Assembly (NCBI GenBank): GCA_963575745.1
Contig: CAUYUJ010000266.1
Span: forward strand, 62,001-116,071
Reading direction: 5' to 3'
Length of the DNA stretch: 54,071 nt
Source of the DNA: Prorocentrum cordatum
Taxonomy: Eukaryota
Translations under genes and position numbers: made by a program
The notes under the pieces: generated by a model
Seen by the model: only the letters and a program-made list of their open reading frames with translations
Database searches by the model: none
Told to the model about the DNA's origin: nothing
Shown here: in pieces, positions 1 through 54,071 of the stretch
Layout of the letters: each line of letters starts with the position of its first letter
Position numbering within the stretch: position 1 is the first letter of the stretch

Positions 1-31
1 CGTGCTCATCGATCTCCGCGCCCTGCTCCGA

Positions 32-1718
32 CTAGTTGACCTCAACCTCCGCGTTGTGAATGCCGCGCTGGGGTGTTGGGCCCCTGCCGCGGCCAAGACA
101 CTCGAGCCCCACCAGGCAGCCCAGCGCGACGCCGCAGACCAAGAACAAGATCAACAAGAAGAAGATCAAGACACCAGCGAAGACTGCAATTAATCCCCAT
201 GGCTCGGTGGTGGCTGTGGTGTTTGACGTGTCCGAACTCGTGCTCGTATCGGTGGTCGTCGTGGCCGTCTTGATGGTGATGGTAGTAGTGCTTGACGTCG
301 CGGAACGCGTGCCCGTATCGGCGGTCGTCGTGGCCGTCTTGGTGGTCGTCGCGGTGGTCGTCTCAGTTGTTGCCTCGGTGAAGTCGAGCACGTACGCGGA
401 GCCGGAACTGTCGCCCTGGTCGTCGTCACCATAGGCCCCCACCACCACGCGGGCCCCGTCGGAGCTCACGGCCACCGAGGAACCGAAAAAGTCGTAGGCG
501 GCCCCATCACTCGCCACAAGCTTCAGCAGCCTCTCGCCGGTGGCCCCGTCGAGCACGTACACGGAGCCGGAACCGGAGCCCTGGTCGTCGTCACCTCTGG
601 CCCCCACCACCACGCGGGCCCCGTCGGAGCTCACGGCCACCGAGGAACCGAACAAGTCGTCTGCAGTCCCATCACTCGCCACAAGCTTCAGCAGCCTCTC
701 GCCGGTGGCCCCGTCGAGCACGTACACGGAGCCTGAATTGTAGCCCTGGTCGCCGTCACCACAGGCCCCCACCACCACGCGGGCCCCGTCGGAGCTCACG
801 GCCACCGAGGAACCGAATTTGTCGAAGGCGGCCCCATCACTCGCCACAAGCTTCAGCAGCGTCACGCCGGTGGCCCCGTCGAGCACGTACACGGAGCCGG
901 AACTGGAGCCCTGGTCGCCGTCACCATAGGCCCCCACCACCACGCGGGCCCCGTCGGAGCTCACGGCCACCGAGGAACCGAAAAAGTCGAAGTTGGCCCC
1001 ATCACTCGCCACAAGCTTCAGCAGCGTCACGCCGGTGGCCCCGTCGAGCACGTACACGGAGCCGGAATTGGTGCCCTGGTCGTCGTCACCTATGGCCCCC
1101 ACCACCACGCGGGCCCCGTCGGAGCTCACGGCCACCGACTCACCGAACCAGTCGTCTGCAGCCCCATCACTCGCCACAAGCTTCAGCAGCGTCTCGCCGG
1201 TGGCCCCGTCGAGCACGTACACGGAGCCGGACTTGTAGCCCTGGTCGTCGTCATATCTGCTCCCCACCACCACCCCGGGCCCGTTTGGAGCTCACGGCCA
1301 CCGAGTAACCGAACATGTCGATTGCAGCCCCATCACTCGCCACAAACTTCAGCAGCGTCTCGCCAGTGGCCCCGTCGAGCACGTACACGGAGCCATGAAT
1401 ATTTGACGTATAGTCTTCGTAGTAGTAGTAAACGGCCCCCACCACCACGCGGGCCCCGTCGGAGCTCACGGCCACAGACATTCCGAACCGGTCGTTGGCG
1501 ACCCCATCACCCGCCATGAGTTTGAGCAACTGCACGCCGCTGGTAGACAGGCGCCTCCCGAACTCGGCCTGCGGCTCGCGAGGGCGACCGCTCGCCGAGC
1601 CCTCCACCCTCGGGCGGGCCAGCGTCCCGCTCGCCGGCGACCCGGCGCTCGGGGCGCCGCGCGCTGCCAGCAGCAAGAGCAGCGCGCCGACGCTGTGAGA
1701 CGTGCGCAGGCGCATCAT
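32..1718 (-). CDS. FG-GAP repeat (integrin-alpha-like 7-bladed beta-propeller) type I membrane protein, copy 1; one +1 frameshift near 1274-1287
   Basis: ORFs 1251..1871 and 32..1273 join once one extra base is removed from blade 2. The product has a signal-like N-terminus (MMRLRTSHSVGALLLLLAARG), seven ~54-aa repeats (LLKLVASDGxxxDxFGxSVAVSSDGARVVVGAxxDxDQGxxSGSVYVLDGATG), a Thr-rich stalk, a hydrophobic segment (WGLIAVFAGVLIFFLLILFLVCGVALGCLV) and a short tail. No introns are seen. Confidence 0.88.
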
Positions 1719-1800
1719 GCCGTCTGCAGATGTGCAGCGCTGAGCGGAACGAGAGACGCCAGAGGGGAGCCCTGGGAGGCCGGCGACGGCCCCTCGAAAC

Positions 1801-1813
1801 CTTGAGCCAAAAT
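1801..1813 (-). promoter_or_regulatory. Relict dinoflagellate spliced leader upstream of FG-GAP gene copy 1
   Basis: The minus strand reads ATTTTGGCTCAAG, the last 13 nt of DinoSL (DCCGTAGCCATTTTGGCTCAAG). It lies about 83 nt 5' of the ATG on the same strand. Confidence 0.8.
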
Positions 1814-1911
1814 TGCGACCAGCCCCGATGGCTTGCCCAAGACATTCCTTGTTCGGATTCACCGTCATCATATGGTTACAGCATCATCATTGCTCTTCTC
1901 TTTTACACTGG

Positions 1912-2185
1912 AATTCCTTGGTGATGCTTTCCGAAGGATTCCTTGTGTGAGGCTTTAAAATATAATCCCTTCGTGGTGCTTTCCAAAGGATTTTTTTTGC
2001 GAGGCTTTCCAATATAATATTTTCGTGGTGCTTTCCAAAGGATACCTGCTGTGAGGCTTTCCAATAGAATCCCTTTGTTGCGCTTTCCAAAGGATTCCTT
2101 TTGTGAGGTTGTCCAATAGGATCCTTTTGTAGTGCTTTCCAAAGGATTCCCTTTATGAGGCTTTCCAGTATAATCATTTTGTGAT
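1912..2185 (-). repeat. ~29-bp satellite (GCTTTCCAAAGGATTCC core), left arm of a foldback-like structure
   Basis: Tandem ctttccaaaggattcc/gaggctttccaat units; reverse complement of the array at 3370-3992. Confidence 0.85.
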
Positions 2186-2261
2186 GCAGAGGAGGCGGAG
2201 GGGCAGGAGGCGGAGGAGGACGGGGAGGAGGAGAAGAGAGATCTATATATATATATATATA

Positions 2262-3030
2262 CAAGTGGCACGTGTGTGCCCAGGCTCATACAACAAGCTG
2301 AAGGGGCGTTTGAAGCAGGAGTGACATGCAACAGCGAAATCGCACTCGAGCGCAAGTGGGGTTGCCACACCTTGCGATGTGTGTACCAGGGCCCCCCAGG
2401 AAGCCTCAGGAGGCCCGACTTGGATACCAGAAGAGGCTCCAGGAGGCCCCAGGATTGTGAGTGTTGTGTGTGTGTGATGTGTGCTTTGTGTGGTGCGTGC
2501 TTTTTGCGTGTTGTCGGTGTTGTGTGTGTATGTTATGTTTGTCTAGCGTGTGATGTGTTGGGCGTGATTTGTGTCTCTGTGTGTGCATGTAGTTCTGAAG
2601 CCCCAGGAGGCCCCAGGAGGCCCCAGGCGGCCTCAGCAGGCCCAGGAGAACTCCAGGAGGCTCCGAGGCGGGGTCTGGGGTACCAGAAGGTCCAGAAAGC
2701 CCCAGGAGGCCCCAGGAGGTTCCAGGAGGCCCCCAGGAGGCTCCGAGGAGGGGTCTGGGGCTCGATTTTGGGAGGATGTCTCAGGCGAAACCGCCATTCT
2801 CTGAGAATCGGAGTCAAAATCATTGAAATTACCATGTGTTTTTGAAGGTTTTATGATAAAATGTTGGAAATCCTATGTGTTTTTGGACCCTGACGTCACG
2901 ATCTGCGTGAGGGGTGCCACCGATTTTCAGAATTTCGAGGATGTCCCGAGCGAAACGGCCAGAAAAATCGCGAACGACGGACGCATTAATCGCCTCTGAG
3001 CTCTACTCCCTCGGAGAGGTGCGTATGAGA

Positions 3031-3031
<1 letters not shown>
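2262..3031 (-). mobile_element. Non-coding insertion in a (TA)n tract, possibly rolling-circle type
   Basis: Flanked by (TA)n on both sides and absent from the equivalent tract in copy 2 (~21105-21165). A hairpin GGCAC-GTGT-GTGCC sits 5 nt from the left end. Internal CCCCAGGAGG and (TG)n repeats. Confidence 0.65.
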
Positions 3032-3063
<32 letters not shown>

Positions 3064-3091
3064 TATAGACATATAGATATAGGTATATTTA

Positions 3092-3092
3092 T

Positions 3093-3137
<45 letters not shown>

Positions 3138-3317
3138 GAGAGAGAGAGAACGAAGAAGAGTGGAGGAGGATGAAGACGAGGAGGAGATATATATGATCAT
3201 GCGGGTGGGGGGGTAGATCCCCCCCCCACATGATCATACATATCTCCTCTTCCTCCTCCTCCGCATCCTCCTCCGTTCTTCTTCGTTCTCTCTCTCTCTC
3301 TCTCTCGCTTTTGCTCG

Positions 3318-3351
<34 letters not shown>

Positions 3352-3360
3352 TCTCTTTGT
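3092..3360. repeat. Imperfect palindrome centred near 3217 with (GA)n/(TC)n arms
   Basis: (GA)n-acgaagaag..ggagatatatatgatcatg-G run is mirrored by C run-acatgatcatacatatctcc..cttcttcgt-(TC)n. Confidence 0.8.
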
Positions 3361-3369
3361 CCTCCTCCT

Positions 3370-3992
3370 CAAAGAATCCTTTGGAAAGCACCACAAGTGG
3401 TTTCGATTGGAAAGCCCCATAAAAAAGGGAATCCTTTAGAAAATACTACAAGGGGATTCGATTGGAAAGCCTCAAAGTAGGAATCCTTTGGAAAGCACCG
3501 CAAGGGGATTCTATTGGAAAGCCTCACAAAAAAAAGGAATCCCGTGGAAAGCACACAAAAGGATTCGATTGGAAAGCCTCACAAAAAAATGAATTCTTTG
3601 GAAAGCACAGCAAAAAGATTCGATTGGAAAACCTCACAAAAGGAAATCCTTTGGAAAGCACAACAAAGGAATTAGATTGGAAAGCCTCGCAAAAAGGGAA
3701 TCCTTTAGAAAGCACCACACAAGAGATTTGATTGGAAAGCCTGACAAAGGGATTCGATTGGAAAGCCTCACATAAGGAATCCTTTGGAAAGCACCGCAGA
3801 GGGATCCGATTGGAAAGCCTCACAAAAGGAATCCGTTGGAAAACACAACAAAGGGATTGTATTGGAAAGCCTCGCAAAAAAAAAAGGAATCCTTTGGAAA
3901 GCACAACAAAGGGATCCGATTGGAAAGCCTCACAAAAGGAATCCTTTGGAAAGCGCCACAAAGGGAATCGATTGGAAAGCCCCACAAAAAAA
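3370..3992 (+). repeat. ~29-bp satellite (GGAATCCTTTGGAAAGC core), right arm; resumes at 7371-7540
   Basis: About 20 units alternating ggaatcctttggaaagcac and gattggaaagcctcac; interrupted by the element at 3993-7370. Confidence 0.9.
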
Positions 3993-6900
3993 TACCCTGT
4001 GACGTACCCAACCCATTTGTATCATGGGAAGCGAGGAATTGGCCGAAACTTGCATGGACAATCAAATTGCAGGATCCGTTGTTTGATATGTAAACTACTT
4101 GGGACACGCGCCTATGGCATGATGCGCAAGAGAACCATGCAAGAACGAGGGGCGACACCTACAGGCTCGAAGAGGACATGGGGAGTCGGGAACGAAGAGC
4201 TGGAGAAAGACGTGCGGGAAGCCCACTGTGCTGGGCCCCCCAGCAGGCTTCGAAAGTGGCGACAGTTTCACAGATCGCAGCCCCCCAGGGATGGCGAGGT
4301 CTAATTTCAGTCCGCGGTGTGTACTCTGTGCTGGGCCCCCCAGCAGGCCTCGAAAGTGGCGACGGTTTCACAGATCGCAGCCCCCCAAGGATGGCGAGGT
4401 CTAGTTTGAGTCTGCGGTGGGTACCCACTGTGCTGGGCCCCCCAGCAGGCCTCGAAAGTGGCGACCATTTCACAGATCGCAGCCCCCCAGGGATGGCGAG
4501 GTCACATTTGAACCCGCCGTGGGTACCCACTGTGCTGGGCCCCCCAGCAGGCCTCGAAAGTGGCGACAGTTCCACAGATCGCAGCCCCCCAGGGATGGCA
4601 AGGTCTAATCTGAACCCGCGGGGTGTACCCACTGTGCTGGCCCCCCCAGCAGGCCTCGAAAGTGGCGACAGTTTCACAGATCGCAGCCCCCCAGGGATGG
4701 CGAGGTCTAATTTGAACCCGCCGTGTGTACCCACTGCGCTGGGCCCCCCAGCAGGCCTCGAAAGTGGCGACAGTTTCACAGATCGCAGCCCCCCAGGGAT
4801 GGCGAGGTCTAATTGGAGTCCGCGGTGTGTACCCACTGTGCTGGGCCCCCCCAGCAGGCCTCGAAAGTGGCGACGTTCACAGATCGCAGCCCCCCCAGGG
4901 ATGGCGAGGTCAATTTGAACCCGCCGTGTGTACCCACTGCGCTGGGCCCCCCAGCAGGCCTCGAAAGTGGCGACAGTTTCACAGATCGCAGCCCCCCAAG
5001 GATGGCGAGGTCTAATTGGAGTCCGCGGTGTGTACCCACTGTGATGGGCCCCCCAGCAGGCCTCGAAAGTGGCGACAGTTTCACAGATCGCAGCCCCCCA
5101 GGGATGGCGAGGTCTAATTTCAGTCCGCGGTGTGTACATTGTGCTGGGCTCCCCAGCAGGTCTCGAAAGTGGCGACAGTTTCACAGATCGCAGCCCCCCA
5201 GGGATGGCGCGGTCTAGTTTCAGTCAGCGGTGGGTACCCACTGTGTTGAGCCCCCAAGCAGGCCTCGAAAGTAAGGACAGTTTCGCAGATCGCGGCCCCC
5301 CATGGATGGCGAGGTTTAATTTCAGTCCGCGGTGTGTACCCACTGTGCTGGGCCCCCCAGCAGGCCCCGAACGCAACGACAGTTTCACCGATCGCAGCCC
5401 CCCAGGGATGGCGAGGTCACATTTGAATCCGCCGTGGGTACCCACTGTGCTGGGCCCCCCAGCAGGCCTCGAAAGTGGCGACCGTTTCACAGATCGCAGC
5501 CCCCCAAGGATGGCGAGGTCCAATTTGAATCCGCCGTGTGTACCCACTGTGCTGGGCCCCCCAGCAGGCCTCGAAAGTGGCGACAGTTTCACAAATCGCA
5601 GCACCCCAAGGATGGCGAGGTCACATACTTTTGAATCCGCCGTGGGTACCCACTGAGCTGCCCCCCCCCCCCACCCCCCCCCCCAGCAGGCCTCGAAAGT
5701 GCGACAGTATCGCAGAACGCAACCCCCCCAGGGATGGCGAGGTTTAATTTGAATCCGCGGTGTGTACCCACTGTGCTGGGCCCCCCCCCCAGCAGGCCTC
5801 GAAAGTGGCGACAGTTTCACAGATCGCAGCCCCCCAGGGACGGCGAGGTCTAATTTGAATCCGTCGTGTGTACCAGAGTGCTGGGCCCCCCAGCAAGTTC
5901 TCGAAAGTGGTGACAGTTTCACAGATCGCAGCCCCCCAGGGATGGCGAGGTCTAATTTGAATCCGCCGTGTGTGCCCACTGTGCTGGGCCCCCCAGCAGG
6001 CCTCGAAAGTGGCGACAGTTTCACAGATCGCAGCCCCCCAGGGATGGCGAGGTCACATTTGAATCCGCGGTGACTACCCACTGTGCTGGGCCCCCCAGCA
6101 GGCCTGGAAAGTGGCGACAGTTTCACAGATCGCAGTCCCCCAGGGATGGCGAGGTCTAATTTGAGTCTGCGGTGGGCACCCACTGTGCTGGGCCCCCCAG
6201 CAGACCTCGAAAGTGGCGACAGTTTCACAGATCGCAGCCCCCCAGGGATGGCGAGGTCACATTTGAATCCGCCGTGGGTGCCCACTGTGCTGGGCACCCC
6301 AGCAGGCCCCCCGAACGGTGGCGACAGTTTTTACAGATCGCAGCCCCACCAAGGATGGCGAGGTCAAATTTGAATCCGCCGTGGGTGCCCACTGTGCTGG
6401 CCCCCAGCAGCCCTCGAACGTGGCGACAGTTTCACAATCGCAGCCCCCCAGGGATGGCGAGGTCTAATTGGAATCCGCAGTGGGACCCCCTGTGCTGCCC
6501 CTCAGCAGCCCTCGAAAGTGGCGACAGTTTCACAGATCGCAGCCCTCCAGGGATGGCGAGGTCACATTTGAACCCGCCGTGGGTACCCACTGTGCTGGGC
6601 CCCCCAGCGGCCCTCGAAAGTGGCGACAGTTTCACAGATCGCAGCCCCCCAGGGATGGCGAGGTCCCATTTGAATCCGCCGTGGGTGCCCACTGTGCTGG
6701 GCCCCCAGCAGGCCTCGAAAGTGGCGACAGATCGCAGCCCCCCAGGGATGGCGAGGTCTAATTTGAACCCGCCGTGGGTACCCACTGTGCTGGGCCCCCC
6801 AGCAGGCCCCGAACGTGGCGACAGTTTCACAGATCGCAACCTCCCAGGGATGGCGAGGTCCAATCTGAATCCGCCGTGGGTACCCACTGTGCTGGGCCCC

Positions 6901-7370
6901 CCAGCAGCCCTCGAGAGTGGCGACAGTTTCACAGATCGCAGCCCGCAAGGGATGGCGAGGTCAAATTTGAATCCGCCGTGGGTACCCACTGTGCTGGGCC
7001 CCCCAGCAGGCCTCGAACGCAACGACAGTTTCACCGATCGCAGCCCCCCAGGGATGGCGAGGTCAAATTTGCATCCGTCGTGGGTACCCACTGTGCTGGG
7101 CCCCCCAGCGGGCCTCGAAAGTGGCGACAGTTTCACAGATCGCAGCACCCCAGGGATGGCGAGGTCGCATTTGAACCCGCCGTGGGTACCCACTGTGCTG
7201 GGCCCCCCAGCAGGCCTCGACAGTGGCGACGGTTTCACAGATCGCAGCCCCCCAGCTGGCACGCAGCGACGAGCGAAGGCAGGGGGGAAGAGAGGGACGG
7301 GGGGGTGGGAAGGAAGGTTCGCGCGAGCAGTGCTCTATTCAAAACGAGCACCCAACGCAGGAGGGTTGGG
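3993..7370 (-). mobile_element. HINE/DINE-like non-autonomous element, family A (102-bp tandem array, ~30 units)
   Basis: Subterminal IR CCCAACCC (4007-4014) / GGGTTGGG (7363-7370). Right-end hairpin CCCAAC..GTTGGG is preceded by TTCAAAACGAG. The array spans ~4222-7256. Both flanks are A residues within the satellite. Confidence 0.75.
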
Positions 7371-7542
7371 AAGTCTATTGGAAAGCCTCACAACAAGGAA
7401 TCCTTTGGACAGCCTCACATAAGGATTCAATGGGAAAACCTAACAAAAGGAATCCGTTGGAAAGCACCATAAAAGGAATTCTAATGGAAAGCTTCACAAA
7501 CAAAAGAAACCAGTTGGAAATAATCCTTTGGAAAACATCACG

Positions 7543-7920
7543 ACCAGGCGTTGTTTTGTCAGGTTTTTCTGGTCTGGGGGGCTCCCAAAACCTGGCCAAG
7601 CGTTGGGGTTTCTGGTTATTCTGGTTTGGGAGCCCACCGAACCTGGCTAGGCGTTGGTTTTTTCTGGCTTGTCTGGTCTGAGGGCTCACAAAACCCGGCC
7701 AGGCGTTTTTTGTTTTGCTTTTTGTTGTTTTTGTTATTTCTTTCTCTCTGGTCTGGCGGCATCAGTTCGCAGGCCCCCAACCTCCAGGCTAAGTTTCGTG
7801 GGCTCCCAAACCAGACAAGCAATAAAAACCAACGCCTGGCCAAGTTTTCTAAGCTCCCAGACCCCCCCCCCAAAAAAAAAACGTCTGGCCATGTTTTCTT
7901 AGCTCCCAGACAAAAAAATA
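7543..7920. repeat. ~57-bp modular repeat (CCTGGCCAAG/GCTCCCAGACCAG) that inverts near 7780; continues at 9212-9306 and 10330-10425
   Basis: Units read tttctggtctg left of ~7780 and cagaccagaaa to the right. The same layout occurs at 30800-31150 and 32570-32755. Confidence 0.7.
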
Positions 7921-7937
7921 AATAAAAAGATACACAA

Positions 7938-9211
7938 TATCCTGGCGACGGACCCAACCATATGCAATTGTGAATAACGCTTTGTGGGTGCCGCTTTCGG
8001 TGGGGCTCCTTATGGGGCCACGAAAAGCGTGCCACGAAACGCTGTCCTGGGCGTGCGGGACGCATGAGGGCGGTAGCATTGGGGCTTTCGGTGGAGCTCC
8101 CTATGGGGCCACGAAACGTGTGAGGGGTGTGCCGAAATGGGCGCGGCGCCGCCATGCGGACGCAGCCACTGGGGCCTTCGGTGGAGCTCCCTATGGGGCC
8201 ACGAAACGTGTGAGGGGTGTGCCGAAATCGGTGCGGCGCCGCCATGCGCCCGCAGCCACTGGGGCCTTCGGTGGAGCTCCCTATGGGGCCACGAAACGTG
8301 TGAGGGGTGTGCCGAAAGGGTGCGGCGCCGCCATGCGCCCGCAGCCACTGGGGCCTTCGGTGGAGCTCCCTATGGGGCCACGAAACGTGTGAGGGTGTGC
8401 CGACATGGGTGCGCCGCCGCCATGCGCCCGCAGCCACTGGGGCCTTCGGTGGAGCTCCCGATGGGCCCACGAAACGGTGAGGGGTGTGCCGAAAATGGGT
8501 GCGCCGCATGCGCCCCGCAGCCACTGGGGCCTTCGGTGGAGCTCCCCATGGGGCCACGAAACGTTGTGAGGGGTGTGCCGAAATGAGGTGCGGCGCCGCC
8601 ATGCGCCCGCAGCCACTGGGGCCCTCGGTGGAGCTCCCTATGGGGCCACGAAACGTGTGAGGGGTGTGCCGAAATGTGTGCGGCGCCGCCATGCGCCCGC
8701 AGCCACTGGGGCCTTCGGTGGAGCTCCATATGGGGCCACGAAACGTGTGAGGGGTGTGCCGAAATGGGTGCGCCGCCGCCATGCGCCCGCAGCCACTGGG
8801 GCTTCCGGTGGAGCTCCCGATGGGGCCACGAAACGTGTGAGGGGTGTGCCGACATGGGTGCGGCGCCGCCATGCGCCCGCAGCCACTGGGGCCCTCGGTG
8901 GAGCTCCCTATGGGGCCACGAAACGTGTGAGGGGTGTGCTGAAATGGGTGCGGCGCCGCCATGCGCCCGCAGCCACTGGGGCCTTCGGTGGAGCCCCCTA
9001 TGGGGCCACGAAACGCGTGAGGGGTGCGCCGTGATAGTGGGAGGAGGGAAGGGGGAGGGGGGAGGAGGCGGAGGAGGAGGAAGGAAGGAAGGAAGGAGAG
9101 GAGAGGAGAGGAGAGGAGAGGAGAGGAGAGGGGAGGAAAGGAGAGGAGTGGAGAGGAGACGCGGGGCACCGTCTCTTCAAAACGAGGACCCAACACCACA
9201 GGATGGTTGGG
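7938..9211 (-). mobile_element. HINE/DINE-like element, family B (90-bp array ~11 units plus (GAGAG)n)
   Basis: Subterminal IR CCCAACCAT / ATGGTTGGG. Right end is TTCAAAACGAGGA-CCCAAC-accacaggatg-GTTGGG followed by an A run. Microsatellite at ~9095-9155. Confidence 0.82.
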
Positions 9212-9306
9212 AAAAACGCCTGGCCAGGTTATCTGAGCCCCCAGACCAGAAAAACCAGAAAACCAACGCTGGGCCAAGTTTTCTGAGCTCTCAGACCAGG
9301 AAAAAA

Positions 9307-10329
9307 TTATCCCGGCAACGCAACCTAACAGCGATGTGTAGGAGCATATCTGGAAGATTTCCCCTTAAGATTCAGATGAGAATCCAGTTGTAGAATTCTG
9401 CTGTTCTCGCAGTCGTAGTCGCATTCGCGATGACAGTCGCAGTGGCAACGGCAGTCGCAGTCACAGCCTCAGCCTCAGCCTTCCTCAGCCTCAGCCTCCG
9501 CCTGCCTCAGCCTCAGCCTGCCTCAGCCTCAGCCTCAGCCTGCTTCAGCCTCAGCCTCAGTCTGCCTTCAGCCTCGGCCTCAGCCTCAGCCTGCCTCAGC
9601 TTCAGCCTGCATCAGCCTCAGCCTCAGCCTCAGCCTGCCTCAGCATCAGCCTGCTTCAGCCTCAGCCTCAGCCTGCCTCAGCCTCAGCCTCAGTCTGCTT
9701 CAGCCTCAGCCTCAGTCTGCCTTCAGCCTCGGCCTCGGCCTCAGCCTGCCTCAGCCTCAGCCTGCCTCGGCCGCAGCATCAGCCTGCCTCAGCAGTCAAA
9801 ATGTTGCCCAGGAATGCAGTTCTGGGAACTAGAAGAACACGAAGTGGCCTACAGTTGGCTCCGGGCATTCAAAATCATACCCAGGAGGTGAGTTCTGGGA
9901 AGTGGAAGAGCACGAAGTGGCCTACAATTGGCTCCGGGCATCCAAAATGTGGCCCGGGAGTGGAGTTCTGGAACCTCGAAGACTACGAAGTGGCCTACAA
10001 TTGGCTCCGGGCATCCAAAATGTGTCCCGGGAATGGAGTTCTGGGAACTCGAAGACCACGAAGTGACCTACAATTGGCTCCGGGCATTCAAAATGTACGC
10101 CGGGAATGGAGTTCTGGGAACTCGAAGACCACGAAGTGGCCTACAGTTGGCTCCGGGCATCCAAAATGTACGCCGGGAATGGAGTTCTAGCAGCGCCAAG
10201 AGCGATTTTGCGAGGATGTCCCAGTTGGGCTTCGACGGCAGCCGCCCCGGGTCCCGCCCCGACCCCCCTGCGGAGTCATGATGCTCTCTTTTGAAACCAC
10301 TAGAAACCTATCAGCAAGAGCTGTTAGGT
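9307..10329 (-). mobile_element. HINE/DINE-like element, family E ((CAGCCT)n plus 60-bp array)
   Basis: Perfect 10-bp subterminal IR ACCTAACAGC (9323-9332) / GCTGTTAGGT (10320-10329), with a partial IR ACCTATCAGC at 10306-10315. Flanked by A runs. The empty site is at ~32650-32670 (accagaaaaaaaacataaac). Confidence 0.82.
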
Positions 10330-10494
10330 AAAAACAGAAACACAAACGCCTGGCCAGGTTTTCTGAGCTCCCAGACCAGAACAACCAGAAAAACCAACGC
10401 CTGGCCAAGTTTTCTGCGCCCCCAGGAGAAGGAGGAGCGGGGGCAGGAGGAGGGCGAGAGAGAGAGAGAGAAACAAAAAAAGAGGGATACATAC

Positions 10495-10565
<71 letters not shown>

Positions 10566-10789
10566 GAGAGAAACAGAGAAAGAGAGAGAGAGAGAGAGGA
10601 GAGACAGCGACAAAGACAGAGGGATAACGGAGAAAGAGTGGGGCACCGAGATTGAAGGAGGGAGAGCGAGAAAGAGTGGTTCTCTCTCACGAACAAAGAT
10701 GGTATTGGGCAAACCACCAGGGCTGTGGGCAAAATTGTTACGGACCTTCCGTTTTTGGTTTTGGTTTTTTTCCACAAGAACTCCCCCTG

Positions 10790-11645
10790 GCGGCCCGTCC
10801 CGCTGGCCACCCGAAAGGGAGCTCCAGGAGCTCAATCCCGAAGAAATCCCCCAAGACGGCTCAAGATGGCCTCCAAAAAGGCTTCCAAGTCCGCCCAAGA
10901 TGGTCCAAGATGGCCTCCAAGACGGCCCGAGAGAGTCCAAGATGCCTCCAGTTCGTCCAAGAAGCCTCCAAGACGCCAAGATCGCCCAGGAGCCTTTCAA
11001 GATGTCCCCATGACAGCTCAAGAAGCCCCCAAGGGGGCCCAAGAGGGCCCCGACGGCCGAAGAGGCCTCCAAGACGCCTACGCTGCCTCGAAAACCGCCC
11101 TGACACGGCCCATGAAGGCCGGAAATCGGTTCCGGGAGGCCTCAAAGACGGTGTCGGACGGCGTCAAATGGACCAAGAACGCTCTAAGACGACCAACGAC
11201 TCCCTCAAAGAGCCCCCGGAGGCCCCCCAAAAGGCCAAGGAGGCCTCCCGAGAAGCATTCAAAAGGTCCACAGGAAGTTCCAACAAAACACCCAGAACCC
11301 CCCAAAAAACCAAGAAACTTTCAAACATGTCCCGTTCCCTCCTGCTGTTTCCCCCCTCTCCTTTTCCATCTCTTTTCCCCCCCAAGTGTTCCCCGAAGGT
11401 GTCGAGGCGAGACTCGGGGAATACATGGTCCGATGGTTTGGTCGAGCTCCGCCTCCAACAACGCTCAATATGCGCCAAACACTGCCTCCACCGAATGGCT
11501 ACGATTATTTCCTCATGCTAATTTCTGGTCGCCGAGTAAACAATGCAGTCCGTCGCCCAACCAAGTTTGTGCAGATGCTAAATTTCAGCGCCGTCGCACA
11601 AAAAGGCCCAGGAGGCCTCCCGAGATGGCCCCAACAAGCCCAAGT
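10790..11645. repeat. Low-complexity CCAAGATGGCC/CCAAGA interspersed repeat abutting the broken 3' end of the RTE LINE
   Basis: Recurrent ccaagatggcctccaagacg motifs; duplicated at ~33140-34000. Confidence 0.55.
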
Positions 11646-14600
11646 ATCGCGGTGGAAGTCGTGCAGCGTCAGCTTGCGGCCCAGGTATTTCGCGCTTTCC
11701 TCGGCGCTGAGGATTTCGACCTTGTCGTCGTCGATGTCCACGTGTGTAATGCATCGCCCCTGTCGCCTGCTCACATTTGTGGGGATGTTCGTTTTGCCGG
11801 GGCGCAGTGTAAGTCCACACTTCGCTGCTTCGTGTTTGAGGTCCCGCAAGATGCGCTTGAATTGTCGTAGATTGGGTGCTAAGGGAAGTACGTCGTCAGC
11901 AAATCTCAAGTTGGTCAAGCGCGTCGCCTGGGCACTTCCCAATTGTATGCCGAAGCCCTTCCGCGCCCAAGTCGGTTTGATGTTCCGGAAAATTTGCTCG
12001 AGTAGCGCGTTGAGTAAATATGAGCTCAGCGGGTCCCCTTGCTTGACGCCGCGCTCAATGTTGAATTGTCTGCTTCTGACGTCGGTCTTTACCGTGGCTC
12101 TTTGATCGCTGTAGAAATTCTGCAGCATGGTGATGTAGGGTTCTGGCACATCTCGTTTCCTCAGGGCTCCCCACAAAACACAGATGGTCGACGCAGTCGA
12201 AAGCCTTCTTGAAATCGGCAGCAGCCGTCCAGAGTGGGAGCTGCCATTCGTAGGACTGCTCGCAAAGTATAGTTGCAGTGAAGAGGTGATCCTCTGTGCT
12301 TGAGCCCTTGCGGAAGCCAGCTTGGCCAGGCGATTGCTGCGCGTCGAAGAGCGTGTCAAGTCGGTTGCAAAGCAGTCGGGACATGAGTTTGTATAGTAGC
12401 GGTATGATGGCGATGGGTCTGTAGTTGCTTGGTAATTGCGGGTCTCCGGACTTATGGATCACGCTGATGGTGGTGTGTCTCCACGGTTCCGGCGGTGACT
12501 GCTCAAGTGCTATAGCGTCGTCGAAGAGCACCAACAAATGGTTCACGATCGCGCCCCCCCTGCTTGCAGCAGCTCTGCGGTGAGCCCAGCCGTGTCTTTG
12601 CACATGCCGTTTTTGAGATGCTTCGCTGCTTGGCGCAACTCCCCGCAGGTGAATGGTGGAATACTCTGTCGAGGTCACTTTGCTGATTCTTCTTGGGCGT
12701 CTGGGGAGCTGTTGGGCGTAGGCGAAGTAGCGCTTTCAGGGCGTCGGTGCAGCTTCTCATAGAAGTCCGCGAAGACGTCTGTAATTCCCTGTCGGTCCGT
12801 CTCGTCGGAGCCCTTTGCTGTTGTCATGGCCGGTATGAGCTCCTTCTTCTTGCTGGACTTGATCCCAGAGATCTTGTTCAGGCCGCGGAAACTAACGATG
12901 ATGTCGTTCAGGATTGCCTGCCGTTGAGCCCTTTTGATGTCCCGGTGCGCACGTAGAATACGTTTGCTGAGAGCTGTTCGGGTGGTTGTGTCGACGTACG
13001 GTGTGTATCTGCGTTGCGTAGTAAGTGCGTGCAGGTGTTGCTTTGCCGCGTCGTCGTTGCTAGCTGCGCTTTGTTGAAGATGTTGTTGTTGGTCTTGTTG
13101 TTGCTGGTAGTCTCTCTGGGCTGCTACTAGTGCTTTTTCGGTGTGTGCAACGGTGTCTCGGGGACCACTTGGCGGGATGATGGTAGTGAGGTGTCTCTTC
13201 AGATGGTGCTGGAAAACGGGGTCGTTCGGTCGGGGAAGCCCCCGGTGCGTGCGAGTCTGTCGTCGTTTTCGTCGTCGTGTTCGCGGTGTCGCGTCGCCCA
13301 GTGCTAGTCGGACGTGCGCGGCTTGGTGGTCGGAGCCGAGGTCGGGGCACGTCGTTGCAAACGAATCCAGGACCAAATACCGGGCCTGCTGATCCATCAG
13401 AATGTAATCGATCTGCGTTTGCTTGTGGTCGGTGCCAGCGCTCGTGCACGTGAACACGCTGTCAAAATGATTGTAAAACATCGCGTTTGTGATTGTGAGT
13501 TTGCGCACGCACGCCCACGATCGTAGCCGGGTGCCGCGCTGGTTGTACCCGCTCTGCCCGCGGTTGCCAATAGTGCGCTTCTCTGCCCTGCTAGCGCTGG
13601 AATCGTCGTCGTCGTCGCTCCGTTTACCAACTCGTGCGTTGAAGCCTCCTGTGACGATGGTCGTCCGGTGCTGTTGGTGGGCATCAGCGTGTATTTCTGC
13701 AAGTACGTCGTGCATACATTGCGCGCGTTGGTCACTGCATACTCCATGTGGGAAGTAAGCCGCGACGATTCGGAGCAGACGATGCGGGAAGTCGACGTCG
13801 ATGCAGGCGACCCGCTCGTTAACTGCTTTGAAGCTTCGCATGTATCGCGCATGTCGTTTATGAACAAAGAATGCACCTCGCGTCGGACTGTCATGCCCAG
13901 AAACTGCGAATATGTGCGCGCCAGGCTCCGTGACCCAGAACTCTCTTTTTTCTGTCCGCCATGTTTCACTGAGTGCCACGACGTCCCATCGTGCGTCGGA
14001 AAGCTCCTGCAAGAGAAGGTCGATCGCTGTGTCGGCAGTGAAACTCCGGGCGCTTTTGTGTATGACCGTGAAGTTCCTATCATCGTTGCTGCGTCGTGGA
14101 GTCGTGGTCGTGGTTTGTCGGTAGGCTGGTGTTATGGTTGTCGCCGTCGGATAATGCGCGTCCAGCGTCGGCTGCTGGTGGAGAGAGCGCGTTGGTCGCA
14201 AGTCCCACGGTGCGTCACCTTCTGCGTGGCTGCATCGTCCTCGTCCGCCGCCGGTGCTGGATTGAGGTAGTCGCTGTTGTTGCAATTGTAGATGCTGCTC
14301 CGGCTGCGGATGTAAATTCATGCCAGAGGGTGGAGATGAGAGTGGGATGTCGGATATTGGAGGCTGCTGGTCGGAACGCTGGGTTGGAGGGGCCTGGGAG
14401 TCGACAGATGGAGGTAGACATGTGGATGGTGGGCGCTGGAGGTCGATCGGTGGAGGCGGGAGTGGGACGTCGGATGCTGGAGGCGGAGTCGCAGAGGACG
14501 AGGTCGGAGACACCCGGAACGAATAATGATGACCATGTCCATGTCGAGGCTCCTTGTCAGCACAAGGAGTTGGATACCTTGCGCGCGAATGTAGAACTGG

Positions 14601-14783
14601 CCGCAAGAGTGAAACCATGTCTTGCGAAGCCTTGGAGTGCATGTCGCTTGGCCCCGGGTCGTCAGGCCGAACATCAGGTCGCCGAGAACCGTGCTGATGA
14701 TGCAGAGTCCTGTCTGGTACCTTGACGGCTTGCCTGGCCGCGTCATGGGTGTCAACAATAATCTGTGCATCATGTTCCCCCAT
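11645..14783 (-). pseudogene. LINE ORF2 (AP endonuclease plus reverse transcriptase), disrupted
   Basis: APE motifs: WDVVALSETWR, TGGFNARVG, QIDYIL, GSDHQ. RT motifs: NYRPIAII, QAGFRKG, DFKKAFDCV, GVKQGDPLS, LRFADD, KYLG. There is an in-frame TGA at 12675 and frameshifts near 12555 and 12170. Confidence 0.93.
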
Positions 14784-15062
14784 TTTGCGAATCCTCTTGG
14801 GGGTTATGGGTGAAACGTTTGGGCTCGAGTGGAGAGTCGGGTGCGCCGGGGCGGGGTTCGTCGGGTCAGAGACGGGGTTGAAACGAGAAGAAAGAATGGG
14901 TTTGGGAGCGCCGTCCTGGGCGTAAGTGAAGTCGAAGGTCGGAGATAAAGCCGCATCTTCCTGCGCATGTCGCCGATGATGCCGGTCGCCAGCAGCTCCT
15001 TTGGAGTACTTTGTGGCTCCGTGAAAGAATTGACTATATGGTGAAACTGTTGGAAGCTGCCA

Positions 15063-15891
15063 TCATTGTAGATCTCGCGCCGCTTTCCACTTCGCCATCA
15101 ATTCTTGGACGCCTTCTTTGACGTTGTCTCCCTCCCCGTATGTGGTCAGCTGGCCGTTCTCGGTGATTTCTGCAATCAGCTTGCCTTTATACTTGATTGT
15201 ACCTCTATCCCAAAATATGCGGATAGACTGGTGTGCAAGGCCCGTATTCACAAGCTGGTGCTTCACCTGCCCGAGTGTCTTGTCCATGCGGCGTTTTTCG
15301 ATTGGGTCATTGTTTTTTGCACCATAACTTGTCTCCATTTTTCCACTCGGCCTCCTCGCCGCGCCACTTTTTCACAAATCCTACTTTCCCCGCATGTGTC
15401 TTGAACTGTGCTATGCCCATGTTGCCCAGATCGCTGAAGGTGAATGTGCTGTCGATATTGTCCATGACGCTGATTTCGTTGAGAATGTCGGTCATATGCT
15501 GGGTGATGTCCTTCTCTGGGATTTCCGACTCCAGTCCACCGAAGATCACCTGTATGTCCCTGTCGCTATCCTTGTAGATCACGGTGGAAGCTTTCTTCGT
15601 GATGGCGTTCCGTAGCTCGTTCGTGTCCTCATTGTTTTTTGTGATCGTTTTGTTGATGTCGTCAACTTGCCCTTGTAGCTGCGTTGCTGCTTCCGTTGCC
15701 GAAGTCGCCGTGGTGGATGCTAGATCTGCGGTGTCGCGGGCATCGTTGATGTCAATCGAGCGCAGGCGCGCCATCTTGTAGAGATCGACGAGGATCTCCC
15801 TGTCCGACATCTTGGAGAGGTCGGGGTCGTTGCCCTTCTTGTGCTTGCCCTCCGGCGATTGACCCACTGTAAGCGCCTCCTTGCGGATCAT
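15063..15891 (-). pseudogene. LINE ORF1 (coiled coil plus RRM-like region and C-terminal domain), frameshift near 15315
   Basis: MIRKEALTVGQSPEGK..coiled coil..QVIFGGL..GIAQF..NDPIEKRR..IRIFW. It lies directly upstream of ORF2. Copy 2 (ORF 37419..37997) has no frameshift at this point. Confidence 0.75.
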
Positions 15892-16139
15892 TCCTCCAAA
15901 ATCGAGCGCGCAAGAGAAGTCAACAATCGAGTGCGCAAACAGTAGAAAGAGCATCGAGCGAGCGAGCGGGCGAAGGGGAAGGGGGGGAGAAGCGGCGACG
16001 GGAGGAAGGGCGGGGAGGACACGCAGGGGCGAAGGTCCGATGGAGGAGAGGGGGAAGGAGGGATGGGGGGAGAGAGGAGAGGAGGACGAGGGGAGGGAGG
16101 ACGAGAGACGACGGAAGGAGGAGGAGGAAAAGGGGAACG

Positions 16140-17349
16140 ATCGTGGGCGTCTTGGTGCGGTCTTAGGCGTCTCGAAGCACGCTTGGACCGACGTGGGCGC
16201 GTCTTGGGGCAATGTTTGGAGCCTCTTGGGCTGTATTGGTTGCTACTGGGCCGTCGTTGGGGCCTATTTGGCCGTCTTGGGGCTCTCTTGGGAACCTCTT
16301 GGGCCAGCTTGGGACGGTCTTGGGGGCCTCTTGGGCCGTCTTGGAGCGTCGGGGCGACGAAAAAATGAGGAAGCCAAAAACCTTTAAAAGCCTGAAGGGA
16401 AGCAATGATTTTGGCTGTTTGGGTCCCTCTTGGGAATGCTCTTGGGGTTGTCTTGGGACGTCGTGGACGCAACTTGGGCCATCCGGGAACCATCTTGGGC
16501 GTCTTGGAGCGGTCTTAGGCGCGTCGGGGCACGCCTTGACCGTTTTCGACGCCGCTTGGGCCGTGTTTGCAAGCTCTTGGGCGGTATAAGGCGCAGATTG
16601 GGTTGTTGTTAGGCCCTCTTGGACCGTTTTGGGGCGCTCTTGGGGGCCTCTTGGGCGATCTTGGGACGGTCTTGGGGACTTCGTGGGCTGTCTTGGAGGG
16701 TCGGGACGACGAAAAAACAAGAAAACCAATCACCTGCAAAAAACCAACGGAATTCAATGATTTCGGCCTCTTGCAGCCCTCTTGGGAATGCTCTTGGGGC
16801 TCTCTCGGGACGTCTTGGAGGCCTCTTGGGCCATCTGGGAGCCATCTTGGGCGTCTTGAAGCGGTCTTAGCCGCGTCGAGGCACGCTTTGACCGTCTTCG
16901 ACGCCTCTTGGGCCGCGTTTGCAAGCTCCTGGGCGGTCTTAGGCGCCTACTGGGTTGTTTTTAGGCCCTCTTGAGCCGTCTTGGGGGCGCTCTTGGGGGC
17001 CTTTTGGGCGATCTTCGGACGGTCTTGGGGACTTCGCGGGCTGTCTTGGAGGGTCGGGACGACGAAAAAACAAGAAAACCAAAAACCTGCAAACAAAAAC
17101 CAACGGAAATCAATGATTTTGGCCTCTTGCAGCCCTCTTCGGAATGCTTTTGGTGCTCTCTTGGGACATCTTGGAGACCTCTTGGGCCGTCTGGGAGCCA
17201 TCTTGGGCGTCTTGGATCGATCGTGAGCGTCTCGAGGCACGCTTGGACCGTCTTCGGCGCCTCTTGGGCCGGACAAGGGCGCCCCCGGAGGCCCGATCCC
17301 GCCATGGGGGATTGCGGTCCCGGCCAGGGGGCCCCCGGCCCTGTAGCTC

Positions 17350-17352
<3 letters not shown>
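16140..17352. repeat. ~355-bp tandem repeat (~3.5 units) built of GCCTCTTGGG motifs, ending at (TA)n
   Basis: tgggcgtcttg recurs near 16144, 16496, 16848 and 17203. Duplicated at 40480-43822, with a related terminus at ~44590-44626. Confidence 0.75.
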
Positions 17353-17396
<44 letters not shown>

Positions 17397-17397
17397 C

Positions 17398-17436
<39 letters not shown>

Positions 17437-17560
17437 GGGAGGTTGGGGGGTGAGTGCGAGGTGAAACGGAGACCCCCCCTACCAAGAAATCGATTTCGGT
17501 TCCGGGTTCGCGTCGTGCGCGCCGTGCGCGCGGGCGAGGCGAAGCTGCGCGGGCGCGAAA

Positions 17561-17935
17561 GAAATCCTCCTGGCTGGGCCGCGGCCGGACCAAATGTTTC
17601 TCCTTCGGCGGCCGGTGGCCCGCGGTGTCCCGCTGGTGTCCCGAAATCCTCCTGTGGCTGGGCCGCGGCCGGACCAAATGTTTCTCCTCCGGCGGCCGGT
17701 GGCCCGCGGTGCCCCGCCAGTGTCCCGCTGGCTGGATAGTCGAAGCCAATCTGGCGCCAATCTGGCAGGCCAATTCTGGCAAACGGGGGCAATCTGGCGA
17801 GGGAGCCAACGCGAATCCAGTCTGGCGAATAACCCAAATCATCCAGTTTGGCCGGGCCAGATTGGCCCTGGGGGCTCAATCCAATCTGACAGTCTGGCCT
17901 TCGACTACCCAGGCTGGTGTCTCGAAATCCTCCTG
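17561..17935. repeat. ~82-bp GC-rich tandem repeat (2 units plus the start of a third)
   Basis: gaaatcctcctg(tg)gctgggccgcggccggaccaaatgtttctcc at 17561 and 17643; a third gaaatcctcctgg at 17924. Confidence 0.8.
17732..17912. mobile_element. 181-bp MITE with 5-bp TSD GCTGG
   Basis: TIRs are CTGGATAGTCGAAGCCA / TGGCCTTCGACTACCCAG, with GCTGG at 17727-17731 and 17913-17917. The neighbouring repeat unit has a single GCTGG (empty site). Internal CCAATCTGGC motifs. Confidence 0.78.
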
Positions 17936-18791
17936 GGACAGCGCTTCACGACAATGTCGAGTGCGCTTCGCCGACATCGCCACATCACATCACGCTCACG
18001 TGCACCATCACACTACTCACTAGACTCCGCCCCACAGGCATCGTCAGAACAACAATCACCACTGTTCCCCATTGCTGCCCCCCCCCAACTTCCTCATCAC
18101 CCGCAGGATGGTCGTATAGGTAGATACACACTGGTAGAGACGCATCGCTTGGCGCATACCCACCTGGTAAGTAATCCAAGGGTGCGCACACAAAGCGTAG
18201 CGAAATTCCTCGCTGCCCCTGGAGTGAAAAGAGTGAACAACAGGACATGACATTGATATTTTCCGACGGAGACGCATCAGCCTGGCGCGCACTTATCTGG
18301 TCGATTGCCCAAGGATGTGCGCGCAAGGTGGAGAAACCAGCTCTTGGAAGTGAAGAAATGCATCAAATTCACTTGGCTGGCCGCAGGCGGACCACCTGCA
18401 AGCCAGCATTGCAGCCTGACACATACTGAGGCGCCGACCAAGAGCATTCGAACGCCAACAATGAAACTCCGCCGCCCTGTCGCAGACACGTTGGGGCCAT
18501 GTGAGAGTGCTTGGATGGTTGGGAAAAAACGTGGCTTCTCGAAGCCAAAGGTGAGTTGGCGTAGTGTCGCTCTGCAGAGTAGCCTGATGATACAGGCTCC
18601 GCGTCGTGCTAAACACGGTGCGCCGACTCGTGCTAATCGATCTCCGCGTCCTCCTCCGACTCCTGCTCCGGGCCCCAAGAGGCAAAAAACTGTGCTTTGC
18701 TCCAGCGTATTGCGAGGGATAGCTGCGCGGCGCGTCAGGGAGCGAGGAGGAGGGAGGGAGATTATAGGAAGGCATCAGGCTCCGTGTCGTG

Positions 18792-20547
18792 CTAGATCTC
18801 CGCGACCTGCTCCGACTCGTTGTACTCGTTGTCCTCAACTTCCGCGTTGTCAATGTCGCGCTCGGGTGTTGGGCTCCTGCCACGGCGAGGACATCTGCGC
18901 TTCACCAGGCAGCCCAGCGCGACGCAGCAGACCAAGAACAAGATCAAGACACCAGCGAAGACTGCAATTAATCCCCATGGCTCGGTGGTGGCTGTGGTGT
19001 TTGACGTGTCCGAACTCGTTGTCTCGGTGGTTGTCTTGATGATGGTAGTAGTGCTTGACGTCGCGGAACTCGTGCCCGTATCGGTGGTCGTCGTGGCCGT
19101 CTTGGTGGTCGTCTTGGTGGTCGTCTCAGTTGTTGCCTCGGTGAAGTCGAACACGTACGCGGAGCCTGAATTGTAGCCCTGGTCGTCGTCATAGTAGGCC
19201 CCCACCACCACGCGGGCCCCGTCGGAGCTCACGGCCACCGAGTAACCGAAATAGTCGAGTGCAGCCCCATCACTCGCCACAAGCTTCAGCAGCCTCTCGC
19301 CGGTGGTGCCGTCGAACACGCACGCGGAGCCGGAACCCCAGCCCTGGTCGTCGTCACGTTTGCTCCCCACCACCACGCGGGCCCCGTCGGAGCTCACGGC
19401 CACCGAGTAACCGAACCAGTCGTCATAAGCCCCATCACTCACCACAAGCTTCAGCAGCCTCTCGCCGGTGGCCCCGTCGAGCACGTACACGGAGCCAGAA
19501 TCGTAGTACCTGGTCGTCGTCCACGGTAGGCCCCCACACACGCGGGGCCCGTCGGAGCTCACGGCCTCCGAATAACCGAAATGTCGCCTGCGGCCCACAC
19601 TCGCCACAGCTTGAGCGCGCGATCGACGGTGGGCCCGTCGAGCCCTACCGGAGCCAGAATCGGCGCCTGGTGTTCGTCGTCACGGAATGCCCCACCACCA
19701 CGCGGGCCACGCGGAGCTCACGGCCAGAGTAACCGAAAACAGGTTCGCCTTCAACCCATCACTCGCCAACCTTCAGCAGCCTCTCGCGGTTAGTACGTCG
19801 AACAGTAGCGGAGCCGGAATTGGTGCCACTTGGTCGTCGGCACCAGTGGCCCCCCACCACACGCGGGGCCCCGACGGAGTCTCATCTCTATCCACCACCT
19901 CACCCCCCCACCACTGCTCCTCCACATCGCCTTTCTCCTCTCCCACCTCCCCCTCGCACGGCCACCGAGTCACCGAAATTGTCGCGTGCAGCCCCATCAC
20001 TCGCCACAAGCTTCAGCAGCCTCTCGCCGGTGGCCCCGTCGAGCACGTACGCGGAGCCGGAATAGACGTCATCCTTGTCGTTTCCCACCACCACGCGGGC
20101 CCCGTCGGAGCTCACGGCCACCGAGATTCCGAATCTGTCGCCTGTAGGCCCATCACTCGCCACAAGCTTGAGCAGACTCTCGCCGGTGGTACCGTCGAGC
20201 ACGTACGCGGAGCCAAACGTAATGGGCTCACGCTGGACGTCATCGTAGTAGTAGTAGTAAACGGCCCCCACCACCACGCGGGCCCCGTCGGAGCTCACGG
20301 CCACCGACGTTCCGAACCAGTGGCTGTCGACCCCATCACCCGCCAAGAGCTTGAGCAACTGCGCGCCGCTGGTAGACAGGCGCCTCCCGAACTCGGCCTG
20401 CGGCTCGCGAGGGCGTCCGCTCGCCGAGCCCTCCACCCTCGGGCGGGCCAGCGTCCCGCTCGCCGGCGACCCGGCGCTCGGGGCGCCGCGCGCTGCCAGC
20501 AGCAAGTGTAGCGCGCCGACGCTGTGAGACGTGCGCAGGCGCATCAT
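18792..20547 (-). pseudogene. FG-GAP repeat membrane protein, copy 2; middle blades corrupted (~19500-19960)
   Basis: ORFs 19900..20766 and 18792..19607 give the same signal peptide, blades, Thr stalk and TM segment. Many indels lie between them and may be sequencing error. Confidence 0.85.
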
Positions 20548-20632
20548 GCCGTCTGCAGATGTGCAGAGCTGAGCGGAACGAGAGACGCCAGAGGGGAGCC
20601 CTGGGAGGCCGGCGGCGACGGCCCCTCGGAAC

Positions 20633-20645
20633 CTTGAGCCAAAAT
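20633..20645 (-). promoter_or_regulatory. Relict spliced leader upstream of FG-GAP gene copy 2
   Basis: Minus strand ATTTTGGCTCAAG, about 86 nt 5' of the ATG. Confidence 0.8.
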
Positions 20646-20749
20646 TGCGACCAGCCCCGATGGCTTGCCCAAGACATTCCTTGTTCGGACTCACCGTCAT
20701 CATATGGTTACAGCATCGTCCTTGCTCTTCTCTTTTACACTGGAATTCC

Positions 20750-21037
20750 TTGGTGATGCTTTCCAAAGGATTCCTTTTGTGAGGCTTTTAAAAATAATCC
20801 CTTTGTGGCGCTTTCCAAAGGATTGTTTTTTTTGTTTTTTTTTGTTTTGCGAGGCTTTCCAATAGAATACTTTCGTTGTGCTTTCCAAAGGATTCCTGCT
20901 GTGAGGCTTTCCAATAGAATCCCTTTGTTGCGCTTTCCAAAGGATTCCTTGTGTAAGGTTTTCCAATCGAATCTCTTTATTGTGCTTTCAAAAGAATTCC
21001 TTTTTTTGTGAGGCTTTCCAGTAGAATCCCTTTGTGA
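20750..21037 (-). repeat. ~29-bp satellite, duplicate of 1912-2185
   Basis: ctttccaaaggatt units. Confidence 0.85.
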
Positions 21038-21267
21038 TGCAGAGGAGGCGGAGGAGGAGGAGGAGGCGGAGGAGGAGGAGGAGGAGGAGAAGAGAGATCT
21101 CTCTCTATATATATATATATATATGTACATACACATATACATATATACATATATATGTATATATAGAGGGCGAGAGAGAGAGAAACAAAGAGAGAGAAAT
21201 ATAGAGAGAGAGAGCGAGAGAGAGAGAGAGAGAGAAAGAGAGAACAAAGAAGAGTGGAAGAGGATGA

Positions 21268-21367
21268 NNNNNNNNNNNNNNNNNNNNNNNNNNNNNNNNN
21301 NNNNNNNNNNNNNNNNNNNNNNNNNNNNNNNNNNNNNNNNNNNNNNNNNNNNNNNNNNNNNNNNNNN
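21268..21367. other. Assembly gap (100 N)
   Basis: Run of N. Confidence 1.
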
Positions 21368-22027
21368 AAATGTAATTCGCAACATATGCATAACAATCAA
21401 CACGCGCCGAACAATGATTCGACACGTCTGAAGGACAGGTTTGGGAGGGAAATGACATCATAACGATTGTTTCCTAATAGTGCGCACGTTGCGCGGGAAT
21501 GTGACACCAGTTGCCGAGGCAGCCAACGGCATATAGCTGTGGATGTAAGCTAGATGGCGCAATGATGTACGAAACAACCTATTTAGCTATTTACAGCATT
21601 AGTAGTGACATGTTGCCCTAATGGTTCTACGCTTAAGTTAATGAGTGCATGAGTTACTCCCTTTTCTATGAATTAGTGTTATTATTGAGACACCTTAGAA
21701 ATTTTGAACACACGAGGATATTTCCTGTGCTCTGTAATACAGTTTCCGCTTGAGAACTTCGTCTCCTGCTCAAGATATCCTTATGAATCTGAGCATGCGG
21801 GAATAATTGTAGTCGACGTCGTCGTCGAACACGTTGTTATAGTTGTGTTTGTCTTGTGTTTTTGAACTGCAGGACGTTGGTCCCTCCAAGGGGAAAGTCG
21901 TGTCGTGGCTCCTGGCGGCAGGCACGGGGCGCCCGCAAAGCTTGCACTGTCGTGCCAGCGGTGACGCTTGCTCACTGTACACGCAAGCGTCGGTGTTGCC
22001 AGTTGCCAGATCATTGTGCTCTAGATT

Positions 22028-22778
22028 CTAGATCGTGCTGTTCGGCGTGCGCGTGGTGCTGCGCGGAGTCCTGTCCGATGGCGAGGCTGGCGACTCCACG
22101 AGAAAAAACTCATCTGCTGATGCTGTCGACCGCTGAGCTGAGAAGTCCTTCCACTTTGACGGGTCCTTCACCTTCCAACCGTACGGGACCCAGCTCTCTG
22201 GGTTGTTCGGGTCCCACGGGATAGATGGTTCCAGCCCGTTCTCTGTCTTGGTAGCTTCAGTCGTGTAGTCGATCCACCCTTGAGGGTTCTTGACATGCCA
22301 GCCGTATGGGACCCACGTTTTCTCGTCATCTGGGTCCCACCAGTGAAGGGAGCATGGGTTCATCGCACGCTTGTTGTAGTCCAAGTTCTCGCCCTCCTGC
22401 GACATCGTGAAGCCGCGCTCCATGCCGAAGGGCCCCGACATCGATATGTTGTCTTGCAGCGCCGCCTTGGCACAGCTGAAGTGGCCGATGGCCTTGTTGA
22501 TCGTCTCGAGCTGCACCTTCATCATCGTGATGGTGGTGTTCAGCGACATGCACTTCGCTGGGGTGCCGCACCGCTCCGCCTCGCCGCGGACGATGCTCAT
22601 GACGGGTGATCGTTGGTGCTCCTTCAGCAACTCGTGTCCTGCCTGGAATGATTCCATTGCAGCGTTCACCACGCCCTTGCTGCTCTTAGATCTGCTGCGA
22701 CTTGTGGATGCGGTAGTCGTCTGATCCGATCTCCTGCGCCCACGGCCGACCTCCGCACTCCATGGCAGAGCGATCCAT
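22028..22778 (-). pseudogene. Unknown intronless gene or retrocopy with two WDPxxxxxWVPYGWxVKxPxxWxD motifs
   Basis: A 214-aa ORF (22028..22672) with coding-like composition and an internal duplicated motif. The frame stays open upstream, but the ATGs at 22778 and 22763 (GCCATGG context) are out of frame, which suggests a frameshift. Confidence 0.55.
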
Positions 22779-22835
22779 GGATGTCGGCGTGCGACGCTGC
22801 GCCAGGGAAGTGGCGTCCTAGGCTGCGCTCGAAAG

Positions 22836-22858
22836 TTCGAGCCAAGACTGGCAACGGA
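22836..22858 (-). promoter_or_regulatory. Degenerate full-length spliced-leader relic
   Basis: Minus strand TCCGTTGCCAGTCTTGGCTCGAA vs DinoSL TCCGTAGCCATTTTGGCTCAAG; 58-73 nt upstream of the co-oriented ATGs. Confidence 0.55.
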
Positions 22859-23058
22859 GTGAAGGGCAGACTGAAGCCCTGACGCTTCTTAAGTCCTAAG
22901 ACATTCAGCAACCACCCCCAACCCCCTGGGCGTAGGTGGTTTAGGGGGCTTCCTCTTACAACCACAGTCTTCCCTTTTGTGGCAGCGTTGCCCCGTTTTT
23001 TTGTCCCACCACTCTTCCTGGGCAAATGGGACGGGTGTGATGTGAAGGGGGGGGGGTT

Positions 23059-23715
23059 TCCTCCTCCTCCCGCCCCCTCCGTTTTCCGCCTCCTCCTTCC
23101 TGCTCCTCCACCTCCTCCGCCTCCTCCTCCTTCCCCCCCTTCCTCCTCCTCCCCTCTCCTCCCTCCTCATTCCTCCTTCCTTTCCTCTCATCTCCTCCTC
23201 CTCAGTCGAACATCCCCCCTCCCCAGCCTCCTCGAAATTCCTACTCCTCCTCCTCGACATTCCTCCTCCTCCTCCCCTTCCTCCGCCTCCTCCGCCTCCG
23301 CCTCCATCCCCTCCACCCCACGCTCTCCTTCTCCTCCTCCTCCTCCTCATCTTCCTCCTCTCCCTCCTCATCGTCATCATAATCCTCGTCCTCATCCTCC
23401 TTCTCCTCCTCCTGCCCCTCCTCCTCCTCCTCCTCCTCCTCCTCCCTCCTCCTCCTTCCTCTTCCTCATCCTCATCCTCATCCTCCTGTCCCTCCTCCTC
23501 CCCCTCCTACTCCTTCCTTCCTCAACCACTCCCCACCCCCCCTCCCCCCCCTCCTCCTCCTCCTCCCTCCTCTCCTCCTCCTCCCTTCCTCCTCCAGCCC
23601 TCCTCCTCCTCCTCCCCCCTTCCTCCTCCCCTCCTCCTCCTCCTCCTCCCTCCTCACCCTCCTACTTCCCTCCCTCCTCCCCCTCCTCCTCCCCCTCCTC
23701 CTCTTCCTACCCCTC
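23059..23715. repeat. (CCT)n polypyrimidine tract
   Basis: About 650 bp of degenerate CCT repeats. Confidence 0.95.
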
Positions 23716-26700
23716 CTGTTGGCTCCTGTTGGCTCCATAGCAGTCTGTTACCGCTGGCCAAGCCTGCAATAAAGCTGCGAAAAACAGTGCTGGGAAAAGG
23801 AAGGATAAATGGGTCGGGGAGGGGTCGCGCCGCCTTGGACGCCCAGCACAACCCATCCCAGACCAGGGGGACCGACCTCCCCACGAACTTCTTTGAACTG
23901 GGGTCGATTCCCCCTTTAAGCATCTCCAGAGATTCTTCTGCGTGCCGATTGCGCGGACCCCCGCGGCATTCCTGGTGGAGGCACGGGCGGGCCCGAGCGC
24001 CTCCAAACGCAGCGCAACGCACACACCAGGCAACCTTCCCCCCCATCAGCCACAGACGATGGCTCTTGTGGCAGGTCCGCGCAATTTCCGGCGGCCCTCC
24101 GCAGGGAAACACACAGACCGCGGCGCGAGTCTTCCCTCGCTCCCCGCAGTGGAGACACAAATATGAACCTTTCGCTATACACTCGACCGCATGGCCTCTC
24201 GGGTCTGGGACCAGCTCCAGGAGAGACGGCCTGGCCCGACGGGGCCTGCGGATTCTGGAAACGTCGGGAAAACCACGGGCCGATAAATCATCCATAATTT
24301 CCGCAATCAGCCAAGCCGACTGCCTAATCAGAGGCGCCAAACCTTTAAACTGATCACGCGTCCAAGGGTTGTGGGGTTGGGCCTCGGCACCACGACGGGC
24401 CAGCTCATCAGCCCTCTTATTGCCCCGCCATTTCCAATCTTCAACTACCAGCCTACGGGCCTGGGCCAGGGAGAGGTGAGACCTGATCTTAGTCACAGAG
24501 ATCCTATCGGGCCCTATCTCAGCAGCGAGCCTGAAAATGACCTCCCAGAGCTCCGAGAAAGCAACCTTTTCCAGATCCTGAGTAGGCCCCATCTTCCAGG
24601 TGTCCAGGACGGCCTTGCAGTCTGTGACCATCTCCATGGCCTCAGGCCCCGCGAGCCTCAAAGCCATGACCAGCGCATGCACTTCCCCGCAGCCACTGGT
24701 CTGGACAGCGTGGGGCAGCGGTCCGAACGCAGACCCAGTAACATATCCTCCCCAAGAATCCAAAGACATGGATATGACCGCCCATCCAGCTCTCGTGAAC
24801 TGAGGTAACATGGGGTCCAATCCAGACCCATCCAGACAAATTATCGGCCCCAGGTGTCCCCCAGGAGGAAACACATCCCACTTGTGACCAGCTACGGTGT
24901 GCGGCGCTGGCCACTGCCACTCTGGACTCGGGGCAAGCGCGCGTGTGACCAGCAACTGGTTAGCAGGCGTGCAATCCAATGCGAGAAGATCGCCCGCATC
25001 TAGGTCACGCCGAACAGCGGCATGAGCTGGGCAGCAGCGGAAGCGATGACTGGGCGTGCCCAGCCTTTCTCCACAAAGCTGGCAGAGGGGGTCCACAACA
25101 CGACGATCGTCATACAGAATCAGCTGGGTTGGGTAGCCTCCAGAAACAATCCAAGCGAGTCCCGTGGCTGCCGTGAACCTTTCTTCTCCCCGAAGCTTCT
25201 GAAGGACCTCGATGACGGGCTCGAGCATAGGCCCTCCTGAAAGACCTGGGACTCTGACACCATCTCCCAAACCTCTCAGCAGCATATCCCGAACGGCCTG
25301 GAGAAGAACAACCTTGAGCGACCTGTATCCCAAGACGCTCACATCTACTTCAACTCCCCGAACAGTCACAAACTTGCACCAGCTTTTTACCTGCCAACCC
25401 AGCCTTTCGATCGTGAGGACTACTGCGCCCGCGGGTCCACGGACATCTTGCCACCCTCGGGCAGGTCGGCGATAAAACGAATTGAAACACTCCTCCATGA
25501 CGCGCTGCTCTGCCCAGCGCAAGCGAGCGGCTTGTCCCCAAGCAAGGATGGGTAACGCATGCACGCCATATGATGGATCCGCCTTGGGCTCCACCGAGAG
25601 GAGAAACTTCGACGTCCTGCACCTCCCTTTTGGAGTCCCAAAGAGCGCACTCCCCAAACTGGCAGGAAGCTGGCCCAGAGCGGAGGTGGACATACCATTG
25701 ACACGGCAGCCGTAAGTGGCCGAGGGAAGGCCTCCCGTCCTAGCAACCTTGAACAAACCCTTCTTGGTACTGCTGAGCCCTCGGAGTCTGCCCCTCCGAA
25801 GCCTGATTTTATGCAGCCGTTTTTGGAGGACCTTGGATCCCTTGGCTCCTTTCTGCATCGTCTGGTCGCAGCCCAGGTTCCGCCCAGAGCTAGCGCCAGT
25901 AAAATTCCACTTCTTCAGCCTAGACACAATGGTCACCCTCGCCGCCGAGTGACTGCAACGGACGAGGCCCTTCGACCTCGAGATCACCAGTAGCAGCTTC
26001 TCGAGCTGCAGGCGCAGAAAGTACACGGCTCGGGGCGGGACGCTCTCGACATGCTTCCTACTGCCCGAGGCCTGCGCCGTGATGTCGTCTACTACATTGA
26101 ACAACTGCACACTAAAGTAAAGCTCCCTGGCGAGGTCCACGGGGCCCATGAGCATAACACGTAAAAGCGTAGTCGCGAAACCGCAGCCTGCCAGGATCCC
26201 TTGGAACGCCTGCACGGGGTTTCCAACCACACCACACACATTGATGATTCTTCTCGCACGGTAGAGCGACAGCAAAAGGCGCAGCTTCACCAAACTAAAC
26301 TTATGCTTGACGGCCGCGACGGCCAGCAGATAATGGCAAACCTTCTCGCAGGCCTTAGCGAGGTCCACGAGGCGCGAGCCTGAACAGCCGCCTGCACTGA
26401 CATGCTGCTCGACCGTCAAGCTCTGCTCCCAAACCGCTCGTTCGCAGCTCTTGCCGTCCACACCGTAAAGATAAGCACGATTATTATCGCGCTCCCAACG
26501 CTTTATCTCGCCCCGCGACAGCTTGGAGAACACACGCGTGGGTGTGGGCAGCAGAGCTATCGGGCGAAAACCTCCTTCGAGCTTCCCCAACATGGCAAGG
26601 ATGGTGATGAGGAGGGTGGTGGGGTAGGTGCCCAAGAGCTCCATATTCGGCCACAGCGCACCCAAAACCTCAAGTAGGCCATCCGAGGCCTTGTCCAGGC

Positions 26701-28708
26701 CCCGAGGCCGAAGCGCATCCACTCCAGCCGCCGTCCTTTTCGGAAACTTCCGGATGGCAACCCTGATGTCCCCCACGGACCGCTCCTCCGAACATAGCTC
26801 CTGGACCGAGACTCCCTGCTCGTCAGCCTGGGACTGGATCTGGTGCGTCAGGAACTGGATGGGATCGGGGAACTTCGAGGCCTCTGGGAGGGGCTCCCAG
26901 ATGTCACACCAGAACTTGGTAAGCCCATCGACCGTCTCTTGAGGTCCCAGCGGGGCCGAGAATTCTCCAGCCTTGACCGTGCTTGACTCAGGGGGAACCC
27001 AGCCGATCGGGCACTGTGAATACTTGCGCGCCTTGCCAGCGCCAGCAGATACAGCCTCCTGCACCCACTCTCGCCAACGCTTGCCACGCTCCGCGGTAAA
27101 CTTGCGTTCATACACTTTAGCAAAGCCTTCAGCCTCAACGCCCCAGGCCTGCAACTGCTCGAGGGAGGCGTGGAACATACTTCCAAAAGACGGGACCCAC
27201 TGCTGCCAGGACATGTCTTTGCGCAACTGCTTGGGTCCCCACTCGACCGCCTTCAGAAGCCCCATAGACTCGCCCTCACCCCATCTGAGTCCCCGTCTCT
27301 TGATGTAAACCAGCTCCGAGAAAAGCTTGGAAACGCGACGCCACCCACGACTCTCGGGACATCCGACGGGATACCGACCTCCAGACGTCCTGACAGCTGA
27401 TACTTTCACAATGGTAGGCCCCTCCGCTCTACCAAAGTACTGCTTCTGCTCCAAGACTCCGTGATAGGCCCCGAGCTCACGTTCCAGCGACTCGACGAAT
27501 AACCGATAGCACGCATCCAACGACTCACGATCCCCAACCGATCGAGCAGAGTCCAGGAGCTCCCGATAATCGAGTGGTTCTGGCATGGGTCCTATCACAC
27601 TGTCCTGCGGGAAAGCCCCCGGCTGGCGGAGCGACTGGACCAGCACGCTCAAGGGCTCGCTGCGAAACTTGACCACGACGGGCCAGTGCGGCTTCGTCGA
27701 CGCCTTCCCACTGATGGCACAAGAATGGACGCTAGCCGCCAGACCTGCAGACATCACAAAATAATCAATCGTTTTCCAGACCTTGGCGGTGGACCTACAC
27801 GTGTAGGAAGCTGGCTTCACAATCTGTCCCCCAAGACGACCAGCCCACCCCAACTCCAGGAATCTATCTGGTGATACGTTCCAGTCGCCTCCAAGGACAA
27901 ACGGTAAGCCCCAAGAATGTAACTGCTCTCCGATTCTACTCAATATTTGGCCCCCAGTGGGCCCCAATGGGTCCTGGTCGGGCAAGTAGATGGACCCAAT
28001 GATGAGCCCCCCTGGCACATACGCGTTGACCCACATCAGCTGCTGGCGATGCGGGCTCGGCAAGCGCTTGACGTCCGTCGGCGGCAAGCCCAGCCCGACG
28101 AAATCCCTGCACGCAACCGTGACACCTCCTGACAGGCCTCCAGCCTCGGTGACCTCCGACGGGTGGATCGACGCCTGCCAGCCTAGCTTCTTCAACTGAG
28201 CCTCACAATCAACACGATCCGACGGGTCGACAGTTAGTTCCTGAAGCATGACGATCTGACTCGATGCTTCCCCCTGGAGAAACTGCTTCGCCGAGGACCA
28301 AGCCGTGGTATTACAGGTTTCTAGACAGAAAAACTCTCCCTGGCTAGACCTGGACGATGTATTCTTACTCTGCCCTGGCTGGGCAGACCTAATCTTACGA
28401 ACAACTTGTGGCCCTGTAAGAGGCCTGGCACTAGGGGGAGGAGGAAGAGCTGGGGACGGCAGATCGGGGGGATGGGATGTCGGCGGGGGCGGGGGCCAAA
28501 CAAGGGACCGAAAGAAAATCCCAGGCGGCCGCGACGGACCCGCCGCCGCGTTGCCCCACCAGCAGGTGGGGCAAGGCAGGCTGCTACCCACCAGACGTTT
28601 TCCCCTGGGCCCCTCCTGCCGCCCCAGACGCGCCTGGGACGCCTCCAGCTTCCCTTCCAGCACCGCTTCCTCCTCCCTTGCTGCCAAGTGCCTCGGCGGC
28701 CCTAGCAT
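23654..28708 (-). mobile_element. Non-LTR retrotransposon ORF (1684 aa): APE endonuclease, RT, zinc finger, RNase H, C-terminal Cys/His fingers
   Basis: APE motifs: MLQEL, SGGV, GGDWN, IDYF, PHWPV. RT motifs: FRPIALLP, VDLAKA, QGILAGC, VVDD. Zinc finger: CQLC..SH..C. RNase H motifs: LDGSG, AGWAV, GEVHAL, VTDC, KIRSH, GNKRADELA. The frame is uninterrupted. Confidence 0.93.
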
Positions 28709-30628
28709 TTCAGTCCGCGGTGTGTACCCACTGTGCTGGGCCCCCCAGCAGGCCTCGAAAGTGGCGACTGGTTCGCAGATCGCAGCCCCCCAGGGATGGC
28801 GAGGTCACATTGAAATCCGCGGTGTGTACCCACTGTGCTGGGCCCCCCAACAGGCCTCGAAAGTGGCGACCGTTTCACAGATCGCAGCCCCCCAGGGATG
28901 GCGAGGTTCAATTTGAATCCGCCGTGTGTACCCACTGCGCTGGGCCCCCCAGCAGGCCTCGAAAGTGGCGACAATTTCACATATCGCAGCCCCCCAGGGA
29001 TGGCGAGGTCTAGTGTGATTCAGCCGTGGGTACCCACTGTGCTGGCCCCCCCCAGCAGGCCTCGAAAGTGGCGATTGTTTCGCAGATAGCAGCCCACCAG
29101 GGACGGCGAGGTACAATTTGAATCCGCCGTGTGTACCCACTGTGCTGGGCCCCCCAGCAGGCCTCGAAAGTGGCGACAGTTTCACAGATCGCAGCCCCCC
29201 AGGGATGGCGAGGTCAAAGTTGAATCCGCCGTGGGTACCCACTGTGCTGGGCCCCCCAGCAGGCCTCGAAAGTGGCGACAGTTTCACAGATCGCAGCCCC
29301 CCAGGGATGGCGAGGTCACATTTGAATCCGCCGTGGGTACCCACTGTGCTGGGCCCCCAGCGGCCCTCGAAAGTGGCGACAGTTTCACAAATCGCAGCCC
29401 GCCAGGGATGGCGAGGTCACATTTGAATCCGCCGTGGGTACCCACTGTGCTGGGCCCCCCAGCAGACTCGAAAGTGGCGGCGGCTTCACAGATCGCAGCC
29501 CCCCAGGGACGGCGAGGTCACAGTTGAATCCGCCGTGGGTGCCCACTGTGCTGGGCCCCCCAGCAGGCCCCGAACGTGCCTACAGTTTTACAGATCGCAG
29601 CCCCCCAAGGATGGCGAGGTCAAATTTGAATCCGCCGTGGGTGCCCACTGTGCTGGGCCCCCCAGCAGCCCTCGAACGTGGCGACAGTTTCACAGATCGC
29701 AGCCCCCCAGGGATGGCGAGGTCACATTTGAATCCGCCGTGAGTACCCACTGTGCTGGGCCCCCCAGAAGCCCTCGAAAGTGGCGACACTTTCACAGATC
29801 GCAGCCCCCCAGGGATGGCGAGGTCAACCATTTGAACCCGCCGTGGGTACCACTGGCTGGGCCCCCCACCCAGCAGGCTCGAAAGTGGCGACAGTTTCAC
29901 AGATCGCAGCCCCCCAGGGATGGCGAGGTCTATTCATCCGCGCGTGGGTAGGCTGGGCCCCCAGCAGCCTCGAAAGTTTGCGACAGTTTCACAGATCGCA
30001 GCCTCCAGGGATGGCGAGGTCACATTTGAACCCGCCGTGGGTACCCACTGTGCTGGGCCCCCCAGCAGGCCTCGAAAGTGGCGACAGTTTCACAGATCGC
30101 AGCCTCCCAGGGATGGCGAGGTCCAATTTGAATCCGCCGTGTGTACCCACTGTGCTGGGCCCCCCCAGCCCTCGAGAGTGGCGACAGTTTCACAGATCGC
30201 AGCCCCCAGGGATGGCGAGGTCATTTGAATCCGCCGTGGGTGCCCACTGTGCTGGGCCCCCCAGCAGGCCTCGAAGCAACGACAGTTTCACCGATCGCAG
30301 CCCCCCAGGGATGGCGAGGTCAAATTTGAATCCGCCGTGGGTGCCCACTGTGCTGGGCCCCCCAGCAGGCCTCGACAGTGGCGACAGTTTCACAGATCGC
30401 AGCCCCCCAGGGATGGCGAGGTCACATTTGAATCCGCCGTGGGTACCCACTGTGCTGGGGGCCCCCCAGCAGGCCTCGAAAGTGGCGACGGTTTCACATA
30501 TCGCAGCCCCCCAGCTGGCACGCAGCGACGAGCGAAGGCAGGGGGGGAGAGAGGGGCGGGGGGGGGGAAGGAAGGTTCGCGCGAGCAGTGCTCTATTCAA
30601 AACGAGAACCCAACGCAGGAGGGTTGGG
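28707..30628 (-). mobile_element. HINE-like family A element, copy 2 (left part missing; ~18 units of 102 bp)
   Basis: Same right end (TTCAAAACGAGAACCCAACGCAGGAGGGTTGGG) and same flank as at 7370. The array starts abruptly at the 5' end of the LINE. Confidence 0.78.
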
Positions 30629-31193
30629 AAGTCTAGTGGACAGCCTCACAAAAAGGAGTCCTTTGGACAGCCTCACAGAAGGATTATATGGGAAAACATA
30701 ACAAAAGGAATCCGTTGGAAAACACCATAAAAGGAATTCTAGTGGAAAGCTTCACAAAAAAAAAGAAACCAGTTGGAAAGAATCCTTTGGAAAACATCAC
30801 GGCCAGGCGTTGTGTTGTCTGGTTTTCCTGGTCTGGGGGGCTCGCAAAACCTGGCCAAGCGTAGGGGTTTCTGGTTATTATGGTTTGGGAGCCCACCGAA
30901 CCTGGCCAAGCGTTGGTTTTTCTGGTTTGTCTGGTCTGAGGGCTCACAAAACCCGGCCAGGCGTGTTTTTTTTTTGTTTGGTCTGACGGCATCAGTTCGC
31001 AAGCCCCCAACCTCCAGGCTAGGTTTCGTGGGCTCCCAAACCAGACAAGCAAAAAAACAACGCCTGGCCAAGTTTTCTAAGCTCCCAGACCAGAAAAAAA
31101 AAAACAGAACAACCAACGTCTGGCCATGTTTTCTTAGCTCCCAGACAAGAAAAACATTTTTGTTTAAAGAAAAAATGAAAAAAAAAATAAAAA

Positions 31194-32565
31194 TCCGGGC
31201 GAAGGACCCAACCATATGCAATTGTGAATAACGCTTTGTGGGTGCCGCTTTCGTTGGGGCTCCTTATGGGGCCACGAAAAGCGTGCCACGAAACGCTGTC
31301 CTGGGCGTGCGGGACGCATGAGGGCGGTAGCAGTGGGGCTTTCGGTGGAGCTCCCTATGAGGCCACGAAACGTGTGAGGGGTGTGCCGAAATGGGTGCGG
31401 CGCCGCCATGCGGACGCAGCCACTGGGGCCTTCGGTGGAGCTCCCTATGGGGCCACGAAACGTGTGAGGGGTGTGCCGAAATGGTTGCGGCGCCGCCATG
31501 CGCCCGCAGCCGCTGGGGCCTTCGGTGGAGCTCCCTATGGGGCCACGAAACGTGTGAGGGGTGTGCCGAAATGGGTGCGGCGCCGCCATGCGCCCGCAGC
31601 CACTGGGGCCTTCGGTGGAGCTCCCTATGGGGCCACGAAACGTGTGAAGGGTGTGCCGACATGGGTGCGCCGCCGCCATGCGCCCGCAGCCACTGGGGCC
31701 TTCGGTGGAGCTCCCCATGGGGCCACGAAACGTGTGAGGGGTGTGCCGAAATGGGTGCGGCGCCGCCATGCGCCCGCAGCCACTGGGGCCTTCGGTGGAG
31801 CTCCCCATGGGGCCACGAAACGTGTGAGGGGTGTGCCGACATGGGCGCGGCGCCGCCATGCGGACGCAGCCACTGGGGCCTTCGGTGGAGCTCCCTATGG
31901 GGCCACGAAACGTGTGAGGGGTGTGCCGAAATGGGTGCGGCGCCGCCATGCGCCCGCAGCCACTGGGGCCTTCGGTGGAGCTCCCTATGGGGCCACGAAG
32001 CGTGTGAGGGGTGTGCCGAAATGGGCGCGGCGCCGCCATGCGCCCGCAGCCACTGGGGCCTTCGGTGGAGCTCCCTATGGGGCCACGAAGCGTGTGAGGG
32101 GTGTGCCGAAATGGGTGCGGCGCCGCCATGCGGCCGCAGCCACTGGGGCCTTCGGTGGAGCTCCCGATGGGGCCACGAAACGTGTGAGGGGTGTGCCGAC
32201 ATGGGTGCGGCGCCGCCATGCGCCCGCAGCCACTGGGGCCTTTCGGTGGAGCTCCCTATGGGGCCACGAAACGTGTGAGGGGTGTGCCGACATGCGCGCG
32301 GCGCCGCCATGCGGACGCAGCCACTGGGGCCTTCGGTGGAGCTCCCTATGGGGCCACGAACGCGTGAGGGGTGTGCCGTGATAGTGGGAGGAGGGAAGGG
32401 GGAGGGGGGAAGAGGCGGAGGAGGAGGAAGGAAGGAGAGGAGAGGAGAGGAGAGGAGAGGAGAGGAGAGGAGAGGAGAGGAGAGGAGAGGAGAGGAGAGG
32501 AGTGGAGAGGAGACGCGGGGCACCGTCTCTTCAAAACGAGGACCCAACACCACGGGATGGTTGGG
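31194..32565 (-). mobile_element. HINE-like family B element, duplicate of 7938-9211
   Basis: CCCAACCAT / ATGGTTGGG subterminal IR, ~12-13 units of 90 bp, (GAGAG)n. Confidence 0.82.
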
Positions 32566-32820
32566 ACAAACGCCTGGCCAGGTTTTCTGAGCCCCCAGAC
32601 CAGAAAAAAACAGAAAAACCAACGCTGGGCCAAGTTTTCTGAGCTCTCAGACCAGAAAAAAAACATAAACACAACCGCCTGGCCAGGTTTTCTGAGCTCC
32701 CAGACCAGAACAACCAGAAACACCAACGCCTGGCCAAGTTTTCTGCGCCCCCAGGAGGAGGGGGAGCGGGAGCAGGAGGAGGGCGAGAGAGTGAGAGAGA
32801 TAGAGAGAGGGATACATATT

Positions 32821-32874
<54 letters not shown>

Positions 32875-32875
32875 A

Positions 32876-32916
<41 letters not shown>

Positions 32917-33999
32917 GAGAGAAAGAGAGAAAGAGAGAGAGAGAGAGAGGAGAGAGACAGCGACAGAGAGAGAGGGATAACGGAGAAAGAGTGGGGCACC
33001 GAGATTGAAGGAGGGAGAGCGAGAAAGAGTGGTTCTCTCTCACGAACAAGGATGGTCTTGGGTAAACCACCACGGCTGTGGGCAAAATTGTTACGGACCT
33101 TCCGTTTTTGGTTTTAGTTTTTTCCCACAAGAACTCCCCCCCTGGCGGCCCGTCCCGCCGGCCGCCCGAAAGGGAGCTCCAGGAGCTCAATCCCAGAGAA
33201 ATCCCCCAAGACGGCTCAAGATGGCCCCCAAAGAGGCCTCCAAGTCCGCCCAAGATGGTCCAAAATGGCCTCCAAGACGGCCCGAGAGAGTCCAAGATGC
33301 CTCCAGTTCGTCCAAGAAGCCTCCAAGACGCCAAGATCGCCCAGGAGCCTTTCAAGATGTCCCCATGACAACTCAAGAAGCCCCCAAGAGGGCCCAAGAG
33401 GGCCCCGACGGCCGAAGAGGCCTCCAAGACGCCTACGCTGCCTCGAAAACCGCCCTGACACGGCCCATGAAGGCCTGAAATCGGTTCCGGGAGGCCTCAA
33501 AGACGGTGTCGGACGGCGTCAAACGGGCCAGGAACGCTCTAAGACGACCAAAGACTCCCTCAAAGAGCCCCCGGAGGCCCCCCAAAAGGCCAAGGAGGCC
33601 TCCCGAGAAACATTCAAAAGGTCCACAGGAAGTTCCAACAAAACACCCAGAACCCAAAAGTCCCCCAAGAAACTTTCAAACATGTCCCGTTCCCCCCTGT
33701 TGTTTCCCCCCTCTCCTTTTCCGTCTCTTTTTCCCCCCAAGTGTTCCCCGAAGGTGTCGAGGCGAGACTCGGGGAATACATGGTCCGATGGTTTGGTCGA
33801 GCTCCGCCTCCAACAACGCTCAATATGCACCAAACACTGCCTCCACCGAGTAGCTCCGATTATTTCCTCATGCTATTTTCTGGTCACCGAGTAAACAATG
33901 CAGTCCGTCGCCCCACCAAGTTTGCGCAAATGCTAAATTTCAGCGCCGTCGCACAAAAAGGCCAAGGAGGCCTCCCGAGATGGCCCCAACAAGCCCAAG

Positions 34000-36900
34000 C
34001 ATCGCGGTGGAAGTCGTGCAGCGTCAGCTTGCGGCCCAGGTATTTCGTGCTTTCCTCGGCGCTGAGGATTTCGACCTTCTCGTCGTCGATGTCCACGTGT
34101 GCAATGCATCGCCCCTGTCGCCTGCTCACATTTGTGAAGATGTTCGTTCTGCCGGGGCGCAGTGTAAGTCCACACTTCGCTGCTTCGTGTTTGAGGTCCC
34201 GCAAGATACACTTGAATTGTCGTAGATTGGGTGCTAAGGGAAGTACGTCGTCAGCAAATCTCAAGTTGGTCAAGCGCGTTGCCTGGGCACTTCCCAATTG
34301 TATGCCGAAGCCCTTTCGCGCCCAAGTCGGTTTGATGTTCCGGAAGATTTGCTCGAGTAGCGCGTTGAACAAGTATGAGCTCAGCGGGTCCCCTTGCTTG
34401 ACGCCGCGCTCAATGTTGAATTGTCTGCTTCTGACGTCGGTCTTTACCGTGGCTCTTTGATCGCTGTAGAAATTTTGCAGCAAGGTGATGTAGGGTTCTG
34501 GCACATCTCGTTTCCTCAGGGCCTTCCACAAACACAGATGGTCGACGCAGTCGAAAGCCTTCTTGAAATCGGCAGCAGCCGTCCAGAGTGGGAGCTGCCA
34601 TTCGTAGGACTGCTCGCAAAGTATAGTTGCAGTGAAGAGGTGATCCTCTGTGCTTAGGCCCTTGCGGAAGCCAACTTGGTCAGGCGATTGCTGTGCGTCG
34701 AAGAGCGTGTCAAGTCGGTTGCAAAGCAGTCGGGACATGAGTTTGTGCAGTAGCGGTATGATGGCGATGGGTCTGTAGTTGCTTGGTAATTGCGGGTCTC
34801 CGGACTTATGGATTACGCTGATGGTGGTGTGTCTCCACTGTTCCGGCGGCGACTGCTCAAGTGCTATAGTGTCGTTGAAGAGCACCAACACATGGTTCAC
34901 GATCGCGTCCCCCCTGCTTGAAGCAGCTCTGCGGTGAGCCCAGCCGTGTCTTTGCACATACCGTTTTTGAGATGCTTCACCGCTTGGTGCAACTCCTCGT
35001 AGGTGAATGGTGGAATACTCCGTCGAGGTCACTTTGCTGATTCTTCTTGGGCGTCTGGGGAGCTGTTGGGCGTAGGCGAAGTAGTGCTTTCAGGGCGTCG
35101 GTGCAGCTTCTCATGGAAGTCCGCGAAGACGTCTGTAATTCCCTGTCGGTCCGTCTCGTCGGAGCCCTTTGCTGTTGTCATGGCCAGTATGAGCTCCTTC
35201 TTCTTGCTGGACTTGATCCCAGAGATCTTGTTCAGGCCGCGGAAACTAACGATGATGTCGTACAGGATTGCCTGCCGTTGAGCCCTTTTGATGTCCCGGT
35301 GCGCACGTAGAATACGTTTGCTGAGAGCTGTTCGGGTGGTTGTGTCGACGTGCGGTGTGTTTCTGCGTTGCGTAATAAGTGCGTGCAGGTGTTGCTTTGC
35401 CACGTCGTCGTTGCTAGCTGCGCGTTGTTGAAGATGTTGTTGTTGGTCTGGTTGTTGCTGGTAGTCTCTCTGGGCTGCTACTAGTGCTTTTCCGGTGTGT
35501 GCAACGGTGTCTCGGGGACCACTTGGCGGGATGATGGTAGTGAGGTGTCTCTTCAGATGGTGCTGGAAAACGGGGTCGTTCGGGGTCGGGGAGGCCCCCG
35601 GTGCACGCGAGTCTGTCGTCGTTTTCGTCGTCGCGTTCGTGGTGTCGCGTCGTCCAGTGCTAGTCGGAGGTGCACGGCTTGGTGGTCGGAGCCGAGGTCG
35701 GGGCACGTCGTTCCGAACGAATCCAGGACCAAATGCCGGGCCTGCTGATCCATCAGAATGTAATCGATATGCGTTTGCTCGTGGTTGGTGCCAGCGCTCG
35801 TGCACGTGAACACGCTGTCGAAATTCTTGTAAAACATCGTGTTTGTGATTGTGAATTTGCGCACGCACGCCCACGATCGTAGCCAGGTGCCGCGCTGGTT
35901 GTACCCGCTCTGCCCGTGGTTGCCAATAGTACGCTTCTTTGCCCTGCTAGCGCTGGAATCGTCGTCGTCGTCGCTCCGTTTACCAACTCGTGCGTTGAAG
36001 TCTCCTGTGACGATGGTCGTCCGGTGCTGTTGGTGGGCATCAGCGTGTATTTCTGCAAGTACGTCGTACATGCATTGCACGTGTTGGTCACTGTATCCTC
36101 CACGTGGGAAGTAAGCCGTGACGATTCGGAGCAGACGATGCGGAAAGTCGACGTCGATGTAGGCGACCCGCTCGTCAACTGCTTTGAAGCTTCGTATGTG
36201 TCGCGCGTGTCGTTTATGAACAAGGGATGCACCTCGCGTCGGACTGTCATGCCCAGAAACTGAGAATATGTGCGCGCCAGGCTCCGTGACCCAGAACTCT
36301 CGTTTTTCTGTCCGCCATGTTTTATTGAGTGCCACAACGTCCCATCGTGCGTCAGGAAGCTCCTGCAAGAGAAGGTCGATCGCTGTGTCGGTAGTGAAAC
36401 TCTGGGCGTTTTTGTGTATGACCGTGAAGTTCCTATCATAGTTGCTGCGTCGTGGAGTCGTGGTCGTGGTTTGTCGGGAGGCTGGTGTTGTGGTTGTCGC
36501 CGTCGGATAATGTGCGTCCAGCGTCGGCTGCTGGTGGCGACAGCGCGTTGGTCGCAAGTCCCACGGTACGTCACCTTCTGTGTGGCTGTATCGTCCTCGT
36601 CCGCCGCCGGTGCTGGATTGAGGTAGTCGCTGTTGTTGCAATTGTAGATGCTGCTCCGGCTGCGGATGTAAATTCATGCCCGAGGGTGGAGATGAGTGTG
36701 GGATGTCGGATATTGGAGGCTGCTGGTCGGAATGCTGGGTTGGAGGGGCCTGGGAGTCGACAGATGGAGGTAGACATGTGGATGGTGGGCGCTGGAGGTC
36801 GATTGGTGGAGGCGGGAGTGGGATGTCGGATGCTGGAGGCGGAGTCGCAGAAGACGAGGTCGGAGACACCCGGAACGAATGATGATGACCATGTCCATGT

Positions 36901-39900
36901 CGAGGCTCCTTGTCAGCACAAGGAGTTGGATACCTTGCACGCGAATGTAGAACTGGCCGCAAGAGTGAAACCATGTCTTGCGAAGCCTTGGAGTGCATGT
37001 CGCTTGGCTCCGGGTCGTCAGGCCGAACATCAGGTAGCCGAGAACCGTGCTGATGATGCAGGGTCCTGTCTGGCACCTTGACGGGTTGCCTGGCCGCGAC
37101 ATGGGTGTCAACAATAATCTGTGTATCATGTTCCCCCATTTTGTGAATCCTTTTGGGGGTTGGCGGTGAAACGTTTGGGTTTGGGTGGAGAGTCGGGTGC
37201 GTCGGGGCGGGGTTCGTCGGGTCGGAGACGGGGTTGAAACGAGAAGAAAGAGTGGGTTTGGGAGCGCCGTCCTGGGCGTAAGTGAAGTCGAAGGTCGGAG
37301 ATAAAGCCGCATCTTCGTGCGCATGTCGCCGATGATGCCGGTCGCCAGCAGCTCCTTTGGAGTACTTTGTGGCTCCGTGAAAGAATTGATTATATGGTGA
37401 AACGGTTGGAAGCTGCCATCATTGTAGATCTCGCGCCGCTTTCCACTTCGCCATCAATGCTTGGACGCCTTCTTTGACGTCGTCTCCCTCCCCGTATGTG
37501 GTCAGCTGGCCGTCCTCGGTGACTTCTGCAATCAGCTTGCCTTTATACTTGATTGTACCTCTATCCCAAAATATGCGGATAGACTGCTGCGCAAGGCCCG
37601 TATTCATAAGCTGGTGCTTCACCTGCCCGAGTGTTTTGTCCACGCGGCGTTTTTCGATTGGGTCATTGTTTGTGTACCATAACTTGTCCTCATTTTTCCA
37701 CTCGGCCTCTTTGCCGCGCCACTTTTTCAAAAATCCTACTTTCCCGGCATGCGTCTTGAACTGTGCCATGCCCATGTCGCCCAGATCGCTGAAGGTGAAT
37801 GTGCTGTCGATATTGTCCATGACGCTGATTTCGTTGAGAATGTCGGTCATATGCTGGGTGATGTCCTTCTCTGGGATCTCCGACTCCAGTCCACCGAAGA
37901 TCACCTGTAAGTCCCTGTCGCTATCCTTGTAGATCACGGTGGAAGTTTTCTTCGTGATGGTGTTCCGTAGCTCGTTCGTGTCCTCATTGTTTCCCAACCA
38001 TCCTGTGGTGTTGGGTCCTCGTTTTGAAGAGACGGTGCCCCGCGTTCCTCTCCTCTCCTCTCCTCTCCTCTCCTCTCCTCTCCTCTCCTCCCCTCCTCCT
38101 CCTCCTCATCCTCCTCCTCCTCCTCCTTCTCCCTCCTCCCCCTCTTCCCTGCGTTTCACCCACCCAGTACAGCGCTTCGCAGCCCCATAGGAGCTCCACC
38201 GAAGGCCCCAGCGCCCGCGCCCGCATGCGTCACCCACACCCAATTCGGCACACCCCTCACACGCTTCGCGGCTCCATAGGGAGCTCCACCGAAGGCCCCA
38301 GTGCCCGCGCCCGCATGCGTCACCCACCCCCATTTCGGCACACCCCTCACACGTTTCGTGGCTCCATAGGGAGCTCCACCGAAGGCCCCAGTGCCCGCGC
38401 CCGCATGCGTCACCCACGCCCATTTCGGCACACCCCTCACACGTTTCGTGGCTCCATAGGGAGCTCCACCGAAGGCCCCAGTGCCCGCGCCCGCATGCGT
38501 CACCCACACCCATTTCGGCACACCCCTCACACGTTTCGTGGCTCCATAGGGAGCTCCACCGAAGGCCCCAGTGCCCGCGCCCGCATGCGTCACCCACACC
38601 CATTTCGGCACACCCCTCACACGTTTCGCTCCATCCATAGGGAGCTCCACCGAAGGCCCCAGTGCCCGCGCCCGCATGCGTCACCCACACCCACTTCGGC
38701 ACACCCCTCACACGTTTCGTGGCTCCATAGGGAGCTCCACCGAAGGCCCCAGTGCCCGCGCCCGCATGCGTCACCCACACCCATTTCGGCACACCCCTCA
38801 CACGCTTCGTGGCTCCATAGGGAGCTCCACCGAAGGCCCCAGTGCCCGCGCCCGCATGCGTCAACCACACCCATTTCGGCACACCCCTCACACGCTTCGT
38901 GGCTCCATAGGGAGCTCCGCCGAAGGCTCCAGTGCCCGCGCCCGCATGCGTCACCCACACCCATTTCGGCACACCCCTCACACGTTTCGTGGCTCCATAG
39001 GGAGCTCCACCGAAGGCCCCAGTGCCCGCGCCCGCTTGCGTCACCCACACCCATTTCGGCACACCCCTCACACGTTTCGTGGCTCCATAGGGAGCTCCAC
39101 CGAAGGCCCCAGTGCCCGCGCCCGCATGCGTCGCCCACACCCATTTCGGCACACCCCTCACACGCTTCGTGGCTCCATAGGGAGCTCCGCCGAAGGCCCC
39201 AATGCCCGCGCCGCGTGCGTCACCCACGCACCCATTTCGCGTCACAACCCCCTCACACGTTTCGTTGCTTCCATATTTTTTTTTTTTTTGGGAGCTTTTT
39301 TCCCCCCAAAAAACCGACGGCGGCAGTGCCCGGACGCTTTGCGTCAGCCACACACAGTTCGGCACACCACTCACACGTTTCGTGGCATCCATGGGGAGCT
39401 CCACGAAGCCCCGTGCCCGTCGCCCGCTTTGCTGTTCAGTGCATACCCATTTCGGACACCCTCAACACGGTTCGTGGACCCATTAGGGAGCTCCGCCGAA
39501 GGACCCAGTGCCCGCGCCCGCATGCGTCAGCCACACCCATGTCGGCACGCCCCTCACGCGCTCCGTGGCCCCATAGGGAGCTCCGCCGAAGGTCCCAGTG
39601 GGTGTGCCCGCATGCGTCCCGCACACCCATTTCGGCACACCCCTCGGCCCCAGCGCCCGCGCCCGCATGCGTCAACCACACCCATTTCGGCACACCCCTC
39701 AAACGTTTCGCGGTCCCATGGGGAGCGCCACTGAAGGCCCCAGTGCCCGCGCCCGCATGCGTCAGCCACACCCGTTTCGTCAACCCCCATCACACGTTTC
39801 GTGGCCGCACAGGGAGCTCCACCGAAGGCCCTAGTGGGTGTGCCCGCATGCGTCCCGCACACCCATTTCGGCACATCCCTCGTACGTTTCGTGGCCCCGT

Positions 39901-40477
39901 AGGGGGCTCCACCGAGAAGAGATTCACAATTGCAGTATTCACGATTGCATATGGTTGGGTCCTTCGCCAGGATGATTTTGGTGATCATTTTGTTGATGTC
40001 GTCAACTTGCCCTTGTAGCTGCGTTGCTGCTTCCATTGCTGAAGTCGCCGTGGTGGATGCTGGATTTGCGGTGTCGCGGATATCGTTGATGTCAATCGAG
40101 TGCAGGCGCACCATCTTGTAGAGATCGACGAGGATCTCCCTGTCCGACATCTTGGGGAGGTCGGGGTCGTTGCCCTTTTTGTGCTTGCCCTCCGGCGATT
40201 GACCCACTGTAGGTGCCTCCTTGCGGATCATTCCTCCAAAATCGAGCACGCAAGAGAAGTCAACAATCGAGTGCACAATCAGTAGAAAGAGTATCGAGCG
40301 AGCGAGCGGGCGAAGGGGAAGGGGGGGAGAAGCGGCGACGGGAGGAAGGGCGGGGCGGACACGCAGGGGCGAAGGTGCGATGGAGGAGAGGGGGAAGGAG
40401 GGAAGAGGGGAGAGAGGAGAGGAGGACGAGGGGAGGGAGGACGAGAGAGGACGGAAGGAGGGGGAGGAAAAGGGGAA
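34000..40477 (-). mobile_element. RTE-type LINE, copy 2 (ORF2 remnants 34000-37139; ORF1 37419-40231 split by an insertion)
   Basis: Colinear with 11645-16137; shares the EESAK-stop and the same 3' break. Confidence 0.9.
37993..39975 (+). mobile_element. HINE-like element, family B subfamily 2 (90-bp array ~19 units), inserted in LINE ORF1
   Basis: TTT|CCCAACCATcctgtggtGTTGGG..(TCCTC)n..array..ATGGTTGGG-TCCT-tcgcc-AGGA-tga|TTTT. The empty site in copy 1 is ctcattgttttttgtgatc (~15628-15646). Confidence 0.88.
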
Positions 40478-41411
40478 CGATCGTGGGCGTCTTGGTGTGG
40501 TCTTAGGCGTCTCGAGGCACGCTTGGACCGACATGGGCGCGTCTTGGGGCAATGTTTGGAGCCTCTTGGGCTGTCTTGGTTGCTACTGGGCCGTCGTTGG
40601 GGCCTCTTGGGCCGTCTTGGGGCTCTCTTGGGAGCCTCTTGGACCAGCTTGGGACGGTCTTGGGGGCCTCTTGGGCCGTCTTGGAGCGTCGGGACGACGA
40701 AAAAAGGAGGAAGCCAAAAACGCTTAAAAGCCTGAAGGGAAGCAATGAGTTTGGCTGTTTGGGTCCCTCTTGGGAATGCTCTTGGGGTTGTCTTGGGACG
40801 TCTTGGACGCAACTTGGGCCATCCGGGAACCATCTTGGGCGTCTTGGAACGGTCTTAGGCGCGTCGGGGCACGCCTTGACCGTCTTCGACGCCTCTTGGG
40901 CCGTGTTTGCAAGCTCTTGGGCGGTCTCAGGCGCCTATTGGGTTGTTGTTAAGCCCTCTTGGACCGTTTTGGGGCGCTCTCGGGGGCCTCTTGGGCGATC
41001 TTGGGACGGTCTTGGGGACTTCGTGGGCTGTCTTGGAGGGTCGGGACGACGAAAAAACAAGAAAACCAAACACCTGCAAAAACCAGCGGAATTCAATGAA
41101 TTCGGCCTCTTGCAGCCCTCTTGGGAATGCTCTTGGGGCTCTCTTGGGACGTCTTGGAGGCCTCTTGTGCCATCTGGGAGCCATCTTATCTTGGGCGTCT
41201 TGGAGCGGTCTTAGGCGCGTCGAGGCACGCTTTGACCGTCTTCGACGCCTCTTGGGCCGTGTTTTCAAGCTCCTGGGCGGTCTTAGGCGCCTATTGGGTT
41301 GTTTTTAAGCCCTCTTGGGCCGTCTTGGGGGCGCTCTTGGGGGCCTTTTGGGCGATCTTGGGACGGTGTTGGGGAATTCGTGGGCTGTCTTGGATGGTCG
41401 GGACGACGAAA

Positions 41412-43536
41412 TTAGCCTGACGAAGGACCCAACCATGTGCAGGTGTGAATACCGCTGTTGACACTACCAATTTCGGTGGGGCTCCCTATAGGGCCACGAA
41501 ACGTGTGAAGGGGATGGGTGTGCGGGACGCATGCGGGCGGCAGCACTGGGGCCTTCGGTGGAGCTCCCTATGGGGCCACGAAACGCGTGAGGAAGTTGAC
41601 GACATGGGTGTGGCTGACGCATGCGGGCGCGGGCACTGGGGCCTTCGGTGGAGCTCCCTATGGGACCACGAAACGTTTGACGGGTGTGCCGACATGGGTG
41701 TGGGTGACGCATGCGGGCGCGGGCACTGGGGCCTTCGGTGGAGCTCCCTATGGGGCCACGAAACGTGTGAGGGGTGTGCCGACGCATCCCGGATGCGGGG
41801 CCACGAAACGTGTGAGGGGTGTGCCCCTGACGCATGCGGGCGCGGGCACTGGGCCTTCGGCGGAGCTCCCTATGGGGCCACGAAACGTGTGAGGGGTGTG
41901 CCGAAATGGGTGTGGCGTGACGCATGCGGGCGCGGGCACTGGGCCTTCGGTGGAGCTTCCTATGGAGCCACGAAACGTGTGAGGGGTGTGCCGAAATGGG
42001 TGTGGGTGACGCATGCGGGCGCGGGCACTGGGGCCTTCGGTGGAGCTCCCTATGGAGCCACGAAACGTGTGAGGGGTGTGCCGAAATGGGTGTGGCTGGA
42101 CGCATGCGGCGCGGGCACTGGGGCCTTCGGTGGAGCTCCCTATGGGAGCCACGAAACGTGTGAGGGGTGTGCCGAAATGGGTGTGGCTGGCGCATGCGGG
42201 CGCGGGCACTGGGGCCTTCGGTGGAGCTCCCTATGGAGCCACGAAACGTGTGAGGGGTGTGCCGAAATGGGTGTGGGTGACGCATGCGGGCGCGGGCACT
42301 GGGGCCTTCGGCGGAGCTTCCTACGTGTGAGGGGTGTGCCGAAATGTGTGGCTGACGCAATGGGGCCATCGTGGAGCTCCCAATGAGCCACGAAACGTTG
42401 TGAGGGGGTGCCGACCATTCGGGCGAGGGCACTTTGCCTTCGTGTGGACACCCTATGGAGCCACGAACTGTGAGGGGTGTGCCGAAATGGGTGTGGCTGA
42501 CGCATGCGGGCGCGGGCACTGGGGCCTTCGGTGGAGCTCCCTATGGAGCCACGAAACGTGTGAGGGGTGTGCCGAAATGGGTGTGGGGGACGCATGCGGC
42601 CGCGGGCACTGGGGCCTTCGGTGGAGCTCCCTATGGAGCCACGAAACGTGTGAGGGGTGTGCCGAAATGGGTGTGGGTGACGCATGCGGCGCGGGCACTG
42701 GGTCTTCGGCGGAGCTCCCTATTGGAGCCACGAAACGTGTGAGGGGTGTGCCGAAATGGGTGTGGGTGACGCATGCGGGCGCGGGCACTGGGGCCTTCGG
42801 TGGAGCTCCCTATGGAGCCACGAAACGTGTGAGGGGTGTGCCGAAATGGGTGTGGGTGACGCATGCGGGCGCGGGCACTGGGGCCTTCGGTGGAGCTCCC
42901 TATGGAGCCACGAAACGTGTGAGGGGTGTGCCGAAATGGGTGTGGGTGACGCATGCGGGCGCGGGCACTGGGGCCTTCGGTGGAGCTCCCTATGGAGCCA
43001 CGAAACGTGTGAGGGGTGTGCCGAAATGGGTGTGGGTGACGCATGCGGCGCGGGCACTGGGGCCTTCGGTGGAGCTCCCTATGGAGCCACGAAACGTGTG
43101 AGGGGTGTGCCGAAATGGGTGTGGGTGACGCATGCGGGCGCGGGCACTGGGGCCTTCGGTGGAGCTCCCTATGGAGCCACGAAACGTGTGAGGGGTGTGC
43201 CGAAATGGGTATGGGTGACGCATGCGGGCGCGGGCACTGGGGCCTTTCGGTGGAGCTCCCTATGGAGCCACGAAGCGTGTGAGGGGTGTGCCGAAATGGG
43301 TGTGGGTGACGCATGCGGGCGCGGGCACTGGGGCCTTCGGTGGAGCTCCCTATGGAGCCACGAAGCGGTGTACTGGGTGGGTGAAGAGGAGAGGAGGAGA
43401 GGAGAGGAGGAGAGAGGAGAGGAGAGGAGAGGAGAGGAGAGGAGAGGAGAGGAGAGGAGAGGAGAGGAGAGGAGAGGAGAGGAACGCGGGGCACCGTCTC
43501 TTCAAAACGAGGACCCAACACCACAGGTTGGTTGGG
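41412..43536 (-). mobile_element. HINE-like element, family B subfamily 2 (90-bp array ~21 units)
   Basis: Same ends in reverse orientation. It splits gacgacgaaa|aaacaagaaaacc, which is intact at ~17058-17080. Confidence 0.88.
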
Positions 43537-43816
43537 AAAAACAAGAAAACCAAAAACCTGCAAAAACAACGGAAATCAATGATTTTGGCCTCTTGCAGCC
43601 CTGTTGGGAATGCTTTTGGGGCTCTCTGGGGACATCTTGGAGGCCTCTGGGGCCGTCTGGGAGCCATCTTGGGCGTCTTGGATCGATCGTAAGCGTCTCG
43701 AGGCACGCTTGGACCGTCTTCGGCGCCTCTTGGGCCGGACAAGGGCGCTCCCGGAGGCCCGATCCCGCCATGGGGGGTTGCGGTCCCGGCCAGGGAGCCC
43801 CCGGCTCTGTAGCCCG

Positions 43817-43857
<41 letters not shown>

Positions 43858-43858
<1 letters not shown>

Positions 43859-43895
43859 TAGATACTAGAACCACGCGCGCGCGCTTCGCGCGCGC
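43858..43895 (-). mobile_element. Helitron-like 3' terminus
   Basis: Minus strand: 9-bp-stem hairpin GCGCGCGCG-AAG-CGCGCGCGC, 13 nt, CTAG, then T of the (TA)n tract. Confidence 0.55.
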
Positions 43896-44626
43896 TTAGG
43901 TTCTGGCTAGGATTGTCACCGCTCTCTGGGAGTTTGACGTAGCTTCTCGGGAGCCTCGTAACCTGTCGGGGGCCTCCTGGAAGCAGGTTCGAAGCAAATT
44001 TTGGGGGCCGATTTGGGGCTTCTGGGGGGCCTTCTTTGGGCCTCTTGGGGGTCTCCTGGGGCCTCTTGAGGGGCCTCCTTGGGGCCTCCTGGCGGCCTCT
44101 TGGGGCGGAAGGCTCGAGCTTGCGGTTCGTGGTCCCCCTCTGGGCCCCCTCTGGGGCCCGTCTTGGGGCCCTCTTGGGCCATCTTGGGCGCCTCTTGGGC
44201 CGTCTTGGGGCCCTCTTGGGCTGTCCTGGGGCCCTCTTGGAAGCTTCTTGGGCCGTCTTGGGGCGGTCTTGGGCGCCTCTTGGGCCGTCCTGTAACGTCG
44301 GAAAGCCCAAAAGGCAACTCTGTGAAAAATGTACGTTTTACGAAGGGAATTGGCCAATTTTTGCGTCTAGGGGCCCTCTTGGGACGCATGTTGGAGGCTT
44401 CTTTGGGCGTCTTGGGGGCGTCCTTGGACGTCTGGAGGCCATCGTCAGCATCTCGGAGCCCTCTTGGAGGCCTCTTGGAAGTTTCTTGGGCCGTCTTGGG
44501 CGCTTCTGGGGCCGTCTTGTCTGACCGGGGAGGCCTCTGGCAAGCCCCGACGAGCCTCTGGGCCCCCCGGGGCCCACTTTTGTGGTCGAGGTCCCGGCCC
44601 CGGGCCCCCGGACCCGGTGCGCCGTT

Positions 44627-45363
44627 ATATGTATACACATATGCGCACGTACACACATACACATGTACATACATGCATACAAACATACATGCATACATAC
44701 ATACATTACATGCAGTGCTTACGTACAGACTTACATGCATCCATACATCCAAGCATGCATACATGCATGCAAGCATGCACATGTACATGCACAGTCACAT
44801 ACACACATACATACACACGTACATACACACACATACATACTACATACATACATACATACATACATACATACATACATACATACATACGTACGTACGTACG
44901 TACATGCATACATACATGCGTACAATCATACATACATACATACATATATACATACATACATACATACATACATACATACATACATACATACATACATACA
45001 TACATACATACAGACATACATACATACATGCATGCATGCATGCATGCATGCATGCATGCAATCATTCACACATACACACATGCACACATACATACATACA
45101 TGCATACATACGTACATACACCATCCATCCGTCCATCCATACATGCATCCATCAATCCATCCGTCCGTCCGTCCGTCCGTCCATACATAAATACATACAT
45201 ACATTCACACATACATACACACAGTACATAGATACATGCATACATGCATGCATACATGCATACACGTATACATTCATGCATGCATACATGCATAGTTGCA
45301 TGCATACGTACATACATACCGGCATTCGTGTGTATATATATATGTATATATATATATATATAT
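44627..45363. repeat. Compound (CATA)n/(CATG)n/(TA)n microsatellite
   Basis: Direct inspection. Confidence 0.95.
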
Positions 45364-45548
45364 GAGCACATCTATGTATGTGTGCTTGTAGCCCCTTCCC
45401 CTTGCCCGCCTTTCTACTGAGCCCCTCTGCGCCCGCCCTGCGCCTAGCGACCCCTTCCGTTCCATCGTCGGGGCAGCGTTGCAAGGTCCCCCGGCTCAAT
45501 GCCCTCGCCCCCCATCGCCACGTCTCACCACCATCGCAGCTGCATTCG

Positions 45549-45570
45549 CCTGCGGCTATTTTGGCTCAAA
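45549..45570 (+). promoter_or_regulatory. Possible orphan spliced-leader relic
   Basis: CCTGCGGCTATTTTGGCTCAAA matches DinoSL at 16 of 22 positions, including the core ATTTTGGCTCAA. No convincing ORF downstream. Confidence 0.45.
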
Positions 45571-46235
45571 CAGTGGCTCCCGAGAGCGGCATCCAGTCGC
45601 TGTTATTGTCTCGCCCCCCCTACCCGACGAACACCTCGCGGGCGGCCAGGCTGAGCCGCGATGCCGCTAAGGAGGCGTAGAGTGGAGAGAAGGGGTAGCT
45701 GACTTAGCATAGTTAGTCTACTTTTACGCAGGGGAGACTTGGCCAGCTTAGAAAACTGCAGCTTTGAAGCGCGCTTGTGCGCTTTATTGTTTCAGTCGCA
45801 TGTGCTTGTTTTCAGACATGCATATGTACTGGGAATCCATAAGAAAAACAGGCGCAATAACAATTTCAACACCGCGAACGATGTATGTCCACCATGGTCC
45901 AATTACAAAATGGCGGCGCAACGCCAGTTTCTTGCGACAACGTTATCGTTATCCGAGAGATTGCCTGGCAACTTACACTGCGTTGCACCACCATTCTTCG
46001 ACGCCGATGCGCTCGTGCTATCGGGGGCCATGACCCAATCCCTTGCCTCGACGGTCCGGTGCAGTGGCCCCGGCCCATAAAGATGTGCCCAACTCTTCGC
46101 GCCGCTCGACGACCCCGGGGGCCCCCGTGGGCGGCCTCGTCGGGGGGGCCCTGGAGACCTTCTGGGCCCCCCACGAAGAGCCGCGGGGCCACCTCCGGCA
46201 ACACCCGGCAACCTCAGCAGAAGAGGAAACGTCTA

Positions 46236-46414
46236 CTCCAGATTTCGTAGTAAAGGGAGGGGGGTCTCATTTCGGGGGGGGGTCTCTTCCAGGCTATCTT
46301 GGAGGGCCTGGGGGGTCTGGGGACGATGTTTTGGAGGGTTCTCCCACGGGGGAGGTCTGAAATGGCTTGTCTTGGAGGGTCCAGACCCCCTCCCTTTTAT
46401 TACAAAATCTGGAG
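46236..46414. mobile_element. 179-bp MITE with TA TSD (Tc1/mariner-like)
   Basis: ~31-bp TIRs CTCCAGATTTCGTAGTAAAGGGAGGGGGTCT / AGACCCCCTCCCTTTTATTACAAAATCTGGAG, with TA on both sides. The related locus at ~49480 lacks it. Confidence 0.8.
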
Positions 46415-46418
46415 TAAC

Positions 46419-46665
46419 CTTTTGGCGCTGCCCGCGGACTTTCTGGATCTGCGCTGCACCTCCCTCCCCCTGGCGCGCGGGGCGCACCAGGGGCGGCGCC
46501 GGAGGCGCCGCGGGGGGGGGCCCAGAGCGGATCCGAGGAGGCCGCGCGGAGCGCCAAGAGTTTATGCTCATGGCTTTTCCCTGTCTCGATGCACGATGAC
46601 ACGCGCGGCCCAGGGGCGCCGATGGCGCATGCCTTCGGCGAGGCTCCCGGGCAAGCGCGTGCCAC
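46419..46665. repeat. GC-rich palindromic module, diverged copy of 49487-49725
   Basis: ttttggcgct..ggatctgcgctg / cagagcggatcc..agcgccaagag, followed by the shared ggcgcatgccttcggcgaggctcccgggc. Confidence 0.7.
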
Positions 46666-46987
46666 GTCCGCCCCGGGGCTGCGGCCAGGGCGCGGAGCCG
46701 AGGAGGCCCAGCGGGCCAGGCCGGGCCGGCACGGCGCGGCAGCCGCCGGGGCGCCGCGGGGCCCCCGCGCGCGGCCGCAGCCGCCGCAGCCGCGCCGCCG
46801 CCGCCGTCCTCGCCGTCGTCGAGGTCGTCGCTGTCGGCCTCGGGCCTGGCCTCGACGTCGTCGACGGCGGGGTTCGTCGTCGGGCTGAGGCGCCGCGCGC
46901 AGAAAGAGCTGCGAGGCGAGACCAAGAGGGAAACGTTTGGTGGCAACTCACGGGGGCCTCCCATGCCATCCTGTCGGCTCTTGCGAA

Positions 46988-47110
46988 TCGACGCTCGTCG
47001 ACGCTAATTCGACGCTAATCGACGCAAAATAAAAGCTAATCGACGCTAGACGATGCTAAATCGGCGCTATCCCATCGACCCTCAAACGCTAATCGACGCT
47101 GGTCGACGCT
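46988..47110. repeat. Cluster of TCGACGC(T) motifs
   Basis: Seven TCGACGC copies plus variants in 120 bp. Confidence 0.7.
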
Positions 47111-47385
47111 GAAGACGAAATTGGATGAATATACCAGGCTCCCACGATTTGCTACCGAACAAACGACATCGGTATGAGATAAATCGCCGACCAGGGCTGC
47201 TGACGGTGGCGCCGATGGGCTCGACACTCGACAGTCTCTCCACGATCACGGGCGAAGCCACAGGGTGCGAGTCCGCTCTGCGGCGGGAGCTTGTCGACCT
47301 GGCCCTTCGCAGCATCATCACAACCTTGGGGCCACCAATGTCCAAACAATCGTGACGCGCAGGTGAGCCGTCACACCGGAGGAGG

Positions 47386-48130
47386 TTAGGTCAGGTCAGG
47401 TCAGGTCAGGAAGTCCTCGAAAGCTTCTCAAGAGAAGGCTACCGGGGGGTGAAGCACTTAAGCACCAGCCCAGGGCCCCCAGGTGGGGGCAGCAAAACAT
47501 GGCCATGGGTTGGCCCATGAGTCCAGAAAGGCGGAGGAGGAGGAAGCGGAAACGGAAGCGGAGCGCGCTGAGTCCGCCGGCCGGCCGGCGGGCCCCATTA
47601 GGAGCAGCGCGCGTTGGGCCAGGGCCCGCTCACTGAATGTGGTGGAGGAAGTCGTCTTCCCAACAGTCCCAAAGTATTTGATCACATGCCTAGTCCAACC
47701 AATGTTGAGTGATTCCCCCAATTCGACTTCGTACAAATTGGGATATGTCGTCGCACCACCTCTTGCGTGGTCTTCCATGCCTGCGCTGCGCTATCCGAGT
47801 GTCGTGGACTTCTGGCTCCCACGCTGCCGCAAGTCTTGTCCACCTGTGGCGCGATTGCGTTGCCACTCGTTTTGCCCAACGCCATTGTCGTTTGTGGTGT
47901 ATGGTTGTCCACTCGACCACATGAAAACGGGCAGCAGCGAGATCTGTGGCCGCATGCGTGGCTCTGCGGGTGAACTCTTCCCACGGCTCGAGGTCTGCGT
48001 CGTCTTCGACGTCGTCGAAATCAAGTTTCCGTCTTGCGTCGCTCGTGCTGTCGCTGGTGCTGTCGTCTGCTCGGTCAGGGTTTGGAGTGGGCGTCGTCGT
48101 CGGCTGCTGCAATATGTTGGGTGTTCTCCC
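47386..48130 (-). mobile_element. RTE-type LINE 3' fragment with (CCTGA)4 tail
   Basis: LEPWEEFTRRATH..QWRWAKRV..W..RRHGRPRKRWCDDI is typical of RTE ORF2 C-termini. Short-repeat tail at 47391-47410. Confidence 0.78.
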
Positions 48131-48922
48131 GCTCGAAGAGCTAAAAACCAGCTCGAAGAGAAGAGGACGGACGGCCAACAGCGGGAGACGAACGAAATCC
48201 CATCCAGGGCCTAAGAGAAGTCCGCTGTCCCTCAGGGGGGCTATCCCCAGAAGGCACTGCCAGCAGACGAGTGAGGAGGAGAAGGAGGAGGAGGAGGACG
48301 AGGAGGAGGAGGAGGGACGAGGAGGAGGAGAAAGAGGAGGAGGAGGAGGAGGAGGAGGAGGAGGAGGACGAGGACGGGGAGGAGGACGGGGAGGAGGAGA
48401 AGCGGGCAGCCCCTTCCCTGCTGACGCTACAGTCGGTGCGCGGGCGATCGAGGAGCAGGGCGGTGTGGGAGCTGCGCCCTTGCCGGCAGCGAGGCAAGGG
48501 CAACGGGCAGCACTCTCGAGGGCCAACGTGAAGGGGGGACTGGGTCGGGGGGCGCAACTAACATCGAACCCGCCTCCCCCTCCCCCTTACCCCCTCCTCC
48601 CTCCTCCTCCTCCTCCTCCTCCTCCTCCTCCTCCTCCTCCTCCTTCTCGCCGATAGAGGGCTCCTATCGGCGATGAAATGGGCGATTGGGGGTCTGTGCA
48701 CCCTGTCCTGAGCATATCCTCCCAAAGTGCTGCCCCTTGGTCGGGCTATAACTCGGCTCTCCGGCGGCCGTTCGGGACGTTCCGGGCACCCACGGAACGC
48801 TCTCAACGTCGCGCAGCTGCTGGAGAACACCCCGAAGCTGAAAAGCCGCCGGACACCTACGAAAACACATGAAAACCTCTGCCCTCGAAGCCTTCCCGCA
48901 TACCGTTGCCCCCGATCCACCG

Positions 48923-48952
48923 GCGGGGAAATCCATGCATGGATTTCCCCGC
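48923..48952. repeat. Perfect 30-bp palindrome
   Basis: GCGGGGAAATCCATG-CATGGATTTCCCCGC. Confidence 0.9.
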
Positions 48953-49486
48953 GACGCCCTGGACCTCTCCAGGGGTGGGTTCTGACCAGAATGTCGAGGC
49001 GAATCCATGGCGACGGGAGCCTCCCAGGAGGCCCAGAAAGGGGAAATTCGAGGGGGTACCTTCTCGAGACGGGACCCATACCGCTCTCGATTCAGAGGAG
49101 GATCCTCCTCTGCATCGAGGCGGCCAAGGTCCTCTGGGCCCCGGGCCCTCTCCTCGTCCTCGACCCCCGAGGCCTCTGCCCTCGAGGCCTTCCCGCCCGA
49201 CGCTGCCCCGGGCCCGGCCGGCGGGGAGATCGGGGCGGCCGAGGGCCTCTGGGCCCCGGGCCCTCTCCTTGTCCCTGTCCCTATCTCTCCTGGAGCGGGA
49301 CCCCGAGATCGCTCGGTCCGGGCGCCGCCTCCTGCGGCCACGGCACCGGGGGGGAGGGGGAGGCGCGCGCGGACGCGCGGGGGGCGGGGCTGCTCGCGCG
49401 GGCTCCTTCGGCGGGGTCGGCGGCGACGAGGGGGGCGAACAGCCCGGGGGGGGGGGGGAAAGCAGCACAGTCGAAGAAGGAAACGC

Positions 49487-49627
49487 ACTTCTGGCGCTCC
49501 GCGCGGATTTCTTGGATCTGCGCTGGGACCCCCTCCCTGGCGCGCGGGCGCGCCAGGGGCGGCGCCGGAGGCTCCGCCAGGGGGGTCCCAGCGCGGGTCC
49601 AAGAGATCCGCGCGGAGCGCCAAAAGT
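49487..49627. repeat. ~140-bp palindromic (MITE-like) module with ~50-bp arms
   Basis: ACTTCTGGCGCTCCGCGCGGATTTCTTGGATCTGCGCTGGGACCCC / GGGGTCCCAGCGCGGGTCCAAGAGATCCGCGCGGAGCGCCAAAAGT. Confidence 0.8.
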
Positions 49628-49772
49628 TTACGCGTGTGCCTTCTCTTCTTCTTCGGTGCACGTAGCCCAAGGGGCGCCGACGGCGCATGCCTTCGGCGAG
49701 GCTCCCGGGCGAGCACGTGCCACGCCCGCTCCCGGGACGACGGTCAACCCGCATCACAGGGATGCGCGGTAC

Positions 49773-49951
49773 GGATGCCAGGGCCCCTTGGAGGGCCCAG
49801 CTGACGTTCTTCGACCGAGGCTGGCCAGCGAAGGTCGCTCAGGATGCGCCGACGGGGCAAGGATGCAAGGGCCTTGGAGGGCCCAGTTGACGTTTTTCGT
49901 TGGCCAGCGAAGGTCGCTCGGGATGCGCCGACGGGGCAAGGATGCAAGGGC
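49773..49951. repeat. ~80-bp tandem repeat, just over 2 units
   Basis: tggccagcgaaggtcgctc.ggatgcgccgacggggcaaggatgcaaggg occurs twice. Confidence 0.8.
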
Positions 49952-50081
49952 AGGTACCCTTGGGAAGGTTGCCCAGCCTTCCTATGCGGGCAGACTGTGC
50001 TCGCCCCCCGGTCGCCGCCCCCCGAAGAGGGGCCGCAAGGGGGAGCCAGAAGCGTGCGGTCCCCGCGCGTCTCTCCACCGA

Positions 50082-50220
50082 CCGGCCACAGCTGGGGGAG
50101 CTGTGGTCCTCACCCCCTCTGCGGGGAACCCCTCGCGTCGGCGATCTCTCGGGAGGCGTGTCGAAATCGGTGGGTCCCCCCAGAGGGGGTGAGGACCACA
50201 GCTCCCCCAGCTGTGGCTGG
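50082..50220. repeat. 139-bp near-perfect inverted repeat (MITE-like)
   Basis: GCCACAGCTGGGGGAGCTGTGGTCCTCACCCCCTCTG and its exact reverse complement. Confidence 0.85.
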
Positions 50221-51240
50221 CCTGCTCCAGGCTGCGGCGCGGGGCGCGCACGGAGGGGGGGGGGAGGGCGAGAGGAGGGGAGCCTGCGCGTCGCGGCCCG
50301 AGGCACGTGCCTCGGGCGGTGGGGGGGGGGGCCGAGGAACGCGCGGAAAGAGGCAGTCGGGGGGGGGGGGGGGGGTGGATGTGCTGCTGAATGTTCGTGG
50401 GGCTGGCCACGGTGCCCCCCCCCCACGGAGGCCCCTGGTCCTCCCCCCTCCCCCCCCCCCTCGCGAGCGCCCACGTGTCCCCGGGACCATCGAAAACGGT
50501 GCAGGAAGAGAGGAGCTGCCCCCCAGGAGGGGGGTCGGGAGCTCGAGGGGCCGCGGGCTGAAAAAACAGGTCGTCGGATGCTCTGGGAAGCGCCGTGCGC
50601 TGCGAGATGATCCCGAAAGAGACCCCAGCCAGAAGTCGAAGGGAGGGCAGTAATGCTTGAGCGGGCTGAGGGCAATTAGAGCAAGATCAATGTAGGAAGC
50701 GGCCCTCACGAGCGGCATGCTGTGAGCAGGCAAACGCAAGTGCGGCGAATTGCGCGAGTGCGTGATCGAGGTATGAACCAGCTGCACGTGGGCAAAACAT
50801 TGTAAGATACTCTGGGGGAACCATGGCTCAGTTGCTCGTAGGTATGCCACAAGATCGGCTGCAATGCATTAAATCAAACTTGGAACGAGGCAGAAGTAGG
50901 GGACTCAACTGGGGATGCAAAGAAGACGCACATATGGTAGATGGGAGGCACAGGGCAGGTGGTGGGGGGGCACGCGAGAGCGCACATGAGCGAATCTGCA
51001 CACATGGAAGGCGGACGTAAACGATGATAGGCGCAGGGGAGGACGGGGTGAGAGATGGAGGGGGGGATCTCAGAGAGAAGGAGATACATAACCAGATATC
51101 TATACATGAAGTGCAGTTTGCCAATCGAAGACTGCAGCGCACCATGTGTCTAGATGGGAACGAAAGATATAACAACACATAACAAACACATGGAGAGAGA
51201 GGGTGAGACCCGAGGGCAGCGTTGAGATGGCAGGCGCGCC

Positions 51241-52090
51241 ATGTATATATCTAGCCAATACATGCATACATACATACCTGCATGCATACATACATACATG
51301 CATGCATGCATGCATACATACATACATATATATACACATATATATATATATATATATATATATGCATGCATGCATGCAAACATACATACATACATACATA
51401 CATACATACATACATACATGCATGCATACATACACACATTCACACATACATACATACATGCATCCATACATACATACAGACAGACATACAGGCAACCATA
51501 TATACATACATCTATACATACATACAAGCATGCATACATGCATGCATGCATGCATACATGCTTACACACACACGTTGCATACACACATGCATATATGGCA
51601 TAGTCATGTATGCATGCATGCATGCATTCATGCATACATATGTACATACGCCCATACATACATGCATGCATACATGCACCTATCCACTAAATACATACAA
51701 CATACATAGATGCATGCACACATACATACATGCATACGCACACGTACACCCATACATGCATATACACATGCATATGTGCATGCATGCACACAAACCTGCA
51801 TACCTACATGCACACACATACACACATACATAACGACATACATACATACATACATACATACATACATACATACATACATACATACATAAATCCATCCATC
51901 CATCCATACATACATACATACACACAGACATGCATACGTACATACATGCATACATACATACATACATGCATGCATGCATACATATGTGCATGCATGCATG
52001 CATGCATGCATGCATGCATGCATGCATGCATGCATCCATACGTGCATGCACACATATAGACATATATGCATGCATACAGTTGTATACGCA
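51241..52090. repeat. Compound (CATA)n/(CATG)n microsatellite
   Basis: Direct inspection. Confidence 0.95.
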
Positions 52091-54071
52091 TACCGACACA
52101 ACGCACCAGTAACCATGCGTACATCACGTACTGGTCGCATCACAAATGTAAACGTGTGCATAGAAGGCGCGTGGGCAATACATAAACTACGACGACAAGA
52201 TGATGCAGGAACGGGGTCGTCCTGTCAGACTTTGAACGAGCTCGAGAGTCTTTTCTCTTTCCCTTATCTCGCGACCTTCGGAACCACGTGGATACCAGGA
52301 GTGAAGAGGAACATGCTCAATCCACTACATATTGTCCATGAAATTCCAAATTCCAATAGATCCCAACATTAGTCGCAACATAATGTAATCCCTCCGTCCG
52401 TGCGCGTGCGATCGAGGGTAGGGGGGGTCAAGGTTCAGACACTGGCGCGTCCAAATGTCGCTCCAAACGCATGCGTGCATGCTCGCTCGAGGATGGTGCG
52501 TTCCAAGTCCAGGTGCTGGTGCGTCCCAAGATCGCAATAGGCATCCTACCCACAACCCAAGCACGATGTCGGTTTGGGCAGAAGGCCATTCAAAATTATC
52601 TGGTTGGGCCGCTCAAAAACGATGCGTCTTAGGACCGCAATAAGTGAATCTCGCGTGTGACCGCTCGGCATGGAAGCCCACTGCGGCTTCTGCTACTCTA
52701 CTCTACCCAACGCTTGGGAGATGCTTGATCTTCACTGTGTCGTGCCCAATCCTGCATCGCTACTCCCCATAATGGGGAGGAAGAAAGAGCCGCACGAGAA
52801 CAACGGGTCGCACGTTTTATCCGGCTCCTCTACGAGCCATGCCACGCCAAATACCAGAGGAGGGCTGCCGCAGAAGAGCCACCAAGCCACGTAGCAGAGA
52901 GGCGGCGAATGAGGATGCGATGCGATGCGACCACCGTTGCGGACAGCGTCCGGGCCTAGGACAGACCAGGTGGGTGAGGCCATGGCCTCCAGGATCTGAG
53001 GTGTCTGGATTCATGCAATGCGAGACATGTAAAAAGTTAGGAGGAGAGGGGGAGGAGGAGAGGCGAAGGAGGAGGCAGTTGGTGAAGGGAGGCAGCAGAT
53101 GGGGCTCGGGTGACATGGCAGGCTCAGAGGACAGACGCGCTGCAGCTAAGAGTGCTGGGCCAGGAGGGGAGGAGGGCGCGACGCGGGGCGAGAGGCTCCG
53201 AATAGATCCGTGACGGGAGAGGGGGCGGGGGGCGCAGCACGCAGCGCGCCCGAGGCGCTCTCGGGCCGAGCGGCGCGGAGCGGCGGAGTCGGGGCGAGGG
53301 CAATGGCAGGGAGGGTGCCGGGCTGGGGTCGGGTCGGGCACGTCCCCACAGGCGGAGGCCTGGAAATTGGCACCAACACCAAGACAGGGGGTTGCCTCCA
53401 CAGGGAGAAGGTGATCCTAGATTTTGGTGTTGGTGGTACTAGTTCGGCCACCTTGGAAGCCAGAATATTACCACCATCACCGAGATCGGGATCTTCTTCC
53501 CTCGGTGGAGGCACATCGCCGAAATTGGTGTTGGTGTCAATCTCTAGGCGTGCGACACAGGCGGATCCTGGACGACAGAAAAAAAAGAGAGAGTCAAAAC
53601 GTACACCAAAACGCACAGAAACAAACCCAAACATCGTCCCCAAGCTGTGCTTGGCTATTTTTGAACATCCCTCCCGTGGAGGGCCGCGCCCGACTTACGG
53701 ATAGGGCGAAGGCAGCGGGTGGAGAGGTAGCGATCGAGGAATTGCGCAGCTACGGCACTCCATGAACGCATTGGAAGATCTGGTCGATGGATGGTGTTCC
53801 ATTCGGCGGCGCACCCGGGGGGAAATGAGAAGGGGCGGGCCGTTTCACAAGGCTCGGAAATTCCCTGGCCTCCTGAGAAATTTCTGAGCCTTCCCCGAAA
53901 ACACGGAAAACGTCTCAGAAGGCGCGAGGGCCTTCTGAGAAAGTCTTCTCCTTCTCACTCCCCCCCTCGCTCGCCGCCAATCCATGCATTGAGCGGCATG
54001 GGGCGTGAAGACACCAACACTCTCCCGATGCATGCGCGGCCAATCCCCCAAATCCTGCAATGGTGAATGCT

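What the first reader, a model, noticed from the sequence alone, without database searches (positions are those of the whole stretch)
380..1530. FG-GAP propeller with a near-invariant scaffold and hypervariable Tyr/Trp/Asp-rich loops: possible diversified receptor family
Seen in the sequence: the seven ~162-bp blades are almost identical in scaffold DNA, including third codon positions, but two loops change by several bases. Copy 1 loop 1 reads VANDR, AAIDM, AADDW, ANFDF, AAFDK, TADDL, AAYDF. Copy 1 loop 2 reads VYYYYEDYTSNIH, RYDDDQGYK, IGDDDQGTN, YGDGDQGSS, CGDGDQGYN, RGDDDQGSG, YGDDDQGDS. The paralogue has different loops (VDSHW, PTGDR, AARDN, AYDDW, AALDY; VYYYYYDDVQREPITF, NDKDDVY, KRDDDQGWG), while its signal peptide and 5' UTR are nearly unchanged. 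Established: integrin-alpha FG-GAP propellers bind ligands through loops on one face. Inference: this is a stalked type I surface receptor whose binding face is diversifying by positive selection or blade shuffling, as in variable repeat receptors.
Basis: partly seen in the sequence, partly recalled or inferred. Interest (0 to 1): 0.8.

Follow-up and report, generated by a model that had tools for sequence, protein, structure and literature searches.

The report
Dinoflagellate surface propeller with hypervariable face
A bloom-forming dinoflagellate carries a family of membrane-anchored, integrin-like propeller proteins whose seven blades are almost identical in DNA except for eight fast-changing positions per blade on one face, which looks like a diversified binding surface built on a design also used by many bacteria and viruses.

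Summary
On the minus strand, 1718-32 encodes a signal peptide, seven FG-GAP_2 blades, a Thr-rich stalk, a membrane anchor and a short tail. The blade period is 165 bp, not 162. A second copy lies at 20547-18792.

Variation is concentrated at eight codons per blade: 11, 12, 14, 17, 33, 34, 40 and 41. Over seven clean blades, scaffold synonymous divergence is 0.032. Non-synonymous divergence at the eight codons is 0.52. The non-coding flank between the two copies differs by 4.3%.

An AlphaFold model has pTM 0.83 and is most like integrin-alpha propellers. It places all eight positions in the loops of one face.

At least 27 protein clusters named Prorocentrum cordatum, on 16 contig sizes, share the leader. 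Both window copies have broken frames; for copy 2 this is probably assembly noise.

The design is not unique. Bacterial, viral and Aureococcus FG-GAP_2 propellers vary at the same positions, and this scan noted it before on other DNA (e1-5306782). Their ratios are much lower (0.8-5.7, against 16 here).

My reading is a germline-diversified surface recognition family, evolving like the WD40 repeats of fungal NLRs. No ligand or function was tested. I class it as a new variant of a known kind, of moderate interest.

The parts
32..1718 (-). Copy 1 gene as assembled: ATG at 1718-1716, stop at 34-32. The frame is broken once, in blade 2.
   Evidence: ORFs 1251-1871 and 32-1273. Sequence read. Pfam PF14312 FG-GAP_2 at 4.3e-83 and 3.1e-16.
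1530..1718 (-). Leader. A signal-peptide-like N-terminus (MMRLRTSHSVGALLLLLAARGAPSAG) is followed by about 37 residues that are disordered in the model.
   Evidence: Maximum KD(9) is 2.93 at residue 10. pLDDT is below 50 for residues 1-57 of the P0002 model. The leader is 89-100% conserved in most of the 27 family clusters.
383..1529 (-). Seven-blade FG-GAP_2 propeller. DNA repeat units start at 1529, 1355, 1189, 1024, 859, 694 and 529. Hypervariable codons are 11, 12, 14, 17, 33, 34, 40 and 41 of each 55-codon unit.
   Evidence: units; entropy; pS and pN; fold.
1255..1286 (-). Frame break in blade 2: a net +1, made of several small indels and substitutions relative to the other blades.
   Evidence: The close relative P0006 has this blade intact.
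200..382 (-). Thr/Ser-rich stalk of 61 residues (32 Thr; 64% Thr+Ser). I infer it is mucin-like.
   Evidence: Length variants appear in other runs (joint 380->277).
104..199 (-). Hydrophobic membrane span (WGLIAVFAGVLIFFLLILFLVCGVALGCLVGL).
   Evidence: Maximum KD(19) is 3.33.
32..103 (-). Short basic-then-acidic cytoplasmic tail (23 residues) and the stop codon.
   Evidence: The same tail occurs in P0001 and P0004.
1801..1813 (-). Relic of the dinoflagellate spliced leader (its 3' 13 bases), 83 bases upstream of the ATG.
   Evidence: Exact match; 0.06 matches expected by chance. RNA-type contigs of two studies stop at about 1794-1796 while DNA-type runs continue, which is a weak hint.
18792..20547 (-). 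Copy 2 (paralogue), same architecture. Wherever the window is clean, it is identical to database protein P0002.
19520..19955 (-). Indel-riddled stretch of copy 2 (blades 4-5), plus an 83-base G-rich insert at its 5' side.
   Evidence: 68 of 160 P0002 residues are recovered as colinear exact 4-mers, with 11 frame switches. TRF reports 8% indels.
20633..20645 (-). Relic spliced-leader motif upstream of copy 2.

Best explanation
The region is the ectodomain of a type I membrane protein of a dinoflagellate. By protein identity it is Prorocentrum cordatum or a very close strain. The ectodomain is a closed seven-bladed FG-GAP_2 (integrin-alpha-like) beta-propeller. It is held away from the membrane by a Thr-rich, probably O-glycosylated stalk.

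The gene belongs to a species-restricted family of at least about 16 loci. All share the leader, and at least some share the stalk and anchor.

Within and between family members the blade scaffold is kept nearly identical at the DNA level. I infer this comes from recent blade and gene duplication plus gene conversion, that is, concerted evolution. Retroposition also contributed, because relic spliced leaders lie upstream of both copies.

Eight codons per blade are kept different and turn over fast under diversifying selection. All eight lie in the 4-1 loop, the start of strand 1, or the two ends of the 2-3 loop, so they sit on one face. The result is a germline repertoire of propellers, each with about 56 variable, Tyr-rich contact residues around conserved DDDQG hairpins.

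The likely role is recognition or adhesion to varied external ligands, such as glycans or surface proteins of bacteria, prey, viruses or other cells.

Shown here: the architecture, the fold, the family, the location of the variable sites and the rate contrast. Inferred: gene conversion, selection as the cause, surface exposure and binding.
For: Domain and fold:
- Pfam FG-GAP_2 at 273.8 bits against a cut-off of 23.
- AlphaFold model of P0002 (copy 2 in another assembly): pLDDT 86.4, pTM 0.83, four strands per repeat.
- The best Foldseek PDB matches are mostly integrin alpha propellers; the top one is 3fcs_C at 3.8e-18.
- A profile search of PDB sequences hits only integrin alpha chains, 12 of 12.

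Variable sites:
- In 50 unique internal blades, the 8 positions have 2.1-3.7 bits of entropy. The other 47 have 0.96 bits or less.
- 71 unique blades give 68 distinct 8-residue signatures. Tyr makes up 17.1% of them (97 of 568).

Rates:
- Scaffold pS 0.032 and pN 0.034; hypervariable pN 0.52 (7 blades, 21 pairs).
- The non-coding flank between the two copies differs by 4.3%.
- GC3 is 0.50 at hypervariable codons and 0.88 in the scaffold, p = 1.8e-9. This fits recent turnover.
- P0006 differs from copy 1 over blades 4-7 at 5 of 32 hypervariable positions and 1 of 160 others.
- A contig of run X1 covering 434-560 differs from the window only at 498 and 499. Both bases lie in hypervariable codon 11 of blade 7.

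Face: the hypervariable loops (positions 5-14 and 33-42) alternate with the invariant loops (22-26 and 50-54) along the beta-meander.

Family: 27 clusters share the leader. All are named P. cordatum and they carry 16 different contig lengths.

Homogenisation: minor scaffold variants are gene-specific in some members. Copy 1 and P0006 have VYLAT in all internal blades; P0123 has V[HQ]FTT.
Against: - No ligand, localisation or expression of this particular copy is shown.
- Both window copies have broken frames as assembled. Several database family members also contain out-of-frame blade translations, for example P0125 and P0003. Part of the family may therefore be pseudogenes.
- The hypervariable class was chosen because it varies. 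The 21 blade pairs are not independent. Only 7 blades of DNA were available, and Nei-Gojobori ignores recombination.
- The same positions vary in all FG-GAP_2 propellers examined. In 14 metagenome loci the ratio of hypervariable pN to scaffold pS is only 0.8-5.7, median 1.55. Low structural constraint therefore explains part of the pattern.
- The face assignment uses topology and recalled integrin knowledge, not model coordinates.
Confidence: 0.6

Rival explanations
1. Relaxed constraint only. The eight positions are simply free to drift. The scaffold is conserved by purifying selection and codon preference, and no diversifying selection or special homogenisation is involved.
For: The same positions are the variable ones across the whole FG-GAP_2 family (consensus). 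In 14 metagenome loci the hypervariable pN is about equal to, or a few times, the scaffold pS (0.8-5.7).
Against: In the window, hypervariable pN (0.52) exceeds scaffold pS (0.032) about 16-fold. It also exceeds the non-coding flank divergence between the copies (4.3%) about 12-fold. Neutral sites cannot diverge faster than neutral DNA next to them. If conversion homogenises the 165-bp units, neutral sites embedded in them should be homogenised too.
Confidence: 0.12
2. Multivalent lectin-type adhesion protein. Each blade forms a sugar pocket around the conserved DDDQG hairpin, as in propeller lectins. The protein would serve general adhesion, aggregation or mucus binding. Blade-to-blade variation would tune avidity or sugar preference rather than encode a recognition repertoire.
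For: The acidic hairpin is conserved in every blade. FG-GAP_2 propellers are fused to carbohydrate-related and adhesin modules such as dockerin, CBM27 and C1q (leads only). VCBS-like propellers are said to be typically associated with carbohydrate recognition (PMC9218822, passages). Fungal seven-blade integrin-like lectins exist (recalled from memory, not checked).
Against: This does not explain 68 different signatures in 71 blades, or the 16-fold rate excess. No canonical Dx[DN]xDG calcium motif is present. This rival overlaps the best explanation, because a glycan ligand is compatible with a diversified repertoire.
Confidence: 0.18
3. Artefact or dead genes. The loop differences, or the whole pattern, come from assembly errors in a collapsed repeat. 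Alternatively the copies are decaying pseudogenes.
For: There is a frame break in copy 1, 11 frame switches in copy 2, an N run at 21268-21367, and out-of-frame stretches in some database models.
Against: The loop strings of copy 2 are identical in P0002. Those of copy-1 blades 6-7 are identical in P0006, which comes from other assembled contigs. Differences sit in whole codons at fixed positions, not at random. Outside the two damaged patches the frames are open, and scaffold pN is as low as pS. Decay confined to 430 bases between perfectly matching flanks looks technical rather than biological.
Confidence: 0.05
4. Targeted or somatic diversification. A dedicated mechanism would write variation into the eight codons within a lineage. 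Candidates are reverse-transcriptase-based mutagenic homing as in diversity-generating retroelements, or assembly from donor cassettes as in lamprey VLRs.
For: Reverse-transcriptase genes lie in the window. A large pool of near-identical blades could serve as conversion donors.
Against: The RT ORFs carry apurinic-type endonuclease and RNase H domains, as LINE-like retrotransposons do. Hypervariable codons differ at all three codon positions and involve all four bases, not adenines only. No template repeat was seen among the repeats of the window. The available runs are contigs and cannot show within-culture heterogeneity.
Confidence: 0.03

Closest known systems
HNWD / NLR WD40 repeat genes of Podospora anserina (het-d, het-e, het-r family). 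Sources: PMC1805685 (abstract and outline seen) and PMC4986451 (passages seen).
   Same: A beta-propeller built of highly similar repeats. The repeats evolve in concert within and between members of a gene family. A few positions per repeat, on the interaction surface, are under diversifying selection. Repeat number varies.
   Different: Those are cytoplasmic STAND ATPases with WD40 blades and four variable positions per repeat. This is an extracellular, membrane-anchored FG-GAP_2 propeller with eight. Fungal RIP has no counterpart here. A non-self recognition role is genetically proven there and untested here.
Highly repetitive FG-GAP/VCBS propellers of prokaryotes (PMC9218822, passages seen), together with the bacterial, viral and metagenomic FG-GAP_2 proteins seen here.
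   Same: The same Pfam family and blade design, with variation at the same positions. Internal blade identity reaches 0.83 in non-dinoflagellate proteins. Frame-disrupted copies are also reported in that paper.
   Different: That paper reports highly repetitive FG-GAP members only in archaea and bacteria. Here the host is a eukaryote and the layout is signal peptide, stalk and membrane anchor. The synonymous divergence of the scaffold is much lower (0.032 against 0.04-0.79). The ratio of hypervariable to neutral divergence is much higher (16 against 0.8-5.7).
Integrin alpha subunit head (for example alphaIIb in 3fcs, alphaV in 1jv2).
   Same: A seven-blade FG-GAP propeller on a type I membrane protein. 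It is the best structural match and the only PDB sequence-profile match. Ligand contacts in integrins use the 4-1 and 2-3 loops (recalled).
   Different: There are no Dx[DN]xDG calcium hairpins, no thigh or calf domains and no GFFKR motif. No beta subunit is known. In integrins the blades have diverged from each other; here they are near-identical.
Expanded integrin-like family of the diatom parasite Pirsonia diadema (PMC13524835, passages seen).
   Same: A lineage-specific expansion of membrane proteins with FG-GAP-type repeats in a marine protist. It is proposed to act in cell-cell interaction, and bacterial relatives are prominent.
   Different: Pirsonia proteins carry FG-GAP_3 plus EGF domains and vary widely in architecture. 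The passages read do not describe near-identical blades with fixed hypervariable positions.
Lamprey variable lymphocyte receptors (recalled from memory, not checked).
   Same: A repeat scaffold with variable residues on one face, stalk-anchored at the cell surface.
   Different: An LRR solenoid assembled somatically from cassettes. Nothing here indicates somatic assembly.

Membership tests
Pfam PF14312 FG-GAP_2 propeller | Profile match above the curated cut-off, in several repeats | tested here: met
   273.8 bits against a cut-off of 23, in 6 stretches of the 413-aa ORF. The other three ORF pieces score 59.7-107 bits.
Pfam PF14312 FG-GAP_2 propeller | Closed propeller of four-stranded blades | tested here: met
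   The AlphaFold model of P0002 has pTM 0.83, with 347 of 476 residues at pLDDT 90 or more. There are four strands per repeat, seven FG strands and seven LLKL strands. The first LLKL strand is N-terminal, which implies a Velcro closure. The fold matches integrin propellers.
Integrin alpha subunit | Seven FG-GAP blades in a type I membrane protein | tested here: met
Integrin alpha subunit | Dx[DN]xDG calcium-binding hairpins in the 1-2 loops of the last blades | tested here: not met
   The motif is absent from both copy-1 pieces and from P0002, P0005 and P0008 (0 matches in 5 of 5 sequences). The 1-2 loop is the 5-residue SSDGA.
Integrin alpha subunit | Thigh and calf leg domains, and a GFFKR motif after the membrane span | tested here: not met
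   Pfam finds no such domain. A 61-residue Thr/Ser stalk stands in their place. No GFF[KR]R is present.
Integrin alpha subunit | Obligate heterodimer with a beta subunit | not tested
   No whole genome is held for this window, so no search for a beta subunit was possible.
Concerted-evolution repeat receptors (fungal NLR type) | High internal repeat conservation | tested here: met
   Mean pairwise blade identity has a median of 0.78 in 25 family proteins, up to 0.91. Scaffold pS is 0.032. The 85% threshold used for fungi (PMC4986451) is reached by only some members.
Concerted-evolution repeat receptors (fungal NLR type) | A few hypervariable positions per repeat on the interaction surface, with non-synonymous rate above neutral | tested here: met
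   The test is a crude site-class comparison, not a site model.
Concerted-evolution repeat receptors (fungal NLR type) | Exchange of repeats within and between genes; repeat-number polymorphism | tested here: inconclusive
   Scaffold variants are gene-specific in some members. P0006 blade 5 combines a loop like copy-1 blade 4 with the loop of copy-1 blade 5. Database models have 3-7 blades, but gene-model and assembly errors cannot be excluded.
Concerted-evolution repeat receptors (fungal NLR type) | STAND NTPase (NACHT/NB-ARC) architecture, cytoplasmic | tested here: not met
   No such domain is found. A signal peptide and a membrane anchor are present instead. It works like this family but is not a member.
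Diversity-generating retroelement target | Template repeat, nearby dedicated RT, adenine-specific changes | tested here: not met
   The RTs are LINE-like, with endonuclease and RNase H domains. Changes occur at all bases and all codon positions. No template copy was seen.

The most novel reading that the evidence does not exclude
Prorocentrum cordatum may maintain a combinatorial recognition repertoire at its cell surface. The pool would be well over a hundred propeller blades spread over at least about 16 loci. Inter-blade gene conversion would keep reshuffling them, and selection for new specificities would sharpen them. This would amount to an innate, immune-type or kin/prey/bacterium-recognition system in a free-living unicellular alga. 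It would be built on the same module that phages and giant viruses use to bind their hosts.
Probability: 0.2. Interest if true: 0.8.

Novelty: new variant of a known kind. Interest (0 to 1): 0.5.

Why it matters
Dinoflagellates interact intensely with bacteria, prey, parasites and viruses, yet almost nothing is known about their surface recognition molecules. This is a species-restricted family of membrane-anchored propellers with a strongly diversifying face. That makes it a concrete, testable candidate for such a function in a harmful-bloom species.

The finding also extends the 'near-identical repeats plus hypervariable sites' mode of evolution. That mode is documented for cytoplasmic fungal NLRs and for prokaryotic propellers. 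Here it appears in an extracellular eukaryotic receptor architecture.

The finding is tempered in two ways. The blade design is shared with many bacterial and viral FG-GAP_2 proteins, and nothing functional has been tested.

Tried and rejected
- Own genome: none is held, so paralogues could be collected only as database proteins, not as DNA.
- Reads: only Logan contigs were available. Bins from 1233 to 1386, which hold the copy-1 frame break, had no cover in any of the 4 runs laid. The break could therefore be neither confirmed nor removed. Contigs cannot show within-culture heterogeneity or expression level.
- Metagenome scan for more family DNA: 36 of 245 matched stretches encode relatives. 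35 of these are at most 52% identical in the best segment and one is 64%. None is dinoflagellate-like, so no further DNA of this family was obtained. I used these loci only as a comparison set. 19 of the 36 were given to the script, and 14 had three or more equal-length blades.
- First version of that comparison: it used a wrong register for the 2-3 loop. It was discarded and redone.
- tblastn of P0002 and P0006 against the window: too confounded by the repeats to show the frame switches. It was replaced by the k-mer chain.
- PDB search with the single sequence: no match. Only the profile reached integrins.
- Earlier scan notes by place and by sequence: nothing.
- Literature: 'Prorocentrum cordatum' + 'FG-GAP' gave 0 papers. 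'dinoflagellate' + 'FG-GAP' gave 6, none about such a family. 'Prorocentrum' + 'integrin' gave 12, none relevant by title or abstract. 'PF14312' or 'FG-GAP_2' gave 4, none on this topic by title. One search was too unspecific to be of use.
- A DGR-like mechanism and a canonical integrin identity were considered and rejected (see the membership tests).
- The 83-base G-rich insert in copy 2 (about 19880-19955) could not be settled as an intron or as assembly junk.
Full report
ANATOMY

The feature lies on the minus strand. An ATG at 1718-1716 opens a leader, MMRLRTSHSVGALLLLLAARGAPSAG..., whose hydrophobic core scores KD(9) 2.93. Seven tandem units follow, starting at 1529, 1355, 1189, 1024, 859, 694 and 529. 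After them come:
- a 61-residue stalk with 32 Thr (64% Thr+Ser);
- a 32-residue hydrophobic span with KD(19) 3.33;
- a 23-residue tail, with the stop at 34-32.

Pfam assigns the repeats to PF14312 FG-GAP_2 (273.8 bits against a cut-off of 23).

A second copy with the same layout lies at 20547-18792. It sits in a segmental duplication that also repeats the flanking 52-bp, 102-bp and 90-bp satellites. Only these two copies are in the window. The rest of the window holds satellites and LINE-like retrotransposon ORFs.

CHECK OF THE OBSERVATION

Three corrections apply.
- The period is 165 bp, not about 162.
- Blade 2 of copy 1 carries a net +1 indel near 1255-1286, so the gene is two ORFs as assembled.
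- Blades 4-5 of copy 2 (about 19520-19955) are full of indels.

Among copy-1 blades 3-7, 18 of 24 nucleotide columns in the variable codons differ, against 5 of 120 in the scaffold (Fisher p = 9.8e-14). The upstream non-coding DNA of the two copies differs at 12 of 282 aligned columns. The leader coding part differs at 4 of 187. The stalk, anchor and tail are 88% alike.

ORGANISM, FAMILY AND THE BROKEN FRAMES

A database search gave 2935 significant relatives among 8000 scored candidates. The closest named ones are all 'unnamed protein product [Prorocentrum cordatum]'.

P0002 (476 aa) is identical to copy 2 wherever the window is clean (leader, blades 1-3, 6 and 7). It has clean blades 4-5 where the window is garbled. 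In the garbled stretch, 68 of 160 P0002 residues are recovered as colinear exact 4-mers, with 11 frame switches. Damage confined to 430 bases between perfect flanks looks like unpolished assembly rather than decay. I put this at about 85%.

P0006 is 93% identical to copy 1 and has blade 2 intact. I therefore also lean towards an artefact for copy 1, at about 65%. The available runs did not cover that place.

The leader alone finds 27 protein clusters of 297-947 residues. All are named P. cordatum, and they carry 16 different contig lengths. The anchor and tail find only 5 clusters, all of the same family. Some database models contain out-of-frame blade translations (P0003, P0125). Real pseudogenes or the same assembly problem therefore exist there too.

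WHERE THE VARIATION SITS

I cut 26 family proteins and the window ORFs at the LLKL anchor. This gave 102 blades of exactly 55 residues, 69 of them unique. I set 19 aside. These were terminal blades, blades running into frame-shifted sequence, and two window blades that end in GVT rather than GE.

In the remaining 50, positions 11, 12, 14, 17, 33, 34, 40 and 41 have entropies of 2.08-3.68 bits, with 10-16 residue types each. All 47 other positions have 0.96 bits or less.

With five more proteins added, 107 blades gave 71 unique ones and 68 different eight-residue signatures. At these positions Tyr is 17.1% (97 of 568, about 5.9 times a typical protein), Trp is 2.6 times typical and Asn 2.1 times (the background frequencies are general knowledge).

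Blade 1 always carries a longer, Tyr-run 2-3 loop, for example VYYYYEDYTSNIH.

RATES

I applied Nei-Gojobori counts to the seven clean 55-codon blades in the window: copy-1 blades 3-7 and copy-2 blades 6-7, giving 21 pairs over codons 1-48.
- Scaffold: pS 0.032, pN 0.034.
- Eight variable codons: pN 0.52, pS 0.25.

The scaffold's synonymous divergence matches the non-coding flank (4.3%). The variable codons have thus diverged about 16 times faster than neutral DNA beside them.

GC3 is 0.50 at the variable codons (28 of 56) against 0.88 in the scaffold (246 of 280; p = 1.8e-9). Over distinct codons it is 17 of 33 against 42 of 49. These codons are therefore out of step with the gene's codon usage, as expected for recent replacements.

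Over blades 4-7, P0006 and copy 1 differ at 5 of 32 variable positions and 1 of 160 others. A 127-base contig of run X1 (434-560) differs from the window only at 498 and 499. Both bases lie in variable codon 11 of blade 7.

Caveats: the site class was chosen because it varies, the pairs are not independent, the sample is small, and recombination is ignored.

STRUCTURE AND FACE

The AlphaFold model of P0002, built with a 77-row alignment, has mean pLDDT 86.4 and pTM 0.83, with 347 of 476 residues at 90 or above. Only the leader, the long blade-1 loop and the C-terminus score low.

Each repeat, in the LLKL register, reads as follows:
- strand 55/1-4;
- loop 5-14;
- strand 15-21 (FGxSVAV);
- loop 22-26;
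- strand 27-32;
- loop 33-42;
- strand 43-49;
- loop 50-54.

In an antiparallel meander, successive loops alternate between the two faces. The loops that hold the variable positions (5-14 and 33-42) therefore share one face. Position 17 sits at that end of the inner strand. The invariant loops (SSDGA and GATGE) lie on the other face. By recalled integrin nomenclature the variable loops are the 4-1 and 2-3 loops, which form the ligand-binding face. I could not inspect coordinates.

There are seven FG strands and seven LLKL strands, and the first LLKL strand precedes blade 1. The N-terminal strand therefore probably closes the last blade.

Foldseek's best PDB matches are mostly integrin alpha heads (3fcs_C at 3.8e-18, TM 0.59 by query). 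A sequence profile hits 12 PDB sequences, all integrin alpha (best 3e-8).

The protein is not an integrin. It has no Dx[DN]xDG calcium hairpins, no GFFKR motif and no leg domains.

THE DESIGN IS WIDESPREAD

The consensus of 77 homologues, most of them not from P. cordatum, leaves the same positions undefined.

Mean internal blade identity has a median of 0.78 in 25 family members. In 82 others the median is 0.65, reaching 0.83. This set is biased towards consensus-like hits.

Bacterial proteins whose C-terminal ends look like PEP-CTERM anchors (my reading, not tested), a type I membrane protein of the pelagophyte Aureococcus (P0097), and metagenome loci all show near-identical blades that vary at FGx, GAxx, Gxx and AxDx.

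The protein atlas lists FG-GAP_2 propellers fused to phage-tail trimerisers, C1q (giant viruses), sortase and dockerin (leads only). An earlier report of this scan (e1-5306782) reached the same conclusion on other DNA.

At the DNA level the dinoflagellate genes stand apart. In 14 metagenome loci the scaffold pS is 0.04-0.79, and the ratio of hypervariable pN to scaffold pS is 0.80-5.70 (median 1.55). Here the ratio is 16.

P0072, a more distant P. cordatum FG-GAP_2 protein, has blades that differ throughout the scaffold. The uniform scaffold is therefore a property of the leader-bearing subfamily.

HOW IT MOST LIKELY WORKS

The scaffold's DNA uniformity calls for recent amplification and/or continuing gene conversion among blades and genes. 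Several observations fit this:
- Some members have gene-specific scaffold variants in all their blades.
- P0006 has a mosaic blade 5.
- Both copies carry the 3' 13 bases of the dinoflagellate spliced leader 83 bases upstream of the ATG (0.06 expected by chance). This marks them as descendants of a retroposed mRNA (principle from PMC6050394, of which I saw only the start of the abstract in a search listing; the leader sequence itself is recalled).

Conversion would also erase differences at the eight codons unless selection keeps them different. I therefore read the pattern as concerted evolution plus diversifying selection on a binding face. This is the mode described for the WD40 repeats of fungal NLRs (PMC1805685, abstract; PMC4986451, passages).

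The likely function is recognition of, or adhesion to, varied external ligands. Whether these are glycans (a lectin-like reading, around the conserved DDDQG hairpin) or proteins is open.

NOVELTY

Each of the following is in print:
- highly repetitive FG-GAP propellers, reported for archaea and bacteria (PMC9218822, passages);
- expanded integrin-like families in a protist (PMC13524835, passages);
- concerted evolution with hypervariable sites in fungi.

My searches found no description of this dinoflagellate family, or of an extracellular eukaryotic receptor family evolving in this mode. Supplements and papers outside the library were not seen. I class it as a new variant of a known kind, of moderate interest.

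Noticed in passing
window 1801-1813 (-) and 20633-20645 (-): The 3' 13 bases of the dinoflagellate spliced leader stand in the genome 83 bases upstream of the ATG of both gene copies (0.06 matches expected by chance). This marks the genes as descendants of a retroposed, trans-spliced mRNA. RNA-type contigs of two studies stop at about 1794-1796 while DNA-type runs continue, a weak hint that today's trans-splice site is the relic's own AG.
   Followed up: partly
window 23654-28708 (-), 33884-37139 (-), 12675-14783 (-): There are LINE-like retrotransposon ORFs. One is an uninterrupted 1684-aa ORF with weak endonuclease and RNase H matches. Another pair of ORFs carries a clear reverse transcriptase (9.5e-31) and an endonuclease. 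A third ORF has endonuclease only. They are a possible source of the retroposition machinery.
   Followed up: partly
window 4222-7255 and 28706-30514; 8080-9031, 31334-32378, 38185-39275 and 41514-43364; 1921-2187, 3374-3992 and 20851-21035: Large satellite arrays of 102-bp, 90-bp and 52-55-bp units recur in both halves of a roughly 19-kb segmental duplication that carries the two gene copies. The 52-bp array lies directly upstream of each gene.
   Followed up: no
window 19880-19955 (-): An 83-base G-rich insert interrupts blade 3 of copy 2. It is absent from protein P0002. It could be an intron with unclear borders or assembly junk at the edge of the garbled stretch.
   Followed up: partly
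window 61-158 and 277-380: Contigs of other runs join 61 to 158. This removes 96 bases, or 32 codons, comprising most of the membrane span and part of the tail. The joined form stands in X1 and X6 and matches the tail of P0004, P0009 and P0033. Other contigs repeat 104 bases of the stalk (380 back to 277, in X1 and X5). Anchor-less and stalk-length variants of the family therefore exist as DNA.
   Followed up: partly
proteins P0097, P0054, P0118; loci L001, L005, L036 and others: The pelagophyte Aureococcus has a type I membrane protein with seven near-identical FG-GAP_2 blades. Bacterial proteins with PEP-CTERM-like ends (my reading, not tested) and many metagenome loci show the same hypervariable positions. 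In several loci hypervariable pN is 2-6 times scaffold pS, so diversifying selection on this face may be common in the family.
   Followed up: partly
window 365-1189 (-) and 19128-19457 (-): Hypervariable codons are AT-rich and often end in T or A (GC3 0.50), within a gene whose scaffold GC3 is 0.88. This is a compositional signature of recent replacement that could be used to find such sites elsewhere.
   Followed up: yes
window 44650-45319, 51258-52078, 23059-23717, 21268-21367: There are long (TACA)n, (ATAC)n and (TCC)n microsatellites, and a 100-base run of N (a scaffold gap) just upstream of copy 2.
   Followed up: no

What the first reader, a model, noticed from the sequence alone, without database searches (positions are those of the whole stretch)
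3993..43536. Three families of satellite-carrying Helentron/DINE-like elements with in-window empty sites
Seen: seven elements (3993-7370, 7938-9211, 9307-10329, 28707-30628, 31194-32565, 37993-39975, 41412-43536) share one plan. It runs: T-run, terminal 8-10-bp subTIR, a nearby partial inverted copy, a long tandem array, a second subTIR 14-17 nt from the far end, then a T-run. Families B and E also carry a microsatellite. In family B the far end forms a small stem-loop (TCCT-tcgcc-AGGA). Three elements have empty sites in the other duplicate, showing insertion inside T/A homopolymers with no discrete TSD. The subTIRs differ by family (CCCAACCC, CCCAACCAT, ACCTAACAGC) and the arrays are unrelated (102, 90, 60 bp). 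Established: this is the architecture of Drosophila DINE-1 and other Helentron-associated INEs. Inference: a recently active rolling-circle system is dispersing satellites in this genome. I do not know of a description in dinoflagellates but cannot search. No Rep/helicase is encoded in this window.
Basis: partly seen in the sequence, partly recalled or inferred. Interest (0 to 1): 0.8.

Follow-up and report, generated by a model that had tools for sequence, protein, structure and literature searches.

The report
Satellite-carrying rolling-circle-type transposons in a dinoflagellate
A quarter of this stretch, probably from a dinoflagellate, consists of small non-coding mobile elements that carry long tandem repeats and have ends built like those of Helitron2/Helentron rolling-circle transposons, so satellite DNA here appears to spread by transposition, although the enzyme that moves them was not found.

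Summary
The observation largely holds. The window is an ~18.8-kb tandem duplication. It holds six complete elements and one truncated element, 24% of the window. Three of them are absent from the other duplicate at clean A/T-run sites.

In one orientation every element reads: T-run, terminal 8-10-bp inverted repeat that hairpins with a downstream copy, conserved ~30 nt, tandem array, second inverted repeat 13-16 nt from the far end, conserved tail, T-run. Families A and B also carry a purine tract or microsatellite between the 5' conserved block and the array.

This is the published Helitron2 / HINE (DINE-1, oyster Cg_HINE) plan.

- Family E's array period is 73 bp, not 60.
- A2 has lost one end.
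- Families A and B share homologous ends.
- The far-end stem-loop is not conserved.
- Filled sites carry 2-4 more T/A than empty sites.

Relatives occur in 13 of 29 metagenome hits. Two sequencing runs hold the ends at roughly 1000-fold the depth of the neighbouring flank. The closest named host protein is from Prorocentrum cordatum.

No Rep/helicase was found, and no genome was available to search. Two LINE families with an endonuclease lie in the window, so a retroposon reading is not excluded.

Verdict: a new variant of a known kind. Confidence 0.6, interest 0.5.

The parts
3993..7370 (-). Element A1, complete, 3378 bp. 5' terminal inverted repeat and hairpin at 7351-7370; purine-rich tract next to it; 102-bp array at 4222-7255 (29.7 copies); 3' inverted repeat CCCAACCC at 4007-4014; 14-nt tail.
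7938..9211 (-). Element B1, complete, 1274 bp. Hairpin at 9189-9211; (GAGGA)n at 9039-9159; 90-bp array at 8080-9031; 3' inverted repeat at 7953-7961.
9307..10329 (-). Element E, complete, 1023 bp, inserted after the duplication. Hairpin at 10306-10329 (-7.0 kcal/mol, z -5.0); 73-bp array at 9797-10188; (CAGCCT)n at 9464-9793; 3' inverted repeat ACCTAACAGC at 9323-9332.
28707..30628 (-). Element A2, the duplicate of A1. It keeps only the hairpin end (30609-30628) and 17.9 array copies. The other end is lost where the array abuts a LINE.
31194..32565 (-). Element B2, the duplicate of B1 (92.8% identity). Hairpin at 32543-32565; microsatellite at 32386-32513; array at 31334-32378; 3' inverted repeat at 31207-31215.
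37993..39975 (+). Element B3, complete, 1983 bp, inserted after the duplication into LINE sequence. Hairpin at 37993-38015; microsatellite at 38046-38149; 90-bp array at 38185-39915; 3' inverted repeat at 39951-39959.
41412..43536 (-). Element B4, complete, 2125 bp, inserted after the duplication into a 352-bp repeat. Hairpin at 43514-43536; microsatellite at 43385-43483; array at 41514-43364; 3' inverted repeat at 41428-41435. About 95% identical to B3 over 1149 bp.
32656..32663 (.). Empty site for E: a run of 8 A. The filled site has 6 A + 5 A.
15635..15640 (.). Empty site for B3: a run of 6 T. The filled site has 3 T + 4 T plus one extra G.
17065..17070 (.). Empty site for B4: a run of 6 A. 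The filled site has 3 A + 5 A. Two further paralogous empty units, at 16712-16717 and 41052-41057, also have 6 A.
23654..28804 (-). Context, not part of the elements. A LINE with an open 1716-aa frame (AP-type endonuclease, reverse transcriptase by homologues, RNase H), followed by a (GGA)n-rich tract at 23059-23717. It is unique to copy 2 and abuts A2.
10330..15637 (-). Context. A second LINE (endonuclease plus RVT_1), duplicated at 32659-37992. It is the target of the B3 insertion.

Best explanation
These are non-autonomous DNA transposons of the Helitron2/Helentron structural type (HINE-like). A trans-acting HUH Rep-helicase encoded elsewhere in the genome most likely copies them by rolling-circle, single-strand transposition.

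SHOWN
- About 50 nt at each end is enough to define an element. One relative is only 112 bp long and has no array.
- One end starts, after a few T, with an 8-10-bp repeat that hairpins with a copy 8-13 nt downstream.
- The other end carries the inverted copy of that repeat 13-16 nt from the terminus, followed by a conserved tail (TTCGCCAGGMTAA) and T.
- Whole units, including their satellite arrays, entered T/A runs after a segmental duplication.
- The same satellite stays attached to the same ends in related organisms.

INFERRED
- Rep nicks at the T-run/terminus junction and the strand is peeled off.
- Pairing of the two inverted repeats brings the ends together and marks termination. When the ends are joined in silico the repeats form a -7 to -10 kcal/mol stem with the joint in the loop, like a Rep origin.
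- The strand is then pasted between T's of single-stranded target DNA. The variable extra T's are element-borne, as reported for mosquito and Drosophila Helentrons.
- The arrays are passive cargo that can grow or shrink by slippage. Transposition is therefore what disperses these satellites.
For: ENDS
- The inverted repeat is exact in 7 of 8 complete elements. It lies at offset 0 from one end and 13-16 nt from the other; 0-5 of 2000 shuffles match this.
- The end-to-end complementarity (8-10 bp) is always longer than the local hairpin (5-6 bp).
- 5' hairpin: 86 of 90 cells pair, with 2 pairs showing compensatory change, both from family E. RNAalifold predicts the hairpin independently. It folds at -4.1 to -7.0 kcal/mol in 5 of 5 ends tested.
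- Joined ends form the repeat stem in 7 of 8 elements, z -3.0 to -5.0.

MODULE ORDER
Family B reads repeat, inverted copy, microsatellite, tandem repeats, repeat, tail. This is the order given for Cg_HINE and DINE-1. The end geometry equals the Helitron2 definition.

TARGETS AND MOBILITY
- 12 of 15 hairpin ends are preceded by 2 or more T, and 6 of 15 by exactly 5 T. 8 of 9 far ends are followed by 2 or more T.
- Three empty sites lie in T/A runs.
- Element-borne, variable T's are reported for Helentrons (PMC4067079). Insertion at TTTT|T is reported for Chlamydomonas Helitron2 (PMC3627910).

SPREAD
- 13 of 29 metagenome loci carry the same end in other contexts. Three of them hold the 90-bp satellite at 77-85% identity, and one is a 112-bp minimal element.
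- In run X1 the summed word depth is 31,374 over the B3 end bin and 13.9 in the next host bin. Contig pieces stop at 39976/39977 and 41411.

PRECEDENT
A Helitron2-like RepHel exists in a dinoflagellate (PMC8788227).
Against: - No Rep/helicase was found. This covers window ORFs, 33 of 63 ORFs from 12 related loci and the long ORF of L026.
- No genome was available, so ends and enzyme are not linked.
- The 3' hairpin that Helitron2 and HINE definitions include is absent or marginal.
- The 3' repeat lies closer to the end (13-16 nt) than published ranges (20-30 and 38-60 nt).
- Filled sites have 2-4 more T/A than empty sites. For B4 this holds against 3 of 3 paralogous empty units. A short duplication or an A-tail would explain it equally well.
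- Covariation rests on one divergent family (E).
- Two LINE families with AP endonuclease sit in the same window.
Confidence: 0.6

Rival explanations
1. These are non-autonomous partners of a different single-strand (HUH) transposon, either Replitron-like or an undescribed group. It would use the same logic of end pairing and T-run insertion but would not be a RepHel Helitron.
For: - The 3' hairpin of Helitron2/HINE is missing.
- The 3' tail is unusually short.
- A 9-nt direct repeat (GGACCCAAC) lies near both ends. Replitrons are defined by short direct terminal repeats, and one Replitron insertion had a 2-bp duplication (PMC10288648).
- No RepHel was seen.
Against: - Replitron direct repeats sit at the exact termini, and no asymmetric inverted repeats are described for them.
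- Here the termini differ from each other (TTAGCC... versus ...GGTTGGG), and the defining feature is an inverted pair.
- That paper's text holds no occurrence of 'dinoflagellate', and it reports no similar proteins in major TSAR clades other than stramenopiles.
- The subterminal direct repeat follows automatically from a 5' hairpin plus a 3' inverted repeat.
Confidence: 0.12
2. These are SINE-like retroposons mobilised by a LINE. Read on the other strand, the element ends in a stem-loop followed by a short A-tail. The LINE endonuclease nicks a T-run, which primes on the tail, with little or no target duplication.
For: - The extra nucleotides in filled sites are A's next to the stem-loop end. 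A run of 5 A is the mode, in 6 of 15 ends.
- A terminal stem-loop just before the tail is what stringent LINE/SINE pairs use (recalled, not from a call).
- Two LINE families with AP endonuclease lie in the window, one with an intact 1716-aa frame.
- Targets are A/T runs.
Against: - The end motif occurs only at the six element ends, not in either LINE. Self-BLAST shows no similarity between element ends and LINE sequence. The region downstream of the LINE frame shows no such stem-loop.
- There is no tRNA, 7SL or 5S-like head.
- Both flanks lie in the same short homopolymer in 3 of 3 empty-site pairs, so any duplication is 2-4 nt at most.
- An 8-10-bp complementarity between one terminus and the other subterminus, kept through sequence change in three families, has no role in retroposition.
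- The module order matches HINEs.
Confidence: 0.12
3. These are cut-and-paste (DDE) miniature elements that make a 2-nt TT duplication in T-rich DNA.
For: - Inverted repeats are present.
- Filled sites exceed empty sites by 2 nt for B3 and B4.
- A minimal 112-bp copy exists.
Against: - The repeats are asymmetric, terminal at one end and 13-16 nt internal at the other, in all 7 elements with an exact repeat.
- The two outermost termini are not inverted copies of each other.
- The excess is 4 nt for E.
- No footprints are seen at the empty sites.
- No transposase domain was found.
Confidence: 0.06
4. The units are not transposons. Satellite arrays were reinserted by recombination or as extrachromosomal circles, and the shared ends are part of an older composite repeat.
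For: Tandem arrays readily form circles (general knowledge, not from a call). B3 and B4 differ more at one side (84%) than at the other (95%).
Against: - Boundaries are precise and identical in five window events and in the metagenome copies.
- A copy without any array exists.
- Three unrelated arrays lie between ends of one plan.
- Insertion is consistently into T/A runs.
Confidence: 0.05

Closest known systems
Helitron2 non-autonomous elements, e.g. Helitron-1N1_CRe of Chlamydomonas (Bao and Jurka 2013, PMC3627910; passages read)
   Same: - An 8-15-bp asymmetric terminal inverted repeat.
- The 5' copy lies 0-2 bp from the end and forms a hairpin with downstream bases; the 3' copy is subterminal.
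- Compensatory changes keep the pairing.
- Insertion after TTTT without duplication.
- A 5' T preference.
   Different: - The published 3' repeat lies 20-30 bp from the end and is followed by a hairpin. Here it lies 13-16 nt from the end and no stable hairpin follows.
- Long satellite arrays are not noted in the passages I read.
- The partner RepHel is known there and unknown here.
Helentron-associated interspersed elements: Drosophila DINE-1, mite HINE-Mo, oyster Cg_HINE (PMC4067079 and PMC7492417; passages read)
   Same: - Module order: subterminal repeat, nearby inverted copy, microsatellite, central tandem repeats, second repeat.
- T-rich/TT targets, with a variable number of T's at the boundaries.
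- Related flanks can carry unrelated satellites, and each satellite stays tied to its flanks.
- Insertions into other repeats.
   Different: - Animal hosts.
- Repeats of 11-15 bp, against 8-10 bp here.
- A 3' palindrome is present there.
- The 3' repeat lies 38-60 bp from the end in the mite.
- In family E the microsatellite lies on the other side of the array.
- Whether the partner has the Helentron endonuclease domain is unknown here.
Helitron2-like RepHel element of Symbiodinium microadriaticum (Heringer and Kuhn 2021, PMC8788227; passages read)
   Same: It has a dinoflagellate host, belongs to the Helentron/Helitron2 clade, and is the kind of autonomous partner expected here.
   Different: Only a protein and one element are mentioned. 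Its ends were not available to me, so no sequence link to these elements could be tested. No satellite-carrying derivatives are mentioned in the passages read.
Replitrons (Craig 2023, PMC10288648; passages read)
   Same: Copy-and-paste HUH transposons of algae and protists, with about 50 nt of terminal sequence shared with non-autonomous partners and a hairpin near one end.
   Different: They are defined by short direct repeats at the exact termini and, for Replitron-1 of Chlamydomonas, an RG target, and they have no asymmetric inverted repeats. The word 'dinoflagellate' does not occur in that text.

Membership tests
Helitron2 / Helentron-type non-autonomous elements (HINE) | A 5' inverted repeat within 0-4 nt of the 5' terminus, 8-15 bp long. 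| tested here: met
   Offset 0 and length 8-10 bp in 7 of 8 complete elements; 0-5 of 2000 shuffles do as well.
Helitron2 / Helentron-type non-autonomous elements (HINE) | The 5' repeat pairs with nearby downstream bases (5' hairpin, or 'IR' 1-22 nt away). | tested here: met
   A 6-bp helix with 86 of 90 cells paired and 2 compensatory pairs. Predicted independently. Folds at -4.1 to -7.0 kcal/mol in 5 of 5 ends.
Helitron2 / Helentron-type non-autonomous elements (HINE) | The 3' inverted repeat is subterminal, not terminal (asymmetry). | tested here: met
   It lies 13-16 nt from the 3' end in 7 of 7 elements with an exact repeat. This is closer than the published 20-30 or 38-60 nt.
Helitron2 / Helentron-type non-autonomous elements (HINE) | A hairpin or palindrome between the 3' repeat and the 3' end. 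| tested here: not met
   A 3-4-bp stem exists in family B only. 25 of 36 cells pair, no better than shuffles, with no compensatory change. Folding z is +0.07 to +0.95 in 5 of 5 ends.
Helitron2 / Helentron-type non-autonomous elements (HINE) | Insertion between T's of T-rich DNA without target duplication. | tested here: inconclusive
   Three of 3 empty sites are T/A runs, and T's flank 12 of 15 and 8 of 9 ends. However, filled sites are 2, 2 and 4 nt longer than empty sites. These extra bases could be element-borne T's or a short duplication.
Helitron2 / Helentron-type non-autonomous elements (HINE) | Central tandem repeats and a microsatellite (frequent in HINEs, not obligatory). | tested here: met
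   Arrays of 102, 90 and 73 bp; (GAGGA)n in family B and (CAGCCT)n in family E.
Helitron2 / Helentron-type non-autonomous elements (HINE) | An autonomous partner with the same ends encodes Rep plus a PIF1-like helicase, with or without an AP endonuclease. | not testable with these tools
   No genome is held. Metagenome records are not searchable by family. None was found in the window or in fetched loci.
Helitron2 / Helentron-type non-autonomous elements (HINE) | Copy-and-paste through single-stranded or circular intermediates. | not testable with these tools
   I have only an in-silico fold of joined ends. No reads of the host were available.
Replitrons | Short direct repeats at the exact termini. 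| tested here: not met
   The termini read TTAGCC... and ...GGTTGGG. The shared GGACCCAAC is subterminal.
SINE / LINE-dependent retroposon | A Pol III-type head, a tail shared with a LINE, and flanking duplications of several nt or more. | tested here: not met
   No tRNA and no Rfam family. The end motif is absent from both LINEs. The excess at filled sites is only 2-4 nt, all A/T.

The most novel reading that the evidence does not exclude
A dinoflagellate lineage of rolling-circle (HUH) transposons has dispensed with the 3' hairpin. Instead it marks its joint by a stem formed between the two inverted repeats, with the nick site in the loop. Its non-autonomous derivatives, present at the order of a thousand or more copies, would be the main makers and dispersers of satellite arrays in a multi-gigabase genome. 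Because they carry 8-10-nt inverted repeats within 30 nt of both ends, some copies may be among the 'introner elements' counted in Prorocentrum and other dinoflagellates. The mobilising enzyme may not be a canonical RepHel.
Probability: 0.18. Interest if true: 0.75.

Novelty: new variant of a known kind. Interest (0 to 1): 0.5.

Why it matters
Dinoflagellate genomes are huge and full of unclassified repeats, and their transposon biology is barely described.

Here a well-delimited mobile unit occupies 24% of a 54-kb stretch. It carries three unrelated satellites between ends of one plan. It moved after a local duplication and recurs in related organisms with the same satellite attached.

If the enzyme is a Helitron2-like RepHel, transposon-borne satellite dispersal, known from flies, mites and bivalves, would extend to alveolates. 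It would also give a concrete, searchable signature (about 50 nt per end) for annotating part of the 'unknown' repeat fraction.

The hairpin-less 3' end and the stem formed across joined ends offer a testable variant of how rolling-circle transposons recognise their termination point.

Tried and rejected
- Whole genome: none is held. Paired ends, target logos and long coding copies could therefore not be counted.
- Earlier findings of this scan: four look-ups found nothing.
- Sequencing runs found with 45400-51200: three runs hold only 5-6% of its words. None is the source organism, and no RNA run was found.
- The end motif in prokaryote genome contigs gave 5 hits, all without the hairpin, so they are chance. 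In viral contigs it gave 0 hits.
- 16 of 29 metagenome hits are chance matches without element context.
- L026, an 8.6-kb contig starting inside an end, looked like a possible long copy. Its 1228-aa frame is a Cys-rich repeat protein with no Pfam family and no transposase.
- Searching the records behind five loci for the Helitron N-terminal family was not possible.
- Spliced-leader relic: 0 matches at up to 3 mismatches. This says little in 54 kb.
- Rfam found no family. ARAGORN found no tRNA.
- The Atlas look-up of the FG-GAP frame gave only weak hits (0.84).
- Long frames through the arrays were considered as coding repeats. 12 of 12 give no credible family.
- The 3' stem-loop was tested and rejected as a conserved feature.
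- The literature search was badly posed: none of the 15 papers listed holds 'Helentron', so it gave nothing usable.
- A link between Helitrons and dinoflagellate introners was looked for. The one relevant paper reports Helitron-derived introners; the example in the passages read is a fungus, and its dataset was not checked.
- Read laying bins with no cover in X2 and X3 are not interpreted.

Full report
WHAT THE WINDOW IS

The 54,071-bp window has 58.8% G+C and is eukaryotic. No whole genome is held for it.

Self-BLAST shows a tandem segmental duplication. Copy 1 (31 to about 17392) is collinear with copy 2 (18824 to about 43858). Matching blocks are:
- 31-1128 vs 18824-19884 (85.0%)
- 1127-2261 vs 19957-21117 (88.1%)
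- 5420-9031 vs 28706-32289 (90.9%)
- 10330-15637 vs 32659-37992 (95.1%)
- 15633-17067 vs 39973-41411 (95.1%)
- 17066-17392 vs 43537-43858 (93.9%)

The duplicated unit holds:
- an FG-GAP repeat gene;
- 26/52-bp and 53-bp repeats;
- a LINE on the minus strand with endonuclease and RVT_1 domains at 10330-15637 and 32659-37992.

Copy 2 also holds a LINE with an open 1716-aa frame at 23654-28804 on the minus strand. It has an endonuclease and RNase H, and its four homologues (26-29% identity) carry RT, RNase H and endonuclease families.

CHECKING THE OBSERVATION

Tandem Repeats Finder confirms the arrays:
- 102 bp at 4222-7255 (29.7 copies) and 28706-30514 (17.9 copies);
- 90 bp at 8080-9031, 31334-32378, 38185-39915 and 41514-43364.

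Family E holds a 73-bp array (9797-10188, 5.4 copies) and a (CAGCCT)n tract (9464-9793). It has no 60-bp array, so that figure is wrong. The three monomers share nothing beyond 7-mers.

Three elements are present in one duplicate and absent from the other:

| Element | Coordinates | Empty site | Filled site |
|---|---|---|---|
| E | 9307-10329 | A8 at 32656-32663 | A6 + A5 |
| B3 | 37993-39975 | T6 at 15635-15640 | T3 + T4 |
| B4 | 41412-43536 | A6 at 17065-17070 | A3 + A5 |

For B4, two further paralogous empty units (16712-16717 and 41052-41057) also have A6.

A1/A2 and B1/B2 are copies made by the duplication, so the window records five insertion events. A2 has lost one end: its array stops at 28706 against the LINE. 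The seven elements cover 13,077 bp, 24.2% of the window.

ANATOMY

The elements are best read on the minus strand for A1, A2, B1, B2, B4 and E, and on the plus strand for B3. Every element then runs as follows:
1. a few T;
2. a terminal repeat (CCCAACCC, CCCAACCAT/CCCAACCA or ACCTAACAGC);
3. 8-13 nt;
4. its partial inverted copy (GTTGGG or TAGGT);
5. a conserved block (TCCTCGTTTTGAAGAG in A and B, weaker in E);
6. a pyrimidine tract or microsatellite (in A and B);
7. the array;
8. 50-230 nt;
9. the full inverted copy of the terminal repeat;
10. a 13-16-nt tail (consensus TTCGCCAGGMTAA);
11. T's.

Measurements:
- The repeat is exact in 7 of 8 complete elements (six from the window, two from metagenomes), at offset 0, 8-10 bp long. 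Only 0-5 of 2000 shuffles do as well. The eighth element, L013a, has one mismatch.
- In the 5' hairpin 86 of 90 cells pair, with two compensatory pairs, both from family E. RNAalifold predicts it independently. It folds at -4.1 to -7.0 kcal/mol (z -1.5 to -5.0) in 5 of 5 ends tested.
25 of 36 cells pair, no better than shuffles, with no compensatory change. The last 30 nt fold no better than shuffles in 5 of 5 ends (z +0.07 to +0.95). What is conserved there is sequence, not structure.
- Families A and B share the 19-nt motif TTCAAAACGAG-V-ACCCAAC. It occurs 6 times in the window against 0.04 expected. Together with the alignments, this shows all three families descend from one kind of end.

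TARGET SITES

Across 15 aligned hairpin ends, 12 are preceded by 2 or more T and 6 by exactly 5 T. Across 9 far ends, 8 are followed by 2 or more T.

Filled sites are longer than empty sites by 2 nt (B4), 2 nt (B3, with one substitution) and 4 nt (E, with one substitution). By homopolymer count the excess is +2, +1 and +3.

'No discrete TSD' is therefore not established. The excess could be:
- element-borne T's of variable number, as reported for Culex and Drosophila Helentrons (PMC4067079);
- a short duplication;
- on the other strand, a short A-tail.

RELATIVES ELSEWHERE

One scan of metagenome contigs with the 19-nt motif returned 29 loci. Of these:
- 13 show the element context (L001, L003, L007, L010, L011, L013, L014, L016, L019, L025, L026, L027, L029);
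- 10 of those show the full hairpin ending in TTGGG, L019 and L029 being one locus at 99.8% identity;
- the other 16 look like chance.

L013, L025 and L027 carry the 90-bp satellite at 77-85% identity next to the same end. The satellite has therefore stayed attached to its ends across species-level divergence. L010 holds a complete 112-bp element with both ends and no array. L013 holds one complete element and the start of a second.

Hits in prokaryote genomes (5) lack the hairpin, and viral contigs gave none.

Three public runs found with a unique part of the window hold only 5-6% of its words. I laid them on 39880-41560. Runs X1 and X3 hold the B-family end and array at very high summed word depth. 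In X1 the depths are:
- 148,335 over array;
- 31,374 over the bin holding the B3 end;
- 13.9 in the next host bin;
- 21,250 over the B4 end;
- 460,121-591,119 over its array.

Contig pieces stop at 39976/39977 on the host side and start at 41411 on the element side. Depth is not copy number. The three-orders-of-magnitude step at the mapped boundary nevertheless shows that the ends are highly repeated in a related organism.

THE HOST

No spliced-leader relic was found.

Among 120 listed relatives of the FG-GAP frame, the only one above 55% identity is 'unnamed protein product [Prorocentrum cordatum]', at 70% (224 of 322) with the same repeat unit. That genome is reported as 4.15 Gb, repeat-rich and 59.7% G+C (PMC10666404, passages). 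A Prorocentrum-like dinoflagellate is therefore probable, but not proven.

WHAT IT IS

The end geometry equals the published definition of Helitron2 (PMC3627910, passages):
- the 5' copy 0-2 bp from the end, forming a hairpin with downstream bases;
- the 3' copy subterminal;
- compensatory changes;
- Chlamydomonas copies inserting at TTTT|T/C without duplication.

The module order equals that of DINE-1 and other HINEs and of the oyster Cg_HINE satellite carriers. That includes 'related flanks with unrelated tandem repeats' and insertion into T-rich DNA (PMC4067079 and PMC7492417, passages).

A Helitron2-like RepHel has been reported from Symbiodinium microadriaticum (PMC8788227, passages).

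The most likely reading is therefore non-autonomous Helitron2/Helentron-type elements moved in trans by a Rep-helicase.

When the two ends are brought together in silico, the inverted repeats form a -7.1 to -10.4 kcal/mol stem with the joint in the loop in 7 of 8 elements (z -3.0 to -5.0). This fits Bao and Jurka's suggestion that pairing of the two repeats sets the end point of rolling-circle copying. It is inference, not demonstration.

WHAT IS MISSING OR AGAINST

No Rep or helicase domain appears in:
- 75 of 143 window frames of 150 aa or more. The 68 frames not scanned mostly lie in arrays or overlap the LINE frames;
- 63 of 183 non-array frames of 80-149 aa;
- 33 of 63 frames of 130 aa or more from 12 related loci;
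- the 1228-aa frame of L026.

The 3' hairpin, part of both published definitions, is not met. The 3' repeat lies closer to the end than published ranges. For these reasons I do not file the elements as members. I call them a variant that works like the family.

RIVALS

1. Another HUH group. Replitrons have direct repeats at the exact termini (PMC10288648). That is not the case here.

2. A LINE-dependent retroposon. On the other strand the element ends in a stem-loop plus about 5 A, two endonuclease-bearing LINE families are present, and the excess A's sit at that end. Against this reading:
   - neither LINE shares the end;
   - there is no tRNA or other Pol III-type head;
   - both flanks always lie in the same short homopolymer;
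   - an 8-10-bp end-to-end complementarity kept through sequence change has no role in retroposition.

3. A DDE miniature element with a 2-nt duplication. The asymmetry of the repeats and the 4-nt excess in E speak against it.

4. Recombinational reinsertion of satellites. The array-less 112-bp copy and the precise shared boundaries speak against it.

NOVELTY

Satellite-carrying HINEs are known in insects, mites and bivalves. Helitron2 is known in green algae, fungi and other hosts.

For dinoflagellates I found only the Symbiodinium RepHel report.
- 'Helentron' plus 'dinoflagellate' gives 1 paper.
- 'Helitron', 'dinoflagellate', 'tandem repeats' and 'transposable elements' give 8 papers, none on this topic by title or abstract.
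- A 2024 review of dinoflagellate genomics holds neither 'Helitron' nor 'satellite'.
- The P. cordatum genome paper's main text holds no 'Helitron'.

Supplements of these papers were not read and may list such repeats.

One lead, not a finding: the operational definition of dinoflagellate 'introner elements' is inverted repeats of 8-20 nt within 30 nt of each intron end (PMC10666404). These ends would satisfy it.

VERDICT

This is a real, well-delimited and formerly mobile element type: a new variant of a known kind in an under-studied host. The mechanism is inferred from structure, and the enzyme is unidentified.

Noticed in passing
window 23654-28804 (minus strand), tail region 23059-23717: A LINE with an uninterrupted 1716-aa frame (AP-type endonuclease at residues 183-359, RNase H at 1362-1473, RT by homologues), followed by a ~650-bp (GGA)n-rich tract. 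It is present only in copy 2, where about 7.6 kb (21117-28706) replaces about 3.2 kb of copy 1 and cuts off element A2. Its nearest database relatives are only 26-29% identical.
   Followed up: partly
window 10330-15637 and 32659-37992 (minus strand): A second LINE family (endonuclease plus RVT_1), duplicated with the segment at 95.1%. Its frame is broken in copy 1 (RVT_1 split over two frames) and more intact in copy 2. B3 inserted into its upstream part.
   Followed up: partly
window 40564-40734 (also 16221-16350, 44001-44289): A 21-bp repeat (TTGGGGCCTCTTGGGCCGTC-like) inside a 352-bp higher-order repeat reaches summed word depths of 68,000-165,000 in run X1. It is therefore as abundant there as the element arrays.
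   Followed up: no
window 32-2261 and 18795-21117 (minus strand): An FG-GAP repeat gene built of 165-bp (55-aa) units, duplicated at 85-88%. Its closest named relative is a Prorocentrum cordatum protein (70%). Most other strong hits are from Planctomycetota and other bacteria at 41-55%.
   Followed up: partly
window 3374-3992, 7369-7500, 1913-2187, 20745-21037, 30627-30759: A 26/52-bp satellite (GGAATCCTTTGGAAAGC...) flanks A1 on both sides, so A1 inserted into it. At that site the element's first two bases coincide with the satellite's expected bases, which leaves the junction ambiguous by 2 nt.
   Followed up: partly
window 7544-7707, 9212-9306, 10330-10500, 32569-32754: 52/53-bp repeats rich in A-runs hold B1 and E only 95 nt apart. 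This may be a local hot spot of insertion, or simply many suitable A/T runs.
   Followed up: no
window 44650-45319 and 51258-52078: Two long (TACA)n/(ATAC)n tracts of 670 and 820 bp, in the same orientation, bracket a ~6-kb stretch of up to 68% G+C that has many open frames but no Pfam family.
   Followed up: no
L001 1041-1426 and L014 2028-2404: Two metagenome contigs share 387 bp (88.9%) ending in ...ACCCAACTCCACACGGG and then diverge. This may be a variant or truncated hairpin end, or a filled/other-site pair.
   Followed up: no
L026 335-4018: A 1228-aa open frame with repeated Cys-containing modules (CLRV.D..FD.WF...C.H.C......H..WC..F.F......C.LYDDC) and no Pfam family lies next to a cut element end and a degenerate CCCTAA-like tract.
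   Followed up: partly
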